Shown here: in pieces, positions 1 to 64,000 of the stretch | How the letters are laid out: every line of letters starts with the position of its first letter | Numbering within the stretch: position 1 is the stretch's first letter | The notes under the pieces: model-generated | The model's input: only the letters and a program-made list of their open reading frames with translations | Told to the model about the DNA's origin: nothing | Databases searched by the model: none | Made by a program: the position numbers and the translations under genes | Source: a virus | Virus record (IMG/VR): IMGVR_UViG_3300009159_008491 | Span: 1-64,000 of that record | Length of the DNA: 64,000 nucleotides | Strand: one strand, 5' to 3'

Positions 1-1
1 T

Positions 2-1309
2 GCAGGAAGTAGAGGAACATCTGGATCATCCGGAAGTTCTGGTAGTGCAGGTAGTTCAGGTTCTGCAGGTAGCGCAGGATCAAGTGGTAGTGCAGGTAGT
101 TCAGGAAGTTCTGGTGCTAATGGAACATCTGGTTCAGCAGGTAGTGCAGGAACTAGTGGTAGCTCAGGAAGTAGAGGCACATCTGGTTCATCAGGAAGTT
201 CAGGATCAAGTGGTAGTGCAGGTAGTGCAGGTACATCTGGTAGCTCAGGTAGCTCAGGTGGTTCAGGTAGTGCTGGTGCTGATGGTTCATCTGGTACAGC
301 AGGTAGTTCTGGTATATCAGGTATGGATGGTTCTAATAGTGGAAGATGGATATTTACTGACGTAAATGGAACCTCTCCAGTAGATCCGCAGGCAAATAAC
401 TTTGTTTCTAATAATGGTGATGGAAATACTTTAGCTAGTACTTCACAATTATCAATCAATATAGCTTCTCAAGGTGGAGTAAATTATTATTCATGGCTTA
501 GTGCTATGAAGACTTTAAGAGATGTAGGAAATACAGTCTATCTTCAAATTTATGAGGTATCAGACACTAAAAATTTACTTATATGGGAAATAGATACTAT
601 ACAAGATGCTACAACTTATTTTAATATTAATCGTGGTCTTGTATTAGCCGCAAATGGCACGTGGACAAACGATAAAATCTATACTATTTCATTTGTTGCT
701 AACGGATTAAATGGTTCATCAGGAAGTTCAGGGGAAGCTGGATCATCAGGTAGTGCAGGAACTAGTGGTAGCTCAGGAAGTAGAGGCACATCTGGTTCAT
801 CAGGAAGTTCAGGATCAAGTGGTAGTGCAGGTAGTGCAGGTACATCTGGTAGCGCAGGAAGTTCCGGTGCTAATGGTACATCCGGTAGTGCAGGTTCATC
901 TGGTTCTGCAGGAAGTGCAGGTTCTAGTGGTAGTTCAGGTGGCACAGGTACATCAGGTAGTTCAGGAAGTTCTGGTGCTAATGGCACATCAGGTAGTTCA
1001 GGAAGTTCTGGTGCTAATGGCACATCAGGTAGTTCAGGAAGTTCTGGTGCTAATGGCACATCAGGTAGTTCAGGAAGTTCTGGTACATCAGGTTTAGCAG
1101 GAAGTGCAGGTTCTAGTGGTAGTTCAGGTGGCACAGGTACATCAGGTAGTTCAGGAAGTTCTGGTGCTAATGGTACATCAGGTAGTGCAGGTTCATCTGG
1201 CTCTGCAGGTAGTTCAGGTTCATCTGGTAGTTCAGGTGCAAACGGTACTTCCGGTAGTTCAGGAGCATCTTATCAACAAATGTTAATAATAGCCTCATTA
1301 GGAGTATAA
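2..1309 (+). CDS. Collagen-like Gly-Ser/Ala/Thr-rich fibre protein, 5'-partial
   Basis: Frame of ORF 323..1309 is open back to base 2 (AGSRGTSGSSGSSGSAG...); Gly every third residue; ~120-aa globular insert; hydrophobic C-terminus QQMLIIASLGV. Confidence 0.85.
   Translation, partial: AGSRGTSGSSGSSGSAGSSGSAGSAGSSGSAGSSGSSGANGTSGSAGSAGTSGSSGSRGTSGSSGSSGSSGSAGSAGTSGSSGSSGGSGSAGADGSSGTAGSSGISGMDGSNSGRWIFTDVNGTSPVDPQANNFVSNNGDGNTLASTSQLSINIASQGGVNYYSWLSAMKTLRDVGNTVYLQIYEVSDTKNLLIWEIDTIQDATTYFNINRGLVLAANGTWTNDKIYTISFVANGLNGSSGSSGEAGSSGSAGTSGSSGSRGTSGSSGSSGSSGSAGSAGTSGSAGSSGANGTSGSAGSSGSAGSAGSSGSSGGTGTSGSSGSSGANGTSGSSGSSGANGTSGSSGSSGANGTSGSSGSSGTSGLAGSAGSSGSSGGTGTSGSSGSSGANGTSGSAGSSGSAGSSGSSGSSGANGTSGSSGASYQQMLIIASLGV
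138..853 (+). repeat. 107-bp exact direct repeat (138-244 and 747-853) flanking the globular domain of the fibre gene
   Basis: caggtagtgcaggaactagtggtagctcaggaagtagaggcaca...catctggtagc is identical in both copies; offset 609 bp (in frame). Confidence 0.9.
974..1081 (+). repeat. 3 x 36-bp perfect tandem repeat (GANGTSGSSGSS)
   Basis: ggtgctaatggcacatcaggtagttcaggaagttct at 974, 1010 and 1046; also a ~77-bp duplication at 908-984 / 1097-1173. Confidence 0.92.
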
Positions 1310-1328
1310 AATATAATATAATAAAAAT

Positions 1329-2234
1329 ATGATATTAGATTCAACAACAGACGCATTAAATGTTTTTTTATCAGGTAATGTGCAAACTTCTCAACTTGAT
1401 GTTTGCTCTGCTTATAATATTATTACTTCAACATCTTTGACTCCTGCTAAAATTCAAAATACCACAAGTGATTTAGCTCCAATAAATATTTTACCTCCTC
1501 CAAGTTCTGGACAACAAACTCAATTAAGATTTTGTTCAATATATAATGCAGATTCAACTAATGCTACTGTTACAATTGAATATACAGGAAATACAGGAAG
1601 ATCTATAATTTTTCTATCAAGTATTGATCCCGGAGACTCAGTTCAATATACACAAAATAGAGGATGGAGAACTTTTGGTGCCATGGGTCAAGAAAGAATA
1701 TTGGGTATGAATGATGCTCCCGGAGAATTAAGATTACCTCCTAATCTTAAACCGGTAGGTGTAACAGATATATTAACTTGTACAAGTGGTACAGATTATG
1801 GTTTTTATTTAGGTAAAGCGGATAGACCTTATTCTAATATAAAAATAAGATATAATGTTACTAATAGTCCCACTTCAATAACTTGGGCAGAAGCTGCTAT
1901 TTATAAAACATTTATAAAATTGGCTTCTGCTACAACAGTTGTTAATTATTGTGGTTTTGTAAGTATTTCAACTGATATTGGTACAACGGGAAATAAAACT
2001 GCAACAATAAATGTTACAGGAATTACAGAAAATGATGATTTATTTCTTGTTATAGGATCTGTTTTTGGGGCTGGTACATTCGCTGTAAGAGCAGGAATAC
2101 CAGATATTATAAGTACAGGTAGTGTTGGGTCAGTTGCAGGAAGTTTAAGACCATCAACAAATACGAGTTTGACATTAACAACGTCAGCAGCTCTTAATCA
2201 TGCTTGGGTTGCTTGGCAAGGATCTCAATGGTAA
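1329..2234 (+). CDS. Putative fibre-associated/tip protein, paralogue 1
   Basis: Beta-rich, Thr/Ser-rich; shares MILDxTTD, QLRFCSxYN, YLGKADR, ITWAEAAIY and GSLRPSTN with the next three ORFs. Confidence 0.6.
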   Translation: MILDSTTDALNVFLSGNVQTSQLDVCSAYNIITSTSLTPAKIQNTTSDLAPINILPPPSSGQQTQLRFCSIYNADSTNATVTIEYTGNTGRSIIFLSSIDPGDSVQYTQNRGWRTFGAMGQERILGMNDAPGELRLPPNLKPVGVTDILTCTSGTDYGFYLGKADRPYSNIKIRYNVTNSPTSITWAEAAIYKTFIKLASATTVVNYCGFVSISTDIGTTGNKTATINVTGITENDDLFLVIGSVFGAGTFAVRAGIPDIISTGSVGSVAGSLRPSTNTSLTLTTSAALNHAWVAWQGSQW

Positions 2235-2246
2235 AAAAATATAAAT

Positions 2247-3182
2247 ATGATATTAGATACAACAACGGATTCTATAGAAGTAAAATTAGCAGCCGCACAT
2301 ACAACAAGGGCTTTGCAATTTTATGCTTCATATCATATTATTGATTCAACTAGTTTTATATTTACTCCAACCAAAAATTTCGGTTCAACAAATGGTACAA
2401 CTGCAGTAACAATGGTTCCTGCTCCAACCTCTAGTAAATTAAATCAATTAAGATCTTGTTCAGTTTATAATTGTGATTCAATTGATCATACGGTTACAAT
2501 TCAAATAAATTCATCATCTAATTTGAGAACAGTATATTCTGTTATAATTAAAGTAGGAGAACAAATTCAATTTACACTTTATGAAGGATGGAAAATATTT
2601 AATGTGGATGGAATTTTAAAAACTTCTAGTTCTGTAATTGGGGGTCCTGCAGTAAAACAAAGTATAATACCAAACTTTCAAGGCACTGCAGGAGGTACTT
2701 CACAAACAAGTGGAACAGATTTTGCTTATTATCTAGGAAAAGCAGATAGAAGTTATGACTCTGTAACTGTACAGATAAATGTTACTTCTGCTGTTGTTGG
2801 AGCAATAACATGGGCAGAAGCTGCGATATATAAAGGATACCCATCAATTGGAAGTAATGTAACACTTACAAGATGTGGTTTTGTTGATGTTTCCACTGGC
2901 TCCAATCATGGTGTGAATGCAACTGGTAATAAAACAATCGTTATACCAATAACAGATAAGAATTTATTTGTTGGTGATGATATATGGTTTGTTTTTGGGT
3001 GTGTAGTTGCAACTACAGGTCCAGCTTTCAAACATATAGGTTATGCAGATAATATAGGTTCTGGTATTGTACAAAGTGCAACTGGAAGTTTAAGACCATC
3101 AACAAACTCAAGTATATCATTTACTTTATCTACAACAATATTAACAATATTTGCTGCATGGTACGGAGCACAAAACGTATAA
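2247..3182 (+). CDS. Putative fibre-associated/tip protein, paralogue 2
   Basis: Same family motifs; very similar to paralogue 3. Confidence 0.6.
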   Translation: MILDTTTDSIEVKLAAAHTTRALQFYASYHIIDSTSFIFTPTKNFGSTNGTTAVTMVPAPTSSKLNQLRSCSVYNCDSIDHTVTIQINSSSNLRTVYSVIIKVGEQIQFTLYEGWKIFNVDGILKTSSSVIGGPAVKQSIIPNFQGTAGGTSQTSGTDFAYYLGKADRSYDSVTVQINVTSAVVGAITWAEAAIYKGYPSIGSNVTLTRCGFVDVSTGSNHGVNATGNKTIVIPITDKNLFVGDDIWFVFGCVVATTGPAFKHIGYADNIGSGIVQSATGSLRPSTNSSISFTLSTTILTIFAAWYGAQNV

Positions 3183-3186
3183 AAAA

Positions 3187-4122
3187 ATGACATTAGATAC
3201 AACAACAGATTCAATAGAAGTAAGATTAGCAGCCGCTCATACAACTAGAGCTTTGCAGTTTTTTGCTTCTTATACCAACCTTAATGTTTCTAGTGCTACG
3301 AATACTCCAACAAAAAACTTTGGTTCAACAAATGGCACAACTGCAGTAACAATGGTTCCTGCACCAACTTCTGGAGTAATAAATCAACTAAGATTTTGTT
3401 CAGTTTATAATTGCGATTCTGTTGATCATACGGTTACAATTCAAGTAAATTCATCATCTAATTTGAGAACAGTATTTTCTGTTATAATTAAAGTAGGAGA
3501 ACAAATTCAGTTTACACTTGGCGAAGGTTGGAAAATATTCAATGTGGATGGTATTTTAAAAACTTCCAATTCCACTATCGGCACTTCAGCAGTAAAGTCT
3601 GCAGCTTCTATTTTCAATCAACAAGCAAGTGTTAATTCATCATATACTTCAGGTACTGATTATGCTCAATATTTGGGCAAAGCAGATAGGAATTATGATA
3701 CAGTAACAATTCAATTGGATATTCCAAACATAGTTGGTGCAACCATAACATGGGCTGAGGCTGCAATATACAAGGGTTATCCATCCATAGGAAGTAATGT
3801 AACGCTCACAAGGTGTGGTTGGGTGGATATTTCTACTGGAACAAATCATGGTGTTAATAGTACCGGAAATAAAACTATTGTAATTCCAATAATAGATAAC
3901 AATTTATTTGTTGGAGACGAAATTTGGTTTGTTATTGGATATGTTAATACCGGCGGTTCAGGTACATTAAGGATTGGTTCTTTAGGAGACAATATTGGAG
4001 CCGGTTTGGTACAGACAGCCACCGGAAGTTTAAGACCATCAACCAATTCAAGCATATCTTTCGCCATATCTTTAACACGTGCACCAATATTTGTTACATG
4101 GCAAGGTACTCAAAATGTTTAA
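3187..4122 (+). CDS. Putative fibre-associated/tip protein, paralogue 3 (start corrected to ATG 3187)
   Basis: MTLDTTTDSIEV aligns with MILDTTTDSIEV of paralogue 2; ATG follows an A-run just after the previous stop. Confidence 0.65.
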   Translation: MTLDTTTDSIEVRLAAAHTTRALQFFASYTNLNVSSATNTPTKNFGSTNGTTAVTMVPAPTSGVINQLRFCSVYNCDSVDHTVTIQVNSSSNLRTVFSVIIKVGEQIQFTLGEGWKIFNVDGILKTSNSTIGTSAVKSAASIFNQQASVNSSYTSGTDYAQYLGKADRNYDTVTIQLDIPNIVGATITWAEAAIYKGYPSIGSNVTLTRCGWVDISTGTNHGVNSTGNKTIVIPIIDNNLFVGDEIWFVIGYVNTGGSGTLRIGSLGDNIGAGLVQTATGSLRPSTNSSISFAISLTRAPIFVTWQGTQNV

Positions 4123-4143
4123 AATTAAAAACAATAATAAAAA

Positions 4144-5055
4144 ATGGTAATAGACAATACAAACGAAACTATAGAACTTGTTTTAGCTGGTGCAGTAACA
4201 ACTAGCCAAGCAACTTTTACTTGTTCTTTTAATGAAATTTCATCTACAACTTTTACAGGAAATGAAACAAATGGTACAAGTAATAATACCACTGCAGTTA
4301 CATTGATTTCTAGTCCTTCAGCTGGATTTCAAAGACAATTGAGGGAGTTAATAATTGAAAATAATGACACCGCAACTATGACTGTTACCATTAGATATAA
4401 TAATACATCAGTAACAAGAATTATAATGAAGGCAATTATTGATTCTGGTGATAGTTTAACTTATACAGCAGATGGTGGATGGAATTGTAAAAATACAAAT
4501 GGCTCAATTAGGTATTATAATATTCATGTAAATCAAACAGGCAATATTAGAGGTCCTGAATATTTTAATTTAGCTACTTCAGCTAGTAGTGTTTCGCTTT
4601 CAACTACTGTTGTTGGTCAATATTTAGGTAAGGCGGAAAAAGCATACGCTTCAATAGATTTCAGATACCAAGTAGATACGGCAGCTGTTACAATAACTTT
4701 TTGTGAACTTGCTGTGTATAGAATATCAAATAGACTTAGTATAGGAACTCAACAAGTATGGACTAGATTAGGTTATACAGATACATCAGGAATTTGGAAT
4801 AGTACTGGCTTAAAAACAACTAACGTTGCTCTTACAGGATGTAGAACTGGTGATGATTTATATGCAATTTGGGCAAGTAATGCTACAACATCAATGGCAC
4901 CAAGAGGTGGCAACATAGCTGATCCAACATCATCTATTCTACAAACAACAACAAATACTGTTTCAAGTTGGAGGCCTAGTACATCTCCTTTATATCAAGC
5001 AACAAGTTTTACAGCAGCTGCAGCTGCTATATGGTTTAATTGGCAAGGCAATTAA
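4144..5055 (+). CDS. Putative fibre-associated/tip protein, paralogue 4 (most divergent)
   Basis: MVIDNTNETIE, RQLRE, YLGKAEK, ITFCELAVY, WRPST motifs. Confidence 0.6.
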   Translation: MVIDNTNETIELVLAGAVTTSQATFTCSFNEISSTTFTGNETNGTSNNTTAVTLISSPSAGFQRQLRELIIENNDTATMTVTIRYNNTSVTRIIMKAIIDSGDSLTYTADGGWNCKNTNGSIRYYNIHVNQTGNIRGPEYFNLATSASSVSLSTTVVGQYLGKAEKAYASIDFRYQVDTAAVTITFCELAVYRISNRLSIGTQQVWTRLGYTDTSGIWNSTGLKTTNVALTGCRTGDDLYAIWASNATTSMAPRGGNIADPTSSILQTTTNTVSSWRPSTSPLYQATSFTAAAAAIWFNWQGN

Positions 5056-7418
5056 ATAAACTTGCTCAATTTATCTATTACTGTATTTGATTTTATAGAT
5101 TTAGTACATTCAAATTGTCTTGAAGTTCCTTTGTGTCTTGGGCACCAATTCCAATCTGATGGATCTAAACGAAAATCATTAAAACAACCATTACATGTAT
5201 TTATTGGATCGTTGACAAATATTCTTTCGCAATCTGTCATTTCACAATTAGGTCTTGAAAATCCACTTATTAAAAATATTTTTTTATCAAGTGCCCACGC
5301 AACCCATGAAAGACCACTTCCAAGACCAATAAACCCTTCAGAATGATATAAAATGTTACATATTTCTTTTATAGATTTATCATTAATTTTAATTACTCCT
5401 TTAGGATTTTTATTTCCCATATAATCATCTGGTTCTTTAGAAAGTAAAAGAACATCATAACCTTTTGATTTTATGTAATCAACAACTTCCTGCCATCCAT
5501 TAGGATTGTTCCAATATTTTGCTTGAGCTGTTGAGTGGTTAGCTATACAAAAATATTTATTTTCTATTGGTCTTTCACTTGGAATAAAATCAATTTTTGG
5601 TTTTACTTCTTTAAAATCTAATCCAAGAATATCTGTTGCTGTTTTTTGTAAATGTTGATCTCTAAAGTTTAAGGGATTTTTACTAGAAACAAATTCATTT
5701 TTATCATCATAAAACCATCCAATAGTAAACATTTTATATAAGTTGTGAACTATGGATCCGGGTTTAACAAATTCTATTTCAGGATAATTTTTTTCAAAGA
5801 AATCATTATGGAATGTAGAACAAATAACTTTTGCATTATGTGTTTTCCTAAATTCATCAACTTGTGGAAACCATGCAATAGTATCTCCTAAGGAAGAAGA
5901 ATCTAAATGTATATATACTCTTTGGTTTTCAAAAGAAGGTTTTAAAATATGTTTTTCATTTTCTACTTTATATTCAATAAAAAAATCTCTATGATATTCT
6001 CTATTTAATTGACCAAACATATTATTTTTTAAAGTCGTTTCATATAAAAGATTTTTTGTTTCTTCATCAAAGAATCTAAATTTCACTTCTGTTTGATCAT
6101 CACATTCTAAATTAATTTTAGGTTCTTTAAAATAGTTTAAGCTAACTTCAACATTTTTTTTCTTTTTGGTTTTACTTAAAATGGGAGATTCTTTATAACC
6201 GTTAAGTAAAATATCTTTAAATTCTGTTTGATTGTTATCAATTTTCATAATATTGTTAGTTGAATTTAATTCTATAAATATTGCTCTGTGGTCTTGGTAA
6301 TTGAAATATATTGGACTTTTACTTTTAATTTTTTCAACAATTTCTTCAAGATTGTTTTTGCCAGATCTATTATTGTTTTGTAGGTGAGTATTATCACAAA
6401 AATAATTGATTATACAATTTATTTTCTTGGCAATATTCAAAATTTTATCACCATTATCAAATGAATTTATTCTTATGAATGCATAATCTAATTCAATAAA
6501 TTCATCTAAGAAAATATCATGGTCAAAAAATAAAACTTTTAATTTTTCTAACTGCTTTTGATCATAATGAAAATTAAAAAATCCAACTTTGCATCTTTTG
6601 TTTTCCCAGTTTAATTTACTTAAATATGTTGATTCGGCAGCTTCGTATACATCATCAAAAAAATCATTTTTTCTTGGGTAAATTAAGTTTAGTTTTTTTC
6701 TTCTTTCTTTTGCTTCTTTGATTAATATTACTTCTCCTCTAATGTTCCAGTTTCTAAAATTTTCTGAATCCCAATGTTGTCTTGCTAAATAAGTTGTTCT
6801 AGGAATTGTTAACCATTTCCCTTTTTCTTCAAGGTTGATAAGCCACTGAGCATCATTTGATGTACAAACATCACTGTCTTCATGAACTTTAAAATTTAAA
6901 TTTGGTATATTTCTAAATATTCTTAGATAACCAAAAATTCCACTTCTATCAGGTGTCAATCTTTCAAAGGCCTCTAAAAAAGAATCATTATCTCTTGAAA
7001 TATAAACATTGTTTATAAATGAATTAAGAAAGTTATCTTTTGAATCAGGAAGGTTATCTTGATGTTTATTGGCATTAAAATGTAGAAAAATTACATCTGG
7101 AAACTTTTTAAAATAATAAACTATTTTTTCAAATGTATTTGGTAATATCTTATCATCTCCGTCAATAGGACAAACAATATCTCCCTTTGCGTGTAATTGA
7201 GGGTTCCACCAAATTTCTTTTTTATAATTAGGCTCTACGATTTTTATTCTTTTATCATGGTTGGCTAATGCTATAAGTTTTTCTTTTGTTTTATCAGTAG
7301 AAAAATCATCAGCTATAATCCATTCCCAATCTTTATAAGATTGACTTAAAATAGATTCAGATAATTCTTTGATGTAATTTTCTGAGTTGTAAAAAGAAGT
7401 TACGATTGATAATTTCAT
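5052..7418 (-). CDS. GT2 glycosyltransferase fused to an Aah/TibC-like (BAHT) O-heptosyltransferase
   Basis: N-term SIVTSFYN..ADDFSTD..IDGDD (GT2); C-term SSLGDTIAWFP..F, STAQAKYWNNP.GW, FIGLGSGLSWVAWA and iron finger CNGC...WCPRHKGTSRQFECT characteristic of TibC/Aah. Confidence 0.85.
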   Translation of the reverse strand: MKLSIVTSFYNSENYIKELSESILSQSYKDWEWIIADDFSTDKTKEKLIALANHDKRIKIVEPNYKKEIWWNPQLHAKGDIVCPIDGDDKILPNTFEKIVYYFKKFPDVIFLHFNANKHQDNLPDSKDNFLNSFINNVYISRDNDSFLEAFERLTPDRSGIFGYLRIFRNIPNLNFKVHEDSDVCTSNDAQWLINLEEKGKWLTIPRTTYLARQHWDSENFRNWNIRGEVILIKEAKERRKKLNLIYPRKNDFFDDVYEAAESTYLSKLNWENKRCKVGFFNFHYDQKQLEKLKVLFFDHDIFLDEFIELDYAFIRINSFDNGDKILNIAKKINCIINYFCDNTHLQNNNRSGKNNLEEIVEKIKSKSPIYFNYQDHRAIFIELNSTNNIMKIDNNQTEFKDILLNGYKESPILSKTKKKKNVEVSLNYFKEPKINLECDDQTEVKFRFFDEETKNLLYETTLKNNMFGQLNREYHRDFFIEYKVENEKHILKPSFENQRVYIHLDSSSLGDTIAWFPQVDEFRKTHNAKVICSTFHNDFFEKNYPEIEFVKPGSIVHNLYKMFTIGWFYDDKNEFVSSKNPLNFRDQHLQKTATDILGLDFKEVKPKIDFIPSERPIENKYFCIANHSTAQAKYWNNPNGWQEVVDYIKSKGYDVLLLSKEPDDYMGNKNPKGVIKINDKSIKEICNILYHSEGFIGLGSGLSWVAWALDKKIFLISGFSRPNCEMTDCERIFVNDPINTCNGCFNDFRLDPSDWNWCPRHKGTSRQFECTKSIKSNTVIDKLSKFI

Positions 7419-7419
7419 G

Positions 7420-8349
7420 TTATATTAATTTACTTACTGTGGTACTTTCTTCTAAAAATTTTTGTGTATTTGAATCATATAAATCTACATCCATATAAAG
7501 CATATTGTTTCCGAATATTTTTACATAATGTGTGTTTTTTTTAAGTTTAATTAAATTAAAATTTCCACTTTCTAACCAAAAATTATATACATTGCTATCT
7601 TCTATTATATTAAAAATCATAGGTTCTTTTGAATAGTTATAACATAAAACATAATAATCGCCATTGTGTGGAAAAACTATGCCCCAGTAAAGAAAATCTC
7701 CTGAGCATAATCCGGTTGAAAAATTTTCATTAGTAGCTATTAAATTAAAATCTTTCTTATATACATTATTCTTAAGAAATCTAGTGTGTAAAAATTCTTC
7801 ACATAAAATATCTAAATTTTCTAATAATTTATTTTCGTCATATAAAAAGTCAGAATAATTTAATTTATTTAAGTTAATACATAAATAATTACCACTCATC
7901 CATTCTTGATTAAAGTATCCAACAGCATTATAATTAGAACTTCTTAAAATATTTAAATTTTCATTAAACTCTTTTATGCTTGATATTTTACTATCGTATT
8001 CAACATAATGTACAACATCGTATTTTAAAGTTTTTGCCATTGTGAATCCATTAAATAAAATTCTCATTACAGCTAAAAAAGTATTTTGTCTAGCCGGTAA
8101 CTTAGATGCAAGATCTACTAATTGACTAGAAAAACTTGAATATCCAATATATTTTTTATCAGTTAATAATTTATTTTCTTTATCATATATGAAGTAATCA
8201 CATTTTCTTAAAATTATTTCTTCTGGAGCTATATGAGAACTAATCATTACTTCTTTTCCATTTTCTTTGAAAAAATTAACTAAATCTAACAATAGATCTT
8301 TTTTTTCTTTCGTATTTGAATAGTCTCCTATTAAAATTAAATCTTTCAT
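7420..8349 (-). CDS. Hypothetical protein in glyco operon (possible GT-A-like)
   Basis: 309-aa ORF coupled within the operon; YDVVHYVEYD resembles a DxD-type strand. Confidence 0.5.
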   Translation of the reverse strand: MKDLILIGDYSNTKEKKDLLLDLVNFFKENGKEVMISSHIAPEEIILRKCDYFIYDKENKLLTDKKYIGYSSFSSQLVDLASKLPARQNTFLAVMRILFNGFTMAKTLKYDVVHYVEYDSKISSIKEFNENLNILRSSNYNAVGYFNQEWMSGNYLCINLNKLNYSDFLYDENKLLENLDILCEEFLHTRFLKNNVYKKDFNLIATNENFSTGLCSGDFLYWGIVFPHNGDYYVLCYNYSKEPMIFNIIEDSNVYNFWLESGNFNLIKLKKNTHYVKIFGNNMLYMDVDLYDSNTQKFLEESTTVSKLI

Positions 8350-8350
8350 A

Positions 8351-8902
8351 CTAACTCAAATAAATGTTTTTTCTTTTTTTAATAAATTTGATTGGTGTTC
8401 CAGCAACAACATCAAATGGATTTGTATTTTTGTTTACTAATGAATTTGAGCCAACTGAAGTAGCAAATTCTAAAACAGTTTCAGGTAAAATAACAGTATT
8501 GCATCCTATAACTACGTGTTTTCTTATTAGAATATCACCAGTTTTAACTTTTTTAAATTCATCAGCAACAACGGAATTTGTCATATACCCTTCCGTATAA
8601 TCATCATTAGATGTATACAATATGCAACGAGCAGAAGTACAAGTATAATCTTCTAATGTTATATTACCACTATTACCATAATAATAACAACCTGCAGAAA
8701 TATGAACATTATTACCTATAGATATTTTACTATCTTTTCCTGCAATCAAAATACATTGTGAATCTATTCTTACGTTATTACCTATAGTGATGTTTTGAGG
8801 GTTATGAAATATAACATCGTTAGAAATAAAAACATTTTCACCAATAGTTAAATTTGATTCCAAAAGTTCTTCTCTAGAATAATTTTTGAATGTTCTGATC
8901 AT
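8351..8902 (-). CDS. Hexapeptide-repeat (LbH) sugar acetyltransferase
   Basis: IGENVFI/IGNNVRI/IGNNVHI repeats; VVAGTPIKFIKKR C-terminus. Confidence 0.9.
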   Translation of the reverse strand: MIRTFKNYSREELLESNLTIGENVFISNDVIFHNPQNITIGNNVRIDSQCILIAGKDSKISIGNNVHISAGCYYYGNSGNITLEDYTCTSARCILYTSNDDYTEGYMTNSVVADEFKKVKTGDILIRKHVVIGCNTVILPETVLEFATSVGSNSLVNKNTNPFDVVAGTPIKFIKKRKNIYLS

Positions 8903-9528
8903 TGTTTATAGATTTCAAATTTTGATAAATCAGGATAAGGCAATTCTAAATCAGGATTGTTTTTTGGACTTCCGTCTATATTATAAAATTGATTCATTAA
9001 CAAACATCCTCTTGCAGCTAATTCAGGCATCATATAAAAATTCCAACCAAGCATGTCAAAGTGATCATCATGATATGAACACTCTCTCCTACCGCTATAC
9101 CTAGCTCTTTTAAACCATAAATAAGCTTCGTAGTTATCAGTTAGTATTGCACCGCCTTTTGATAATTTAAAGTGCTTATAGGGGCCTGTAAAAGAAATAC
9201 ACATATGTTGTCCGGGTATGTACATATCTGATGTAAATCTAAGTGCTGAATCCCAAACATTAGTAGGTTCTAATTGATAAGCCCCTTTAATTGTTTTGCC
9301 TTTTACTGGTTTAAATTTAACTTTAGCTCCAGCATGAATAATTTCACAAGGAACAGAAGGATAAGTTCTTGATGGAATTGTTATTTCTGTGTCTTTGACT
9401 TTTTCAAACATTAGTGCTAAGAATAAAGCATTGCTTTGGTTGTCAACAGTAACACAATAAGGTGCCCCAGTGTAATCACACAGCATTTTTTCAAAATCTT
9501 CAGTAATTTTATAAATTCCGTTTGCCAT
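8899..9528 (-). CDS. Short DegT/DnrJ/EryC1/StrS-like PLP protein
   Basis: FEKMLCDYTGA..TVDNQSNAL, WDSA, SFTGPYKH..GGAILTD; only 209 aa. Confidence 0.8.
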   Translation of the reverse strand: MANGIYKITEDFEKMLCDYTGAPYCVTVDNQSNALFLALMFEKVKDTEITIPSRTYPSVPCEIIHAGAKVKFKPVKGKTIKGAYQLEPTNVWDSALRFTSDMYIPGQHMCISFTGPYKHFKLSKGGAILTDNYEAYLWFKRARYSGRRECSYHDDHFDMLGWNFYMMPELAARGCLLMNQFYNIDGSPKNNPDLELPYPDLSKFEIYKQ

Positions 9529-9529
9529 A

Positions 9530-12500
9530 TTATAAATTATATTTAGTTCTATTGTATTCTTTATTTCTTAATAAATCGTTCAACTCTAATCCAAATTGAG
9601 TAAACTCTCCATTTCTAGCGATTCCGTATTGATAGTACCATGAATAATCTAAGTGATAAATCTTTGGATCATCATATTTCTCGTTTATTCTTTTTGTACC
9701 TTCAAATTCATTTTTCCAAGGATTCTCATTTTCAGTCATATTTTCTAAAAGAAAATCTTTATTCCAAAAGCAAGCATTGTGTGAAAGTAGATATTCACTA
9801 TTAATCTTTTGTTTTAAAACTCTTTTATCATTGATAAAATAATTAGTTTGTTCTAGATCATAATTAAAGAATGTTTTTTCGTGAATTTTTAAACAGTTCC
9901 ATTCAAAGTGTTTCATTAAATACAAACTATCTTCAAAAGTCTTTTTATCTATTTTTTTGTGTAACCACATATCATCTTGAATATACAAGATGTATTTAGT
10001 TTTTATTTTAGTTAAAATATCAATCAATCTATTACTGAAACCAGATGAATCATGTGATCTAATTGTATTTAATTGTTTAATTCTGCTATCGCTAAAATTT
10101 AATTTTTCTTCTTCATTACAGAAATAAATGTCCCAGTTTAATGACCAATCCCAATTTTCTTTAAATGAATAATACCAACCTTTCCATAGAAAATTATATT
10201 TGTCACACGTTTGAACTATTACAGTAATATCGTCATTCTCAAAATTTACCGGTAATGAATTTTTTTCATGTAAAATATATCCATCTTTAAATTTATAATC
10301 TATGTTTGATATACTAGGATATTGTAATGCATAAGGTCTACTGAAAATTCCCTTTTTAAAATCAGTGATAAAATTATTATACCATAAATCAGAAACGTCC
10401 CAAGGAGTATTTTCAAATTTTGATTTGAAATAATCGTATTTATCTTTTAAAATTAAAATACAATGTGCTTCAGAAAGTGTATTTGTCAAATAAAAATCCT
10501 CCTCTACTTTTTCATGATCTAAATTAGGTATCTTTTTCCCAAAACTTATATAGGCTAAATCATGTTTTTTCGCATATTGGTAAGCTCTAAAAATAGTTTC
10601 AGACATTTCTTTTTCTGAAAACTGTAAAATACTATCACACTCATTTAAAAGTATTGCATCCACATCATCATTTAAACCTTCTTCTATTCCTTGTCTATGA
10701 GAAAGGTAACAACCGTAATGTCCGGGGCCTAATAAGTAATCTCCCGGTGATTCAGAAATTTGACTTGGTCTATTACAATTTTCTTTAGGTGGCAATCCCT
10801 TAAATAAGGGATTTATAATTTGTTGATAGGTGAAACCATAATTTTCTAATGTTCTTAAAGAGTTGATAGAAGATATTTCTCTTTCCGATTCAACATTGTT
10901 CAGAAGATGAACTATTTTAATTTTTGGTTTTTTTTCTGCTTTAAAAATTAGAATACTTTCAATATCAATATTTCTATCTTCTTCAACTTCAAATCCACAA
11001 CGAATTAATTTGTTCTTAATTTTATTTTCATAGTCAGAATGTGATCCTGCAAATGCGTGAACTTCTCCGGTAATGAATTTGACATTATTTCTTAAATAAC
11101 CTTCATCTATGGTTTCAAAGAAAGGAAACTCTCCTCCTTCACAATCAATTTTAAGATAATCTATTTTTTCAATGCTATATTCTTGAATTAAAGAATTGGC
11201 ATCAATTGATTTAACTTTTATAGAATTATCTTCAAATTTATATCCAGAAAGATTTTCACTTTGTTTAAATATAGTATGTATACTAGATGAATCACCAACG
11301 AAGAAATCAACTTCTCCTCTGTTATAATCTATTGCATATTGTATAGGTATAATTTCTTTGAATTGAAAAGTATTCTTTTTTAAATTTTCAAAGTTTTTTG
11401 GTTCTGGTTCTACACTATAAACTTTAGAAGCCCCTTGATCAAGAGCATATAAACTGAGAAATCCTAAATTAGATCCAATATCTAAAACCACATCCCCTTT
11501 TTTAATTCCTTTATAATCATTTCTTATGTAAACTTCATAGTAAGTAAACCATGAGGATTGATCAAAATCTTCATGAGAAATCATAATTTCTTTACTTTCT
11601 ACTTTTGGTGTTAATTTATGTTCGAAATTATTCTCAAAAATTACTTTATCAAAGTATGAGATATTATTTTCTTTATCAAAAACTTGAACCAGAAAACCAT
11701 TAAATGTATATCTTGAAGCATTGGAACTAAACCAAAAACTTGTTCCTGATTGAAAAATAAAATCAAGAACATAATTTGTCAAAAGATTATAACTGTCTTT
11801 TAAAATAATGTTTAATTTTTTCCCATTTAGTTCAGGACAATGCAAACATTTAACATCAAATTTATGATCTATTTCATTATAAGAAACATCAATGTAATTA
11901 TATTTGAGTCGTAGGTTTAATGTTTGTTTTATTAACTCTAAATTAGTATTAGTATCAAGTAAATAATTTACATTGTCAAATTTGTAAAAATAATTTTGAT
12001 AAACATCTAAATTATATAATAAGATAGGGATCTTCCATCCTATTGATTCTCTCAATACTAAAGGCATTGTTTCTTTATCACCATTTTGGCCTCTGGAAGT
12101 AAAAAGAAACAAATCCATACAAGAGTAAAAATTATCAGTATCATTTCTTTCGCCCCAAATTTTGCAATTTGAAGGTATATTATTAAGCAATGGTTCCCAA
12201 TAAAATTTAAAATTATCTGCTTGATTTCCTAGAAAATGAAATTGTACAGTATCATCAAAATATTTAGCTAATTCAAATATTTCAGCCTGATTTTTTCTTG
12301 GAGTAAATAAACCTACATTTAAAACATGTTTCTTTTTAGGGTCCAATCCTAACTTTAATAATCCTTCTTCTCTATTTGGTCTTTCCTTGTATTCAATAGG
12401 GTATTCTGCTAAGTATTTAGGAACATTTATATTTTTATATTGTTCTATTTGCCAATTGCTTACAAAGAAAAAAGCATCCGGAAAATATACTTTTTTATTA

Positions 12501-12871
12501 TCAGGATCAAATGAAGAATCATGGCTTGTTTCAAAGATCTTATATTTTCTATTTTTTGTATAAATTAAATCTGAAATTTCACTTGGTAAAAAATATTCTG
12601 GTATTTCTTCTAAATGAATAAAATCAGGATTAATTTTGTTAATTAAATTTATTAAATCTTCTTTTTTATTTTCTCCTAGAGTTATAAAATGTTGATTATC
12701 AAGAAGTTGTTCAATTTTATTTCTTTGTACTACTAATACCCCACCAGTTATATTTTCATATTCAATGCAAAAGATTTCTAAATCATTTTTTAGAATTTCT
12801 ATTTTTTTAACAAGATATTGAGGTAAGCCACCAGTAGATAAATGTGGAGCAATAAATATAATCTTCTTCAT
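9530..12871 (-). CDS. Multidomain enzyme: GT4 (GT-B) + FkbM methyltransferase + GT25-like + GT-A domains
   Basis: HLSTGGLPQY, NVGLFTPRKNQ, ETMPLVLRE; VLDIGSNLG..VEPEP..LKIDCEGGE; GCYLSH..NECD; ILYIQDD. Confidence 0.85.
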   Translation of the reverse strand: MKKIIFIAPHLSTGGLPQYLVKKIEILKNDLEIFCIEYENITGGVLVVQRNKIEQLLDNQHFITLGENKKEDLINLINKINPDFIHLEEIPEYFLPSEISDLIYTKNRKYKIFETSHDSSFDPDNKKVYFPDAFFFVSNWQIEQYKNINVPKYLAEYPIEYKERPNREEGLLKLGLDPKKKHVLNVGLFTPRKNQAEIFELAKYFDDTVQFHFLGNQADNFKFYWEPLLNNIPSNCKIWGERNDTDNFYSCMDLFLFTSRGQNGDKETMPLVLRESIGWKIPILLYNLDVYQNYFYKFDNVNYLLDTNTNLELIKQTLNLRLKYNYIDVSYNEIDHKFDVKCLHCPELNGKKLNIILKDSYNLLTNYVLDFIFQSGTSFWFSSNASRYTFNGFLVQVFDKENNISYFDKVIFENNFEHKLTPKVESKEIMISHEDFDQSSWFTYYEVYIRNDYKGIKKGDVVLDIGSNLGFLSLYALDQGASKVYSVEPEPKNFENLKKNTFQFKEIIPIQYAIDYNRGEVDFFVGDSSSIHTIFKQSENLSGYKFEDNSIKVKSIDANSLIQEYSIEKIDYLKIDCEGGEFPFFETIDEGYLRNNVKFITGEVHAFAGSHSDYENKIKNKLIRCGFEVEEDRNIDIESILIFKAEKKPKIKIVHLLNNVESEREISSINSLRTLENYGFTYQQIINPLFKGLPPKENCNRPSQISESPGDYLLGPGHYGCYLSHRQGIEEGLNDDVDAILLNECDSILQFSEKEMSETIFRAYQYAKKHDLAYISFGKKIPNLDHEKVEEDFYLTNTLSEAHCILILKDKYDYFKSKFENTPWDVSDLWYNNFITDFKKGIFSRPYALQYPSISNIDYKFKDGYILHEKNSLPVNFENDDITVIVQTCDKYNFLWKGWYYSFKENWDWSLNWDIYFCNEEEKLNFSDSRIKQLNTIRSHDSSGFSNRLIDILTKIKTKYILYIQDDMWLHKKIDKKTFEDSLYLMKHFEWNCLKIHEKTFFNYDLEQTNYFINDKRVLKQKINSEYLLSHNACFWNKDFLLENMTENENPWKNEFEGTKRINEKYDDPKIYHLDYSWYYQYGIARNGEFTQFGLELNDLLRNKEYNRTKYNL

Positions 12872-12950
12872 GGTATAAAAGTAACAAAAATAAATTTATT
12901 TTGACCAATAAATTTACTATAAAATTACTTAAAAAAATTATAAAAAAGTA

Positions 12951-13832
12951 TTATTCTGTAATACCGAGAGAAATTTGTGAAAATTCTTGATTAAAGTTTG
13001 TAATTGATCTTTGCTCCCTCACATCAATATTTCCATATTCAAAAGCAGATTTTCTTGTAAATAGATTATATTGCTTATAGATTAAATTTTGATCGTTGAA
13101 ATAAGTTAAAATTCCTGTTTGTAAATCTCTTGAGGAGTTTCCATAAAGAGCATAGGAAAGAGTTTTAATGGTTTGATCAACCATTTCAATTTCAACATAA
13201 AAAGGATCAAAAAAAGTATTAGAAATTAATATTTTTTGGTTTTTTACACCAAGATCTACTTTCACATTGTTTGAAATTAAACTTCCTTGATCCGGAGTCA
13301 AAGTTAAAAATATTATACTTCCAGCAGGGTCTAAAACATAAGTGGTTGCACCTTGATTTACTGTATTATTATTAACGTTTATACTTACTAAATCACTTGA
13401 AGTTATAATTCTGGTAAGATTATTTATTTTAACCCCATTTGTATCAAAATATTCTATTTGGTACCCTACTAATGAATTGTTTCTAGAAAATTGAAGAGAA
13501 GGAATAACAATGCCCTTTTTTGATATATTTAACTGATTATTATCGTTTGTTACAACATAAGAACAGTCTAAAATGGTAGTTTGAAAAGTTTTTGGTTTAA
13601 TTAAAATACTATAATAACCTAATTTATTGAATACATTAGCTGGTAAACGTAATTTATACATTCCATCGGCTCCAATTAATTTTCTTAAATCTGCATTGGT
13701 TATAGCGTTAAAAAGTGGTCTTAATTGTACGTCCCCAATTTCTTCTCTTGAGGGACTATAAGCATAAAGGATGTCCACATCATCTATTGTGACATCAGCT
13801 AATTTATTTACACCATATAATCCAACTGCCAT
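12951..13832 (-). CDS. Putative virion structural protein
   Basis: 293-aa beta-rich ORF at the end of the tail operon; TATTTAT motif upstream. Confidence 0.5.
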   Translation of the reverse strand: MAVGLYGVNKLADVTIDDVDILYAYSPSREEIGDVQLRPLFNAITNADLRKLIGADGMYKLRLPANVFNKLGYYSILIKPKTFQTTILDCSYVVTNDNNQLNISKKGIVIPSLQFSRNNSLVGYQIEYFDTNGVKINNLTRIITSSDLVSINVNNNTVNQGATTYVLDPAGSIIFLTLTPDQGSLISNNVKVDLGVKNQKILISNTFFDPFYVEIEMVDQTIKTLSYALYGNSSRDLQTGILTYFNDQNLIYKQYNLFTRKSAFEYGNIDVREQRSITNFNQEFSQISLGITE

Positions 13833-13851
13833 TTTTTACTTTATTTTAAAG

Positions 13852-13858
13852 ATAAATA
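13852..13858 (-). promoter_or_regulatory. TATTTAT putative late-promoter box (representative copy)
   Basis: Same motif on the sense strand at 25186, 25227, 31191, 52599, 54045, 54785, 54861 and 58531, mostly 14-19 nt before an ATG. Confidence 0.6.
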
Positions 13859-13871
13859 GTATTTTAAAAAT

Positions 13872-16400
13872 TTATAGAGATAAAATTTGATCTTTTAAAT
13901 CTCTTAAAATTGGTAAAAAATAAACCTGAGCATCTTCAAAAGTCTCAAAAAACCTTTCTGTGTCATCCAGATATTGATTAGATGCTTTCCTATCCACAAT
14001 TTTACCGAATTTTAAATACTGAATACTAAAAACTAAAATTCTTATTGAATTCCAAATTCTTTTTTTTAATCTTGTTAAATCTTTTGAATTAAAATATTTT
14101 TCAGAGTCATTAAAATGAGAATCAGAAATTTGAATAGCTTTAGTTTTAAATTCTTCTTTTGTTATATTTGTTGAAAATTCAATTCTTTGTAATATTTTAT
14201 AAGTATCTTCTTCAGTAAAATATTGGAAGAAATTTCTGTCAGATAACAAATTTGTTTCATTAAATGCTGGAACAGCAAATTCATTCAATTGGTACTGAAA
14301 AGTTCTTGGGTTGTATAATGAAAAATCTATGTCACCAATTTTAAAATAATTAACATCTGAATTAGTATCAGCTACTATTGTAATATCAGCATCAGAAGAT
14401 GCTTGAACTTTTTCATAATAGTGTGCCCCATTAACATAAATATTATAAATTGCACTTTCTGGTATATTTAATCTTCTTGCTAAACTAGCTAATGTTAATG
14501 AACTATCATTAAAAATATTAAATAATTTTTGATTAACAGTTGTTCCTGAGTTTGATGAAAAACCATTAATAATACTAAACCCAGCACTATTAGCTGGTAT
14601 ATTTACATAATTTAAAGGAATATTATCCGGTCTATATTTTTGTAAAAAACTATCATCATATTTTTGATCGACAAACCCATTATACATTAATCTACACTTA
14701 TCAAAGCTTTTTACATCTATGTATTCATTGTATGAAAAACTAGATAAATCATAAAACTCTTCAAGATAAATAACTAAATATTGTAATATTTGATTTGGAT
14801 TTTTTGCTGGTCTTAATGAAAGAACAATTGGTGATCTGACTGGCCAATTTTTATAAATTTTTATATCTACGCTTTTTACAACATCACCCACATCAAAATG
14901 AATTATAAATTTATCAACATTAAAATATATATTATTAAGAACATCTAAACTTACGGAGTTAATTCCATCATCTGGTCCAAGTAAACCAACTGAAAAATAT
15001 TCATATTGAACAATAACATCTTTATATTTTCTAGGATCTCTGTGTGCTATATTTATTTTTAATGTATTATCTGATAAATCATCAAAAAGTTGACCTATAA
15101 AATCTAAATTGTCCCAAGATGGATTTTTTACAAAGTTAAACTCCGGTTTTATTAAATTAGGGATATTTGGATTGTTACCCATGCTTCCAGTTCCCATACT
15201 AGGCATATTTGTTCCAAATATTCCACTATCAAAAATTGAATATGTTTGAGGTATTAAATCAATTACTTGCTGATATATATATTTGTAGTTTGCTTGTTCA
15301 GGATATACAAAAGGAGGAGAGAAAGGCTTATATAAAAAACCATACCAATTTGAAAATTCAGGAAAGCTTTTAAAATTTGCTTTTTTAAAAAGACTGTTAT
15401 ATTCAAGATTACCACCACTAGCTGATGCTGTAGAATTTACTAAGTTTTGTAAATAGTTTTGATCATAAGCTATTGGAATACTTATGACTTGATTGTTTGG
15501 TGTGTCATAATAGATACCATCAGCTAAAGTTATTGTTGCTTGTTGGGAAGGCTGTTGACTATTATTATTATTAGAAAGTGCTAGTTGTGGTAGAAAATTA
15601 TCTGGTAATAAACCATTGTACTTTTCTAAAGATTCTTTTGAAGGTCCATAATTTGAATTTGATAATTCTTTTAATTTTAATATTTCTTCAATATTTCCAT
15701 ATTTAGATAAAATACTAAAATTATTTTTATAAGTATATTTTGTATAATCTATTGTTCCTTCACAGGTATCTATAAAATATTCAGAAAAATCATCTGTAAA
15801 AATTGTTGTCTTATTTGTATTGATTTGAATATTGACATAATAATTTTCACTGTCTCCACTAAAGTTTATAAAATCAGTTTGCCTCGTAGCATTTGTATAG
15901 TTATTTGGTACAGATTTTCCAGCATTATTAACGGTGTTAGTGTAATAACTAGTTAATGCATTTGTTTTTAAATATTTTTCATCTTGATTAAAAAGAGATT
16001 GTTTCTTTTCAATAAGATTTATGTTTGGGTCCGATGTTTCTTCAGTTTGTTCTTGATTAGAATAGCTTATATTTTTTCTGTAATAGCTATTAAAAAATTC
16101 TGCTAATTTTTTATTATCGTAAAAAAGATCTCTAAATTCATCAAGAGTTAATAATTTTTTTAAATAATCAACAAAATTTATTGCAATTTTTTCGTTTTGT
16201 GGCATATCTAAATATGCCTTTACATTTAAATCATTTACAATCCCTACTCCAACTTGTGAAGTATAAGAAAAATATTCTTGATCTAATCCTACATTTTGCT
16301 GAGTTTCATATAGAACATCTTGCTGTACTGTTTCCAGTAAAGCATCAGTATTAGTATTTGCACTGAAAGCGATATTATATAATATTTCAAACTTTTGCAT
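13872..16400 (-). CDS. Large hypothetical protein with a C-terminal nucleotidyltransferase-like domain
   Basis: C-term IYNIYVNGAHYY...SDADITIV resembles the Pol-beta NTase hG[S]..DxD motif, followed by a helical lobe. Confidence 0.55.
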   Translation of the reverse strand: MQKFEILYNIAFSANTNTDALLETVQQDVLYETQQNVGLDQEYFSYTSQVGVGIVNDLNVKAYLDMPQNEKIAINFVDYLKKLLTLDEFRDLFYDNKKLAEFFNSYYRKNISYSNQEQTEETSDPNINLIEKKQSLFNQDEKYLKTNALTSYYTNTVNNAGKSVPNNYTNATRQTDFINFSGDSENYYVNIQINTNKTTIFTDDFSEYFIDTCEGTIDYTKYTYKNNFSILSKYGNIEEILKLKELSNSNYGPSKESLEKYNGLLPDNFLPQLALSNNNNSQQPSQQATITLADGIYYDTPNNQVISIPIAYDQNYLQNLVNSTASASGGNLEYNSLFKKANFKSFPEFSNWYGFLYKPFSPPFVYPEQANYKYIYQQVIDLIPQTYSIFDSGIFGTNMPSMGTGSMGNNPNIPNLIKPEFNFVKNPSWDNLDFIGQLFDDLSDNTLKINIAHRDPRKYKDVIVQYEYFSVGLLGPDDGINSVSLDVLNNIYFNVDKFIIHFDVGDVVKSVDIKIYKNWPVRSPIVLSLRPAKNPNQILQYLVIYLEEFYDLSSFSYNEYIDVKSFDKCRLMYNGFVDQKYDDSFLQKYRPDNIPLNYVNIPANSAGFSIINGFSSNSGTTVNQKLFNIFNDSSLTLASLARRLNIPESAIYNIYVNGAHYYEKVQASSDADITIVADTNSDVNYFKIGDIDFSLYNPRTFQYQLNEFAVPAFNETNLLSDRNFFQYFTEEDTYKILQRIEFSTNITKEEFKTKAIQISDSHFNDSEKYFNSKDLTRLKKRIWNSIRILVFSIQYLKFGKIVDRKASNQYLDDTERFFETFEDAQVYFLPILRDLKDQILSL

Positions 16401-16401
16401 C

Positions 16402-16749
16402 TTATTTATTAATAGTTATAGAAAAAATTTCTGCTTTTTTTATTAAGTTTTCTGTAGTTGGAACTAAAACATTATAGTTGTTTGATGATGTTCCAGTTAT
16501 TCCAGTAGATCTAATGCTCTCAAAAAATCCATATTCTATAAACCACGGATTTATAAATTGACGTTGCATATCAACTCTTAGTGGATCTTTTTGTATATCT
16601 ATATACTCGTCAATAATTCTTATTTCTCTGTTTAAATTAAGGTTAATATAATAGTCCTTAATGTTTTGAGTTCCGTAGGTTCCATCTGGTTGTACAACAC
16701 CATCTTCTCTTAGATCTAAATATAATTTTACTTTTAAGTTTTTTTCCAT
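16402..16749 (-). CDS. Hypothetical protein (tail operon)
   Basis: 115-aa ORF coupled to its neighbours. Confidence 0.6.
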   Translation of the reverse strand: MEKNLKVKLYLDLREDGVVQPDGTYGTQNIKDYYINLNLNREIRIIDEYIDIQKDPLRVDMQRQFINPWFIEYGFFESIRSTGITGTSSNNYNVLVPTTENLIKKAEIFSITINK

Positions 16750-16761
16750 TTTTTTTGTTTT

Positions 16762-19700
16762 TTAAAAATCGTTTGATTTTATCCAAGTAATTCCATTATC
16801 TGAACATGATGGTCCCCGTTGAGAAACAGGGATAGCACTAAATCCAATAGCTTTGCGAGCAGCGGTATTTGATGCTGTTGCAATAAAACCATGTACTATA
16901 AATGATTTGTTAATATTGGGATCTTGTGATAATACTCTAACATTTAAAATAGTAGGATCACAAACAAATAAAGGTGGTTGTGTTAAACGTAATCTTGTAT
17001 TTACTAAAACTCTATTATTAAAAACAGAAGTTAAATAAAATCTTTCTTCATTAAAACGAGGAGCACCACCGGCAATATTTATATTGGCAATTATTTCAAA
17101 AGGTGGAATTGTTTGATTAATAATTTTGTTAGAAGGTAATCCATCCGATTCATTATATAAAACAAAGTTTAAAAATGAAACTTTATATTTTGATGTTGTG
17201 AATTTGTTTAAAGTAACATTATTTATTGTTCTCTTAAAATTATAATTGGTTGGTAATTTTAAAACAAGTTGATCTAATGGAGTTACTACGTTTTTAACTA
17301 AACCTCCACTATTTGATGTTGATATTGCATATTCGCTTAGCCATAATTTTTCTCTAGGATTTATTATTGTGTCTAATATTTTAACTGGAATTACACCCTC
17401 ATTAACAATTTCTATTACTGCTTGATTTTTTGTATTTATATTAGCTTGGCTCCAAGTATAAAGAAATCCATTTTTAAGCCAACTTGGTGTATTACTGCTA
17501 AAATATTTTGTTGCCGCTACAAAACTATCAATTGTATTTGTTTGAGGATTAGCATTTACATCAGTAAATGTTTTTAAATAATATCCTGCTTGTACTATTA
17601 ATTGACCAAAATCAAAAGTATTAGTATTTAATATTGCATTTGGATCTAAAGGTATAGTATAATCACTACATGGAAAACTTAAAATATTAGGATTTGTTGT
17701 AGATGCTGTATTAAAATCATTTTCAATTCCAACTACATCTTTATTTAAAAATATTTTAGCTGATGTTGATGCATCATCAGGTGAAAAACCTGCTGGTATA
17801 ACACTTCCTTTTGGTATTATTACTATGCCCGGATAATAAATTTTATTTGGACTAAAGTACAAATTATATGGTTTTGGGATTGAATATGGTGCACTATAAT
17901 TTGCTACTTCATTTGTTATAGATATTTCTTTATTTATTTCCTCTGTTTTAAATTCAATCTGTGTATTTAAATTTTGTAATTGTGTTGTTGTATAATAAAC
18001 TTCTTTTTTATTATCATTTCCAGCATTAACATAAAAACTTTCTTCAAAATTATAATTATTATTTCTAAAAATTCCATTATAAATTTTAATAGTTAATAAA
18101 TTAGTAGTTTTAAAATCATCATTTGTTGGTGAAACTGAAGGAATATAATTATATGTTTGATTTTGTATTTCAATTTGATAATTTACCTTTTGAAAACCCC
18201 AAATAGATGCTCCTGATAAATTAAGACCTAGTATATTACTTCCTATTCCCGGAAAACCTTCAAAATATTCAAAATTATCATTTGCTGGTAATTTTAAAAT
18301 AAATTGAGAGCCATCGTATATGAATTGACCGCTTGATACACTAGTGCTAAAACCAGAATATACATTTAAACTTAATGTATCTCCATTATCATAGGTATTA
18401 CCATCAAATACAATTCTTCCTCCAAGATTTTTAATATTTATTTTAAAAAAATCTTCAAATACTAAATCCCTAAATTTATACGGCTGTATGTTTCCAGTAA
18501 TTATGGTATTTGCTAATATATTACCAAAAGAAGAACCATCAAATGTTTGTAGTTTTGTTATATAATCTTTATATGATCCAAATTTATTATAATAATTAGG
18601 ATCTAATGGTTTATTAAAAACACTTCTTAAAACTGCTTTGCCACTTTGTTTATCAAAAGGTATATTTATTTGAACATAATTTTTATCAATATTTTTATCT
18701 ACATATAAAACAAACTTGTTATCATTTGATTGATTTAAATTTCCGGGCACTACATTGGATGTAAAATTCCTAAGTCTTAAAGTTATTTTAGTTTGTAAAT
18801 CATCACTTCTTCTTGATATAAAATAAAAATTGGTAGAATAAGATAAATCAACTTGATTAAATTCAAATTTATGGGAATTTGTATAAGCAGTGCTGTTAGG
18901 ATCTAAAAATCCAAATGTTGAAAGACAATCTGTCTCTGCCTCATCAATATATAATTCTAAACTTTGATTAGGTACTAATAATTTTTTATCAAGATTTAAA
19001 GTTATAGGTATGATTAAAGGATCTATATCTTGCCTTGGTTCTAAAAATTGATATGATTGAGAATTAAAAGTAACAGTTGAAGGGATGTCATTATCTTCAA
19101 TATAAATAGACATCATCTGTGCTTTTTCTGGATCAGGAAGCACTCCTAAGATTGGAACTATTTGTAGTGTTAGTCTTTCTAATTTCTCAACATAAAAATC
19201 ATCGTTTAATCTAAGGCTTATTTTTTGCACAGTACTTGCAGAAGTACTATTCCACTCAATATTATTAAAATTAAGTACTACATCTTGTGGCACAGTAACA
19301 TTTGTATATTCGTTAAAATCTTTATCTAGACCATAAACAACACTTAATTTTATTCTCTCTACACCTCTTGGCGGCTTACTTAAAGCTACATCAAATTGAA
19401 TTATTTTATTATTTGTAAAATCCGATTGATTTGGATCTCCTTCGGTGAATGTTATGTTTGATTGTGGGAAATAAACAAATGGTGGTCCAGTAGGTTCCAA
19501 TTCTCTTCTTAACCAATGTCTATCATAAAAGAAGGGATAATTATTATTAATTTCTAATATATTACCGTCATCTAATATTTCAGCAATTTCGCTACCGTAT
19601 TCCAATACTTTACTTTCTTCGTTAAAATATAAGAATGGAAATTCTTGTTCAGAATATAAACTATTTACTATGTCATTTATTTTTACATAAATTGACTTAT

Positions 19701-20157
19701 TGCTGTTTGTAATAGAATTTAAATCAAGTTCAAAAGGAAAAAAATATTGACCCTTTTTTTTGCCATAAATATTTTTACTTAAATCTCCATTTGAAAAATC
19801 TAATGATTTACTTACTGAATTCCATGATGTTGCTGATAAACTAGAACTTTTATCATAAAACCAGAAAGGATAACTATTGTTTGTAAGACCCGTGCCAAGA
19901 TTTGTTGATGAATCACCAATTCTAAAATTTAATTGTAAATTATTGCAATTTCCCCATTTAGATTCAACCTTACCATATAAACAAAATTTTGCAGAAGCAT
20001 TTCTTTCTTCTTCAAATTTTATTGACATATCAAAAAGATTATCAGCTTTATCAGGTTTTAAAATATTTTTTTCTCCCGATAATTCTGAATTAATGTATAA
20101 TGCAATATTTTTTGCATTTACATAATCTTTACTTGGTAATAATTGTTTATCGCTCAT
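16762..20157 (-). CDS. Putative tail/baseplate structural protein with Calx-beta-like domains
   Basis: DDFYVEKLERLTLQI...IEDNDIPSTVTF Calx-beta-like pattern; Asn-rich, 1131 aa. Confidence 0.55.
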   Translation of the reverse strand: MSDKQLLPSKDYVNAKNIALYINSELSGEKNILKPDKADNLFDMSIKFEEERNASAKFCLYGKVESKWGNCNNLQLNFRIGDSSTNLGTGLTNNSYPFWFYDKSSSLSATSWNSVSKSLDFSNGDLSKNIYGKKKGQYFFPFELDLNSITNSNKSIYVKINDIVNSLYSEQEFPFLYFNEESKVLEYGSEIAEILDDGNILEINNNYPFFYDRHWLRRELEPTGPPFVYFPQSNITFTEGDPNQSDFTNNKIIQFDVALSKPPRGVERIKLSVVYGLDKDFNEYTNVTVPQDVVLNFNNIEWNSTSASTVQKISLRLNDDFYVEKLERLTLQIVPILGVLPDPEKAQMMSIYIEDNDIPSTVTFNSQSYQFLEPRQDIDPLIIPITLNLDKKLLVPNQSLELYIDEAETDCLSTFGFLDPNSTAYTNSHKFEFNQVDLSYSTNFYFISRRSDDLQTKITLRLRNFTSNVVPGNLNQSNDNKFVLYVDKNIDKNYVQINIPFDKQSGKAVLRSVFNKPLDPNYYNKFGSYKDYITKLQTFDGSSFGNILANTIITGNIQPYKFRDLVFEDFFKINIKNLGGRIVFDGNTYDNGDTLSLNVYSGFSTSVSSGQFIYDGSQFILKLPANDNFEYFEGFPGIGSNILGLNLSGASIWGFQKVNYQIEIQNQTYNYIPSVSPTNDDFKTTNLLTIKIYNGIFRNNNYNFEESFYVNAGNDNKKEVYYTTTQLQNLNTQIEFKTEEINKEISITNEVANYSAPYSIPKPYNLYFSPNKIYYPGIVIIPKGSVIPAGFSPDDASTSAKIFLNKDVVGIENDFNTASTTNPNILSFPCSDYTIPLDPNAILNTNTFDFGQLIVQAGYYLKTFTDVNANPQTNTIDSFVAATKYFSSNTPSWLKNGFLYTWSQANINTKNQAVIEIVNEGVIPVKILDTIINPREKLWLSEYAISTSNSGGLVKNVVTPLDQLVLKLPTNYNFKRTINNVTLNKFTTSKYKVSFLNFVLYNESDGLPSNKIINQTIPPFEIIANINIAGGAPRFNEERFYLTSVFNNRVLVNTRLRLTQPPLFVCDPTILNVRVLSQDPNINKSFIVHGFIATASNTAARKAIGFSAIPVSQRGPSCSDNGITWIKSNDF

Positions 20158-20160
20158 TTT

Positions 20161-23100
20161 TTAAAATGCTTTACTATAATCTAATACAACAGAATCATAT
20201 TCATATTCCATATAATATGCTTGATTTCCTATTCCTTTTGCATTGTTTTCATACATTTTTGTAGGTTGAAATACCATTATAGGTCCTCCTTCATTTATTC
20301 TTTTTTCATAATCTTGAAAATAATAATTTCCGAAATATGGAACATTAACCTTAAAATCAAGTTTAGCAGATTCTTTTACATCATCACCTACATAAGGTAA
20401 TGGCCCTCTTGCTTTTAAATATTTTGCACCTAATGCAAAACAACTATTTCCGGGAGGAACACAATAATTCATTCCATTTATGAAAACACCATAATTATTT
20501 TGATCTCTATAATCTGAATTAAATACTTCTGGATTTTTTACAAATACATCTCTAATTTCATTCCATAATCTATTTCTTACTGTTTTATTAAAAAACACAA
20601 TTGATCCAAAAATTAATCCAGTAGGACTAAAAAAATTAAGTGCAGCAGTAATAAAAATATATGCAGATGCTATCGCTTCACCTAAATCTTTTAAACTTAT
20701 TCCTTCTGCAGTGTCAAAATCTTTTACAGCACTACATCTATCACCTCCCAAACCAACTTGTCTTGGTATTAATGAAGTTAAATAATAATCTTTAATATTC
20801 TCTTCTGTTCCAACAGCATATTTATATATTGGTTGAACCCATCCACCAATTGCTGTAAAACCTCTAGGTGTTCTTGCGCTACCCATATAAATTAAATAAG
20901 ATGCTCCTTCATAAGTATTATTATTAGGGTCATATTTATCATTTGCAGGAAGAATTAACTCAGCATTATTAGAAATTTGAATCTCTACTCTATCATTCCA
21001 ATCACCACTTGGAATTGATTCTTTTCCATTGATAAATACTTTTGTAGTACCTATATTTAAAACATATATATTAAGTAATGAATTAAAATCACAAAATTGA
21101 ACATTACAATCTTGAACAAAATCTTTATCTGGTTCAGGTTTGTATTCACCTATATCAAGCCTAATAAAACAATCTGCTTTATTTCCTATTCCACCACTTC
21201 CACATTTGTTAGCTTTGCATTTCCATCTGTTACTATCGCCAGCTTTTGATTGATCAAGTATAATTCGTTGAAACTTGAAAGTTGCATACTTTTCTGTAAA
21301 AGGAGGCTTTTTAGGATTATTGTAATAAGGTTTTTCAATTCTATACATACTTAATCCTCCAAATTTGGAGAAAAAATCTGCTCTTGCTCCCATTTGTAAA
21401 GTTATTTCATCAAGATAATTATATATTGAAAAATAGTATGAATTATATTCGGATGGACTTTGATAAACTGAAAGATAATCATGATTAGCTAATGGATCAT
21501 AATCATTTTCTAATAGGTGATCGCCCCAATTTTCATTTTTTATTCTAGGCCATCCTCTTGGTCTTAACCAATAAGCATATCCAGCTTCTAATCTTTGCCA
21601 TTTTTCTCCATTGTTAGCTGGTTTCCCATCTCTGGAATCTGGATATTTATCTAAATCAAAACCAGTTACTCCGGGCTTATATCCATTGGACCATTCAGTG
21701 GCCCAATCGGACTCTCCTTCATATAACCAAATTTCATTTTTTGTTACTTCTCTTGAAAAATTATTTCCAGCGAATGTATTTTGAAAAGTTTGAAGGCCAT
21801 ATCCATTTGCATTTGTTCCCCAAGCATCAGATCCGCCAGCTAAATCTCCATCTAAAAATCTAGGTTCTAAAAAGAACTGACCCGGTGTGAGTTGATAATT
21901 ATGAACTACACCATTTCTATTAATAATATCAGTATTTAAAATTGGTTGATTATCTGGAGTAAATTTTTTTAATGGATTAGGTACAAAAGGTTTTTTTGTT
22001 ACTATGTAATTTTCAGGATATGTTAAAGACCATGGTTTTTCATAAGGGAATTTACCTATTCCGGAACCGGGAAGTGGTTGATTATCTTCTTTATACCATT
22101 CTTTATATCTATTTAAATCATAGTGATTAGCTTTGTAATATTTACCATTCCCTTCAGAATCTGTTGGCCAACTTTCTTCATAACCCGTCACTTGATAAGA
22201 AATAGTAGGATCTGGAAAAGCAGTTTTAATTTGATATGCCCCTAACCAAACACCTTTATTTCCATTGGTATCTGTTCCGTCTGGATCATATAAATTTGCA
22301 GGTAATTTAAAAGCATTATAATTTGTTGTAAAATATTCTATTTTATTTCCTTTTATTTTAAATTCTTCATTCCAAGCGCATTTAAGATCTAAATTTTTAT
22401 CAAATATGTCTATTATTTTTACTAATTCTATTTTTGCTGGATTTACAACATCAAAAGGTTTAGTCATGTCCCTTATAAAAACAGTAAATGGATTTGTTAC
22501 TCCAGCTGTTCTCAGCTCTTCTAATATTTTTGGCGTAGAATCAATAGCTTGATTTGAAATATTTGTTGGATTACCAACTTTTGAAGAAATAGGAAATGTA
22601 AAATAAGTTATCCATTTTCTTAAATCTAATACTATCGCTAAATCAACTTGTGTATATCCTGTTTGTATTTCACCCCATGAAGGAACTATGTTTATAGGGA
22701 ATTGATTAAAATATAAATGTGGTATGTTAGAAACATTTGGATCATCTAGTGTAGAATAAGGGAAAAAATTTAAAGCAACTTCTTCTGGCTCTAATCCTTG
22801 TTTTAGCAAATCAATTTCAACCATTAATGTTTGTTGTCCAACTGGAACTCCATGTAATACAAATTCTCCATTTTCGTTAGTTAAGGATGTGTATTTATAT
22901 TTTGGAGGAATAGTATCATTTTCAACATCTTTCGGCGAATATTTTGTATCTGTTAAGAATGATTGAAAGCTTCCATAACTTGTTATATTATTTGAATTTA
23001 AATTTTCAAATAAATTCATTCTAATTCTATTACCATCTTGATCAACAGATCCTATGGATGGTATTTCATCACTTGGATTAAATATTCCTACTGAAGCATT

Positions 23101-23685
23101 TTTTATGGGTATTCTTAATTTGTTTCCACTATCATCAATAATAACTTGAATTGCTTCTATTTTTCCATATAAAACTCCAGTATCATTTGTGAATTTTGCT
23201 CCTTCATTAAAAGGGACATTATATATATTTAAAGTATCTAAAGTATCTATACTTCTATTTAATTTAACATTTAAAAAATAATCATTATATTGAGATTCTT
23301 CAAAAAATACAGTTGAAAAATTGTTTGAATTAACACCTGTTGCACCAGAAGTAGAATCAGTATTTATTTTTTGTACATAATTGCCTGTAATAAATTGTTT
23401 ATCTTCATCAGTAAAAATTTGATTTAAAGCTTCATTGTGTACTACTGTTCCAGAATAAACTTTATAACCAGAAGTAATAGAAGAAAGCGGTATATTGTAA
23501 TTATTTGGATCTAGTCCAAATTTAGTTTCTACAGAAGATTGAACTAATTTTAAAGGAACATTATTAGTATCTGCTATAACATAATACAAAGAATTATCAT
23601 CAGAGGTTTGTCCACTGTAATTTGTAAAATATTTTATTGTTGTTTTTGGCGCTTCACCTTTAAAGAAAATTTCTTCTTGTTTCAT
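20161..23685 (-). CDS. Putative tail/baseplate structural protein with a carboxypeptidase-regulatory-like domain
   Basis: GVLYGKI..PIKNASVGI...TNENGEFVLHGVPVGQQTL; hydrophobic segment near the C-terminus. Confidence 0.55.
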   Translation of the reverse strand: MKQEEIFFKGEAPKTTIKYFTNYSGQTSDDNSLYYVIADTNNVPLKLVQSSVETKFGLDPNNYNIPLSSITSGYKVYSGTVVHNEALNQIFTDEDKQFITGNYVQKINTDSTSGATGVNSNNFSTVFFEESQYNDYFLNVKLNRSIDTLDTLNIYNVPFNEGAKFTNDTGVLYGKIEAIQVIIDDSGNKLRIPIKNASVGIFNPSDEIPSIGSVDQDGNRIRMNLFENLNSNNITSYGSFQSFLTDTKYSPKDVENDTIPPKYKYTSLTNENGEFVLHGVPVGQQTLMVEIDLLKQGLEPEEVALNFFPYSTLDDPNVSNIPHLYFNQFPINIVPSWGEIQTGYTQVDLAIVLDLRKWITYFTFPISSKVGNPTNISNQAIDSTPKILEELRTAGVTNPFTVFIRDMTKPFDVVNPAKIELVKIIDIFDKNLDLKCAWNEEFKIKGNKIEYFTTNYNAFKLPANLYDPDGTDTNGNKGVWLGAYQIKTAFPDPTISYQVTGYEESWPTDSEGNGKYYKANHYDLNRYKEWYKEDNQPLPGSGIGKFPYEKPWSLTYPENYIVTKKPFVPNPLKKFTPDNQPILNTDIINRNGVVHNYQLTPGQFFLEPRFLDGDLAGGSDAWGTNANGYGLQTFQNTFAGNNFSREVTKNEIWLYEGESDWATEWSNGYKPGVTGFDLDKYPDSRDGKPANNGEKWQRLEAGYAYWLRPRGWPRIKNENWGDHLLENDYDPLANHDYLSVYQSPSEYNSYYFSIYNYLDEITLQMGARADFFSKFGGLSMYRIEKPYYNNPKKPPFTEKYATFKFQRIILDQSKAGDSNRWKCKANKCGSGGIGNKADCFIRLDIGEYKPEPDKDFVQDCNVQFCDFNSLLNIYVLNIGTTKVFINGKESIPSGDWNDRVEIQISNNAELILPANDKYDPNNNTYEGASYLIYMGSARTPRGFTAIGGWVQPIYKYAVGTEENIKDYYLTSLIPRQVGLGGDRCSAVKDFDTAEGISLKDLGEAIASAYIFITAALNFFSPTGLIFGSIVFFNKTVRNRLWNEIRDVFVKNPEVFNSDYRDQNNYGVFINGMNYCVPPGNSCFALGAKYLKARGPLPYVGDDVKESAKLDFKVNVPYFGNYYFQDYEKRINEGGPIMVFQPTKMYENNAKGIGNQAYYMEYEYDSVVLDYSKAF

Positions 23686-23733
23686 TATTAAATTTTTATT
23701 CTAAAATATTAACTTTATCAAAAAAATAATTAA

Positions 23734-25170
23734 TTAATAATCCTGAGGATAAAGTTTATCAACTATTTTAAATGATAATTTTTCAGCTATGATTCTTCTT
23801 GTTCCAAGCTCATTTATTCTAAATGTAATTTGGTAATTTTGATTTGTTAATAACCAAGAAGTATCTAAATCTAAAAATGATTTTGCACAACCGTCAATTA
23901 CTGCTGAATTACAAGGTGTCCATGAAATAAGTTCAACGACATTATTCATACTTAACCTATATTCTAAACCGTAATTGGTTTTAGGATTTTTTAGAGTATA
24001 GTTTACTCTCGTATCAGCATAAATTCTTATTAATTCATCAGTTTGTAATGTATCATTATTATTAAGACCATATGTTGTTACCACATAATCATTAATACTT
24101 CTTGAATTATTTGTGTAATAATTTTGATTTATATCAAAAAACTGTGTAAAATCTGTTTGATCATATCCGGGATTAAAAGTGACTCCTGGCCAAACATCTT
24201 TATATCTTTGACCCGGAGTAGCACCACTCATCCAAACATCAATATAATACACTCCTTTTGAAAGTTGTTGTGGAACTAAACCAGTAAATACATTGGCATT
24301 CCCCTGTGTTTTAATACTTACTGTTCCAGCTGAATAAAAGTTTACAGCTTGATTTCCTGAAAAAGTATAAAGAAATAATCTGCAAGGTCTATTATTGGTA
24401 ACCGTTGTTCTTTCATCGTTTATTGTTTGGTTATAATTAACTTCTAGATATGGTTTAAATGCTGAATTTGTTTTTTGAGTTAAAAAAGAAGCAATATTTC
24501 TCGTATTTCCACTTTCTAGTTCATATGGTCTAGAAAAAGCAATCCCAATTCCATAATTTTGAGAACCACCTGATAACCAATTATTTACCATGTTGGTAAC
24601 ATCTATATTTATGTCTTCACTTCCAAGTTGAAAATGTTGCGTTGAATAAAAAGGAGTTGAAGCTGTAGGATTATTATAAACACCCGGCTCACTCCAAGGA
24701 TCATTTGATTTTGCGTAATTCCAATTAGAGTATCCCGTTAATCTTAAATTTCCAGATGCTTTTAATAGATAACTCATTTCAAATAAATCATAACCTCTTC
24801 CTTCGTCCCAGTCTTTATTAATAGGAAAAGCAATTAAATCAAAAGATGAAGCAATTGCTTTATTTAAAGTAGCATTTTGATATTCCGGTATTAAAATTTT
24901 ATCTGAAGGAACTGCATTTTTAAGAACTATTTTATAAGATTGAACGGTTCCGGAATTAATAGTTAAATCATTGAAATTTGATAATAAATTAGAAAAATCA
25001 AAATATAAAAGTAATCTACTTATATTATTTTCTCTATAAACATTATTTTTACTAAATCCACCTCCATAAAAAATATCAGAAACTGGATTCTGAGATGAAT
25101 TTATGTACTCAAATTCTGAGCCACTTGCTATTGTGTTGCTTTTGCTTGGATAAATACGATAAACAGACAT
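23734..25170 (-). CDS. DNRLRE-domain-like virion protein
   Basis: SRLLLYFD, WDEGRG, W..PG, IDVTNMVNNW..G..NYG, PYLEV pattern. Confidence 0.65.
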   Translation of the reverse strand: MSVYRIYPSKSNTIASGSEFEYINSSQNPVSDIFYGGGFSKNNVYRENNISRLLLYFDFSNLLSNFNDLTINSGTVQSYKIVLKNAVPSDKILIPEYQNATLNKAIASSFDLIAFPINKDWDEGRGYDLFEMSYLLKASGNLRLTGYSNWNYAKSNDPWSEPGVYNNPTASTPFYSTQHFQLGSEDINIDVTNMVNNWLSGGSQNYGIGIAFSRPYELESGNTRNIASFLTQKTNSAFKPYLEVNYNQTINDERTTVTNNRPCRLFLYTFSGNQAVNFYSAGTVSIKTQGNANVFTGLVPQQLSKGVYYIDVWMSGATPGQRYKDVWPGVTFNPGYDQTDFTQFFDINQNYYTNNSRSINDYVVTTYGLNNNDTLQTDELIRIYADTRVNYTLKNPKTNYGLEYRLSMNNVVELISWTPCNSAVIDGCAKSFLDLDTSWLLTNQNYQITFRINELGTRRIIAEKLSFKIVDKLYPQDY

Positions 25171-25238
25171 TTTTTTTATTTTTTTATAAATAGAACAATA
25201 AAAAAATCAATAATTTTTTAATCATATATTTATTAATA

Positions 25239-25628
25239 ATGGCAAAGACAATTAATATAAAGTTCCCTTTCAAAGACACCTATGATGGAGGTGTTTTTGC
25301 TAGTACTATTACTTCTGAGACAGCATATCAATCAGATTTAATTTCTCTTTTAACAACAAAAAGAGGTCAAAGAGTAATGAGATCTAAACTATATTCACCA
25401 ATTTATGATTATTTAATGGAACCATTAGATGATATTACCCAACAAGAACTTAGGAGAGATATTGACGCAAAAGTTAGAGAATATATACCTCAAATTGAAA
25501 TAAAAAAAATTAAGTTTAGTCCAGATTATGAAAATAATGCATTAGGAATTAAAATTATTTACATTATAAAAGAATTTTTTAGTATTGAAAAAACACTGGA
25601 ACTTTCATTCCCAACTGATATACAATAA
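25239..25628 (+). CDS. Baseplate wedge subunit, T4 gp25-like (GPW/gp25)
   Basis: LLTTKRGQRVM..IYDYLMEP..YIPQIEI. Confidence 0.85.
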   Translation: MAKTINIKFPFKDTYDGGVFASTITSETAYQSDLISLLTTKRGQRVMRSKLYSPIYDYLMEPLDDITQQELRRDIDAKVREYIPQIEIKKIKFSPDYENNALGIKIIYIIKEFFSIEKTLELSFPTDIQ

Positions 25629-25633
25629 TTACA

Positions 25634-27490
25634 ATGGCCAATTTATCACCGAAATTAAATTACATAAATAAAGATTATGAAAGCATAAGAAAGGATATTA
25701 TTGATATTCTTAAGGTTTATTATCCAGATCAATTTCAAGATTTTAATGTTACCAGCATTGGAATGTCAATGGTGGATTTACTTGCTTATGTTGGAGATAT
25801 TCTTTCTTATAATACAGATAAAAGATTTAATGAATTATTTCTAGATGGGGTTACTGAAAGAAATGCTGTTTTTAGATTAGCAAAAACTTTTGGATACAAA
25901 CCAGTTGGTAACCGTCCTGCAATTACGCTTTGTGATATAACAATTTCGGTTCCTACAACTGCAACTGGTCCAGATTTAGCTTATTTGCCAATTTTCCGAT
26001 CAGGAGTTCAAGCAAAAGGTAATGGACAAATTTATGAAACAGTAGCTGAAATTGATTTTAGTAGCGATTTTTCTTCAACTGGGGTTGCTAATAGAATTAT
26101 TATTCCTGTTTTTAATTCAAATCAAGATATAATAAGATATGAGGTTACTAAGAGAGAATTATTTAAAGCTGGTTCTACTGTAATTTATAAAAAAGAAATA
26201 AGTCCTGATGAGGCTGCTACTCCTTTCTTTGAAATAACGTTACCAGAAACCAATATATTAGAAATCGTTTCAATTATAAATAAGCCCGGACAAGGATATC
26301 AGGGAAATCCCACTTATCAAGAATTTAATGATATTAATTTAAAATATTGGGAAGTTGATTATCTAGCTCAATCAAAAGTTTTTATTGAAGATAGTAATGT
26401 TGGACCAAATAACGGTATTTATGCTGGAAAATGGTTAGATGTACCACAAAGATTTACTAAAGAATATATGTCAAATGGAAGACATAAATTAACATTTGGT
26501 GGTGGTGTTAATAATTATCTAGCATACGAAAACTATCTTTCTAATATAAATATTTATAATGATGGTTTTATTGATATATCTGATGTTCTAAATAATGATG
26601 CATTAGGTACAAAATTACAACCAACTTCTACTGTGTATGTTTTATATAGAGTGGGGGGTGGAAGTATATCAAATGTTGGTGCTGGTGCTTTAACTAGTAT
26701 AGGTAATGTATCTTCTGTTTTTTCTGGCGGAGATCCAAATACAATTCAAAATATACTTGCTACAATTAAAATAAATAATCCTTTACCCGGAAATGGTGGT
26801 ACTGATCCACAATCAGTGGATGAAATAAAATTTTATGTAGCGTCTAATTATGCAGCTCAAGATAGATGTGTTACACTTTCTGACTATATAGCCAGAGTAA
26901 ATCAGATTGGTGGTAAGTTTGGAGCACCATTCAGAACTTGGGGCCAACTTGAAGATAATAAAGTAAAATTATACATATTATCAAAAGATGCCAACGGAAG
27001 ATTAAATAATATTTCTAATTCATATATAAAAAATAATTTAGTAGAATATTTGAAAGAATATAGGATGTTAAATGATTTTGTTGAGGTAAATGATGGGGCA
27101 ATAATTAATTTACAAATGGAAGTGGATCTTTATGTTGATAAGCAATATAATTCAAATGAAATAAAATTAGCTGCTATTGATGCTATTAAAGGGTTTATGA
27201 ATATTAATAAGTGGACATTTAATCAAAACATTTATATTTCTCAAATTACTGATATATTGAAAAATATTCCGGGAATTGTAAACGTTGTTGATATTAGAAC
27301 ATATAATATGGAAGGTGGTAATTATTCTAACACATTAATACCACAAGCTATTGGTAGTAGGTTATCTGTAATAGGAACATCAATATATAGAACTGAGATA
27401 CAGTATGTAGATAATGCAGTTTTTGGTAGCTCTGTATCAATGTTTGAAATTAAATTCCCTGATAACGATATTAAAATTCGTGTAGCTTAA
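25634..27490 (+). CDS. Baseplate wedge subunit, T4 gp6-like (baseplate J-like)
   Basis: DYESIR..DLLAYVGDILSY..LAKTFGYKP; YRVGGG; GGTDPQSVDEIK..QDRCVTLSDY. Confidence 0.9.
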   Translation: MANLSPKLNYINKDYESIRKDIIDILKVYYPDQFQDFNVTSIGMSMVDLLAYVGDILSYNTDKRFNELFLDGVTERNAVFRLAKTFGYKPVGNRPAITLCDITISVPTTATGPDLAYLPIFRSGVQAKGNGQIYETVAEIDFSSDFSSTGVANRIIIPVFNSNQDIIRYEVTKRELFKAGSTVIYKKEISPDEAATPFFEITLPETNILEIVSIINKPGQGYQGNPTYQEFNDINLKYWEVDYLAQSKVFIEDSNVGPNNGIYAGKWLDVPQRFTKEYMSNGRHKLTFGGGVNNYLAYENYLSNINIYNDGFIDISDVLNNDALGTKLQPTSTVYVLYRVGGGSISNVGAGALTSIGNVSSVFSGGDPNTIQNILATIKINNPLPGNGGTDPQSVDEIKFYVASNYAAQDRCVTLSDYIARVNQIGGKFGAPFRTWGQLEDNKVKLYILSKDANGRLNNISNSYIKNNLVEYLKEYRMLNDFVEVNDGAIINLQMEVDLYVDKQYNSNEIKLAAIDAIKGFMNINKWTFNQNIYISQITDILKNIPGIVNVVDIRTYNMEGGNYSNTLIPQAIGSRLSVIGTSIYRTEIQYVDNAVFGSSVSMFEIKFPDNDIKIRVA

Positions 27491-28515
27491 TTTAATCTTA
27501 CGTGATTAGATAAAATCTGAGCAGATAAGAAATTTTTATTTCTAAATCTCTGTAATTCAAAAGCAAAATTATTTGGTAGAGCAGGAGACTGTGGAGTATG
27601 AATATGTGTAAACATATAACTAATAATTAAATATAAAATATTTACCAATTCATCTCCTAATACTGCAGGATGTAAAGTTTTAGCTTCTTCACCAAAATCA
27701 TTTAATCTAGGATTATAAGCTAATTCAGCTGTTGCGCTAGATATTTTTCTAAATTTCCCTTCTGGTGATATTAAATTTATATTAGAAGCTTTTATGTTTT
27801 GTTGTGAAAAAGGTTCAAAAGTTGCATTTAATTCAGCATCTGCTAGTCTTACACCACTAGTTGCTATAGGTTGTTCAACTATTTTTAATTCTATTTGACA
27901 AGGATAATCTGTGTTCTCTTTAAAATCAAGAAGGTTTTGGAATATACCAGTTCTTAATTTAACCTGATTATTTCCTAAAACAAGATCACTATTTTTTCTG
28001 CCTTGAAAAGCTATTTCATCTTGTTTAGCAAATAAAGTTCCAGCATCATTGTCGTTTCTTGTTGATGGGCTTCCACCTATTTGATTTCCATTTAAAGAAG
28101 CTTTATTATATATTGCTTGTGCTGATGCAAAACTTTGAAATTCTAATTTTGTTTGTTGGTTTATAACTGGTCCTATCCAATATCTTGCTGATGTTGGATC
28201 AGATGGGTTTTCTAATAATAATAAAACAGTTTCACCTATTTGTGGCCTCACATGCATAAATTCTGGCAATAGAGGAATACATATCGGCATTTGTTCTAAA
28301 CTTGCATCTTTATCTTTTCCGGCATAAATACGTCCTTCATTATTTAAATTTACAATCTCTGCTTTAATACGATTATATCCTGCATTATCAGAAACTTCTC
28401 TTACTATTGCTGGGTATATTAATCTTTGACTTTGATTTCCGGGAATTCTATGAAAAGCTTGCCCGTTAGTTGTCATAAGGGACTCGGCTAGATTTGTAAA
28501 TACATTTTTTCCCAT
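27487..28515 (-). CDS. Baseplate central spike, gp5-like OB fold with C-terminal HxH
   Basis: D..GYNRIKAE..C.PLLP..P.IGETV..YWIGP OB fold; VLGDEL..THIH. Confidence 0.7.
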   Translation of the reverse strand: MGKNVFTNLAESLMTTNGQAFHRIPGNQSQRLIYPAIVREVSDNAGYNRIKAEIVNLNNEGRIYAGKDKDASLEQMPICIPLLPEFMHVRPQIGETVLLLLENPSDPTSARYWIGPVINQQTKLEFQSFASAQAIYNKASLNGNQIGGSPSTRNDNDAGTLFAKQDEIAFQGRKNSDLVLGNNQVKLRTGIFQNLLDFKENTDYPCQIELKIVEQPIATSGVRLADAELNATFEPFSQQNIKASNINLISPEGKFRKISSATAELAYNPRLNDFGEEAKTLHPAVLGDELVNILYLIISYMFTHIHTPQSPALPNNFAFELQRFRNKNFLSAQILSNHVRLN

Positions 28516-28516
28516 T

Positions 28517-28681
28517 TTAGTTTTGTTTTATTTTAGATGCTATTTCATAATATTGAATTTCAAGAGAATCAATTATTTGTAATAATTTTTCAACTTCAAA
28601 CTTATAACGTTCAATATCCTCTGCCACTAATTGCATTTCTTTTAATAAATCTGATTTAGATTTTTCTTGATTATTATCCAT
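28517..28681 (-). CDS. Small coiled-coil protein, 54 aa (absent from ORF track)
   Basis: MDNNQEKSKSDLLKEMQLVAEDIERYKFEVEKLLQIIDSLEIQYYEIASKIKQN*; fills the gap, A-rich leader, stop 1 nt before the next ATG. Confidence 0.75.
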   Translation of the reverse strand: MDNNQEKSKSDLLKEMQLVAEDIERYKFEVEKLLQIIDSLEIQYYEIASKIKQN

Positions 28682-28693
28682 TTTTTAAAATTA

Positions 28694-29110
28694 TTAAACA
28701 GCTACACCTGTGCCAAGCCAAGGAGTAAGGTTTGATCCTTGTGTAACGACTGGTCCACCTGCATTAGCACCGAATGAAGTTACTTGTTGCCCAAGATCAA
28801 CTAATACATCAACTCTTAAATCATCTTGAATTGCACTGGTTATTTCTTCACATAAGATATTAGTAAGAATTTCAAGAGAATTAGGTGTTCCATCTTGTAG
28901 TGGGCCAGTTGGTATTCCGGCTTCTGAAAATCTTGAAGTGATGCTTGAAGCTACAACAGTTGGATCCATTCCGGGTCTAGCTTTTGCTAATAATAAACTT
29001 TGTATGCTTAGTTTAGGTATTTTTAATCTTGATGATGATATTTGTGATAATATTAAATCAGCTAATTCATCTGATACTTGTAAACTTTCATCAATAGGTA
29101 TAATTCCCAT
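28694..29110 (-). CDS. Hypothetical tail-module protein
   Basis: 138 aa; C-term GANAGGPVV..G..G beta-rich. Confidence 0.6.
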   Translation of the reverse strand: MGIIPIDESLQVSDELADLILSQISSSRLKIPKLSIQSLLLAKARPGMDPTVVASSITSRFSEAGIPTGPLQDGTPNSLEILTNILCEEITSAIQDDLRVDVLVDLGQQVTSFGANAGGPVVTQGSNLTPWLGTGVAV

Positions 29111-29131
29111 AGTTTTATTTTTTTAAATTTT

Positions 29132-30832
29132 TTATGTAGAAGAAGAATTTGTATTTTGAGCATAATCATAAACTACTTTTAAAGCTTTTAGTGCTAAACC
29201 TGCTTCAGCCTTTTTTTCTAATTCTTGAGCTTGTTGTTGTAATAATTTAGCTCTTTCTTGATATCTTTTAAATTTTCTTTGCAATTGATTAGCCTTTCTT
29301 TTGGCTAATGCTTTTGCTATCAGTTTTGTTATTTTTGGAATAACTTTTTTAAGTATAAGGGTTAATAATGTTGAATAAATAGCATTCATTATTATTTTAT
29401 AAAAAGTTGAATTTTTGTCAAATAAACTTCTATTATTTTTTGAATCATCTTTTATACTTGTTAGAAGCCCTAGGGTGTTATCAACAGTTAATAAAGGGAA
29501 ATTTATAGCAAATGGACTTGGTGGTGTTGCTTCATATGTTGCAATCACAGTTGAGCCTGTCGGAGTTGGAAGAGTTGTTGTAAAAGAACCTACGCCAGTA
29601 TTATAATCAACAATACCAGTGTTATTTAAATTACTCAAAAGCGAACCGCTACCGCCATCAACAAAAGTTTCATTATCAAAACTAATTTTCAATGTACCCG
29701 GAGCAATTGTGGTAGAGCCAGTTATTCCGTTTGCAACAAAAATATTACGTGTTGTACCATTAGTTGATCCAACAGTTTCAGTTATTGGTGTATTTGCAGG
29801 TGGTGTAACATTTGATCCTGAAATTGCTGCTGCTTGCTTTTGTAATTCTAAATTTATTTTATCTAAAATTTTTTGTAAAATTGGATATAATACTAATGGT
29901 AAAAGATTAATCATTTTATCCAACATAATCCTAATCCAACTTTTCCTTACCGCAGCTGCATTTTCTTCACTGTTTATTCTTTGCGTTTCATTTTCAACGT
30001 GTCCATTCAAATCAACTAAAACTCCTGCAGGGTTTTGGTAGGCAACTTGTCCTCCGCCTTGTGTTTGTCCTTGTAGGTAAACTTTTATATTATCAGCAAT
30101 TACATCATCTGCACTTTGTAAAATAGATTCTGGTAAATTAATTTTTACATCTTGACATGATACAGTAAATGTCACGATACCTTTTGCAAGTTGTTCTTTT
30201 AGTTGTACTATATTATATTCTATATCTCCATAGGTATTACTAGCCACATTTACTGTTGTAAACATTACATCTTGTAATGCAGCATTGTCTAAATATTGAT
30301 CAGGAGTTAAATCTGTATAGTTTTGAGTTAAATAAAAATTATTACCATAATTATTAGGAGGTAAAGTCAGAGGCTTTATTTTATCTTTTGGTCCGAACAT
30401 TAATTGAATTGCTTTTTTTACAAGAATAGCTTTTAATATTCTCATAGCTACATGTAGTTCAGGTTTTACATTCGCAGTTAGCCATTCTTCGTTGCTCATT
30501 CCTTGTTTAATGCTAATTGGACTACCATCTGCTTTGGTTTTTGAATCAAGGGCTTTAGCTATTGCTTTAATAATTGATGACTCTAATTTCTCTGAATTTT
30601 TATCAAAAAGATCATTAAAAAAAGTCATTATTAAATTATCAATATAACCCACACCTAATATAGCATCTGTTATTTTTGTTAAAAAATCTAATAATGATAT
30701 TTGTTCTGATTTAGGTCTATCAAAAAACTTTTTAAAAGGAATTACAAGCAAATTATTCATTGTTTGTAATTTGCTAAGTGCTTCACTTTGGGCACCTGTT
30801 AAAGGATTTTGTACTGGTACATTAAAAGCCAT
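29132..30832 (-). CDS. Alpha-helical tail-module protein with an inserted beta domain
   Basis: Amphipathic helices; insert ...APGTLKI...GIVDYNTG...GSTVIATY. Confidence 0.55.
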   Translation of the reverse strand: MAFNVPVQNPLTGAQSEALSKLQTMNNLLVIPFKKFFDRPKSEQISLLDFLTKITDAILGVGYIDNLIMTFFNDLFDKNSEKLESSIIKAIAKALDSKTKADGSPISIKQGMSNEEWLTANVKPELHVAMRILKAILVKKAIQLMFGPKDKIKPLTLPPNNYGNNFYLTQNYTDLTPDQYLDNAALQDVMFTTVNVASNTYGDIEYNIVQLKEQLAKGIVTFTVSCQDVKINLPESILQSADDVIADNIKVYLQGQTQGGGQVAYQNPAGVLVDLNGHVENETQRINSEENAAAVRKSWIRIMLDKMINLLPLVLYPILQKILDKINLELQKQAAAISGSNVTPPANTPITETVGSTNGTTRNIFVANGITGSTTIAPGTLKISFDNETFVDGGSGSLLSNLNNTGIVDYNTGVGSFTTTLPTPTGSTVIATYEATPPSPFAINFPLLTVDNTLGLLTSIKDDSKNNRSLFDKNSTFYKIIMNAIYSTLLTLILKKVIPKITKLIAKALAKRKANQLQRKFKRYQERAKLLQQQAQELEKKAEAGLALKALKVVYDYAQNTNSSST

Positions 30833-31176
30833 TATTGAATAGGTTCAGAATTATTTTCAGATGAATTAATCATCTTAAGGATTTCAGATTTAACTTGATC
30901 ATCATTTAACATTGGTTTTCCGGCCCCATTTTCATCTTTATAAACAATGGTTGTAATCATTTTAGTTAAATTCATAAGTGCATCAGTTCTATCTGAAGCA
31001 GTTCTCAAAAAATCTACTAAATATTTTCCTTGAAGAATAAATTGTTCATTATTCTCAATAGTTTCATCTTGTCTCCTAAATCTTTCAAGTGCAAGATTTC
31101 TTTCTTCGTTAATATTGTCTTTTAAATTATTTAAAAGAGATTTGATTCCATCTTCAGAAATTTCAACTTTTCCCAT
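30832..31176 (-). CDS. Hypothetical helical protein
   Basis: 114 aa; TAATG coupling to the next gene; TATTTAT upstream. Confidence 0.6.
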   Translation of the reverse strand: MGKVEISEDGIKSLLNNLKDNINEERNLALERFRRQDETIENNEQFILQGKYLVDFLRTASDRTDALMNLTKMITTIVYKDENGAGKPMLNDDQVKSEILKMINSSENNSEPIQ

Positions 31177-31215
31177 TTTTGTTATTTTTTATAAATATAT
31201 TATAGGAAAAAAAAA

Positions 31216-32100
31216 TCACTTATTTTTATTTAAAAAATTAGTTTTAAAAACTTTGTAAAAAGATTTAAATCTACTTAAAGAGTAAGTAATTTCTTTTGTT
31301 TCTAGTCCAGTTCTTTCTTTTAAAAGATAATAAATGGTATTTTTGTTATATAATTTAAGTAATTCGTGATTTTTAAAAACCCAAACAATTGCTTCTCCTA
31401 CCTTACGATCATTAGGTAACATTTTGGGTTTTTGAATTTCATCTTCTAATTTATTGATTACAGTTTCGAAAATTTTCATGTTAAAATCTTCTTTTTCAAT
31501 TTCCTCGTAATTAATTATATTTTCTGGTCTACCTGATGCTTCTTCTATACTTTCATCAATATCAACATTAGATTTTATGTGTTTATATTGAATTCTCTTT
31601 TCACCCATCAAATAATGTTTGGCGATTGTTCCTAAATAGGAAAATGCTTGAGTTCCATTTTTTGGATTAAATTTATCAATCTTGGTTATTAAAAAAGACA
31701 TACAATCAACTTGAAGTTCTTTAACTTCTACATCTGATCTAAAGAGCTTATAAGTAAAAATTATATTTTCAATCAATTTAATCATTGGTTTATATAAATG
31801 TTTACTATAGATTTTATTCTTCTCATCTATATCTTGAGAATTTATATAATCAACTATAGCCTTTTCTTGTTCAGTAAACCAATATCTTTTTGAGCCTTCA
31901 TATTTTTTATCAAGCTCATTCATTGTTACTAAGTCTTTATAGTATTCCCTTAAAACAGATATATCAGGCGATCCATTTTCAGACTTTAAAATATCAGAAA
32001 AAGCACTTTTAAATAAAGTTTCATGAAGATAAACGTATTCATCTCCTACTGTATCAAATTTTAATTCATCAAGTTTTAATAATTTTTTGTTTTTTTCCAT
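31216..32100 (-). CDS. Divergent phage sigma factor (T4 gp55-like)
   Basis: Region-2-like KLIENII...DCMSFLITKIDKFNPKNGTQAFSYLGTIAKHYL. Confidence 0.65.
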   Translation of the reverse strand: MEKNKKLLKLDELKFDTVGDEYVYLHETLFKSAFSDILKSENGSPDISVLREYYKDLVTMNELDKKYEGSKRYWFTEQEKAIVDYINSQDIDEKNKIYSKHLYKPMIKLIENIIFTYKLFRSDVEVKELQVDCMSFLITKIDKFNPKNGTQAFSYLGTIAKHYLMGEKRIQYKHIKSNVDIDESIEEASGRPENIINYEEIEKEDFNMKIFETVINKLEDEIQKPKMLPNDRKVGEAIVWVFKNHELLKLYNKNTIYYLLKERTGLETKEITYSLSRFKSFYKVFKTNFLNKNK

Positions 32101-32114
32101 AAAATTAGAATGTA

Positions 32115-32142
32115 AAAAAGGGGTTTTTAGACCCCTTTTTCT
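32115..32142 (-). terminator. Intrinsic terminator
   Basis: minus strand AAAAAGGGGT-CTAAAA-ACCCC-TTTTTT after the 32145 gene. Confidence 0.75.
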
Positions 32143-32144
32143 TT

Positions 32145-33086
32145 TTAGGCTGATTGATAGATTTTATTTCTATCATTATCAAAGAAATATTCTTTTTTGG
32201 CTAAATCTGTCCAAAATTTAAATTCCTCTACTTTTAATCCTCCATTTTCAGGAGTTTTTTGCACTAAATCCATAGGTAATTTAGAGCTAAAATAATCGTA
32301 CTTTTCAATGGTTTTATTTATTCTACAATCATACCCCATTCTTGGTATTGTATAAAACTTAAGATCATTGTAAATCATTCTTAATAAGAATTCATAAGAA
32401 TAATTAATTTTCATACTTTCTTTCATTGGCTTATATAAACCATCTTTTTCCTCTGCATACTTAATAATAGATTGTGTTTTAAAGACTGTACCTGCAATAT
32501 TGATACAATTGAATCTTAACATAAGATTTAAATCAAAAATACCGGCAACTTCAGCAAAACCATCAACCCAACAAGCTTCATTCATAAAACCAACAAATCC
32601 CATAGGTGAAATTTGTCTTGAAAGTGGAACAAATGCATCATATTCATTTTTTTCTGTTGAATATAAGTTAAAATATTTAACCCAATTTTTGGTTAAACTA
32701 TCATCCATTTCTAAAACTGTAAACCATTCGTATTTATTGACGTTGGCATAATTTAAAGATTCATTAAAAATTTTAGAAAATGTATCTGATGAAGTTTCCT
32801 CAATAATAAAATTAATTTTATTTTTTGCAGTTAATGTTATTGTTTCTTGCTCTCCTTGTTTTCCTTTTAATCTATCAATCGTAGGGTTATCAATAATTCT
32901 TTTTATTGTATTGATTGATTCATTGTTTAAATTATGGCCCAATATTAATAAATCAACTAATTCATCTTGCTCTCCAAGTGAATAAAGGCATTCATTTAAA
33001 AATTTTTCCTCTATGCTATTATTAAGAGGTAATACAAACAAAATTTTATTATTGTTTGAGCTTTTGTAATTCTTCAATTCTTTCAT
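32145..33086 (-). CDS. GT-A (GT2-like) glycosyltransferase
   Basis: ILFVLPL..CLYSL..FNESL..TVLEMDD..YEFLLR. Confidence 0.65.
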   Translation of the reverse strand: MKELKNYKSSNNNKILFVLPLNNSIEEKFLNECLYSLGEQDELVDLLILGHNLNNESINTIKRIIDNPTIDRLKGKQGEQETITLTAKNKINFIIEETSSDTFSKIFNESLNYANVNKYEWFTVLEMDDSLTKNWVKYFNLYSTEKNEYDAFVPLSRQISPMGFVGFMNEACWVDGFAEVAGIFDLNLMLRFNCINIAGTVFKTQSIIKYAEEKDGLYKPMKESMKINYSYEFLLRMIYNDLKFYTIPRMGYDCRINKTIEKYDYFSSKLPMDLVQKTPENGGLKVEEFKFWTDLAKKEYFFDNDRNKIYQSA

Positions 33087-34242
33087 GTTTATATTCGTTA
33101 AAGTTTTTTAGTAATGAATTTTTTTCTGTTTCAGAAGTATATTTACTTAAAGTAATATCATATTGTTTATGAACTTCTTCTGAATCAAGTTGACCAGTGA
33201 TCATTTTTTCAACAGCAATACCTAATAATTCTGCTAATTGGAATATATCACCATTAGCAGCCCAGAAACCATTATCTGCTGTCATGTATTCTTTTCCACC
33301 AAGTGGTGTCCAGCCTACAACGTGTGTACCACAAGCCATTGCTTCTAAAGGCATTGTTCCAAAACCAGCAATTTCATCAGTGTATAGACAAATAGAAGAT
33401 GAAGCTAATCTCTCAGAAAATTCTTCTTTTGATAAGCCTTTTAGTTCATCAAATCTAATCCATCTAAAATTTGGATAAAATGAATAAAATGTTTTAATTA
33501 CATTGTAAGTTTTTATAACTGCATCTTGAGTTCTTCCCGGCATGAAAGCTATTTTAGGAAATTTATCAGTTATTTTATTTTTCTTAAAAGTTTCTCTATC
33601 TATTTCTTGAGTACAGTTCTTAATTTTTAAACCGGGCATAATTGCATTAATGTATTCAGATATTCCAGAAGAAATACTCATTACATCTTGAATTCCAAAT
33701 TGTTGCCACTTTTGTCCAATTTGCATTGAATTTAAAATATAATACCAGCTTTGTGCTAATATAATTTTTTTACATGCAATTTGAGAAAATTTTTCCATTA
33801 CATTTGGAAAACCTTCTGGAATAATAACAAAATCTTCTGGGTTTATAACTAATTGTTGAGCTTTCATTGTTGTTCCATCATTGAAACGAATATCTCCTTC
33901 CCCTAATGTTATTAATTCAACATCTGCGGCATCTTTTCCAATCCAACTAGTATCAAATTTTTCATGAACTGCAATTTGCTTCTTTTGTTTTTGTGATTCT
34001 TCATAAGAAGCTTTGTTATCAACTCTTGGTTCATAAACAATAAAACTGTTGAATCCATTTTTCTTTAAAATGTTTACTTGTTTAAAAATAACTGAAATAC
34101 CTCCAGAAGCTACATTCATAGGTGGACAGTAATAATAAATTTTAAAATTATTGGACTCTAATTTTGAGATCACATCATTAATTATTTGGTTGTGATCTGG
34201 AGTTCCTTGTGAAATTTCCTTTTCTAATGTTTCTTGTGACAT
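33049..34242 (-). CDS. GT-B (GT4-like) glycosyltransferase
   Basis: SGGISVIF; VIIPEG; AGFGTMPLEAMACG. Confidence 0.75.
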   Translation of the reverse strand: MSQETLEKEISQGTPDHNQIINDVISKLESNNFKIYYYCPPMNVASGGISVIFKQVNILKKNGFNSFIVYEPRVDNKASYEESQKQKKQIAVHEKFDTSWIGKDAADVELITLGEGDIRFNDGTTMKAQQLVINPEDFVIIPEGFPNVMEKFSQIACKKIILAQSWYYILNSMQIGQKWQQFGIQDVMSISSGISEYINAIMPGLKIKNCTQEIDRETFKKNKITDKFPKIAFMPGRTQDAVIKTYNVIKTFYSFYPNFRWIRFDELKGLSKEEFSERLASSSICLYTDEIAGFGTMPLEAMACGTHVVGWTPLGGKEYMTADNGFWAANGDIFQLAELLGIAVEKMITGQLDSEEVHKQYDITLSKYTSETEKNSLLKNFNEYKHERIEELQKLKQ

Positions 34243-34287
34243 ATTTATTTTTTGTTTTAAAAATATTTTTTTATTGTATAAAGTAAA

Positions 34288-34959
34288 TTATAAATTATTT
34301 TCTTTTATTAAATTAATAAAAAATGGATCTTCTATTTCGTTCAATGAATTAAATTCATAATCAGCTTGATCATACTGATTGTAGTCAGCTTTAATTTTCA
34401 AAACTTTTTTATTGTTCGGCTTGGATTCAATTATCTCTGGATTATCAGTTATAATTAAGTCGCAATAATCCCAAATTCTATTTAAATCATTTTCAAAAAT
34501 TATTTTTTTAATTCTACAAGCTGATTTTGCTAAAAAGTGATATGTTGCTTGTATTGCTTGATCTTGCTCTGAAGAAAAAAGAACAATTTCATACTTTTCA
34601 TTTACCTCTCCTATTTTTTGTAATTTATTAGCTTTATCCATCGCTTTTGCTATTGGTGGTGCTGAACCATAAATTTCAAAAACATAATCCAGATTCAAAA
34701 AATTATTATATTCTTCTTTTGACTCAAATATATAATGGTTTTGAAGGTCAAATGTATCTATTGGATATTTTATTTTTTCGTTAATTATATTTTGTATTCT
34801 CACGTCTTCTCCTTCATTTTCATCTTCAGGGACATAACGAAAATATTCATCCATTTTTACTATAGATTCATTCTTGATGAATTTCTTTCTATACATTTTA
34901 TCAAATTGAGTGAATTTATCTCTTAACACTCCGTCTATATTTATTCCTATAATTTTCAT
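34288..34959 (-). CDS. HAD 5'-nucleotidase (NT5C)-like protein with a degenerate motif I
   Basis: IGINIDGVLRD (N where D is expected); CDLIITDNP; YN C-terminal motif. Confidence 0.65.
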   Translation of the reverse strand: MKIIGINIDGVLRDKFTQFDKMYRKKFIKNESIVKMDEYFRYVPEDENEGEDVRIQNIINEKIKYPIDTFDLQNHYIFESKEEYNNFLNLDYVFEIYGSAPPIAKAMDKANKLQKIGEVNEKYEIVLFSSEQDQAIQATYHFLAKSACRIKKIIFENDLNRIWDYCDLIITDNPEIIESKPNNKKVLKIKADYNQYDQADYEFNSLNEIEDPFFINLIKENNL

Positions 34960-34994
34960 AACTTAAAAATATGTTTTTAAAAAAATAAAGTAAA

Positions 34995-35024
34995 TAAAAA
35001 ACCCCTCAAAATATAGAGGGGTTT
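34995..35024 (-). terminator. Intrinsic terminator
   Basis: AAACCCCTC-N8-GAGGGGTTT followed by a T-run on the minus strand. Confidence 0.75.
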
Positions 35025-35048
35025 ATAAAAATATTTTTTTTATATTTT

Positions 35049-35477
35049 TTATAGGACAAATGAAGATTGCGTCTTGTCAACTAAGTTAAAACCAAAAAGT
35101 TTATAATTACTTTGTACAACACCTTCTCTAACTTCTGCTTTACCTTTTGGTATTATAACACAATTTTCTAAGTCTATTTTCTTTGAATAAATTTCTTCAG
35201 ACTTATATCCCTCAGTAAAAAACTTAACTTTTCCATAAAGAGCATTTTCTTTGATATGTAATTTAGTAATAATTCCGCAGACTAAATCTGAATTGGTATA
35301 TTCATATTGTATGTCTTTTGATTTAGAGCCTATTGCATATTCTAAATCATAACCATTTTCATCTAATGAGTTGATCCAGTTTTTAACCAGTTCTTCTGAG
35401 TATCTTCTAAAGTTTTTATTTGGCTCATTAACTTTTAGAATAAAGAATTCTTTTTCTAATATGTTTTTATTTTTCAT
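35049..35477 (-). CDS. Prohead-protease-like protein, apparently non-catalytic
   Basis: NKNFRRYSEE, IITKLHI.ENALYGKV and GVVQSNYKLFGFNLV resemble the T4 gp21 family; no ELxHP or SSRG motif. Confidence 0.45.
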   Translation of the reverse strand: MKNKNILEKEFFILKVNEPNKNFRRYSEELVKNWINSLDENGYDLEYAIGSKSKDIQYEYTNSDLVCGIITKLHIKENALYGKVKFFTEGYKSEEIYSKKIDLENCVIIPKGKAEVREGVVQSNYKLFGFNLVDKTQSSFVL

Positions 35478-35479
35478 TT

Positions 35480-37132
35480 TTAATATAATGTTATTTTGTT
35501 ATAATCAAATCCATAACCAATTTCTGGTTGTTTTCCTGTTATAAATCCCGGTAAATTATTGTTTCCTAATTCTTCTAAAATATATTTATCTGAAGAGGCG
35601 ACAGAAGGAACTTTTAATGCTATAAAATTTGTCCCTTCTTCTACTTTTAGCGAATGCCAATGGCCTTGTACTAAAATAGTAAAACATCCGGGTTCTCCAT
35701 ATAAATTAACCAGTTCACTAGGTTTCTTTTTTGATAAAGAAGAATCTCCATGTTGGACAAATATACAAATGTTTTCTTTTACAATTTTGCAAAGATTATT
35801 TTTTGGTATAAAAAATTTCATTCTATCATTTTCAAGTTCTCTTTTTAGAACATGTGAAATTACTTTTCCAGCAGTTCTACTTTTATCTTGATCTCTTCCA
35901 ACTCCAACACGATCATGATTTCCATGTATTGAATAAAATTCAATTGGACAAGAAGTATTGTTATGGATTTCTGATAATAAAACTTTAAGAGAGTCTACCG
36001 CATAGAAAATTTGTTCTTCTTGAAATAAATCCATTTCAGCTGTATGATTTGGATGCATACCATCTTCAAGAACACTCTCAACTAAATCTCCTAAATTTAC
36101 TAATACAATTTCACTATTGTTTTGTTGATTATATTGCTCAAGAATTTTATTTTTTATTTCTATAATTCTTTCGTGAGCTATATTTTTATTATATCCTCTA
36201 CCATAAATTGGATTATCATACTTTTTTCCATAGTGAATATCTCCAAAAAGACAGATAAGAGGTTTACCTTGATTTTTCTTTATCTTTTTATCTTTTGTTT
36301 CTTTTGGGGAAATAAGAGTATTGCCACTAGAATTTTGAATGTATTTTGATACAACACTTTCAATCCATTCTTCATTATTTTTATATTCAATTATTAATTT
36401 GTGAGCATCTTTTAAGTTTTTCTCAACATATCTTCCACGTTCTTCTTCCAGTTTTTTAAGAATATTATTTTCTTTGTTTCTGAAAATTATATCCATAACT
36501 TCTTCCTCGGATGACTCTTCAATGATGTGAGGAGCCACAGGAATAGATGATTTTGTTATATTAAAAGCTCTTAAAATTCTTTTAAAATCTCTGAAGGTTA
36601 AGTTAGAAAAATGTCTTGATACACTTCTTAAAGTCATTCCGGCACCATCCATATTTGAATATAGACGATAAACCAAATCCATTTCTTCTTTAGTAAAATA
36701 ACCTTCTAAAGGTTTTTCATCTCTAATAAAAATATTATAATGATACGATGTTATTTTTTTATTATCATCTCTTATTATTTCTGAAAAACTACGATCTTCA
36801 TATTTATCATCTTCATATGCATCGTATTCTATTTGATTTTTTTCTTCATCAGTCAAATCCCCATTTTCAATAATAAGCTTTTCTACTACAGATAATTTGT
36901 TTTGTTTTTTATTATGAAATTTATTTGTTTTGATGGTATTATAAAGGTCTAAAATTTCATCAGCTTGTTCTTGAGTTATTTGATTTTTATCAACTCTTTC
37001 ATTTAAATCTTCGCAAAATTTTGACACATAACCCTTTCCTCTTCCGTGTTTTAAACAAGCATCAGGTACTGAAACTTTTTTCTTAATTGAATAATTAAGG
37101 ATTTGTATACAATTCTTGTAATATTGATTCAT
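35480..37132 (-). CDS. Calcineurin-like metallophosphoesterase with a long N-terminal extension
   Basis: GDIHYG, GDLVE, GNHDR, HGD, GHWH motifs. Confidence 0.85.
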   Translation of the reverse strand: MNQYYKNCIQILNYSIKKKVSVPDACLKHGRGKGYVSKFCEDLNERVDKNQITQEQADEILDLYNTIKTNKFHNKKQNKLSVVEKLIIENGDLTDEEKNQIEYDAYEDDKYEDRSFSEIIRDDNKKITSYHYNIFIRDEKPLEGYFTKEEMDLVYRLYSNMDGAGMTLRSVSRHFSNLTFRDFKRILRAFNITKSSIPVAPHIIEESSEEEVMDIIFRNKENNILKKLEEERGRYVEKNLKDAHKLIIEYKNNEEWIESVVSKYIQNSSGNTLISPKETKDKKIKKNQGKPLICLFGDIHYGKKYDNPIYGRGYNKNIAHERIIEIKNKILEQYNQQNNSEIVLVNLGDLVESVLEDGMHPNHTAEMDLFQEEQIFYAVDSLKVLLSEIHNNTSCPIEFYSIHGNHDRVGVGRDQDKSRTAGKVISHVLKRELENDRMKFFIPKNNLCKIVKENICIFVQHGDSSLSKKKPSELVNLYGEPGCFTILVQGHWHSLKVEEGTNFIALKVPSVASSDKYILEELGNNNLPGFITGKQPEIGYGFDYNKITLY

Positions 37133-37188
37133 AAATTTATAATAAGTTTCTGAAAAATAATTAAAATAAATTATAAAAACAAATTTTT

Positions 37189-38172
37189 TTATCTATAAGA
37201 TTTTTTTCCTTGTAAAACATCTAACCAATGATCACACATTTCATGTAAAAGTGTTTCAAAATAATACTCTGGTTCCCAATTTAATATTTTTCTTGCTTTT
37301 GAAGAATCTCCTTTTAAATAAGGTAATTCTTCTGGCCTTAAATATTTTGCATCTTGTTTTATAACAATAGGATCAATATCAAGATAATTACAAACAATGT
37401 TGCACATTTCTCTTACCGTATGTGTTTGCATTGTAGAAATTACAAAATCATCCGGTTCATTATGATTTAACATTAAATGCATTGCTTTCACATAATCTTT
37501 TGAATGTCCCCAATCACGATATGAGTCCATGTTTCCTAAAAATAATTCTTTTTGTAATCCAAGTTTAATTGAACATAATCCTTTTGCAATTTTACTTGAA
37601 ACGAAATTACTACCTCTTCTTGGCGATTCATGATTAAATAGAATTCCATTAGAAATAAATAAGTTATAAGCCCTTCTATAATGCCTAGTGATATTATAAC
37701 CAAAGACCTTGGAACATCCATATGGAGAAACAGGATTCATAATGGTTTTTTCTCTTTGAAATCCATCTTCATCTATGGTTAAACCAAACATCTCAGAAGA
37801 ACTTGCTTGATAAAATTTTGCTTCAGGACAATTTTCTTTATAGGCTTCTAAAACATTTAACACGCCAAGAGCATTTATTTCTACTGTTAAATTTGGAATA
37901 TCACTAGATATTCTCACATGACTTTGTGCAGCTAAATTATAAATTTCATCAGGCTTTATTTTTGACAATAAATTATTTAAAGAATATTGATCAATTAGAT
38001 CGCCATAATGTATATTTATTTTATCTTCTATATGTTCTAATCTATAAGATTGATTTTCAGATACAGAGTGTCTTCTAACTATCCCATGAACCTCGTATCC
38101 TAAATTTAAAAGATGTTCAGAAAGATAACTTCCATCTTGACCTGATATTCCAGTTATAAAAGCTTTTTTCAT
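37189..38172 (-). CDS. gmd: GDP-mannose 4,6-dehydratase
   Basis: FITGISGQDGSYL, YNLAAQSHV, QASSSEMFG, SPYGCSK, GILFNHESPRRG, RDWGH. Confidence 0.96.
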   Translation of the reverse strand: MKKAFITGISGQDGSYLSEHLLNLGYEVHGIVRRHSVSENQSYRLEHIEDKINIHYGDLIDQYSLNNLLSKIKPDEIYNLAAQSHVRISSDIPNLTVEINALGVLNVLEAYKENCPEAKFYQASSSEMFGLTIDEDGFQREKTIMNPVSPYGCSKVFGYNITRHYRRAYNLFISNGILFNHESPRRGSNFVSSKIAKGLCSIKLGLQKELFLGNMDSYRDWGHSKDYVKAMHLMLNHNEPDDFVISTMQTHTVREMCNIVCNYLDIDPIVIKQDAKYLRPEELPYLKGDSSKARKILNWEPEYYFETLLHEMCDHWLDVLQGKKSYR

Positions 38173-38780
38173 ATATTTTTTTTAAAAATTTTCATTTGTG
38201 TTAAATCGGGCCAATCGGTGAATACCCATTGTCTTGGTTTCTTCTCAATCGCTTCAGGTAATTTTTCAATACCCATTTTAGCAGTTTCAGGTGTCATATA
38301 ATAATGGTAACCTACTGATTCAATATTTTGCTCTCTCCAAGGTATGTTAGGAATTCTTCCGTCATAAGACATTTTTTTTAAACTTATTGCAGCAGTTTCA
38401 TCATTTGTTAATATTATACCCCCTCTTCCTAAGTTCAAATGCTTTTGAAATTGAAAACTAATACACATAAAAGTATTCGGTATATAACTATCTTTTTTCC
38501 ATAAAACAGCGGAATCAATTATGTTTTCTGTAACATAATAAAAATTACTCCATTCCTCATCCCTCCAATCTAAATCAATTTTAAGTTTGTGTGATAAAAA
38601 TGGAATTGAAAGATAGGTTCTTTTTGGTGTACTAATTTTTTTTGCTTCTGTATACAATAAACATAATTCTATTCCATGTGTACAACTATCTACAGCAATA
38701 GCGTATTTTGAACCAAAGAATTCAGCAATTTTACTTTCAAATTCAGAAACAACATTAAAATCAACTTTTTTTAATATCAT
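38169..38780 (-). CDS. Short DegT/DnrJ/EryC1/StrS-like PLP protein
   Basis: FESKIAEFFG..AVDSCTHG, IDSA, SFQFQKHL..GGIILT; 203 aa. Confidence 0.8.
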   Translation of the reverse strand: MILKKVDFNVVSEFESKIAEFFGSKYAIAVDSCTHGIELCLLYTEAKKISTPKRTYLSIPFLSHKLKIDLDWRDEEWSNFYYVTENIIDSAVLWKKDSYIPNTFMCISFQFQKHLNLGRGGIILTNDETAAISLKKMSYDGRIPNIPWREQNIESVGYHYYMTPETAKMGIEKLPEAIEKKPRQWVFTDWPDLTQMKIFKKNI

Positions 38781-38784
38781 ATTT

Positions 38785-39324
38785 TCATTTTTTTACACAT
38801 TCAATATTTAAACTTATTAATACACCATTTTCTTTGTCCATATGAGGAATATACGCCTGAGAATGATCATCATAATTAGCATGTTCTGTGTTCCTCCAAT
38901 CATATCTTTCTATTTGATAAAATCCACTTTGTTCTAGTAAGTCAAATAGTGAATTAAAATCATATGTGGTTTTATGGTATATGTTTGAATTTCCCATTGA
39001 CATTTTTCCATAAAGTGGACCTAAAATTTGATTTAAAGAAACAATTTTGTTTAAATATAATTCTGACATTTTTTCAAAATCAGGAACTGCAATTCTTAAT
39101 GTTTTTTCCGGCTTTAAAACTCTTTTCCACTCTTTTAAAATATCTAAAATTTCGACTCTATCAAAATATTCTATAACATGTGATGAGTAAATTAAATCTA
39201 CAGAATCATCATCAAATGGCAATTTTGTAATATCATTATAATCTAAATGATCATAGGTTCCACCATCTATATGAATCCAATCTTTGCCAAAATTTCTCCA
39301 GCCACACCCTAAATGTAATTTCAT
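38785..39324 (-). CDS. SAM-dependent methyltransferase (type 11)
   Basis: KLHLGCG, LPF.DDSVDLIYSSHVIEY, RVLKP..LRIAVPD. Confidence 0.88.
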   Translation of the reverse strand: MKLHLGCGWRNFGKDWIHIDGGTYDHLDYNDITKLPFDDDSVDLIYSSHVIEYFDRVEILDILKEWKRVLKPEKTLRIAVPDFEKMSELYLNKIVSLNQILGPLYGKMSMGNSNIYHKTTYDFNSLFDLLEQSGFYQIERYDWRNTEHANYDDHSQAYIPHMDKENGVLISLNIECVKK

Positions 39325-39325
39325 A

Positions 39326-40048
39326 TTATTTTTTTTTAGTTAAATTATTTATAACATTTATTATAAAACAAATTGTTATAATTATAAAACTAATAAAAAA
39401 AGATAATTTTTGCAACCCTAAAATTGATAAAAATATTAATATTGTAAAAGTTCCTGTTCCAAAATATTTTATTAATTCAATTGATTTGAAAATTTTTTTG
39501 TTTTCTATTTTGTAGAAGAAATAATAAAAAGAATAATAACAAATATTTTTAGAAAAAAAGTAATATCTATAAAACAATCCATTTTTTTGATTTTCTACTG
39601 ATTTACTTTTAAAAGAATTAGTTTTCTCAAAATTACTTACAGCATCAAGTGTTCCTATGTGTAGTAACATAGGAAATATGAATAGCAATATAGAGAAAAA
39701 AGCATAATAATCAGATTTTAAAAAAAATGTCAATAAGAATAGAAAGCCAACAATGTGATCTTTGTTCCAATCATATACTGCTCCAAAAAAAGAACATTCA
39801 TTATACTTTCTTGCAACTTGCCCATCAACACAATCTAAAACATAATAAATAAAATAAAAAATTACTGCAATTATTAAATGATTATATAAATAAAATACAG
39901 GTGATAAAAATGAAAAAAATAATGAAATTGTGGTTATGTTAGATGGCGATAAACCCATTTTATGTAATGGGTCTACAAGTATATTAGCTATTTTTCTAAA
40001 TATATATAAATCTAAAGGGTCTTCTAGGTTTTTGTTGTAACTTGGCAT
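39326..40048 (-). CDS. CDP-alcohol phosphotransferase (membrane protein)
   Basis: Signature D-x2-DG-x2-AR-x8-G-x3-D-x3-D (DCVDGQVARKYNECSFFGAVYDWNKD); several hydrophobic segments. Confidence 0.88.
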   Translation of the reverse strand: MPSYNKNLEDPLDLYIFRKIANILVDPLHKMGLSPSNITTISLFFSFLSPVFYLYNHLIIAVIFYFIYYVLDCVDGQVARKYNECSFFGAVYDWNKDHIVGFLFLLTFFLKSDYYAFFSILLFIFPMLLHIGTLDAVSNFEKTNSFKSKSVENQKNGLFYRYYFFSKNICYYSFYYFFYKIENKKIFKSIELIKYFGTGTFTILIFLSILGLQKLSFFISFIIITICFIINVINNLTKKK

Positions 40049-40758
40049 TATTTTTTTTCTATTAATACATTATAACGATATGGTGCTGAAAGATTCCAAT
40101 CAAAATTACAAATATCAATTTGATTAAATATTTTAATATCACAATTGTTATCTTTAGCAAAATTTTCAAATAAAGATTTTGGTAAATATAAATGTTTTAA
40201 ATCTTCTTTTATAATTTTATCACTTGATTGATGTGTTTCCTTTCTTAATTTTTTTGCAAGTTCTTCTTTTTCTTTATCTGAAATATCTATAATTAATATT
40301 TTGCCGCTCTTAGAAGTCTGATACATTTTTTTAAGTACCTCTAAAGCATATTCTTCATTTTCAAGATAAATAAAAGTTCCAACATTAAAAACAAAATCAT
40401 ATTTTTCATCTTCACAAACCCATTTCTCATTTTGAGCATCATCTACCCAAAAATTACCTTGTATATTATCTTTGCAGATTTTTATAAGTGACTCGGAATA
40501 ATCAAATCCGTTTAATAAAATATTTGGATAATTTTCATTTATAAATCTTATTGCAGCTCCTGCACCACAGCCAAGCTCCATAATAGAATCAATATTTTTT
40601 AAATAATCTTTAATAGGAAAAAAACTATTTGATAAAAAATTATCCCATTGTTTTTTTTCTAGGTGATCCCATCCATCTAACTGGTGAAGATCTTTGTTTT
40701 GAAAACCTTTTTTGTTCCAAACCTCTTTCCAATCATTTTTTTGTTTTACTACATCCAT
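40048..40758 (-). CDS. Class I SAM-dependent methyltransferase
   Basis: MELGCGAG, GFDYS, YDFVFNVGTFIYL. Confidence 0.85.
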   Translation of the reverse strand: MDVVKQKNDWKEVWNKKGFQNKDLHQLDGWDHLEKKQWDNFLSNSFFPIKDYLKNIDSIMELGCGAGAAIRFINENYPNILLNGFDYSESLIKICKDNIQGNFWVDDAQNEKWVCEDEKYDFVFNVGTFIYLENEEYALEVLKKMYQTSKSGKILIIDISDKEKEELAKKLRKETHQSSDKIIKEDLKHLYLPKSLFENFAKDNNCDIKIFNQIDICNFDWNLSAPYRYNVLIEKK

Positions 40759-41831
40759 TTAAATATGTTTTTCATTTTATTTACGTGACTATCAAAAAAT
40801 TCTACATTTCCATTAAAAATTTCTCTGCTTTTATAATTGAAATTAATAGATTTAAAATTATTTTCATTTAAAAAATAACTAGTTTGCTCTATTTTTAACG
40901 GCATATTGTTTTCCCATTCTTTACAAGAAATTGCACAAGAAGTTGTTGAGTTGTATAGATCGTATTGTGCCCTGCTATCTTCTAGAAAAAAAGTTCTTTC
41001 TTTATTAAATTGATCATAAATACTTTGGCCCATCCAATCATTTTGTTTATCTATTCCAAATTCTTCACAAAATGAAGGTATAAAATCTAAAATAGATATT
41101 AAGCCATGATTACTTTTTCTATTTTTTATATTGTCTTTAGATAATACCCAAGTTGTCCAAGCGTGAGGTGGCGAATTAAATTTATCAATTTTTTTAAAAT
41201 TTCCATGATCAGAAAAAAACCAAAAAACAGAATCTTCTTCTTCAAAATCCCAAGCATCAATTATTTTAAATATAGATTCATCAAGATGGGAAAAATTTTC
41301 TAAATCTGTATTTGTAGCCTCATGATGATGGTGATAAATTATAAAATGAAATTCATTTAATTCACTTTTATTTTTTTGTATTTTTTTAATATGATTAATT
41401 TCTCTTTCGGTCATTTTAAGAGATTCTTCTGAAAAATGACAAAGTAAATCTTGAGTTTTCTTATCAGTCCAAATTCCAGTTTTTTCTCCAGAGCCATCAA
41501 GTTCTATTCCGCTTGTTCTATCTAATTTAAATTTATTAAATATTACATTTTCAATCCAAACAGAGTTGTGTAAATAAATTTTCCACTTTTCTCTATCTAA
41601 TTTTTCAAATAATTGAATATCGCTTCTTTTTAAAACATCGGGTTCACTATTATAACCAAAACCATTATTGAAAACTTGTGATGGTAAATATCCAGTAAGT
41701 AATGAAAAGACAGAAGTAAAAGTAAAACTATTAGATATTTGATGATGAAAATCCAAACCTTTTTCCTTGCTAATATCTATTAATTTATCATAGAAAGGCA
41801 TGCTATCAAACAATACGCAATAAAATTTCAT
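40749..41831 (-). CDS. Alkaline-phosphatase/sulfatase-fold enzyme (Thr-nucleophile type)
   Basis: VLFDSM, TFTSVFSLLTG, FSDHG, SILDFIPS, WMGQS. Confidence 0.65.
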   Translation of the reverse strand: MKFYCVLFDSMPFYDKLIDISKEKGLDFHHQISNSFTFTSVFSLLTGYLPSQVFNNGFGYNSEPDVLKRSDIQLFEKLDREKWKIYLHNSVWIENVIFNKFKLDRTSGIELDGSGEKTGIWTDKKTQDLLCHFSEESLKMTEREINHIKKIQKNKSELNEFHFIIYHHHHEATNTDLENFSHLDESIFKIIDAWDFEEEDSVFWFFSDHGNFKKIDKFNSPPHAWTTWVLSKDNIKNRKSNHGLISILDFIPSFCEEFGIDKQNDWMGQSIYDQFNKERTFFLEDSRAQYDLYNSTTSCAISCKEWENNMPLKIEQTSYFLNENNFKSINFNYKSREIFNGNVEFFDSHVNKMKNIFKWM

Positions 41832-41895
41832 ATTTGATTAATATTATAATACTTTATAATAATAAGTAATTTTTAATCAAATGTAAATTTTTATT

Positions 41896-42624
41896 TTATA
41901 GTTTAACCCATTCTCTAGATGAGTCTACGCTATAAAATTTCCACAAAATATTATCTGCATATTCATTCCAATGTTCTTTACTTGATGGAGGAGGATAGTT
42001 AAATGATGCATTATCTATGTTTATAAAGTTACTTAAAGGAATATTTTGTTCCTCTGAATTAAGAAATTCATTTTTAACAAAAATTAAATTTTGTTGATTA
42101 GATCTAAAAACCAAACTATATCCTTTTTCTTTACCTAAATTATAAAGAGCAGCTAAAGAAGCACCAAAATAATCTGTACTGGTGTTGCTTTTATCTGGAA
42201 CAACTAATGGAATTGTTGGATCTAATGATGAATTAAATTCTATAATTACAACTCTAGGGTTGTAATTACAACTTTTCCAACACCAATAATCATGAGAATC
42301 AATATCTATACTCAATAAATCAAATTCATTTGGAACATTGTTTTGAGAAAATAAATCATTTATGTTTTCAGAAGTGACAGTACCCTGTATAATTCCATTT
42401 TGACATTTTGAACTATCAGATTCTAAGAGTAAACCACTCCAATCGTGATTTAATTTTAAATTTGCTGTGTTGGATAAATGTACTCCATCCCACGCACCAA
42501 ATTCAACAAAATATTTATTTATAGTACCTATTTTATTGAAAATTTCTAACAATATTCCATCTTCTCCATTTTGAGAATATACCTTTTTTTGAAAACTTTT
42601 TAAGTTACTAATAAACTTTTCCAT
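41896..42624 (-). CDS. FkbM-like methyltransferase
   Basis: YSQNGEDGI, FVEFGAWDG..SNT, LLSIDIDSHDY, PRVVIIEFN. Confidence 0.8.
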   Translation of the reverse strand: MEKFISNLKSFQKKVYSQNGEDGILLEIFNKIGTINKYFVEFGAWDGVHLSNTANLKLNHDWSGLLLESDSSKCQNGIIQGTVTSENINDLFSQNNVPNEFDLLSIDIDSHDYWCWKSCNYNPRVVIIEFNSSLDPTIPLVVPDKSNTSTDYFGASLAALYNLGKEKGYSLVFRSNQQNLIFVKNEFLNSEEQNIPLSNFINIDNASFNYPPPSSKEHWNEYADNILWKFYSVDSSREWVKL

Positions 42625-43597
42625 GCTCTATACTATTTATATCTTTTATATTAATAAATTTTTCCGAATCAAATTTTTCAAATCTTGCAAAATTTATACA
42701 CGGAGTATAGATAATTATTCCTTTATTAAAATAACAAGCTAGAGTTGAAAATGTACTTTGTCCTGTTACTAAATAGGAAGAAGAAACTAAATGATGAAAA
42801 ATTTCAGTATCTAAACCGCCAGAAATAATATTTATTTTACCTTCAAATTTATTATTTAAAATAGTATTGTTTTTTTCATTTGGATTCATACTAAATTTAT
42901 GAAAATTACTATCTAAATTTAATATTTCTTGAAAATCTAAAAATTCTTCTTTTTCTCCTTCTGTAAAAATAAAAAAATTAGCATTTGGTATTTTTTCTTT
43001 TAGTATTTTTATTAATTCAATATAATGATTATCGTTTTTCCATCGATCTGGATGAGCTAAAATTTTTACATCACCTCTTCTCATGTGAATTGCCACATTT
43101 ATCTCTCCAGCATTATAAATTGTATTTGATAAATTATTTTTTTTCCAATATGCTCTTTGAAATTTTTCTATAATCCATTCAGAATCATCAATCATCTTCC
43201 CCGGAAAATGTATTCCGGCTTCTGTACCAAGTTCAAACAATGTGTTATAATTATAGTCAACATATTTTTTTATGTAATTTGTCATATAATCATAATCTGG
43301 ATTATGAAATCTTTCTAATTCTGATAAATTTGAACTTAAATTTAGATGTACAGAAGGAATTGAAATTTTTCTATTAAATTCTATATCATCAATTGATTTA
43401 AATTCAGATCTTAAATTTAATAATCTATTGAATCTTGAACTTGAATTTGTTAAATCAGAATGAATAAATTCAAAATCTAATTTTTTTGACAATAATAATC
43501 CGGTTATGTAGTTGTACATACAGTGACCTAGTGATCCTCTAAAATGGTTTGTACTACTATGATCATTAAGAAGATTTGATTTTAAAAAATTTTTCAT
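42608..43597 (-). CDS. Fucosyltransferase-like GT-B (GT11/GT23-type)
   Basis: GSLGH, VAIHMRRGD, STFS. Confidence 0.7.
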   Translation of the reverse strand: MKNFLKSNLLNDHSSTNHFRGSLGHCMYNYITGLLLSKKLDFEFIHSDLTNSSSRFNRLLNLRSEFKSIDDIEFNRKISIPSVHLNLSSNLSELERFHNPDYDYMTNYIKKYVDYNYNTLFELGTEAGIHFPGKMIDDSEWIIEKFQRAYWKKNNLSNTIYNAGEINVAIHMRRGDVKILAHPDRWKNDNHYIELIKILKEKIPNANFFIFTEGEKEEFLDFQEILNLDSNFHKFSMNPNEKNNTILNNKFEGKINIISGGLDTEIFHHLVSSSYLVTGQSTFSTLACYFNKGIIIYTPCINFARFEKFDSEKFINIKDINSIEHGKVY

Positions 43598-43603
43598 AAA
43601 TTA

Positions 43604-44158
43604 TTATTTTTTTTTATGATACCATACTCCACCATCATGTAAATCATAATCAGAAAACACTTCATTAACAGCTTTTACAACCCCCATTCCGTTTTGATCA
43701 TATCTAAAATCATGACCAGAAATTATACCACCTTTTCTTATTTTTGGCAACCAATTTTGAATGTCTTTTAAAACTGATTCATAGGAATGATCAGCATCTA
43801 TAAAAACAAAATCTACAGATTCATCTTCAAATTGACTGGCAGCTTCCCAAGAAATAGATTTAATATCGATAATCATATCTCTTACGTTTTTATTTTTGAG
43901 ATTTGTATTATAGATTTCATTTATATGTTTTACTTCATCTAATACATTTTTATTTTTATTCCAATCTTCAAAAATATCAACTGCGTAAATTTTTACATTA
44001 GGTTTATTTCTCAAATTATTTGCTAGATAAGAAATTGAATGTCCTTTCCAAACTCCTAATTCTACAAATGTATTAAAATCTTCATGAGATGATATCATAT
44101 TGTAGAAAGATTGATAATTAAACCAATTGTTTGTTTCTAATAAATTGTTTATATTCAT
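43604..44158 (-). CDS. SAM methyltransferase (Methyltransf_24)
   Basis: VELGVWKG.S, DFVFIDADHSYE, GGIISGHD. Confidence 0.9.
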   Translation of the reverse strand: MNINNLLETNNWFNYQSFYNMISSHEDFNTFVELGVWKGHSISYLANNLRNKPNVKIYAVDIFEDWNKNKNVLDEVKHINEIYNTNLKNKNVRDMIIDIKSISWEAASQFEDESVDFVFIDADHSYESVLKDIQNWLPKIRKGGIISGHDFRYDQNGMGVVKAVNEVFSDYDLHDGGVWYHKKK

Positions 44159-44160
44159 AA

Positions 44161-44748
44161 TTAATTAATTTTAAAATTAAATATTTTTAAGTCTTTTTTA
44201 TATATTTGATGTACTTTTTCTAATAAATCTTCATTATAATATTCTTTATAATCTTTATGATTGCTTTGGTTTATTTTTTTCAATTCTATGTTAAATAAAC
44301 TTTTTAATTCTTCATTTATGTTTTCATAATTTATTAAATGATCAACAATAATTTCTTTTTTTGAGTTTATGACATATGGATATTGAGAATCCCATCCCTG
44401 ATGTTTGAACAAACTTCTGTCTTCATATAATAAATTTACACAACCAGCAAAATCAATATTCTTTAGTAAGTTATAATCTGGGTGTGGACCATAAAGTGTT
44501 TTGTTTGTGAAAGAATGCCAATAACTTTCATCTAATTTTGAATATTCATAATTAGATACAGTTCTATCCAAAGGATTTCTGATAACTGCAATTTTTTTGT
44601 AGTTTTCCCATTCGTTTGGATATTTATTTTGATAATAATCAAATTTATGATGTCCTTCATCATCCATTTCCAACGCTTCAACTATTGATGTACCTGCGTT
44701 TTTGGGAATGTGAATAAATATAACTTTATATTTGTGTGATATTGGCAT
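44161..44748 (-). CDS. Sulfotransferase (family 2)
   Basis: 5'-PSB FIHIPKNAGTSI and 3'-PB IRNPLDRTVSNY. Confidence 0.88.
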   Translation of the reverse strand: MPISHKYKVIFIHIPKNAGTSIVEALEMDDEGHHKFDYYQNKYPNEWENYKKIAVIRNPLDRTVSNYEYSKLDESYWHSFTNKTLYGPHPDYNLLKNIDFAGCVNLLYEDRSLFKHQGWDSQYPYVINSKKEIIVDHLINYENINEELKSLFNIELKKINQSNHKDYKEYYNEDLLEKVHQIYKKDLKIFNFKIN

Positions 44749-44749
44749 T

Positions 44750-45160
44750 TTAAATCATTTTTTTATCTAGTTCAATACCTAAATACGGTCCTGTTTTATA
44801 TTCATATACAATTGTATTAGGCTCTAATATTTCATAATTATGACCACCTTCAAGGGTAAAAGAAGCATCTCCACTATATAAAATTTTTTCTTCTATAATT
44901 GTATCATCAATATCATAAAAAATACATTTTACAGATCCTTCTATAACAAGCCAACTTTCCTGTGGAATATATTTTTCATTATGCACTTCTCTGTGAAAAT
45001 GTTTGTGTGGTTTAAATGTTTTTCCTTTTTGCAAATTCATAGTTGAACATTGTAAAAATTCTGTATCGCTAATTAAATTATTTCTTTCAGAAACTATATC
45101 TTCTTTTCTGTTTATGAAATGTAATAATTTGCTGTTTATTTTAGAATATATTTTTTCCAT
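44750..45160 (-). CDS. WbuC-like cupin
   Basis: PHKH..QE.W.VIEG..GGHNYE..EYKTGPY. Confidence 0.75.
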   Translation of the reverse strand: MEKIYSKINSKLLHFINRKEDIVSERNNLISDTEFLQCSTMNLQKGKTFKPHKHFHREVHNEKYIPQESWLVIEGSVKCIFYDIDDTIIEEKILYSGDASFTLEGGHNYEILEPNTIVYEYKTGPYLGIELDKKMI

Positions 45161-45161
45161 T

Positions 45162-45869
45162 TTATAAATAATTTTTTATTGAATCATAACTAGCTTGTGA
45201 ATTATGTATGTCAGAATAGCCACCTTCTTGATATGCTAGGAATGGCATCGCTATAAATGATTTAATTGATTCTTGAATTGTTACATAACAGGAATCAACT
45301 GGTTTAGTAAACATATTTGTCTCTAATAGTTTTATTAAAAATTTATAAGCCGATGAATTTACTGCATAAGAATGTGTGGTATGTGTACTTATTAACTCTG
45401 AATAATAATTAAATTTTTTTCCTTCTTTTACCAAAGAACCACTTAAATAAAACATATCCCATTCTGTAGGAAAATTTTTAGATAAATTTTCTAATTTTTG
45501 TTCAAAATCATCAGAAAAAGCCACATCATCTTCTAATACAAGAATGGAACTATAATTATTTTTTTGTGCTAATTTTAATGTTTCTAAATGAGAAATTAAA
45601 CATCCAACTTGTCCTTTGAAATATCTATCGTGATAATTCTCAATTCCAAAAAAATTTCCCGGTTCATGTTTATAAAATTCATTTTTAATAAATGAAACTT
45701 TTTTATTTTCATAAGTAAAATTCTCATCTATTAAAGAATAACCATCACAAGCTTTTATTCTTTCAAAAGAAAAATTATATTTTTCAGAAATTTTTAGAAA
45801 TTTATCGTATCTATCTTTTCTTTTGTCTAAGTTTATTAGATAAATTTTTTCAAAAAGATTATTTAACAT
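45162..45869 (-). CDS. GT25 glycosyltransferase
   Basis: YLINLDKRKDR, GCLISH, LVLEDD, WDMFYL. Confidence 0.88.
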   Translation of the reverse strand: MLNNLFEKIYLINLDKRKDRYDKFLKISEKYNFSFERIKACDGYSLIDENFTYENKKVSFIKNEFYKHEPGNFFGIENYHDRYFKGQVGCLISHLETLKLAQKNNYSSILVLEDDVAFSDDFEQKLENLSKNFPTEWDMFYLSGSLVKEGKKFNYYSELISTHTTHSYAVNSSAYKFLIKLLETNMFTKPVDSCYVTIQESIKSFIAMPFLAYQEGGYSDIHNSQASYDSIKNYL

Positions 45870-45912
45870 TTTTTAAAATTAATTTTGTTTAATCAAAAAG
45901 GAATAATAAAAA

Positions 45913-46623
45913 TTATTTAGAATATTTTATTAACTCATTTACTTCCTTAAAATATTTTTCATAAGGTCTTAGAAGATGAGAATCTATATAGTGTCCTTTC
46001 TTTAATAGTTCTATATCATAAGTCCATTTACTCCTATCAATTCTTTTTGAAAAATCTCTATCTTTTTTTACTATTAATTTATCTTTGTGATTTTCGAGTT
46101 TATCAAACATGAAGTTTTCATCTGAATTCCATGCTAAACCATATTTTTCATTTAATAGATTACAATAACTTTCAAAATTTAAATCTTGAAGATCTAAGAG
46201 TTTTATATAAGTTTGAGATTTTGATAATACATAACACATAGGATAAAATTTATTTTTATCATATGGCTGTCCGGAATAAAGTATCATATTATCACTAGTT
46301 AATTCATCATTATATTGATTAAAATATTCTCCATTTAATGGTAACATATCAATGTCAGACATTAACAAATTACCATCAATAAATTTTGAAGTGAATAATC
46401 TAACTATTTGTGATTGAAATCCAGTTGGAAAATTTTCTAATGCTTTTATGTTGTGTACAATACCCCATTTATTTTCATATATTGAGTTTTCATCTGTAAT
46501 GTTTACATAATAAGTTTTAAATCCAAGATCAAGCCATTTTTTTGCAACTATTGGATAAAAATCTTTATAAAGTGAATTATCATCAGATGATATTACTACA
46601 TAATCTATCTTTGTATTATTCAT
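45913..46623 (-). CDS. Putative GT-A glycosyltransferase
   Basis: Q.VRLF, MSDIDMLP (DxD); cluster context. Confidence 0.5.
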   Translation of the reverse strand: MNNTKIDYVVISSDDNSLYKDFYPIVAKKWLDLGFKTYYVNITDENSIYENKWGIVHNIKALENFPTGFQSQIVRLFTSKFIDGNLLMSDIDMLPLNGEYFNQYNDELTSDNMILYSGQPYDKNKFYPMCYVLSKSQTYIKLLDLQDLNFESYCNLLNEKYGLAWNSDENFMFDKLENHKDKLIVKKDRDFSKRIDRSKWTYDIELLKKGHYIDSHLLRPYEKYFKEVNELIKYSK

Positions 46624-46636
46624 ATTATTAAAATGA

Positions 46637-47503
46637 TCAAATCATTTTTTGATCTTTAAGTATTTTTTCAAATTTTTGTTCTATAGTATACCATTTTGAA
46701 TCCACTTCAACAGCATCTAACCATTTGTTATGCCAGTGCCAACAAAATGATCCTTCATAAAGATCAAAATCATATTTTTTCATAGGATTCCATAAACCCA
46801 TTAATGGATCTTGCCATTCACTATTAAAAAAACCACTTGGGAAAATTGTCCAATCTTTATTATAGTTTCTAACTTTTTGATATAAATCTGTTGACCAATT
46901 TGTAGTATTTGGTTTTATAGCACCGTTATTTATTTCACTCATTAAATCATTGGAAAGTTTACTGTTTGCAAACAATCTCATTACAGCTCCATTTATCATT
47001 TTCTTTTCAAGTCCCCATTTATACATAAATTCTTGATCTAAAATTGGAGAAAATGATCTTAAAAAAGCTACATCTACATCAGTATATAAACCACCATATT
47101 TGTGTAGAATTAAAATTCTAAATAAATCTCCTTTTGCCCAATTCTTTTCATCTTGTGCTTCGATTATATCTTTTCTACCCTCTAAAACTGTACCTTTTAT
47201 TTCTTCTGCAGGATTATAAATTCTTAAATTTATAAAAGGTAAATAAGGCTTTAAAAATTCATTATTTTTTAAATCTACATTACACCATAAGTTAAATCTT
47301 GTATTTTCTAAATCTTGTGTACACAAATAAGATTTTATTCCTAATAATTGTTTTCTTTCAAAAGGTAATCCAACATTCCAAAAAACATGGAAATCAACTA
47401 TTTCTTTTAATTTATTATTATCTTCTATTGTTTTACAAAAATTTAGACATTCATCTAAGTCGTAATACAATATTTTGTTTTCATCTTCAGTTATTTTAAC
47501 CAT
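46637..47503 (-). CDS. GT32 glycosyltransferase
   Basis: DLFRILILHKYGGLYTDVD; WHWHN. Confidence 0.85.
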   Translation of the reverse strand: MVKITEDENKILYYDLDECLNFCKTIEDNNKLKEIVDFHVFWNVGLPFERKQLLGIKSYLCTQDLENTRFNLWCNVDLKNNEFLKPYLPFINLRIYNPAEEIKGTVLEGRKDIIEAQDEKNWAKGDLFRILILHKYGGLYTDVDVAFLRSFSPILDQEFMYKWGLEKKMINGAVMRLFANSKLSNDLMSEINNGAIKPNTTNWSTDLYQKVRNYNKDWTIFPSGFFNSEWQDPLMGLWNPMKKYDFDLYEGSFCWHWHNKWLDAVEVDSKWYTIEQKFEKILKDQKMI

Positions 47504-48182
47504 TGTTCAAATATTTTTTTATTAATTTTTGAATATATCCTTTTTTTTCTATTTTTTTTAATTTTAAAAATAGGTTTATTTCAGGATTGTTTTCAAATAT
47601 AGTTGAAATTTCTGTATTAATCAATAAATTATAATTTAAATTTTTATTTAAATTGTTTGCCATTAAAGTAGCTAGGTTTAACACACTAATTTTTTCTACT
47701 GAAGAAAAGTTTAAGGTTCCAGAAATATTATTTTCTAAAGCATAAAAAACAAAATCCCTTACATCGTCAATATCAATTAAGGATCTTTCAGAATCTTTTA
47801 TTATTGAAATAATTTCATCTTTAGAAATTTTATCTTTAAAAAAATTAAAAATATTATTTGAATTACCGCCAGTCCCAACTAGTTGTGGTAATCTTAATAT
47901 TAAAAAATCATGAGATTTCTTTTTAATTATGTTTTCAATATTTGTTTTATGTTCATAATAGGGACTTTTTCTATTTATGAAAATACTACTAAAATAGACT
48001 AATTTTAAATTTTTATTCTCAGATAATACTTGATTAATTAAATCTACTTCCTTAGAAAAATTATTTAAATCACTTTCACTTGAATTGGAAACTCCCGATG
48101 CAAAAATTATACAATTAAATTTTTTGTCTATTTTATGTTCCAAAAAAGATTTAGCCAATAATCCATTTCCTATTATCTTCAT
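47496..48182 (-). CDS. Short NAD-dependent epimerase/reductase (SDR)
   Basis: IIGNGLLA, FASGVSNS, VYFSS, YxxxK (YYEHK), RSLIDIDD. Confidence 0.8.
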   Translation of the reverse strand: MKIIGNGLLAKSFLEHKIDKKFNCIIFASGVSNSSESDLNNFSKEVDLINQVLSENKNLKLVYFSSIFINRKSPYYEHKTNIENIIKKKSHDFLILRLPQLVGTGGNSNNIFNFFKDKISKDEIISIIKDSERSLIDIDDVRDFVFYALENNISGTLNFSSVEKISVLNLATLMANNLNKNLNYNLLINTEISTIFENNPEINLFLKLKKIEKKGYIQKLIKKYLNNG

Positions 48183-48814
48183 TTATAAAATTCTTTTTTT
48201 AGCACAAATAAACTATCCCAATAATTTCTTCCTAATCCCATTGGAAAACCTTCGTGATCAGTTATTTCATGTTGTTTTATTTCGCAATAATTTAACATTT
48301 TTTCAAAAATTCTCTCATAATACAAATGATTATCCGGATAGTTTGGATTCATAAATCTAAAATCATGAAATTCGACAGAATATTGTTTTGAAATAGTCCA
48401 ATCAATATTTTCTAAAATTTTATATTCACCACCTTCTATGTCAAATTTTATAAGTTCAAATTGTTTTATATTATATTTATTCATAACATCTTTTATGGTT
48501 AACATAGGAACTTCAATTTTACCAATTAATTGACACCAATCTTTTTCTGGATTTAATAATGAGCACCCTTGATTGTCACTATAAATAAAAAATTCAGTCA
48601 TTTCATTGTTTGAGTCATGTGAAATAGCTGCTCTTTCATATAATATTCCTTCTGGAGCTTTTTTGATTTTAGGATTAGGGTCAACACAAATAATGTTATC
48701 ACATAATTCTTTCATTTTAAGTGTAAATCCAAAATTTACACAACCCAAATCTAATACATATCCATTTCTATCAATAGTAGTTTCTTCTATTGTGTGTTCA
48801 GCAAGTGTAATCAT
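48179..48814 (-). CDS. FkbM methyltransferase
   Basis: VLDLGC, VDPNP, IKFDIEGGEY, SVEFHDF. Confidence 0.85.
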   Translation of the reverse strand: MITLAEHTIEETTIDRNGYVLDLGCVNFGFTLKMKELCDNIICVDPNPKIKKAPEGILYERAAISHDSNNEMTEFFIYSDNQGCSLLNPEKDWCQLIGKIEVPMLTIKDVMNKYNIKQFELIKFDIEGGEYKILENIDWTISKQYSVEFHDFRFMNPNYPDNHLYYERIFEKMLNYCEIKQHEITDHEGFPMGLGRNYWDSLFVLKKEFYK

Positions 48815-49494
48815 TTTAATGTTTTTAGATATTGTTTTAAATTTTCTATATGTTCAATAACTGTTTCATCATTCTCGTTAAATACCTGACCTACAAATTC
48901 AAAATCATTACGATCTGATGGGAATGGATAGTTGTTAGGGAAATCAAAAAAATCATCATGACAAATCATACTATCCATGTATGCTTTATGTATTTTAATT
49001 AAAAATCTTTGATCATCTCCATAATTAAAAAGATTCTTATCTTTTAAATATGTATTGATCATTTCAGACATATTAAATTTATGATCATTTTTCATTCCCC
49101 AAGTACCGCCTAAAATCAATACTCCATGTTGTGGATGATCTCTCATAATGTGAAGATTTTTATCACTCTCAATCCATTGATCTACGGCTTCTTTTTCTCT
49201 TGTGTTTAATCTAGAGTCTGTATCTCTAACAATAAATCTTTCTACTTCTTTATCGTCATAAACCATAAAACGCCAAAACATTCCAAATCCATTAAGGTTG
49301 GTATTTGACATATCAACTAATTCAGCATTAAATTTTTTTAATTCATTGATATAATAACTTGGAACTGTATAGTTATAATAAACTCTACAAATCCAATCTG
49401 GATATATTTCTGGTTGTAACAATATATTTTTTATTGCTCCAACGCAATATTTTGGGTTGTCTCCGTATAAGCTAAAAGCGATTATTTTTTTCAT
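48811..49494 (-). CDS. Putative GT-A glycosyltransferase
   Basis: IAFSLYG, MFWRF, IVRDTDSR, MRDHP.H..ILGG.WG, DQ.FL. Confidence 0.55.
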   Translation of the reverse strand: MKKIIAFSLYGDNPKYCVGAIKNILLQPEIYPDWICRVYYNYTVPSYYINELKKFNAELVDMSNTNLNGFGMFWRFMVYDDKEVERFIVRDTDSRLNTREKEAVDQWIESDKNLHIMRDHPQHGVLILGGTWGMKNDHKFNMSEMINTYLKDKNLFNYGDDQRFLIKIHKAYMDSMICHDDFFDFPNNYPFPSDRNDFEFVGQVFNENDETVIEHIENLKQYLKTLK

Positions 49495-50357
49495 TAGTAT
49501 AATATTTCTTTTAATAATTCTGTTAGTTGTTGTGCTCTAACAAAATATGTATGATTATCTAAAACATGATTATACCCTTCATTAGATATGTTTTCTAGTT
49601 TATCTGTGTTTTTAAGATAGTAACTTATTTTATCTAACAAATCTTTTTCTGAATTATAAACCACTAAGTGTTTGTTTAAATCAAATAATTTTTCTAAACT
49701 GGGAGTATGATTTGTAAAAAGCGTTGTTTTGCATCCAAGAGTTTCGAATGTTCTAAAGTTAATATCATCAGCTAAGTTTCTATTAAAATGAATCTTGTAA
49801 GAATTTATGGCTTTTACCATATCGTTCCCAATTACAAAAACATCTTCTCTTAACCTATATTTACTTTTTATTAGATCAATCCAATTTTTTCTATTAAGAT
49901 AGTTTCCACAAAATCCAATGTCATATTTTTTTTCTATTTCTGACATTGGAAAAATTAAATCATCAGGATATGCATTCGGAAACCAAATTGTTTGTTGCTT
50001 TTTAAAATATGTTTGATGATGTTCTATAGCACATAAAACCAATTGTATTTTATGTTTATTACAAGTATCTACATGTTGCTGTGGAACACAGTGAGAATCA
50101 ATCGACCAAAAAATTTTGAATTTTTTACTTTGAGATAAATCTGGAATCCAGCCGTTTATTTCATAGTTTTCCAACAATATGATAACATCACATTTTTCCT
50201 CCAGTTCTTTAAATGAAATATTGAAGTTATCGTAGTTTAAACCCCATACAACAGAATCATGACCCAATTTCTTTAAAGCTCTACTTAAATTGAGTGCCTC
50301 CCTAAATTCTTGATTTGCTAAGTGCCTTCCTTTTTCCTGTATTAATAAAAAATTCAT
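49494..50357 (-). CDS. CgeB-like glycosyltransferase (Glyco_trans_1_2)
   Basis: YDIGFCG, INFRTFE, HTYFVRA. Confidence 0.8.
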   Translation of the reverse strand: MNFLLIQEKGRHLANQEFREALNLSRALKKLGHDSVVWGLNYDNFNISFKELEEKCDVIILLENYEINGWIPDLSQSKKFKIFWSIDSHCVPQQHVDTCNKHKIQLVLCAIEHHQTYFKKQQTIWFPNAYPDDLIFPMSEIEKKYDIGFCGNYLNRKNWIDLIKSKYRLREDVFVIGNDMVKAINSYKIHFNRNLADDINFRTFETLGCKTTLFTNHTPSLEKLFDLNKHLVVYNSEKDLLDKISYYLKNTDKLENISNEGYNHVLDNHTYFVRAQQLTELLKEILY

Positions 50358-51025
50358 TATAATGCTAGATCAAAATTATTTTTTTTTCTTTTTTCATAAT
50401 TCACTTTATCAACATTATTAAATGAATCATTTTTTACTTGTAAATTATCCCACTTTTCTCCTAACCATACCGGATGTTCATGTTTAATTATTACATGTGG
50501 TATGTATTTTACTTTATTAAGTATTCTAGAAACATCTGTAAATTCAGTATCACACCAAAGACTTACATATGTGGGGTTATATATATAACCAAATCGATCA
50601 TAATATTTTTTGCCAAGTATGGATAATGTATTTAAGTTTGAACCTTGATATCCATCGTTAAACCATAAAACTCCATCAGTATCTGGAAAGAATTTTTTAA
50701 AACTTTGTTTAATTATTGTATCATATCCTTTTTCTTGAGGTATCATGTCATCAGAAGCAAGTAAAATCATATCATAATCATTATCATTCATATCAGCATT
50801 AATTGCCTCTATTTTGTTTTTATTATTTCCAAAGTAGAATTTTAGATTTTCATATTCTTTAAATTTGTTTATAATAATTTCATTATTCATTGTAGAATCG
50901 TCAGCGTCACAACTGATTATGAATCTAGTATTTGACAAATCATCCAAAAGATTATAATATTTATCTAAAACTAAAAAAAACTTATCAGGTCTTGATCTTG
51001 TAGGGAATTTAATTAGTAATTTCAT
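50357..51025 (-). CDS. GT2-like glycosyltransferase
   Basis: KFPTRSRP, LASDDM, WCDTEF, HEHP. Confidence 0.75.
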   Translation of the reverse strand: MKLLIKFPTRSRPDKFFLVLDKYYNLLDDLSNTRFIISCDADDSTMNNEIIINKFKEYENLKFYFGNNKNKIEAINADMNDNDYDMILLASDDMIPQEKGYDTIIKQSFKKFFPDTDGVLWFNDGYQGSNLNTLSILGKKYYDRFGYIYNPTYVSLWCDTEFTDVSRILNKVKYIPHVIIKHEHPVWLGEKWDNLQVKNDSFNNVDKVNYEKRKKNNFDLAL

Positions 51026-51713
51026 TTGTAATTTGTGATTTTATTAAAAATTTCATTCTGTCAATATTTAAAATTTTAAAATTAAAGTTAATAATTTCAT
51101 TTCTATTTTCAAAAATTAGTTCTATTGTTTTGCTTTGTTCAAAACAAGCCATTAAGTTTTTGGGGTAATTATCAAATATTTGTAAATTATTCTCAAGCTC
51201 AATAGTATCAGAAAAATTTATATTTTTTATAAACTTTAAAAGTTCTTTTCCTCTATATACTGTTCCGTCTAAATTAAACGGATAACCAAAGTCCATATAG
51301 TGCTTTGACCAGTCCCAAATTAAAATTCCATCATCTTCTCTTTCAGATATGAAAACATTATCGCAACCCATATTAGAACAATATGTTATATTTTTTCCAA
51401 GACCTAATCCGAAGCAAAATATTTCTTGATATAAAAGTGTATTTTTTATTTTTTCTATATCAACCCTGTCATAGAAAAATTTATTTTCATCAATTATTGT
51501 AAAATTATTTTTGACATCATTTTCAATAATTTCAACTAATTGCCTTTTTAAATCATTAACAACCAAAACATTATATTTATTTTGACTGTCTTTTAAAAGA
51601 TTATTTTGATCTAAAATTGCAATTGAATATTCTCCAATAACTTGATTTTCAATACTTTTAATGAGTAAATCAAGATTTTCTAAGTTTCTGTTTAAAATAA
51701 TTATAAATTTCAT
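51009..51713 (-). CDS. GT-A-like protein
   Basis: DFGYPFNLDG; cluster context. Confidence 0.45.
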   Translation of the reverse strand: MKFIIILNRNLENLDLLIKSIENQVIGEYSIAILDQNNLLKDSQNKYNVLVVNDLKRQLVEIIENDVKNNFTIIDENKFFYDRVDIEKIKNTLLYQEIFCFGLGLGKNITYCSNMGCDNVFISEREDDGILIWDWSKHYMDFGYPFNLDGTVYRGKELLKFIKNINFSDTIELENNLQIFDNYPKNLMACFEQSKTIELIFENRNEIINFNFKILNIDRMKFLIKSQITNEITN

Positions 51714-52540
51714 AATAATAGTGGTTTTTTATTTTGAATTAAATCTTGTGTATTATAATATAAATCTGAATTTGTTTTTTCAGAATTAATTGGATTGTCT
51801 ACATTATAGATATAAATGACATCTTTTATATGTAAAACATTATTAAAACCAGCTAATTCTGCTAAAGGATAAAAAATAGCCATGTTTGAACAACATGAAA
51901 ACCAACTTCCATTTTCATCTGTGAAACTATTAAATAGGGGATCAGTTTCCATGAATTTTGAGTACAAAGAATTTTTAAAAGTAATAGGATGTGAAAGTTT
52001 TGAAGTAATTCTCCTTAGAACAGAAAATTCTTTTTCTGAATAAGGTCCAGAATAGCACTTTTTTCCATCTGATAATTTTGCTGAACCATAAGTTAATAAA
52101 CAGTTAGTCTGATTATAATAATCATTTATTTTACTTAGTACGTTTTTATTTACTAACCAATCATCTCCATATAATATAAATATAATATCATCTGGATCCT
52201 GACTTGCATTTATTATTGCATTATGTATATTGGGCAAAGCAGTTAATCTTTTGTTTGATCTCCAAGCATTTACTTTGTTGCACTTTGTTATTTCTAATAT
52301 TGGATGAATTTCAGTAATAATCAATTCTCCTTTTTCATCTCTTACTGGTTCATTGTTTTCATCAGTTTGATATGTACAGGCAGGTATTTTATTATAACTA
52401 TCATCAGTTGATGAATCGTCTATAAATAAAACATCATAATTATCATAATCTTGAGTTAGGACTGAATTTATACACATATCTAAAAAATCGCCCGGATTGT
52501 GGAAAGGAATAATAACCTTTATTTTATTGTTTTTTGACAT
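51710..52540 (-). CDS. GT2 glycosyltransferase
   Basis: VIIPFHN..CINSVLTQ..IDDSSTD..GDDWL. Confidence 0.85.
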   Translation of the reverse strand: MSKNNKIKVIIPFHNPGDFLDMCINSVLTQDYDNYDVLFIDDSSTDDSYNKIPACTYQTDENNEPVRDEKGELIITEIHPILEITKCNKVNAWRSNKRLTALPNIHNAIINASQDPDDIIFILYGDDWLVNKNVLSKINDYYNQTNCLLTYGSAKLSDGKKCYSGPYSEKEFSVLRRITSKLSHPITFKNSLYSKFMETDPLFNSFTDENGSWFSCCSNMAIFYPLAELAGFNNVLHIKDVIYIYNVDNPINSEKTNSDLYYNTQDLIQNKKPLLL

Positions 52541-52620
52541 GTCTCAAAAGTATAAATAAACTTTTTAATAGAAATAATAGTTTTTAAAAAATTCTTTCTA
52601 TTTATATGAAAATATTAAAT

Positions 52621-52983
52621 ATGAAGACCAATAAAATATCTAAAGATTTTATTTTAGAATCTATTGAAAAGCAAGCTAAAATATACGCTAGAAAATCTGA
52701 ATTATATGATTTAATTAAAGAGGTAAATGAAGAATTAAAACAATTAAATGAAAATTCTCCTATTGCTTCTTTTGGTTTTATAGCATCAAATGATGCTTTT
52801 GGAATGGGAAAAGCTGCAAGAACAGGCTTTGTTAATACTCCAAATATTTCTTATATAGCTCAACTTGAACAAGAAATGAATTCTAATAATATAAATGAAG
52901 AGAATTTAATGGAAATTGATGAGCTGAAAAAAGAAAATGACGCTTTAAAAAAAGAATTAGAAGATTTAAAAAAGAAAAAATAA
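52621..52983 (+). CDS. Coiled-coil protein, putative head-internal (start probably ATG 52621)
   Basis: TATTTAT abuts ATG 52606 but lies 15 nt before ATG 52621; LxE/IxE-rich. Confidence 0.55.
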   Translation: MKTNKISKDFILESIEKQAKIYARKSELYDLIKEVNEELKQLNENSPIASFGFIASNDAFGMGKAARTGFVNTPNISYIAQLEQEMNSNNINEENLMEIDELKKENDALKKELEDLKKKK

Positions 52984-53041
52984 TTTTTTTACATATTTAG
53001 TATTATATACTTAATTCAATTAATTAAAAAATTCAAATAAA

Positions 53042-53680
53042 ATGAAAATAACAAAATCACAGCTTGTACAAATAATTAAAGAAGAAGCTGCAAGTTTCAA
53101 AAAAGAATTGACTCTTAAAAAGCAGTTAGCTGAAATTGAAAAACAATTAAACGAAGTTCATGCTGGAGCTGAAATGAGTTCAACCTCAAATAATGGTGTT
53201 CATGCTGGTCAAAAGAAACCTGTTTTCAATAAAAAAGGTTCTAGTTTAATTGAGATTGAAGATGAAATGCAAAATCAAGAAGCTATTCTTGATGCTTTAA
53301 AAACTATTGCTGCAGCTTGTGGTTTAACAGGGACAATTGAATTAGCTGGAGAAGAAGAATCTGGTGAAGAGGGCGAAGAAGAAGTTGATGTTGATGTGAT
53401 TGAGCCTGCTGAAGAAGAAGAAGAAGAAGAAGAAGAAGAAGAAGGTGAAGGCGAAGAAGAAACTGAAACTGAGACTGAGACTGAGACTGAGACTGAGGCT
53501 GAAATGGAAGAAGGTGAAATGGAAGAAGGTCGTGGCATTGTGAATCAAGAAGGCGAAATGGAAGAAGGAGAAATGGAAGAAGAAGGTCGTGCTATTGTGA
53601 ATCAAGAAGAAGAAGGTAAAATGATGAATGAATCTGTTGAAAGAAAAAGAATGATGCAACTTGCTGGTCTTAAAAAATAA
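53042..53680 (+). CDS. Highly acidic putative scaffold/head-internal protein
   Basis: MKITKSQLVQIIKEE N-terminus, poly-E, MEE repeats, C-term RMMQLAGLKK. Confidence 0.55.
   Translation: MKITKSQLVQIIKEEAASFKKELTLKKQLAEIEKQLNEVHAGAEMSSTSNNGVHAGQKKPVFNKKGSSLIEIEDEMQNQEAILDALKTIAAACGLTGTIELAGEEESGEEGEEEVDVDVIEPAEEEEEEEEEEEGEGEEETETETETETETEAEMEEGEMEEGRGIVNQEGEMEEGEMEEEGRAIVNQEEEGKMMNESVERKRMMQLAGLKK
53411..53496 (+). repeat. In-frame microsatellites (GAA)11 and (ACTGAG)-type hexamer run
   Basis: gaa x11 from 53411; actgaa(actgag)x5 from 53462. Confidence 0.85.
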
Positions 53681-53710
53681 ACTACCACTACTCTTTATAT
53701 AAATAAAATT

Positions 53711-53735
53711 AGCCCGGAGAAATCTGGGCTTTTTT
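53711..53735 (+). terminator. Intrinsic terminator
   Basis: AGCCCGGA-GAAA-TCTGGGCT-TTTTT. Confidence 0.85.
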
Positions 53736-53757
53736 ATTGCTTATATTTTTACAAAAT

Positions 53758-53787
53758 AAAAAAAACCCGACTTAAAAAAATCGGGTT
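53758..53787 (-). terminator. Intrinsic terminator
   Basis: AACCCGA-N10-TCGGGTT then a T-run on the minus strand. Confidence 0.75.
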
Positions 53788-53811
53788 ATTAAAAATTATT
53801 ATTTTAAAATA

Positions 53812-54027
53812 CTAATACAATAAGTTATTTGTGGATCTTTGATGCATTTCAAAAATTGAACCACAGCAAGTACAATTATAAACTTTTACTTTTTTTACTT
53901 TTGGTTGTTGGTTTGATGACTCATTTAAGAGTTGACTATTATTTTCAACAATAGTCTTTACTGATTCTGCAAATACTGGATTTGAACATCCATTGGGACA
54001 ATTTACCCTATTAATTAATTCTGCCAT
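53812..54027 (-). CDS. Small zinc-ribbon protein
   Basis: CPNGC ... CTCCG. Confidence 0.7.
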   Translation of the reverse strand: MAELINRVNCPNGCSNPVFAESVKTIVENNSQLLNESSNQQPKVKKVKVYNCTCCGSIFEMHQRSTNNLLY

Positions 54028-54059
54028 TTTACTTATGTTTTACAATAAATAGTATTAAA

Positions 54060-54767
54060 TTATTTATACTTATCTAAAATCTTGCTTATTACCTTATTTC
54101 TAACAATATCATTTTCAGAGAATTTAAAAACACCTATTTCTTCGATATCTGATAATCTATTTAAAGCATCATATAATCCAGTTTCTTTTGTATCTTTATA
54201 TCTATCAGATTGTTCAAGATCACCGCTTATAATGAATTTTGAATTATATCCTATTCTAGTTAATAATGTTTTAACTTGTCTTGGAGTAGCATTTTGAAAT
54301 TCCTCTGCTATTACTATAGCATTATCAATATTTATACCCCTCATAAAAGCAAGTGGTATAACTTTAATATATTCTCTTTCAATTAAACTTTGAACTCTAC
54401 TTTTACCTAAAGCTTTCTCAAAAAGATAGATAGAAGAGTATATATATGGTTCCATCTTTTCCTCTAGTGAACCTTTTAAATAGCCAAGTTTTTCATCAGC
54501 TTCTACTGCTGGTGTACATAATATAATTTGATAAAAATCATTATTAGGATCTTTTAAAATTTCTAGTGCTTTTAGAATAGAAATCATTGATTTCCCAACT
54601 CCTGCGGGACCAGAACAAATAATTATTTCTTTGTTATCAATTAAATTTAAAAATTCTTTTTGACTATTATTTTTTGGTTGATAGTAAAGATCTCCTATTA
54701 AAATTTCAAGATCTTTTTTTGTCTCAGTTTGATAGTATGAGTTTGGTTTTTTCTTTTTTGATGGCAT
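54060..54767 (-). CDS. phoH: PhoH-like ATPase
   Basis: GPAGVGKS, EKLGYLKG, PLAFMRG, EEFQN, LTRIG, GDLEQSD, DIVRN. Confidence 0.93.
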   Translation of the reverse strand: MPSKKKKPNSYYQTETKKDLEILIGDLYYQPKNNSQKEFLNLIDNKEIIICSGPAGVGKSMISILKALEILKDPNNDFYQIILCTPAVEADEKLGYLKGSLEEKMEPYIYSSIYLFEKALGKSRVQSLIEREYIKVIPLAFMRGINIDNAIVIAEEFQNATPRQVKTLLTRIGYNSKFIISGDLEQSDRYKDTKETGLYDALNRLSDIEEIGVFKFSENDIVRNKVISKILDKYK

Positions 54768-54885
54768 AAAAAACTTATTTATTTATAAATATACTATAAA
54801 TATTATTATATGTGATTATTAGATTAAATTATAAATTTAAAAAATAATATTTTAGTAAACTATTTATTTAAATAAATCTCAAAAG

Positions 54886-55785
54886 ATGAAAAAAAACATT
54901 TCAGTTCAAGAAATTGAAGAAATTATTAAAAATAAGCTTCGTCAAAATGGAGTTTTGGATATAGTTGGTCAAGAAAAAGTTTCAGAAATAAAAAATAAAA
55001 TCAAAGATATTCTGGAAAATGGAAAGAAATTACAAGAAGTGGAAGCTCAAAATCCGACAGCAGCACAACCTGCTCCTGAAAAAGTACAAACTTCTAACCC
55101 TAATATAACTGTAAAAACTACTGAAGATCCTGAGAAAACTGAGATAGTAAAAAAAGAAACAGAGATTGAAATAAAACAGAGAGAATTATTACAAAAAGAA
55201 TTTGAATTAGAGCAAAAAGAAAAAGAATTACAACAGAGAGAAAAAGAATTAAGTTATAGACCAGAAATGCCGGAAGTTCTCAAGAATATAGAACCAGAAT
55301 CAATTATTGTTTTTAGTGAAAATGAATTAAGTCTTGGTTCAGAAAGTTTATCTAATAGAAAATTCAGAATGAAATCTGACCCTGATGATAAAAAATCTAT
55401 TCATGATTTATGGTTATTAAGTGCTATAACTAAGGCTAATGTTTATGTGGTTGAATTAAAAAAAATAGGCGATCTTATTTTTAATCCTTATGAAGGTAAT
55501 GCTACTTTTGAGAATGTAACTGAATTACTTGAGTTGCCTAAACTTGATGATGAATATGAAATGAATCATAATGTAGAACAAGCAGTCCAAAGTCAACAAC
55601 CAAAAGAAGAAATGCTTGATGCTATAAAACCTATTACAGATGTAAGTCAACCAATAATGAATGTTGATGAATTAGAAAAAGAAAAGTTTCATAATAATTT
55701 TAAAGATGCTATTTCAAAGATAGTAAGTGATGAACTTAATAAAATTAGTAGTCAAACTACAAAAAAGAATATTTTTAGCTTATGA
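54886..55785 (+). CDS. Acidic coiled-coil hypothetical protein
   Basis: 299 aa, E/K-rich; TATTTAT upstream. Confidence 0.6.
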   Translation: MKKNISVQEIEEIIKNKLRQNGVLDIVGQEKVSEIKNKIKDILENGKKLQEVEAQNPTAAQPAPEKVQTSNPNITVKTTEDPEKTEIVKKETEIEIKQRELLQKEFELEQKEKELQQREKELSYRPEMPEVLKNIEPESIIVFSENELSLGSESLSNRKFRMKSDPDDKKSIHDLWLLSAITKANVYVVELKKIGDLIFNPYEGNATFENVTELLELPKLDDEYEMNHNVEQAVQSQQPKEEMLDAIKPITDVSQPIMNVDELEKEKFHNNFKDAISKIVSDELNKISSQTTKKNIFSL

Positions 55786-56252
55786 TAATTTCTGAAACAT
55801 ATAAGAGTAGATTAAGAGAGCTAAGCGGAATTGTTAACGAAATAGAACTTAAAGCCACCTCCGGTAGAAGTGGTGTTAATACATTAAGTTATTTTGTTGA
55901 AGAATATCTTCTTAATCTAGGTGGTATGATTTTAGATATATTGAATAAAAAAACTGAAGAAAATCCAAATAAAAATTTTAAAATAAATCAACCAGAAAAT
56001 AAAATTTCAAACAATTCGCTTTTCATGTCTTTTCAGATTGAAGATTTAACAGATAAAAATAATGTTAAAGAAATCAATTTTAATTTGAATTTGTTGGTGA
56101 AATTAGAATCTAATTCTAATACGGTTGCTATCTTGAAATATGAAAATGTTAATGATGAATTTAATTTACAATCTAAACATTCAGAACAAGATATTCAAGA
56201 CTTTTTAAATGAAATTACAACAAGAGTATTTAATATAGAAAAAACTGCTTAA
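55782..56252 (+). CDS. Hypothetical protein with RLRELSGI motif
   Basis: ATGA overlap; N-term ISETYKSRLRELSGI. Confidence 0.6.
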   Translation: MIISETYKSRLRELSGIVNEIELKATSGRSGVNTLSYFVEEYLLNLGGMILDILNKKTEENPNKNFKINQPENKISNNSLFMSFQIEDLTDKNNVKEINFNLNLLVKLESNSNTVAILKYENVNDEFNLQSKHSEQDIQDFLNEITTRVFNIEKTA

Positions 56253-56299
56253 TATTCTTTTTTGTATTAAATTGAATTAATTTAATAAAAATAAATAAA

Positions 56300-56617
56300 A
56301 TGAATTACTGGAAAATTACAAATTTGTCTACACAAAATGCTAAGCTTATTGTTAGTACTGCCCCTAATCACTCAAAAGGTTTAGTGTTAAGACCGGGTGA
56401 ATTTTGCCTATCAAATCCAAAACAAACCCCTGTTATGGATGCTCAAATAAGAAGAAAATTAATTTCTGTTGAAAAAGATTTTGATAACTCAAAATATAAT
56501 TTCAAAATCGCTGAAGCTTATAATTTAGATATTTTAAACAATCTTATTCAAGAAGAAAATGATAAGATGAAAGAAGCAAAAGTTGATGCTGAAAATTATA
56601 TGAATAATCCTGAATAA
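56300..56617 (+). CDS. Hypothetical protein
   Basis: 105-aa ORF with an A-rich leader. Confidence 0.6.
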   Translation: MNYWKITNLSTQNAKLIVSTAPNHSKGLVLRPGEFCLSNPKQTPVMDAQIRRKLISVEKDFDNSKYNFKIAEAYNLDILNNLIQEENDKMKEAKVDAENYMNNPE

Positions 56618-56627
56618 AAATTTTTTT

Positions 56628-57206
56628 ATGAAAGAAACAATTGGTGGAATATCAAATGAATATTGTTATCTGAACTATAGTGATTTTAACAACATAACTA
56701 CTACTACAAGTTTAACTGGAACTAGTGGTAGTTATGTATATGATATAAATACAACAACTAATGTTCCATACAATTATACTTATGTAAATGGTTCTAATAG
56801 TAGTAATATTATATCATTAAATGCAGATTATTTTAAAGACGGATTAATTAAGAATTTATTAGATAGATTCATTGAAATAAGAAGTTTGATAAAAAAACAA
56901 TCTTTTTATGAAATTTTTAATGTTAAAAAAATCAGTTTTTTAAAAGATAAAACTAAAATTGTTTGCACGAAAGATATTGACATGGATTATATAAATGAAT
57001 TAAAAAGTGAATCAGTTTTGTTGTTGGAATGTATTGATGTTCCGACTGATAATTATAAGGAAAAAGCAATTAATCACAATAATCATAAGTTATCAGATTC
57101 TAATTTTATGTGGACAACTAATAATACATATTTTGCAGTTGCAGATAATCCTGTTAATATTAATTGGACTAATTCCATAAATAATACTATAACTTATACT
57201 ATTTAG
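56628..57206 (+). CDS. Hypothetical Asn/Thr-rich protein
   Basis: 192-aa ORF. Confidence 0.55.
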   Translation: MKETIGGISNEYCYLNYSDFNNITTTTSLTGTSGSYVYDINTTTNVPYNYTYVNGSNSSNIISLNADYFKDGLIKNLLDRFIEIRSLIKKQSFYEIFNVKKISFLKDKTKIVCTKDIDMDYINELKSESVLLLECIDVPTDNYKEKAINHNNHKLSDSNFMWTTNNTYFAVADNPVNINWTNSINNTITYTI

Positions 57207-57255
57207 TATTCTATTTGTTTTTTTTATTTATTATTTTTTCGGAAACAATTAATAT

Positions 57256-58518
57256 ATGTCAGATAACAAAATTAAAATTTTATTGGTGCCAAGTGATTTG
57301 GCAGGTGTAGGTCATTACAGAAACATTTGGCCGGGTCAAGAAATTAATAAAAAATTTGGAGATAGATTTAAAATTGAAATAGATCACACACCAGATTTTA
57401 ATGATGTAAACTTTTTCGCACAATTTGATATTGTACATTTCCATAGACAATTAGGTCAATTTGAAAATCAAGAAAAATTAATTAAAGAATTACGTAACAG
57501 AGGAGTTATCACAATTATGGATCTTGACGATTATTGGATGCCACCGAAAGAACATCCAATGTATGGAGCAGCTATAAAAGAAAGGCTTGCAGAAAAAGTT
57601 ACAGCAACATTTAAAATGGTTGATTATGTTACAACTACAACTGATATTTTTGCTAGTCATATAAAAAAATATAATCAAAATGTTGCAGTAATTCCAAATG
57701 CAATTGATATGTCTCATCCTATGTGGTCACAGGAAGATACAAGAAAATCAGATAGAATAAGAATCTCTTGGATCGGAGGATCTAGTCATGAAAAAGATTT
57801 AGAGTTACTTAAGAGTTCTATGAATATTCTTCATAATGATTCTAATCTAAATGGAAAATATCAAATAGTAATGTGTGGATATGATGTTAGAGGGTATATT
57901 ACTGAAGTAGACCAAAATGGTAATGTTATCAATAATAGAAAAATATTCCCACACGAAACAATATGGAATAAATTTGAATCAATATTCACTGATAATTATA
58001 ATACAAATTTAATTTCAGAATCTTATAAAAAATATTTATTAAGATATGAAAATATTAATTTTAAAGATCAAGATGTTTATGAAGGGCCATATGTTAGAAG
58101 ATGGACATTGCCATTAACTCAATATGGTAAACATTATAACTATTGTGATGTTTGTTTGGCCCCTCTTGCTGAAAATACTTTTAATGAAGTAAAATCCGAA
58201 TTAAAGATCATTGAGGCTGGACTGACTAAAAAAGTGTTAATAGCTCAAGAATACGGTATTTATAAAGATTTAATCAAACATGGTGAAAATGGTATTTTAA
58301 TACCAAAATCAAAAAATGTTAGAGGGTGGTACGAAGCCATAAAAAAGGTTGTTAATGATAAAGAGTACAGAGAAATGCTTTCAAGTAACTTGTATGATTT
58401 TGTAAAAGATAAATATACTCTTGAGGTAGTAACGGCAAAGAGAGTTGCTTGGTACGAAGAAATATTTGAAAAAAATAAGAAAAATAGTCTGATTTTAACG
58501 GAATCATTATCAAACTAA
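57256..58518 (+). CDS. GT-B (GT4-like) glycosyltransferase
   Basis: GVGHYR, MDLDDYW, IPNAID, WIGGSSH.KDL, LAPL..N.FN..KSELKIIEAG. Confidence 0.85.
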   Translation: MSDNKIKILLVPSDLAGVGHYRNIWPGQEINKKFGDRFKIEIDHTPDFNDVNFFAQFDIVHFHRQLGQFENQEKLIKELRNRGVITIMDLDDYWMPPKEHPMYGAAIKERLAEKVTATFKMVDYVTTTTDIFASHIKKYNQNVAVIPNAIDMSHPMWSQEDTRKSDRIRISWIGGSSHEKDLELLKSSMNILHNDSNLNGKYQIVMCGYDVRGYITEVDQNGNVINNRKIFPHETIWNKFESIFTDNYNTNLISESYKKYLLRYENINFKDQDVYEGPYVRRWTLPLTQYGKHYNYCDVCLAPLAENTFNEVKSELKIIEAGLTKKVLIAQEYGIYKDLIKHGENGILIPKSKNVRGWYEAIKKVVNDKEYREMLSSNLYDFVKDKYTLEVVTAKRVAWYEEIFEKNKKNSLILTESLSN

Positions 58519-58553
58519 TTAATTTCTAGATATTTATTATAAAAAATAATATA

Positions 58554-59363
58554 ATGAAGAATATTAGTTTAAACTTAGGTTCAATAAAAGATACTATTTT
58601 TAGATACTCATCTAAAACTATTATTAGCGAAGGTAAAAGTTCAAGTTTTGTTGATTTATTCATAAATGAGCTTAAAAACAAGCCTATTTTGAAGCTCCAG
58701 TACTTGATTTATAAAAATTTAGAGAATTCTAATTTTGAAAAAGAATATCTTGCCGAAAGATATCTTAATCAAAATATCAATCTAATTAAAGATTGTGATT
58801 GGAACGATATTCTTAAAGAAAACAAGTCATTTAGAACTGATATTTTAAAGAATTTTCATGTAGAAGGAGATAAAAATAAAGAAGAATTGTATGAGTGTAT
58901 ACATACTCTTATAAAATCAAAATCTATGAAAAATTTTACTGATTTTGATGATGAAAATAAAGCTTATGAATATGTTGTAAATTATTTAACTAAAAAAGAG
59001 TCTAATAACATTCAAGAAAACACCACTAATTCAGAAGAAAATGAGATTCCTAAATTGCTTTCTTGGAAGTATGTTACAGAATTAGCAGTAAATAGTTTTA
59101 ATGATAGATATGCTCATTTAAGTGAATCAGAACAAAGTTTACTTAAAATATTAATGTCTGATTCAGATTATAAAAATAATTACCTACAAGATCTTAAACA
59201 AGAAAATTTAAATTTAATTAATGGACTTTTAATTAAAGAATCTGATGATGAAGTTAAAAGTAATTTGATGAAATTTAAAAATAAAATTCAAGTTCTTAAA
59301 GAGGGTAATGTAGACGAATCAATAATTAACTTGTATGAGTTAAAAATGAATCTTGAAAATTAA
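58554..59363 (+). CDS. Hypothetical helical protein (probably late)
   Basis: 269 aa; TATTTAT 16 nt upstream. Confidence 0.6.
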   Translation: MKNISLNLGSIKDTIFRYSSKTIISEGKSSSFVDLFINELKNKPILKLQYLIYKNLENSNFEKEYLAERYLNQNINLIKDCDWNDILKENKSFRTDILKNFHVEGDKNKEELYECIHTLIKSKSMKNFTDFDDENKAYEYVVNYLTKKESNNIQENTTNSEENEIPKLLSWKYVTELAVNSFNDRYAHLSESEQSLLKILMSDSDYKNNYLQDLKQENLNLINGLLIKESDDEVKSNLMKFKNKIQVLKEGNVDESIINLYELKMNLEN

Positions 59364-59395
59364 AAAGAAAGCCCCGAAATTCCGGGGCTTTTTTT
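59364..59395. terminator. Bidirectional intrinsic terminator
   Basis: AAAGCCCCG-AAATTC-CGGGGCTTTTTTT between convergent genes. Confidence 0.85.
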
Positions 59396-60224
59396 ATTGA
59401 TTTAAAACATGTTTTTTTCGATAATTATCCATTAACTCAAATAATATTTTTCTAGTTTGAGTGGTAAATTCACCTTTAGTCATAATCCAATCATAATATG
59501 ATTTATCTTTTTCCAAAACTGTAGTAACCGATTGCCCTTGATATTTCCCAAAACCAAATACCGGAATATTATCAGAATTTAATTTAATTGTCCCTGCAAA
59601 ATCAACACTATCAAAGTCCTTTGTGAAATTAGCAAGAGATTCCATATTGTTTTGTATTGGTTCAGAAACCACTGTATCATCTTTATCTACACAATCCACA
59701 CCTTTGTAGTAATCTAGCATTGATTCTAGAACCTCTACGGTGGCTTTTACGTCATTTAAAGCATCATGGGCACCTTCTAGTGGCTTTTTACAATAAAATT
59801 CATATGCGGCCTTTAAATCACGTCTTTCCATTCGGTGAAAGATCCTTTTGACATCAATACAGTTACGATTGGTCATGTCTAATTCAAAGTCAGCTCTCGA
59901 AAATTCCTCCATGAGCATGGGTATGTCAAATCGGTTTCCATTAAAAGTGCAGAAATCAGAGTCACCAATTAAATCAAAAAGTGATTTTGCAACACGATCA
60001 AAAGATGGTTGGTCTTTGACCATTTCATCAGTTAAATGGTGAACATCACTTGCTGCTTTAGGGATAGGAATACCCGGATTTATTAATCTGGTTTTTACCA
60101 AATTTTCTCTTCCATCAGCAAAAATTTTAATAATCGCTAATTGTACAATACGATCATTTTTTACACTTAATCCAGTTGATTCAATGTCAAAACAGATTAA
60201 ATCCTTTTCTAAATTTAATTTCAT
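59394..60224 (-). CDS. DEDDh 3'-5' exonuclease (DNA Pol III epsilon-like)
   Basis: FDIESTG, FNGNRFDIP, AHDALND, C-term FGKYQG. Confidence 0.92.
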   Translation of the reverse strand: MKLNLEKDLICFDIESTGLSVKNDRIVQLAIIKIFADGRENLVKTRLINPGIPIPKAASDVHHLTDEMVKDQPSFDRVAKSLFDLIGDSDFCTFNGNRFDIPMLMEEFSRADFELDMTNRNCIDVKRIFHRMERRDLKAAYEFYCKKPLEGAHDALNDVKATVEVLESMLDYYKGVDCVDKDDTVVSEPIQNNMESLANFTKDFDSVDFAGTIKLNSDNIPVFGFGKYQGQSVTTVLEKDKSYYDWIMTKGEFTTQTRKILFELMDNYRKKHVLNQ

Positions 60225-60244
60225 ATGTGCTTATTTTAATTAAG

Positions 60245-60252
60245 CAAATATA
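60245..60252 (-). promoter_or_regulatory. Bacteroidota-type -7 promoter box TATATTTG(C)
   Basis: Matches TAnnTTTG, 20 nt upstream of the exonuclease ATG; no well-spaced -33 TTTG seen. Confidence 0.45.
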
Positions 60253-60262
60253 ATAAAAAAAA

Positions 60263-60664
60263 TTAAATTTCGGTTATTTCAAATTCATCTAAACCACAAC
60301 CTTCTCCATCTTCACCAAAATCTCCTGTTTTTTCATCGGTTAACCAACCCCTAAATACAGCAGAATATCCATTTTTGTCATCTCCATCAGGATAAGATTC
60401 TAAATAAGCCTCTGTACCTTGATCAAACCACTCATCTGGTTTGGTTATAAATCTATAGTTTTGTTTATAAATTTTATAACTATAATTGTTATCTGGTTTA
60501 AAATAATCAATAAATCTATCTTCAAAAATACTGAACCATTTATTATTTATTATTATAAAATGATCATAAGATGATCTTCCTTCATATGATAAATAAATTA
60601 TATCATTATTTTTAAGGTCTTCAATTTTTATTTCTTGCCAGAATGGTTTATTGAATCTACTCAT
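60263..60664 (-). CDS. Hypothetical protein
   Basis: 133 aa; ATGA overlap with topA. Confidence 0.6.
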   Translation of the reverse strand: MSRFNKPFWQEIKIEDLKNNDIIYLSYEGRSSYDHFIIINNKWFSIFEDRFIDYFKPDNNYSYKIYKQNYRFITKPDEWFDQGTEAYLESYPDGDDKNGYSAVFRGWLTDEKTGDFGEDGEGCGLDEFEITEI

Positions 60665-62991
60665 TTTTTCTTAGCGTATTTTTTGGGTTTAGCTGAACTT
60701 TTACCTTCTCCGATTATGTCTTCACAATCTTTTTTGGTAATAGTTTCTATATCATAAATAGCCGGAATCTTATAATTTTTATTCTTGAATTTAATATATG
60801 GTCCATATTGACCACTTAATACTTTAATTTCACCGAATTCTTTTGTAGATCCCGATTTTTCATTGCTTGAATTTTCTTTTATTAATTCTGTAGCTTCCTT
60901 TAGAGTTATTTTTTCAGGATCATATTCCGTATTCGATAATCCAACAAATTTACCATCATATTTGATATATGGTCCAAATTTACCAATTGCTACCAGTACA
61001 GGTTTTGATTTATATTCTCCTAGATTTCTAGGCCATTTTAAAAGTTCTAAAGCCTCTTCGAGATTTATGCCACCAACTTCTTTATCTTTAGGGATAGATG
61101 CATATTTTAAATCTTCATCTCCTTTTTCACCTAATTGTACCATTGGCCCAAATCTTCCAAAACGAGCATAAATATTTTTCTTGGTAGATTTATCAACACC
61201 AATTAATCTTTCGTTTGATGTTCCGGTTTCACCAAGAGCAGATTTAACTTTCTTATCAAAAGGAGAATAAAAATCTTTTAACATTGTTTTCCATTCTTTA
61301 CTGCCTTCTGAAATTTCATCTAATTGATTTTCTATTCCAGCAGTAAATTTATAATCCATGATATCTGGAAAATTTTCTGTAAGATAATCACAAACTACAA
61401 TACCAATTTCTGTAGGTATCATCTTAGCTTTTTCTGTACCAAATTTTTCATCTAGTTCAGTAGTAGATAAATTATCATTTTTTAATGAAAGGTTTTTTAC
61501 TTTTCTAGATTTTGCTGGTAAATCTTTTTTCTCAACATATTCTCTTTTTTGAATAGTTGATAAAATTGAAGCATAGGTAGAAGGTCTTCCTATTCCAAGT
61601 TCTTCTAGTCTCTTTACTAAAGACGCTTCATTATATCTAGCTGATGGTTTTGAATAGATTTCTAAACCTTCAATTTGTTCGTAATTAAGAATTTGACCTT
61701 TCTCCATTTTTGGTAAAGTGCCATTGTCATCTTGATCTTCTTGATTTTCTTCCTCTTCAACATCATCATTATTATAAACCTTTAAGAAACCATCGAATGT
61801 AATCACTTCTCCTTTGGCAACAAATAATTCTTTTTTTCCAGTATTAGAACTTTCAATTTCAATAGTGGTTTTATCAAGTAATGCATCCGACATTTGAGAG
61901 GCTACTGCTCTTTTCCAAATTAAACTATAAAGTTTCATTTCATCTTGACCAGAAACTACTTCTTCATGTTCAAAATGAGTTGGTCTTATTGCTTCATGGG
62001 CTTCTTGAGCACTGGCGTTTTTATTTTTAAATTTTTTCGGATTTGAAAATTTATTACCATACTTCTCAACTATAAATTGAGTTGCTGTTTGAACAGATTC
62101 TTCTGATAAATTTACACTGTCAGTACGATGGTAAGATATATGACCTTGCTCGTAAAGATTTTGAGCAGTTCTCATAGTTCTATCCACACTGAATCCAAAT
62201 TTTTTTGATGCTTCTTGTTGTAATCCTGAAGTTGTAAATGGAGCAGGTGAACTTCTTTTTCCCGGTTTAGTTTCAATTAAACTAACACTAAATTCTGAAC
62301 CAATTAATTTGCTTAAAAACTTTTCTGTTTCCTCATAGTTTTTAAATCTTTTATTTAATACGGCTTTTATTTTTTGTTTTTTACCACCTTTATCAATTGA
62401 GAAAATTGCAACAACTTTGTAATCAGAAGTTGAATCAAAAGACTTGTGTTCTTTTTCTCTTTCAACAAGAATTCTTAAAGCAACACTTTGAACTCTTCCT
62501 GCAGATAAACCTAATTTGATTTTTTTCCAAAGCAATAGAGAAAGATCAAATCCTACTAAACGATCTAATACCCTTCTTGCTTGTTGGGCATTAACCATAT
62601 TCATATTAAGTGTTGTAGGATTATTTATTGCATCCTTAAGAGCTTTTTCAGTAATCTCTTTAAAAATAATTCTTTTTGTTTTTTTGATGTTTAAACCAAG
62701 TACTTCTGCAACGTGCCAAGAGATTGCTTCACCTTCCAAATCGTAGTCACCAGCAAGAATTACTTCATCACATTTTTTTGCTAACTCTTTTAGTTCTTTT
62801 ACTACATCTTTTTTATCAGATGAAATTTGGTATGAAGGTTCAAAATCATTTTTTTTATCAATACCTTCTTTTCCTTTTTTTAATTCACGAATATGTCCAA
62901 CACTTGCTTTTACAACATAATCTTTTCCTAGGAAAGATTGAATTTTTTTAATCTTTCCGGGACTTTCACATATAACTAATTTTTTACCCAT
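60661..62991 (-). CDS. topA: DNA topoisomerase I (type IA) with C-terminal Toprim_C repeats
   Basis: LVICESPGK, ASVGHIREL, DYDLEGE, RRVLDRLVG, SAGRVQS, ISYHRTDS (catalytic Tyr), AHEAIRPT, GIGRPSTYA, three GxF/YGP repeats. Confidence 0.96.
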   Translation of the reverse strand: MGKKLVICESPGKIKKIQSFLGKDYVVKASVGHIRELKKGKEGIDKKNDFEPSYQISSDKKDVVKELKELAKKCDEVILAGDYDLEGEAISWHVAEVLGLNIKKTKRIIFKEITEKALKDAINNPTTLNMNMVNAQQARRVLDRLVGFDLSLLLWKKIKLGLSAGRVQSVALRILVEREKEHKSFDSTSDYKVVAIFSIDKGGKKQKIKAVLNKRFKNYEETEKFLSKLIGSEFSVSLIETKPGKRSSPAPFTTSGLQQEASKKFGFSVDRTMRTAQNLYEQGHISYHRTDSVNLSEESVQTATQFIVEKYGNKFSNPKKFKNKNASAQEAHEAIRPTHFEHEEVVSGQDEMKLYSLIWKRAVASQMSDALLDKTTIEIESSNTGKKELFVAKGEVITFDGFLKVYNNDDVEEEENQEDQDDNGTLPKMEKGQILNYEQIEGLEIYSKPSARYNEASLVKRLEELGIGRPSTYASILSTIQKREYVEKKDLPAKSRKVKNLSLKNDNLSTTELDEKFGTEKAKMIPTEIGIVVCDYLTENFPDIMDYKFTAGIENQLDEISEGSKEWKTMLKDFYSPFDKKVKSALGETGTSNERLIGVDKSTKKNIYARFGRFGPMVQLGEKGDEDLKYASIPKDKEVGGINLEEALELLKWPRNLGEYKSKPVLVAIGKFGPYIKYDGKFVGLSNTEYDPEKITLKEATELIKENSSNEKSGSTKEFGEIKVLSGQYGPYIKFKNKNYKIPAIYDIETITKKDCEDIIGEGKSSAKPKKYAKKK

Positions 62992-62992
62992 A

Positions 62993-63364
62993 TTATTTTA
63001 ATTTTTTTGGTCTTCCTCTTTTTTTCTGAGGTAATACATTTTTTTCTGAAATTGAATCTATAATAATTATTTTTTTATTTTCTTCTAATTTAGAAGGAAT
63101 ATCAAACCAAGTTTCTTTCAAATCCTTAATATGTTCCTCTAATTTCTTTTTGGTCCATATGTAATTTTTTACAATAGTAATTGTGCCTTGATCTTCGGTT
63201 ATCCAAAATATTTTTTTTATATTATTGTTTTCGTTTAATTCAACATTATAAAAAGGGCCTTCCTTGTAATTCATTCTTACAGAAGTTCCTTTGTCAATTA
63301 TCGTCCCATCATTTAATTTGATGTTCTCAATAAGTTTCATATAAGTTATTTTAATATTTGTCAT
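62993..63364 (-). CDS. Small protein with a C-terminal AT-hook
   Basis: KKRGRPKK at the C-terminus. Confidence 0.6.
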   Translation of the reverse strand: MTNIKITYMKLIENIKLNDGTIIDKGTSVRMNYKEGPFYNVELNENNNIKKIFWITEDQGTITIVKNYIWTKKKLEEHIKDLKETWFDIPSKLEENKKIIIIDSISEKNVLPQKKRGRPKKLK

Positions 63365-63368
63365 ATTT

Positions 63369-64000
63369 TTAAATGTGTTGACGTAATACTTTACTGTTTT
63401 TGTTGCACTTTAAAATTCTAATGGTCATATCTTTAATTTGACGAACACGTTCTCTGGTTAAATCAAGATAATCTCCAATTTCCTCTAAAGTCATAGTTTG
63501 ATAACCAAGTATACCATAATACATGCAAATAATTACACGCTGTCTAGGTTGAAGACTCTTTAAAATTTTTTCAAGATCCTTAGAAAAAGATTCTTTTATT
63601 AAAAATTCATCCGGAGATTTTGTTTCTTTGTTAACAATACAATCACTTAAAAAAACATCGTCACTATCTGAGGAAACAGGGCTATCAAGAGATGCTACTC
63701 TTCCAGTGTTGCTTAGCATTGTATCTCTAACTTTAATTTCACTCTCTTCTAAAACTTGAGCAAGTTCTTCTTCTGTAGGTTCTCTTTCAAGTTTTATTTC
63801 AAGTTTTTGAATAGTTTTATTTAGTTTGTTTATTGCTAAATTTTGATTGTTCGGCAATCTTATTAATTTTCCATTATCAGAAATTGATTGCATAATAGAT
63901 TGACGTATCCACCACACAGCATAAGATATAAATTTAAAACCTCTGGAATTATCAAATCTTTCCGCAGCTTTTATTAATCCTACATTTCCGTCTGAAATTA
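63369..64000 (-). CDS. RpoD/SigA-family sigma factor, 5'-partial
   Basis: Frame open to the window end: ISDGNVGLIKAAERFDNSRGFKFISYAVWWIRQSI; IRLP, REPT, SLDSP, TLEEIG..LTRERVRQIK. Confidence 0.93.
   Translation of the reverse strand, partial: ISDGNVGLIKAAERFDNSRGFKFISYAVWWIRQSIMQSISDNGKLIRLPNNQNLAINKLNKTIQKLEIKLEREPTEEELAQVLEESEIKVRDTMLSNTGRVASLDSPVSSDSDDVFLSDCIVNKETKSPDEFLIKESFSKDLEKILKSLQPRQRVIICMYYGILGYQTMTLEEIGDYLDLTRERVRQIKDMTIRILKCNKNSKVLRQHI

Follow-up and report, generated by a model that had tools for sequence, protein, structure and literature searches.

The closest described counterparts of the locus considered here are TibC-TibA and Aah-AIDA-I of E. coli (PDB 4RAP/4RB4), whose transferases belong to BAHT (bacterial autotransporter heptosyltransferases), a family of protein serine O-glycosyltransferases (PMC4358343) that place heptose from ADP-heptose on serine. 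TibC is a dodecameric ring threading its substrate, with an iron finger that recognises the beta-helix passenger; Asp110 acts as the catalytic base, Thr226 and Lys230 are the beta-phosphate ligands, and Arg286, required for TibC activity, reads adenine N1 of ADP-heptose (PMC4358343). A fibrous acceptor of another kind is given by the trimeric BclA of the Bacillus anthracis exosporium filaments, which bears dense O-glycosylation along its collagen-like region (PMC10050317), its glycan including a tailored deoxy-amino sugar from a dedicated (anthrose) operon. Among viruses, the Megavirinae (Mimivirus) coat their surface fibrils by means of virus-encoded glycosyltransferases and sugar-nucleotide pathways, including aminotransferase, N-acetyltransferase and dehydratase steps (PMC10117803, PMC8456856), and mycobacteriophage glycosyltransferases modify their own virion proteins (Freeman et al. 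2023, Cell Host Microbe; as outlined in PMC12619734).

The present analysis concerns a 64,000-nucleotide stretch of DNA (the window) from a large uncultured phage. By homology and gene neighbourhood, on which this reading is based throughout, the phage probably encodes a system by which its collagen-like fibre would be O-glycosylated late in infection, within the host cytoplasm. No paper describing the pairing of a phage BAHT enzyme with a collagen-like fibre was found in a literature search, and the earlier statement that no characterised phage example is known holds for this pairing, but not for phage virion glycosylation as such, which is on record for mycobacteriophages in the account of PMC12619734.

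Organisation of the locus

A reading from the sequence only had described a Pro-free Gly-X-Y fibre rich in Ser, Ala and Thr, followed by four tip paralogues and convergent with an operon ending in a GT2 and TibC/Aah-like fusion, and every one of these elements was found, as were the acetyltransferase, the DegT-like protein (of only 209 aa) and the GT4-FkbM-GT enzyme, whose third domain is divergent and GT25-like. The features are as follows.

2..1309, + strand: collagen-like fibre protein, C-terminal part (Pfam Collagen, E=3e-42)
1329..2234, + strand: tip paralogue 1, two all-beta domains (predicted structure)
2247..3182, + strand: tip paralogue 2 (alignment; orthologue L006:11980-12915)
3187..4122, + strand: tip paralogue 3 (alignment; duplicate of paralogue 2)
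4144..5055, + strand: tip paralogue 4 (alignment; 78% identical to L006:11053-11964)
5052-7418, - strand: GT2-BAHT fusion, 788 aa (Pfam GT2 and TibC-like domain)
5064..6089, - strand: BAHT (TibC/Aah-like) domain, aa 444-785 (PDB 4rb4, TIGR04414)
6639..7418, - strand: GT2 (GT-A) domain, N-terminal to BAHT (Pfam PF00535)
7420..8349, - strand: orf309, probable GT-A-fold enzyme (structure model, low confidence)
8351..8902, - strand: hexapeptide-repeat sugar acyl/acetyltransferase (Pfam Hexapep, 7.7e-9)
8899..9528, - strand: mini-DegT, a 209-aa DegT-like protein (Pfam DegT, 5e-15)
9530..12871, - strand: 1113-aa GT4, FkbM and GT25-like multidomain enzyme (Pfam)
12951..13832, - strand: orf293, first gene upstream of the operon (88% identical and syntenic in L006-8)
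37189..52540, - strand: second glycan block (Pfam)

The fibre gene is open at the contig start, with its 5' part cut off, so that only the C-terminal part of the protein is encoded here; the full-length orthologue in the related locus L006 exceeds 1000 aa and has an identical C-terminus. The 100 G-X-Y triplets, of the types G-S-S, G-S-A and G-T-S, carry 64% Ser, 15% Ala and 10% Thr at the X and Y positions, where Pro stands at 0% and helix-stabilising imino acids (Pro/Hyp) are thus lacking, and PF01391 matches in six stretches (142.6 bits; cut-off 27.2). The repeats are broken up by a globular domain of about 130 aa (about aa 106-235) that 21 loci retain in their collagen genes, and the chain ends in the tail QQMLIIASLGV. 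A wrong-strand artefact was rejected as the origin of this ORF, since the + frame spans the conserved non-repeat domain and the conserved C-terminus. From repeat-driven PHROG matches and structural neighbours we infer that the protein is a virion component.

The four tip paralogues, all about 300 aa long and on the + strand after the fibre gene, gave no Pfam, PHROG or NCBIfam match; the later copies are 29-38% identical to the first, and their content of Ser plus Thr is 24-26%. They were found only in this window and in L006-8, paralogue 3 being specific to the window (L006 has three tips only). The AlphaFold model of paralogue 1 (pLDDT 71) has its best BFVD matches in the non-collagen domains of phage proteins annotated as 'collagen triple helix repeat' (E=3.5e-9; rmsd 1.5 A over 126 residues) and in phage minor tail or central fibre proteins. 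Paralogue 4 and the convergent GT2-BAHT gene share 4 nt, the end of the former overlapping the stop of the latter.

The operon on the - strand comprises, in transcriptional order, the GT4-FkbM-GT25-like enzyme, the short DegT, the acetyltransferase, the GT-A-like orf309 and the GT2-BAHT fusion, and none of the proteins encoded in 5052-12871 has a membrane segment, which fits a cytoplasmic protein glycosylation. In the fusion, the GT2 domain (aa 4-128) is matched by Pfam PF00535 with 71.9 bits against a cut-off of 23.3 (E=8e-20) and by GT2 structures of the PDB at E about 1e-5, and the linker (aa 261-445 of 788) gave just sub-threshold, presumably chance Pfam matches (E >=0.07). The fusion of GT2 to BAHT is confined to this window and L006-8, GT4 being fused instead in other lineages. 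No match to orf309 was returned by Pfam, PHROGs, NCBIfam or the PDB sequence search; it has an invariant E117-x-D119 and a C-terminal beta-sandwich, and each locus has 1-3 copies of its N-domain, which sits inside the BAHT fusion proteins of L075, L063 and L057. Its model (pLDDT 61) matches GT-A/nucleotidyltransferase folds over residues 1-200 with Z of 8-9.5, near the aligner's background, and a GT-A-fold enzyme is therefore a probable assignment of low confidence.

The acetyltransferase gave NCBIfam matches of the WcaF and NeuD/PglB/VioB types, all under their cut-offs. The mini-DegT is matched by PF01041 with 56 bits against a cut-off of 19.8, covering profile positions 24-98 of 360, and at 209 aa it falls short of a full-length fold-type I aminotransferase (a profile of about 360 aa). 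That it is a broken gene fragment was rejected because of its full-length paralogue at window positions 38169-38780 (29% identity, E=2e-26) and of 77%-identical orthologues in unrelated phages, its homologue in Flavobacterium phage immuto being 77-78% identical. The 1113-aa enzyme is composed of GT4 (about aa 173-315), an FkbM methyltransferase (aa 464-628) and the divergent GT25-like domain (about aa 651-900), with an IQDD motif in the C-terminal region. The window copy of the latter scores under the PF01755 cut-off (14.6 bits against 24, E=0.03), 12 of 16 homologues match that family (best 6e-6), and its sole PDB profile matches are GT25 proteins, at E=0.14. Among loci carrying BAHT or collagen, GT4 homologues occur in 75 and the GT25-like domain in 59. 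Upstream, orf293 has no Pfam, PHROGs or NCBIfam match, and the ORFs of 842, 1131 and 1174 aa have none in Pfam or PHROGs.

The BAHT domain, its donor and the proposed glycan

TIGR04414 (hepto_Aah_TibC) scores 294.8 bits on the BAHT domain against a curated cut-off of 200, aa 444-785 covering profile positions 28-372 of 374, and the domain matches PDB 4rb4 (TibC) with E=3e-54. Residues D512, T630 and K634 align with TibC Asp110, Thr226 and Lys230, W705 corresponds to Trp305, and C742, C745, C759 and C771 to the iron-finger Cys339, Cys342, Cys358 and Cys370. All of 55 distinct phage sequences have D110, K230, W305 and the four Cys, and at the position of T226 they have Thr (52) or Ser (3). By its score and residue mapping the domain proposed to be TibC/Aah-like is a genuine family member with intact catalytic machinery, and the constancy of the catalytic Asp, Lys230, Trp305 and Thr/Ser at 226 in such divergent sequences implies selection for catalysis.

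The donor is another matter. TibC Arg286 is replaced here by I686, and Pro300 by G700; the Arg286 position is other than Arg in 51 of the 55 phage enzymes (V in 31, L in 7, T in 6, A in 4, I in 3, with R in 4), and Arg is retained in 42 of 44 sequences of the bacterial clade. Genes of the HldE type (PF01467, PF00294) or GmhA type (PF13580) were found neither in this phage (G000) nor in its 83%-complete relative (G001). The suggestion that heptose is the sugar is consequently unproven and loses ground.

In a quick IQ-TREE run with midpoint root, two clades part with 100% support: a bacterial one, which contains Aah and neighbours AIDA-like genes, and a viral one with all 28 collagen-linked rows. 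AIDA-like genes are missing from both the window and the viral-clade loci, where the neighbour is a collagen-like fibre gene, and small adjacent Gly-Ser/Thr collagen ORFs occur in 4 of 5 bacterial-genome loci nearest to or within the viral clade, against 0 of 51 others. It is a tentative, rather doubtful extension that the viral clade has exchanged autotransporter beta-helices for collagen-like fibres as acceptors, and probably its donor too in view of the lost Arg286 and the missing heptose pathway, the fibres becoming mucin-like glycan brushes with sugar 'serotypes' diversified by cassette exchange among close relatives; if this were true, phages would interact with host or environment through a glycan layer new to phage biology.

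For the window, the BAHT domain, with D512 as catalytic base, would transfer the first sugar from a nucleotide sugar to the serine hydroxyls of the G-S-S, G-S-A and G-T-S triplets, other Ser/Thr-rich parts of the fibre being possible acceptors as well. The fused GT2, orf309 and the 1113-aa enzyme may then extend and methylate the glycan, and the mini-DegT and the acetyltransferase may supply an acetamido-deoxy sugar, fed by the GDP-mannose 4,6-dehydratase at 37.2 kb. The latter belongs to the block at 37189..52540, which holds also a second mini-DegT, at least four methyltransferases, a sulfotransferase, a membrane CDP-alcohol phosphatidyltransferase and GT25, DXD-type, GT1-like and GT2 transferases; it likely supplies sugar nucleotides and further tailoring steps, and would thereby feed the fibre operon. 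The idea of priming followed by elongation agrees with the finding that in every case GT4 and GT25-like domains are fused to BAHT or adjoin it, tailoring enzymes being present as well, and the fusion of BAHT to GT2 within a multi-enzyme glycan operon leads one to expect an oligosaccharide rather than a single heptose. The window and its 81%-identical relative do not have the same tailoring cassette, in keeping with a surface glycan that diversifies. The fibre as acceptor, the order of steps, the identities of the sugars and the benefit of a glycan coat (protection, solubility or adhesion) are all things that we infer.

Association with collagen-like fibres and rival explanations

Ser/Thr-rich, Pro-free collagen genes are present in 13 of the 15 phage lineages with a fused BAHT: in 12 clusters the distance to the (GXY)n ORF is 48 bp to 4.7 kb, its orientation varying, and in the 13th the ORF lies farther along the contig; in several loci it directly adjoins BAHT (48-409 bp). 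In the opposite direction, BAHT is found on 22 of 56 collagen-seeded contigs and on 12 of 44 picked by pattern alone, the latter being loci among the matches listed for (G-S/T-S/T)8 in IMG/VR and not seeded on the window's sequence; its share of contigs selected solely for Ser/Thr-type collagen runs is thus 27-39%, against a base rate for which a pattern-limited search sets a lower limit of 142 in about 2.9 million IMG/VR contigs. The co-occurrence that the sequence-only reading had put forward as a test is positive both ways, and the pairing of BAHT with collagen exceeds chance. It is this excess that makes it probable that the phage sugar-coats its own fibre. A derived subclade of stand-alone BAHT pairs with giant Thr/Gly/Ser-rich non-collagen fibres, so that collagen is not the sole partner of BAHT. 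The further claim that the glycan stabilises a Pro-free helix has to be given up as a general requirement, since similar collagen ORFs, rich in Ser and free of Pro, occur in complete small phages that lack BAHT, GT4 and GT2.

These exceptions lend something to the explanation that the operon glycosylates mainly other Ser/Thr-rich virion proteins (tips, other fibres, head decoration) and that the collagen gene is adjacent by sharing a late structural module; the stand-alone loci, the collagens of small phages that do without any of these transferases and the position of the Ser/Thr-rich tips between the fibre gene and BAHT are all in its favour. It is unlikely nevertheless, as the two-way enrichment is specifically with Pro-free collagen of the Ser/Thr type, which in several loci is the immediate neighbour, and the tips are restricted to the window and L006-8 whereas BAHT plus collagen is widespread. 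Still less probable is that the operon and the 37-52 kb block build or remodel a polysaccharide or host envelope glycan (serotype conversion, superinfection exclusion, slime layer) with no protein linkage. GT2, GT4, GT25, acetyltransferase and DegT are classic LPS and capsule gene types, the second block has its membrane phosphatidyltransferase, and phage immuto keeps a syntenic transferase cluster without BAHT; but the enzymes of the BAHT family are O-glycosyltransferases acting on protein serines (PMC4358343), neither membrane segments nor a flippase, a polymerase or an initiating phosphoglycosyl transferase were seen in 5052-12871, and the co-occurrence with collagen would be left unexplained. 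DNA glycosylation was set aside on the same family ground, the link being to the fibre gene.

A real association with an enzyme that is no fibre transferase, whether a BAHT ring serves fibre trimerisation as chaperone or assembly factor or the genes are decaying, is highly improbable: the threading ring of TibC (PMC4358343) and the lost Arg286 could be read in this way, but the 55 divergent phage sequences all keep the catalytic Asp, Lys230 and Trp305, with Thr or Ser at 226, the ORFs are all intact, and fusion to other transferases is the rule. Against glycosylation of the fibre itself count the collagen chain, an acceptor very different from TibC's beta-helix passenger, the truncated fibre gene and its separation from BAHT by four tip genes in the window, and also the loss of Arg286, the small phages with Ser-rich collagen but no BAHT and the stand-alone BAHT with non-collagen fibres.

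If the fibre is glycosylated, the BAHT family gains a second substrate class, and many large aquatic phages would prove to make collagen-like fibres heavily coated with glycan by means of enzymes of their own, which bears on phage adsorption, on resistance to proteases and grazers and on recognition, and would offer a compact pair of enzyme and repeat for glycosylated collagen-like materials. The cultured Microcystis phage Mel-JY01, for which a literature search found no paper mentioning it, carries both genes, with about 1.7 kb between its GT4-BAHT fusion and a collagen-like ORF of the Ser/Thr type, and makes the idea directly testable. Specific to this window are the GT2-BAHT fusion, the tailoring cassette swapped relative to the 81%-identical relative and the free-standing tip domains.

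Comparison with known systems

The Megavirinae are eukaryotic giant viruses whose main fibril protein is a GMC oxidoreductase and not a Ser-collagen (PMC11042495), and BAHT is not reported in their fibril glycosylation clusters. In the mycobacteriophages, within what the account in PMC12619734 gives of them, the acceptors are the C-termini of capsid and tail-tube subunits and the enzymes are of other families, with neither a collagen-like fibre nor BAHT. Flavobacterium phage immuto (MW353175, genes 90-102) resembles the window in its syntenic GT4, mini-DegT, acetyltransferase, gene of about 300 aa and GT2. The mini-DegT genes of immuto and the window have a nucleotide identity of 78%, and the baseplate protein is distantly related (27% identity). 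Immuto differs in that no BAHT domain was found and no collagen-like ORF occurs within the 30 kb examined. BclA differs in being a bacterial spore protein, glycosylated by transferases of other families without involvement of BAHT, and its repeats are of the Pro-containing G-P-T type.

TibC and Aah are homologous to the phage BAHT domain over about 340 residues and have in common with it the catalytic Asp, the beta-phosphate Thr and Lys, Trp305 and the four-Cys iron finger; in both cases a soluble enzyme is encoded beside a long, repetitive, Ser-rich fibrous protein, predicted to be hyper-modified on its serines before export or assembly. The phage enzyme belongs, however, to a separate viral clade, has Ile for Arg286 and Gly for Pro300 in a phage where the heptose pathway was not found, and neighbours a collagen-like G-S-S fibre rather than a beta-helical autotransporter passenger; unlike TibC and Aah, it is fused to GT2 (to GT4 in other phages) and stands within a multi-enzyme glycan operon.

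Layout of the fibre and glycosyltransferase locus

The window record is a 93.8-kb IMG/VR viral fragment (32% complete by CheckV) whose first 64 kb form the window, and its close relative G001 reaches 216.7 kb at 83% completeness, which places the source phage among the jumbo myoviruses at roughly 260 kb. Counterparts of its baseplate wedge protein, at 27-30% identity, come from Microcystis phage Mel-JY01, Flavobacterium phage immuto and an uncultured phage of 484 kb. The arrangement described in the sequence-only reading, a Pro-free Ser-rich collagen fibre with four paralogues facing an operon that ends in a fusion of GT2 with a BAHT (TibC/Aah-like serine O-glycosyltransferase) domain, is indeed present:

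2-1309, plus strand: collagen-repeat protein (Pfam Collagen E=3e-42), 5' end open at the contig start
1329-5055, plus strand: four paralogues of ~300 aa ("tips")
5052-7418, minus strand: 788-aa GT2-BAHT fusion, fifth in transcription order
minus strand, fourth: orf309, probably of GT-A fold by a low-confidence prediction
minus strand, third: hexapeptide acetyltransferase
8899-9528, minus strand, second: 209-aa "mini-DegT"
minus strand, first: 1113-aa enzyme with GT4, FkbM methyltransferase and divergent GT25-like domains
37189-52540, minus strand: second glycan locus, the larger of the two, with about 20 genes in one orientation
57256-58518, plus strand: separate glycosyltransferase at 57.3 kb

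The operon runs toward the last tip gene with a 4-nt overlap of the two stop codons, and no membrane-spanning segments are predicted in any of its five proteins. Between it and the baseplate wedge gene lie six minus-strand ORFs (12951-25170; 293, 842, 115, 1131, 1174 and 478 aa), none with an above-threshold family match, the 478-aa ORF giving a sub-threshold CBM96 hit only; in comparison with L006, a locus of the closest relatives, orf293 is 88% conserved and orf842 only 33%.

The fibre ORF comprises 100 G-X-Y triplets, with X/Y positions 64% Ser, 15% Ala, 10% Thr and 0% Pro, split by a ~130-aa globular domain that recurs in collagen genes at 21 other loci. The whole architecture is seen in the L006 orthologue, which begins with a short globular part, contains hundreds of G-X-Y triplets as well as globular inserts, and ends in the C-terminal tail seen in the window. 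The L006 gene (13836-18760, minus strand) loses frame within the repeats near 15.75-15.97 kb, the other frame leading into a beta-helix-like Asn-rich domain, either by a real frameshift or by an assembly error in the repeat. A second Ser-rich Pro-free collagen ORF of the same phage lies beyond the window (G000:C1:71718-75920, minus strand, 1401 aa; 34 triplets, X/Y 57% Ser). For the first tip paralogue two beta domains are predicted (pLDDT 71), and the model is closest to the parts outside the collagen repeats in phage proteins annotated "collagen triple helix repeat" (126 residues at rmsd 1.5 A), and to minor tail or central fibre proteins of phages. By these matches the four paralogues are a head domain uncoupled from the collagen stalk, to which other phages fuse it. 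The name "tips" is reasonable but provisional.

The BAHT enzyme and the tailoring genes

The BAHT domain matches the TibC structure over ~340 residues (E=3e-54) and scores 294.8 bits on the NCBI curated equivalog TIGR04414 (cut-off 200). The window enzyme retains Asp110, the catalytic residue of TibC, Thr226 and Lys230, which bind the beta-phosphate there, Trp305 and the four iron-finger cysteines (residue roles from PMC4358343); across 55 distinct phage sequences Asp110, Lys230, Trp305 and the cysteines are invariant, and position 226 is Thr or Ser. By these residues the enzyme looks catalytically competent. Arg286 of TibC contacts adenine N1, its alanine mutant being without activity, and Pro300 is a heptose stereoselectivity determinant (PMC4358343); the former position is Ile in the window (non-Arg in 51/55 phage enzymes), the latter Gly. 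HldE- or GmhA-type genes were found neither in the window's phage nor in the 83%-complete G001, and heptose is at most a candidate donor sugar.

The GT2-BAHT fusion occurs only in the window and the loci of its closest relatives (L006-8); elsewhere the fusion is GT4-BAHT, sometimes with FkbM or another methyltransferase. Between the window and L006 the flanks are conserved (71% identity for the 1113-aa enzyme, 81% for GT2-BAHT), and the genes between them are entirely different: mini-DegT, acetyltransferase and orf309 in the window (7420-9528), and a Polysacc_synt_2 dehydratase, a methyltransferase, an RmlD-like reductase and a 493-aa protein at L006:4901-8663. This is a cassette swap of a type known from diversifying surface glycans. 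The second glycan locus encodes GDP-mannose 4,6-dehydratase, another mini-DegT, at least four methyltransferases, a sulfotransferase, a membrane CDP-alcohol phosphatidyltransferase, and GT25, DXD-type, GT1-like and GT2 enzymes; at the equivalent position G001 carries four SDR genes.

The mini-DegT family (~205 aa) keeps the SF..KH..GG.ILT motif, much of the DegT fold being absent. It is not a broken fragment but a real family, given a full-length paralogue at 38169-38780 and orthologues at 77% identity in phages that are unrelated; further copies lie at L001:15001-15645 and L068:3767-4423. Flavobacterium phage immuto and one unrelated group of IMG/VR phages have copies 77-78% identical to the window's at 8899-9528, far above the level for the rest of the genomes, which suggests recent phage-phage exchange. 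PDB matches include perosamine synthetases, and dehydratase, mini-DegT and acetyltransferase together would fit an N-acetyl-perosamine-like route.

Association of BAHT with collagen-like fibres

The co-occurrence of BAHT-like genes with Ser-rich collagen, proposed as a test of the pairing, proved positive from both directions. The BAHT search returned at least 142 of about 2.9 million IMG/VR contigs, and 80 retained loci with three GenBank phages gave 25 clusters at 80% identity. Fused enzymes (≥695 aa) make up 15 clusters, in 12 of which a (GXY)n ORF, Pro-free and rich in Ser/Thr, lies at 48 bp to 4.7 kb in varying orientation (one such ORF has 3122 aa and 852 triplets), and a thirteenth carries Ser/Thr collagen runs farther away on the contig (13/15); stand-alone enzymes of ~385 aa form the other 10, with collagen within 10 kb in 0/10. 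Conversely, 56 contigs seeded on the window's collagen alone carried BAHT in the flank (12) or elsewhere (10), i.e., 39%, and among the matches listed for a generic (G-S/T-S/T)8 DNA pattern 12/44 (27%) did so, nearly all as long fused ORFs. The enrichment is several hundred-fold, even if the base rate were tenfold above 142 in 2.9 million.

In a midpoint-rooted tree of 103 domains, from a quick maximum-likelihood search, a split with 100% support separates a bacterial clade, including a Salmonella Aah beside AIDA-I and retaining Arg286 in 42/44 rows, from a viral clade; the latter contains 28/28 collagen-linked rows and retains Arg286 only in a basal branch. Because the stand-alone enzymes are one derived subclade of it, the contrast of 13/15 with 0/10 represents few independent events. 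Their loci have a constant order of a giant Thr/Gly/Ser-rich non-collagen fibre, GT4 with GT25-like, and BAHT; the fibre ORF (L042:1-6756, with equivalents in L010, L015, L022, L037 and L041), immediately upstream of the transferase genes, exceeds 2200 aa and has internally duplicated ~470-aa segments. The general module is fibre gene, GT4/GT25-like and BAHT, with collagen apparently the older of the fibre partners. Bacterial-genome loci at 32-41% identity (n=51) adjoin AIDA-like or giant autotransporter-type ORFs, with a collagen neighbour in 0/51; of five other loci, nearest to the phage enzymes, four have a small neighbouring Gly-Ser/Thr collagen ORF. These four (L264, L265, L267, L268; beta/gamma-proteobacterial MAG contigs, BAHT 45-54% identical to phage enzymes, 12-19 triplets), two of which (L264, L267) fall inside the viral clade, may be remains of prophages, contigs of phages that were binned into MAGs, or the same pair used by bacteria.

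Probable role and known counterparts

The likeliest role, which we favour with some reserve, is that the phage O-glycosylates its own Ser-rich collagen-like fibre in the cytoplasm, with the viral-clade BAHT priming and the fused and neighbouring glycosyltransferases extending. The further suggestion that the glycan stabilises a Pro-free helix is weakened by complete small phage genomes (G004, G039, G041) with similar fibres, in which no BAHT, GT4 or GT2 was found; fibres of this kind thus do not as a rule need a phage-encoded glycan, although GTs of other families or host enzymes could act there. The pairing had been regarded as having no characterised phage example, and the literature search found no paper on phage BAHT or on BAHT paired with collagen-like fibres; phage virion glycosylation as such is already documented for mycobacteriophages (Freeman et al. 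2023, as cited in PMC12619734). Among known systems, BclA is a densely glycosylated collagen-like filament (PMC10050317), and in Megavirinae the fibrils are glycosylated by virus-encoded enzymes (PMC10117803, PMC8456856).

Follow-up and report, generated by a model that had tools for sequence, protein, structure and literature searches.

A variable glycan-synthesis island in a T4-like jumbo phage that may act on virion proteins

The DNA analysed here, a stretch of 64,000 nucleotides referred to as the window, forms the first part of a 94-kb fragment (G000) from an uncultured low-GC T4-like jumbo phage, whose genome is 32% complete. Its phage origin, assumed in a preliminary description made from the sequence, was borne out by a T4-type baseplate wedge, portal, TerL and tail fibres on the shared contig. 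On the minus strand, from 52540 down to 37189, we found a 15-kb cluster of 21 intact, tightly packed ORFs (Table 1). Its genes had been described as co-oriented and mostly coupled glycan genes, and they are: neighbouring ORFs overlap at 11 of the 20 junctions, spacing does not exceed 13 nt at 18 of them, and the other two have gaps of 43 and 64 nt. The cluster contains no terminator-like hairpin; the first on the minus strand lies at 35024-34999, and the phosphoesterase-like gene is in one terminator-free unit with the island. The cluster encodes Gmd, a truncated perosamine-synthase-like protein, nine glycosyltransferase (GT) or GT-like proteins, a sulfotransferase, a cupin, a short SDR and four or five methyltransferases. 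Two genes are newly identified. The membrane protein left unnamed before is a CDP-alcohol phosphotransferase, and the 21st gene, previously without assignment, encodes a soluble alkaline-phosphatase-superfamily (AP-type) enzyme. Across the window we counted 27-28 glyco-related genes, close to the earlier figure of about 29, and 13 genes with GT domains.

Table 1. Features of the glycan island, its flanks and the distant fibre and glycosyltransferase genes.
Feature	Position	Strand	Evidence
Ser-rich collagen-like fibre protein (28% Ser), candidate acceptor	323..1309	+	PF01391 E 1.9e-27
GT2 + TibC-like (BAHT) putative protein serine-glycosyltransferase fusion, conserved in lineage	5052..7418	-	76% identical in G001
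Conserved 550-aa metallophosphoesterase-like gene, fixed lower flank of island	35480..37132	-	PF00149, weak
GDP-mannose 4,6-dehydratase (Gmd)	37189..38172	-	PF16363 E 2e-109, full length
Truncated DegT-family protein (mini-DegT), 203 aa	38169..38780	-	PF01041 E 4e-16
Small SAM methyltransferase (Methyltransf_11, C-terminal part of model)	38785..39324	-	E 1.1e-9
CDP-alcohol phosphotransferase, sole multi-pass membrane protein of cluster	39326..40048	-	PF01066 E 7.5e-14
Class I SAM methyltransferase (Methyltransf_25)	40048..40758	-	E 1.1e-11
Soluble alkaline-phosphatase-superfamily enzyme (sulfatase/LtaS/YejM fold)	40749..41831	-	AF2 model pLDDT 94
Unassigned protein, proposed fifth methyltransferase of the preliminary description	41896..42624	-	No family match
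GT11-like (alpha-1,2-fucosyltransferase type) glycosyltransferase	42608..43597	-	HMRRGD motif (HxRRxD)
Methyltransf_24 (CmcI/TylF-like sugar O-methyltransferase type)	43604..44158	-	PF13578 E 5.9e-23
PAPS-type carbohydrate sulfotransferase (Sulfotransfer_2)	44161..44748	-	PF03567 E 1.8e-10
WbuC-type cupin	44750..45160	-	TIGR04366 E 1e-9, 38.4 bits, below 42-bit cut-off
GT25 glycosyltransferase	45162..45869	-	PF01755 E 1.4e-17
Virus-only protein, probable GT-A transferase, weakest GT call	45913..46623	-	DxD-like motif and weak Atlas lead
GT32 glycosyltransferase	46637..47503	-	PF04488 E 4.5e-10; DXD motif (DVD)
Short SDR (RmlD/epimerase-like), putative 4-keto-sugar reductase	47496..48182	-	PF04321 and PF01370
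FkbM-family methyltransferase	48179..48814	-	PF05050 E 2.5e-13
GT-A hexosyltransferase, virus-only family	48811..49494	-	Atlas score 0.99 to clusters 91-99% viral
CgeB-like GT-B glycosyltransferase	49494..50357	-	PF13524 (Glyco_trans_1_2) E 4.3e-27
Phage glycosyltransferase (phrog_14945), conserved head	50357..51025	-	PHROG match E 2.5e-21
GT-A-fold transferase, family without Pfam model, conserved head	51009..51713	-	AF2 model pLDDT 88
GT2 glycosyltransferase, first gene of operon, conserved head	51710..52540	-	PF00535 E 1.3e-10
Divergent intergenic region, must hold cluster promoter	52541..52605	.	No CTATTTAT on cluster strand
PhoH, fixed upper flank of island	54060..54767	-	PF02562 E 2e-58; 94% identical in G001

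Large T4-like phages of low GC content form a lineage in which the island keeps a fixed position between PhoH and the phosphoesterase-like gene, whose product shares 81% and 57% identity with its counterparts in relatives. Variability of the cluster between related phages, raised in the preliminary description, was evident from the relative G001 (217 kb, 83% complete, collinear with G000, about 78% protein identity), where 17 of the 21 genes had no counterpart in the island. Only the three promoter-proximal GTs are conserved at this locus, and the remaining 13 kb or so has given way in G001 to other genes with glycan functions: five FkbM, four Gmd/epimerase and four GT2 genes, together with a carbamoyltransferase, GT6, GT10, GT-D and a UDP-glucose dehydrogenase. 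Such a swap at a fixed locus resembles bacterial serotype loci. Among the head genes, GT2 shares 77% identity with its G001 counterpart and 57% with that of G002, and the phrog_14945 gene is 84% identical in G001. The GT-A-fold transferase (59% identity in G001, 38% in G002) has 732 relatives, counted among 50% cluster representatives, and its best Foldseek matches are CgT, SpsA, TarP and Mimivirus R699 (prob 1.0).

The roughly nine GT or GT-like genes counted before (GT2, GT11-like, GT25, GT32, CgeB-like) were recovered as nine, three in the head and six in the variable body. A counterpart of the CgeB-like gene was not found in G001. The GT-A hexosyltransferase has homologues in Synechococcus phage S-SRM01 and the huge phage LR756501, and GT2 and TPR-fused proteins are among its neighbours by structure. 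For the weakest GT call, the best Atlas clusters are 96-100% viral and without Pfam family, and the nearest named families (GT8/Nucleotid_trans at 0.94) are a lead only; of 85 related viral loci, 8 carry a protein of this type. Both of these families are almost exclusively viral. Pfam missed the GT11-like protein itself, while PF01531 (GT11 family) was matched by 7 of its 18 homologues.

The sulfotransferase, gmd, SDR, cupin and DegT-like genes listed in the preliminary description were all matched by family searches, the cupin under the cut-off and the SDR partially. The mini-DegT is closest to GDP-perosamine synthase; its best PDB matches, 3bn1 and 3dr7, are perosamine synthetases with the Schiff-base Lys aligned, and a paralogue lies at 8899-9528. 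For the short SDR, only the C-terminal parts of SDR models were matched, near the cut-offs, with weak NCBIfam matches to RmlD and WbcJ. The sulfotransferase shows both PAPS-binding motifs (PKNAGTS and RNPxxR), and the cupin has a homologue in L031 (46% identity). Four of five proposed methyltransferases were supported by family matches. The fifth was not, with no match in Pfam, PHROGs or NCBIfam; a homologue with 39% identity lies inside the G001 island. Homologues of the small Methyltransf_11 protein, of about 177 aa, occur in L018 and G002, and the Methyltransf_25 gene has a homologue at the matching position in L031 (42% identity).

A hydropathy scan revealed a single multi-pass protein in the cluster, in agreement with the one membrane protein counted before. 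This CDP-alcohol phosphotransferase gave no match among 50,697 phage records. CDP-alcohol phosphotransferases are membrane enzymes that normally make lipids, and this one could be the source of a lipid-linked or phospho-alcohol intermediate. Foldseek matched the AP-type enzyme to S1 sulfatases, YejM, LtaS and LtaP (E 4e-9, prob 1.0). It carries Thr at the nucleophile position; all 48 sequences compared have D9, D208 and H209, nearly all have T37, and there are more than 100 marine relatives. The product might be lipid-anchored: the CDP-alcohol phosphotransferase would catalyse the true initiating step, producing at the inner membrane an anchor of the phosphatidyl- or phospho-polyol type, and the soluble GTs would build a glycolipid on it, with PI as anchor of mycobacterial PIMs as a parallel. 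The enzyme's intact catalytic motif (DxxDGxxARx8Gx3Dx3D) and its four TM segments agree with such a role, its nearest NCBIfam models are inositol-phosphate-type synthases (far below cut-offs), in L031 the genes for AP-type enzyme, methyltransferase and CDP-alcohol phosphotransferase stand in the same order (41-42% identity), and contigs of matching lengths hint at such a pairing in three Logan assemblies. However, the gene belongs to the variable body and not to the conserved head, has no counterpart in the islands of G001 and G002 and occurs in one of 85 loci carrying the AP-type enzyme, and a tailed phage has no membrane where such a lipid could serve. We therefore regard a lipid anchor as improbable.

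Near the start of the window, residues 448-785 of the GT2 fusion protein match TibC (4rb4, E 3e-54), with the iron-finger cysteines (CxxC...WCPRH...FECT) aligned. By this homology, the phage encodes a predicted cytoplasmic protein O-glycosyltransferase, which is likely the priming enzyme. Ser-rich collagen-like fibres exist in G000 and G001; in G000 they adjoin the TibC-like gene, and the fibre protein in Table 1 contains GSS repeats. The TibC operon (5-13 kb) and the cluster (37-52 kb) are tied by co-residence only. A promoter-like element, CTATTTAT, precedes structural genes, including those for fibre and neck, by 5-43 nt in G000 and G001, and was not found on the cluster strand of the intergenic region ahead of the cluster.

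T4-like phages glucosylate their DNA. Virus GTs can also attach varied glycans to DNA, as far as Pyle 2024 is cited in PMC12619734. On these grounds the GTs might glycosylate modified phage DNA bases as protection from restriction, a strategy of T4 and other phages. We consider this very remote: nine GTs, Gmd, a sulfotransferase, O-methyltransferase-type enzymes and a phospho-alcohol module are not matched by any known DNA modification, a non-exhaustive search of the annotated genes of the 94-kb fragment turned up no hydroxymethylase, and the TibC homologue targets protein.

Wzx, Wzy_C, Bac_transf and Glycos_transf_4/WecA-type families had no match in the four related records G000-G003, and ABC_tran had a single match, below the cut-off. 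In G001, all 281 ORFs have fewer than six TM segments; its two 4-TM ORFs are a PrsW protease and a protein of unknown family. In 85 more distant related viral glycan loci, 5 of 990 ORFs have at least four TM segments. The lack of Wzx, Wzy, ABC transporter and initiating phosphoglycosyl transferase first noted for the window thus holds beyond it, across four records including the 83% complete one.

Soluble O-antigen GTs act on lipid-linked intermediates from host enzymes, so missing phage export genes are compatible with the use of host machinery such as flippases. The phage GTs and tailoring enzymes could then work on lipid-linked intermediates of the host (for LPS, capsule or its general O-glycan), while host primers, flippases and ligases finish the job during a long infection, and the changed surface would block superinfection or grazing. 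Remodelling of the host envelope is the published reading for the 'LPS' clusters of P-SSM2 (PMC1079782) and the cell-wall genes of S-SCSM2R (PMC12801897). It would also suit the families typical of O-antigen or LOS (Gmd, perosamine-synthase-like, WbuC cupin, GT25, GT11-like, GT2, FkbM), the lack of the structural-gene promoter motif upstream and the membrane-bound CDP-alcohol phosphotransferase. Yet a primer, flippase, polymerase or ligase was found in none of the four records, host Wzx/Wzy would need to accept quite different glycans from 78%-identical phages, several GT families are virus-only and not host-derived, and the lineage retains its cytoplasmic protein glycosyltransferase. We judge envelope remodelling possible but unlikely.

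All-soluble enzymes and an absent export system would likewise suit another cytoplasmic acceptor, either phage or host proteins that are not part of the virion, or a small molecule freed by lysis. Such an acceptor is improbable: replacement of a serotype kind among close relatives suggests that the product is exposed and under diversifying selection, and the locus sits amid structural genes.

The best reading, whose chances we put at about even, is a strain-specific glycan built directly on virion surface proteins, the fibres. We infer it from the absence of a lipid-carrier primer, flippase, polymerase and transporter in both the phage fragment and the 83% complete G001, together with the TibC-type enzyme beside Ser-rich collagen-like fibre genes. 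The earlier proposal that glycans are built on virion proteins in the cytoplasm is upheld in part: phage origin, absent export genes and the TibC homologue speak for it, whereas the membrane-located CDP-alcohol phosphotransferase and the absence of CTATTTAT, which bears on co-expression with virion proteins, speak against it. Also counted against it are virion proteins without C-terminal Ser/Thr tails of the mycobacteriophage type and the incompleteness of the genomes, at 32% for G000 and 83% for G001.

On this reading, the block is a phage-owned glycan factory working in the cytoplasm. Gmd would convert host GDP-mannose to GDP-4-keto-6-deoxymannose, from which mini-DegT, cupin and short SDR may produce 6-deoxyhexose donors, either of perosamine or of a sugar of the fucose or rhamnose type. 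Chain extension would fall to six more soluble GTs, among them the GT11-like, GT25, GT32 and CgeB-like enzymes, and four or five methyltransferases and the PAPS sulfotransferase would cap the chain. The CDP-alcohol phosphotransferase and the Thr-nucleophile AP-type enzyme might add a phospho-alcohol group. Placed on fibres before or during assembly, the glycan would give each phage strain its own surface glycan. Virion glycosylation is described for mycobacteriophages, as far as Freeman 2023 is cited in PMC12619734, and Megavirinae carry clade-specific fibril glycosylation clusters of 6-33 genes (PMC10117803). Large glycan clusters are already known from the marine myoviruses P-SSM2 and S-SCSM2R and from giant viruses.

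The 21 ORFs of the glycan cluster all lie on the minus strand, from 52540 to 37189, and 11 of the 20 junctions between them overlap, while 18 are no longer than 13 nt. No terminator-like hairpin was found within 52540-37189; the first minus-strand terminator lies two genes past the cluster. Searches of Pfam, PHROGs and NCBIfam assigned Gmd, a DegT-like protein of 203 aa, methyltransferases of the Methyltransf_11, _25 and _24 families, FkbM, Sulfotransfer_2 (with both PAPS-binding motifs visible), GT25, GT32, a CgeB-like GT, GT2, the phage GT phrog_14945 and a short SDR. A WbuC-type cupin matched below the model cut-off. ORF layout and family matches agree with the preliminary description of 21 co-oriented, mostly coupled glycan genes, and its sulfotransferase, gmd, SDR, cupin and DegT-like gene were all recovered, the cupin with the reservation just given. 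Its count of about nine GT or GT-like genes held as well, with one soft call (the virus-only ORF with a GT8-type lead); four of its five methyltransferases found a family, and the fifth did not. The 64-kb window encodes 13 GT genes in total.

Four GT-like ORFs without Pfam support were examined by other routes, namely the GT11-like, the GT-A-fold and the two virus-only ORFs. While the GT11-like ORF itself has no Pfam match, its two nearest homologues (71% and 68% identity) carry PF01531. Structural neighbours of the GT-A-fold model include Mimivirus R699 and an SpsA-like fold. Single-sequence PDB searches with the ORFs starting at 40749, 42608, 48811 and 49494 yielded no useful match. All-against-all BLAST joined no two genes of the cluster, by which recent paralogy among them was rejected. 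Megablast of the entire cluster against 50,697 phage records returned no match, nor did scans of IMG/VR with two single proteins, the GT11-like one and the CDP-alcohol phosphotransferase described below.

Features of the window, of its source record (G000) and of related records (G001, G002; L019, a more distant locus); positions refer to the window unless stated otherwise
Feature	Position	Strand	Observation
GT2 (head)	51710-52540	-	identity 77% in G001, 57% in G002
GT-A-fold protein (head)	51009-51713	-	confident model; no Pfam family; 732 relatives among 50% cluster representatives; identity 59% in G001, 38% in G002
phrog_14945 GT (head)	50357-51025	-	identity 84% in G001; absent from G002
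Virus-only GT ORF	48811-49494	-	family 91-99% viral; structural neighbours GT-A
Virus-only ORF	45913-46623	-	DxD-like motif and weak GT8-type lead
GT11-like ORF	42608-43597	-	HxRRxD motif; 7 of 18 homologues carry PF01531
Fifth methyltransferase call	41896-42624	-	no family match
AP-type enzyme (predicted fold)	40749-41831	-	360 aa
CDP-alcohol phosphotransferase (assigned)	39326-40048	-	4 TM segments
Mini-DegT	38169-38780	-
Conserved gene downstream of cluster	35480-37132		550 aa
First terminator	35024-34999	-	two genes past cluster
GT-B glycosyltransferase (GT1/GT4)	33049-34242	-	83-85% in relatives
GT-B glycosyltransferase (GT1/GT4)	57256-58518	+	83-85% in relatives
T4-type baseplate wedge	25634-27490
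Three large ORFs	13872-23685	-	842, 1131 and 1174 aa
Second variable spot	7420-9528	-
Mini-DegT paralogue	8899-9528	-	209 aa
TibC fusion	5052-7418	-	N-terminal GT2 domain
CTATTTAT sites	13852, 25186, 54045, 54860; G000 75945, 77438, 81871		orthologous sites in G001
Portal ORF of G000	G000 66677-68527	-	616 aa
Portal ORF of G001	G001 71119-74262	-	1047 aa
ORF with AP-type domain (Ga0315546_1000192)	L019:7013-16795	+	3260 aa

The record that holds the window (G000) has 93,819 bases, the window being its first part, and a CheckV completeness of 32%. GC content is ~25% in the window, and 23-26% is cited for the cluster. Besides the T4-type baseplate wedge, G000 encodes a portal, a large terminase, collagen-like tail fibres and a neck-appendage-like protein, all beyond the window. 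The closest phage records by baseplate protein were the uncultured huge phage LR756508 (30%), Microcystis phage Mel-JY01 (28%) and Flavobacterium phage 'immuto' (27%). Structural genes of this kind, with only distant baseplate relatives, indicate that G000 is a fragment of a large uncultured T4-like myovirus. As to the host, a scan of genome contigs with the phage sigma factor gave just two alphaproteobacterial matches, which is chance level. Since no DnaK was found in the related record G001, we did not assign the lineage to the 'moraphages' (PMC12619734). The portal ORFs of G000 and G001 differ in length and are 96% identical across 325 aligned residues. This suggests that the G001 portal either carries an insertion, such as an intein or a homing element, or is a fusion. 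In the terminase TerL (913 aa), terminase profiles matched two separated parts with a short recombinase-like match between them. Three large ORFs that separate the baseplate genes from the glycan operon had no match in Pfam or PHROG; their identity to G001 is 48-58%, under the backbone level, and they may encode fibres or additional enzymes.

A search with the conserved gene just downstream of the cluster retrieved three related IMG/VR records (G001, G002 and G003). G001 comprises 216.7 kb, is 83% complete and is collinear with G000 gene for gene, with a protein identity of typically 75-90% (about 78% for the backbone). All records have the island between the same neighbours, the 550-aa gene at one end and PhoH with two small plus-strand genes at the other. 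Within the island, only the promoter-proximal GT genes, which we call the head, are conserved. Gmd (52%), ORF 41896 (39%) and ORF 48811 (63%) have divergent counterparts in G001, about 15-17 of the 21 cluster genes have none, and the island of G002 has nearly nothing in common with the cluster of G000. Replacement genes in G001 comprise five FkbM, four Gmd/epimerase and four GT2 genes, together with a carbamoyltransferase, GT6, GT10, GT-D, a UDP-glucose dehydrogenase and a nucleotidyl transferase. Gene content is thus clade- or strain-specific across G000, G001 and G002, and the locus has the layout of a bacterial serotype locus, with conserved flanks and head and a variable body. At least three alleles of the island exist in phages that are otherwise ~78% identical. 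Our analysis firmly supports the serotype-like island and its set of enzymes.

A second, smaller variable spot lies between the conserved genes for the TibC fusion and for a 1113-aa GT4-FkbM protein. Its 309-aa ORF, hexapeptide acetyltransferase and mini-DegT have no counterpart in G001. Two GT-B glycosyltransferases outside the island are highly conserved in relatives and belong to a core, not a variable, set of glycosylation genes.

A bacterial serotype locus of the Wzx/Wzy- or ABC-transporter-dependent type would include membrane steps. We ran six-frame searches of the four related records alongside 14 control genomes, in which the models matched 9 to 14 of 14. The initiating phosphoglycosyl transferase families PF02397 (Bac_transf) and PF00953 (WecA/MraY) gave no match in the four records, compared with 9 and 12 of the 14 controls. 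Wzx (PF01943) and Wzy (PF04932) likewise had no match in the four records. For ABC transporters (Wzm/Wzt, KpsMT), PF00005 yielded a single below-cut-off match there, a 20.9-bit P-loop in G001. Neither G000 nor G001 contains an ORF with at least six hydrophobic segments, and the two ORFs of G001 with four TM segments are a PrsW-type protease and a protein of no assigned family. A further 85 more distant viral or metagenomic loci share the AP-type enzyme and in many cases Gmd, mini-DegT or GT2 genes as well; of their 990 ORFs, just 5 encode at least four TM segments. The null searches in four records, together with these loci, show that the absence of export genes is general to such viral loci and not a property of the window alone. 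Thus, the lack of Wzx, Wzy, ABC transporter and initiating transferase claimed in the preliminary description extends to all four records, where export genes elsewhere in the genome were also sought and none exceeded the cut-off (G001 being 83% complete). The hydrophobic-segment scan also confirmed the single membrane protein of the cluster. The cluster is not of the Wzx/Wzy- or ABC-transporter-dependent type: sugar genes, GTs and a variable centre are present and the membrane steps are absent.

TibC-type (BAHT) enzymes act in the cytoplasm, where they attach sugars to the serines of a passenger protein with repeats. The strongest indication of the acceptor comes from outside the cluster coordinates, where the window encodes a fusion in which a GT2 domain precedes a TibC-like domain. 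Residues 448-785 of this protein aligned with residues 44-387 of TibC (4rb4) over ~340 residues at E 3e-54, and the iron-finger cysteines (CxxC, WCPRH, FECT) were aligned as well. The fusion is 76% identical in G001 and has homologues in Microcystis phage Mel-JY01, where it is annotated as an FkbM methyltransferase, and in huge phages LR756501/03/04. The literature searched contained no description of a phage TibC homologue, and the annotated ORFs of the window included no ADP-heptose pathway genes. Compared with TibC and Aah, the phage enzyme has the extra N-terminal GT2 domain, and its likely acceptor would be a collagen-like fibre instead of an autotransporter. The gene is convergent with one for a collagen-like fibre protein containing 28% Ser and with four tip-protein paralogues. 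GSS-type repeats of this fibre recur in a 2342-aa fibre of G001.

Because the TibC fusion lies beside a Ser-rich fibre gene, some GT families in the cluster are virus-only and export genes are absent, direct glycosylation of virion fibres is the best reading, which we consider about evenly balanced between right and wrong. The proposal that virion proteins carry the glycan is accordingly upheld in part: export genes are missing and the lineage has a TibC homologue, but C-terminal Ser/Thr tails of the mycobacteriophage type (at least seven Ser/Thr in the last 15 residues) occur in none of 84 ORFs of G000 and none of 281 of G001. The same enzymes might instead remodel the host envelope, with host flippases taking part in place of the missing export genes; we consider this unlikely. 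The case for virion-fibre glycosylation is indirect: the cluster and the TibC operon are linked by sharing a genome, tails of the mycobacteriophage type are absent, and the cluster is not preceded by the CTATTTAT element of the structural-type genes.

The only multi-pass membrane protein of the cluster, left unnamed in the preliminary description, matched PF01066 with 52.8 bits (cut-off 22) and retains the complete catalytic motif DxxDGxxARx8Gx3Dx3D, by which we assign it as a CDP-alcohol phosphotransferase. No NCBIfam equivalog came near its cut-off and no homologue was present in 50,697 phage records. Marine metagenomes contain over 100 relatives of the AP-type enzyme, which was likewise unassigned in that description. 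Its family profile gave only a weak sulfatase match against the PDB (E 0.25), and a fold search then assigned the family: the model (pLDDT 94) is predicted to adopt the core fold of the alkaline-phosphatase superfamily, with S1 sulfatases, YejM, LtaS and LtaP as Foldseek matches (probability 1.0, TM 0.55-0.62). Anchored on a shared TG motif, T37 appears to occupy the position of the CxPxR cysteine, and D9, D208 and H209 are invariant in the family. A Thr in place of the sulfatase Cys nucleophile, with the invariant Asp and Asp-His, would favour phospho- over sulfo-chemistry. Unlike LtaS and EptA, the protein has no membrane domain.

One distant locus (L031) keeps the order AP-type enzyme, methyltransferase, CDP-alcohol phosphotransferase, cupin, mini-DegT, one unrelated gene and Gmd, with 41-64% identity between homologues. 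Some Logan contigs also appear to carry the AP-type and CDP-alcohol genes together, to judge from equal lengths. In another distant locus, L019, the AP-type domain lies within a single ORF of 3260 aa, presumably a multi-domain glycan enzyme.

Family knowledge suggests what the cluster could make, and we infer the order of chemical steps from it. Gmd would yield GDP-4-keto-6-deoxymannose, from which the cupin and the short SDR could supply a fucose-, rhamnose- or talose-type donor to the GT11-like enzyme; methyl, sulfate and phospho-alcohol groups would be added afterwards. Against the PDB, the mini-DegT matched GDP-perosamine synthases best, and both its catalytic Lys region and a segment near the N-terminus aligned with them. 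It does not comprise the full two-domain PLP fold of ~370 aa: because ~45 internal residues and the entire C-terminal domain are missing, perosamine-synthase-type activity is uncertain. The two mini-DegT paralogues of the window share 29% identity and retain the PLP-lysine region, and a homologue of conserved size occurs in L031 (201 aa, 62% identity). Together they may represent a separate family of short proteins that resemble sugar aminotransferases. Tentatively, the lineage could possess a true serotype locus, an exchangeable, export-free cassette for making a methylated, sulfated and phospho-alcohol-bearing heteroglycan, specific to each strain, directly on the Ser-rich collagen-like fibres of the virion. 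This glycan would be primed by the conserved TibC-type protein glycosyltransferase and the conserved three-GT head and decorated by the CDP-alcohol phosphotransferase paired with a soluble Thr-nucleophile AP-type transferase, a previously unseen pairing.

Large glycan clusters are known from lytic marine T4-like cyanomyoviruses. P-SSM2 carries 24 'LPS' genes in two clusters, described in 2005 and read as host-surface modification (PMC1079782); S-SCSM2R, reported in 2025, has 22 cell-wall-modification genes, including 13 GTs, perhaps the highest GT number in a marine phage (PMC12801897) and comparable to the 13 of our window; and the T4-like cyanomyovirus S-SCSM1 has such a cluster too. Like ours, these large clusters, of putative function, comprise genes for sugar epimerases/dehydratases, GTs (GT2, GT11, GT25) and related proteins. 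The present phage differs in host and lineage, with a GC content of 25% and with closest cultured baseplate relatives that infect Flavobacterium or Microcystis (27-28% identity). In addition, its cluster has a sulfotransferase, a CDP-alcohol phosphotransferase and an AP-superfamily enzyme, and a TibC-type protein GT accompanies it. Our comparison also shows that genes are replaced at a fixed locus in a serotype-like manner. The published cyanophage reading is a change of the host surface, not virion glycosylation.

Megavirinae possess clade-specific clusters of 6-33 genes for bacteria-type sugars, and their fibril glycans are built in the cytoplasm (PMC10117803). Both systems encode nucleotide-sugar pathways and GTs and no bacterial-type export genes. 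However, Megavirinae are giant viruses of eukaryotes with chemically proven glycans, whereas ours is a tailed phage with a putative glycan, and no orthology was found past the level of folds. The locus joins the size and clade-specificity of giant-virus clusters to a tailed-phage background; putative sulfation and the CDP-alcohol/AP-type pair are added, and a TibC-type enzyme accompanies it. O-glycosylation of mycobacteriophage virions was reportedly described by Freeman et al. in 2023. As cited in PMC12619734, soluble GTs encoded by phages such as Che8, Corndog and Myrna act in the cytoplasm on proteins of the capsid and tail, in some cases together with a methyltransferase. The cassettes comprise 2-4 genes and target C-terminal Ser/Thr tails of capsid and tail-tube proteins. 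Our locus is five to ten times larger, has its own sugar-nucleotide pathway and is not accompanied by such tails.

With bacterial O-antigen and capsule loci, the island shares conserved flanks, a variable centre, a GC content lower than that of its surroundings and the families Gmd, Per, GT2, GT11, GT25, FkbM and WbuC; primer, flippase or ABC transporter, and polymerase are what it and the related genomes lack. The spore crust of Bacillus subtilis is an example of a glycan built on a particle surface, in the mother-cell cytoplasm, without Wzx/Wzy. Its SpsA and CgeB are mirrored in the cluster by an SpsA-like fold and a CgeB-family GT; the loci are not orthologous and the resemblance is one of logic only.

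The purpose of 'LPS-like' clusters in marine myoviruses has been in question for about twenty years, and the locus offers a concrete test through its conserved flanks, three-GT head and TibC-type protein glycosyltransferase. Should the virion carry the glycan, tailed phages, like giant viruses, would make complex, strain-specific surface glycans of their own, which would bear on how they adsorb, escape binding to decoys and are recognised by grazers or host defences. Several uncharacterised enzyme families are also to be found in the cluster: the GT-A family without a Pfam model (732 representative clusters), the mini-DegTs of 200 aa and the predicted soluble AP-type transferase, which is common in marine viral contigs.

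Promoter searches gave no timing for the cluster. A sigma-70 scan found 154 sites against 158 expected from shuffles, and the T4 late motif TATAAATA had no positional preference. A Bacteroidota-type -7 box upstream of the cluster was rejected: it is not conserved among G000, G001 and G002 and therefore carries no timing claim. The element CTATTTAT is absent upstream of the glycan island. Elsewhere it sits 5-43 nt upstream of start codons, mostly those of structural-type genes such as fibre and neck genes. Intergenic space makes up 3.5% of the G000 sequence and contains 8 of the 16 copies there, at most 31 nt before a start codon; 13 of 23 copies in G001 are likewise intergenic before starts, often at orthologous genes. 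CTATTTAT is a candidate late-promoter element.
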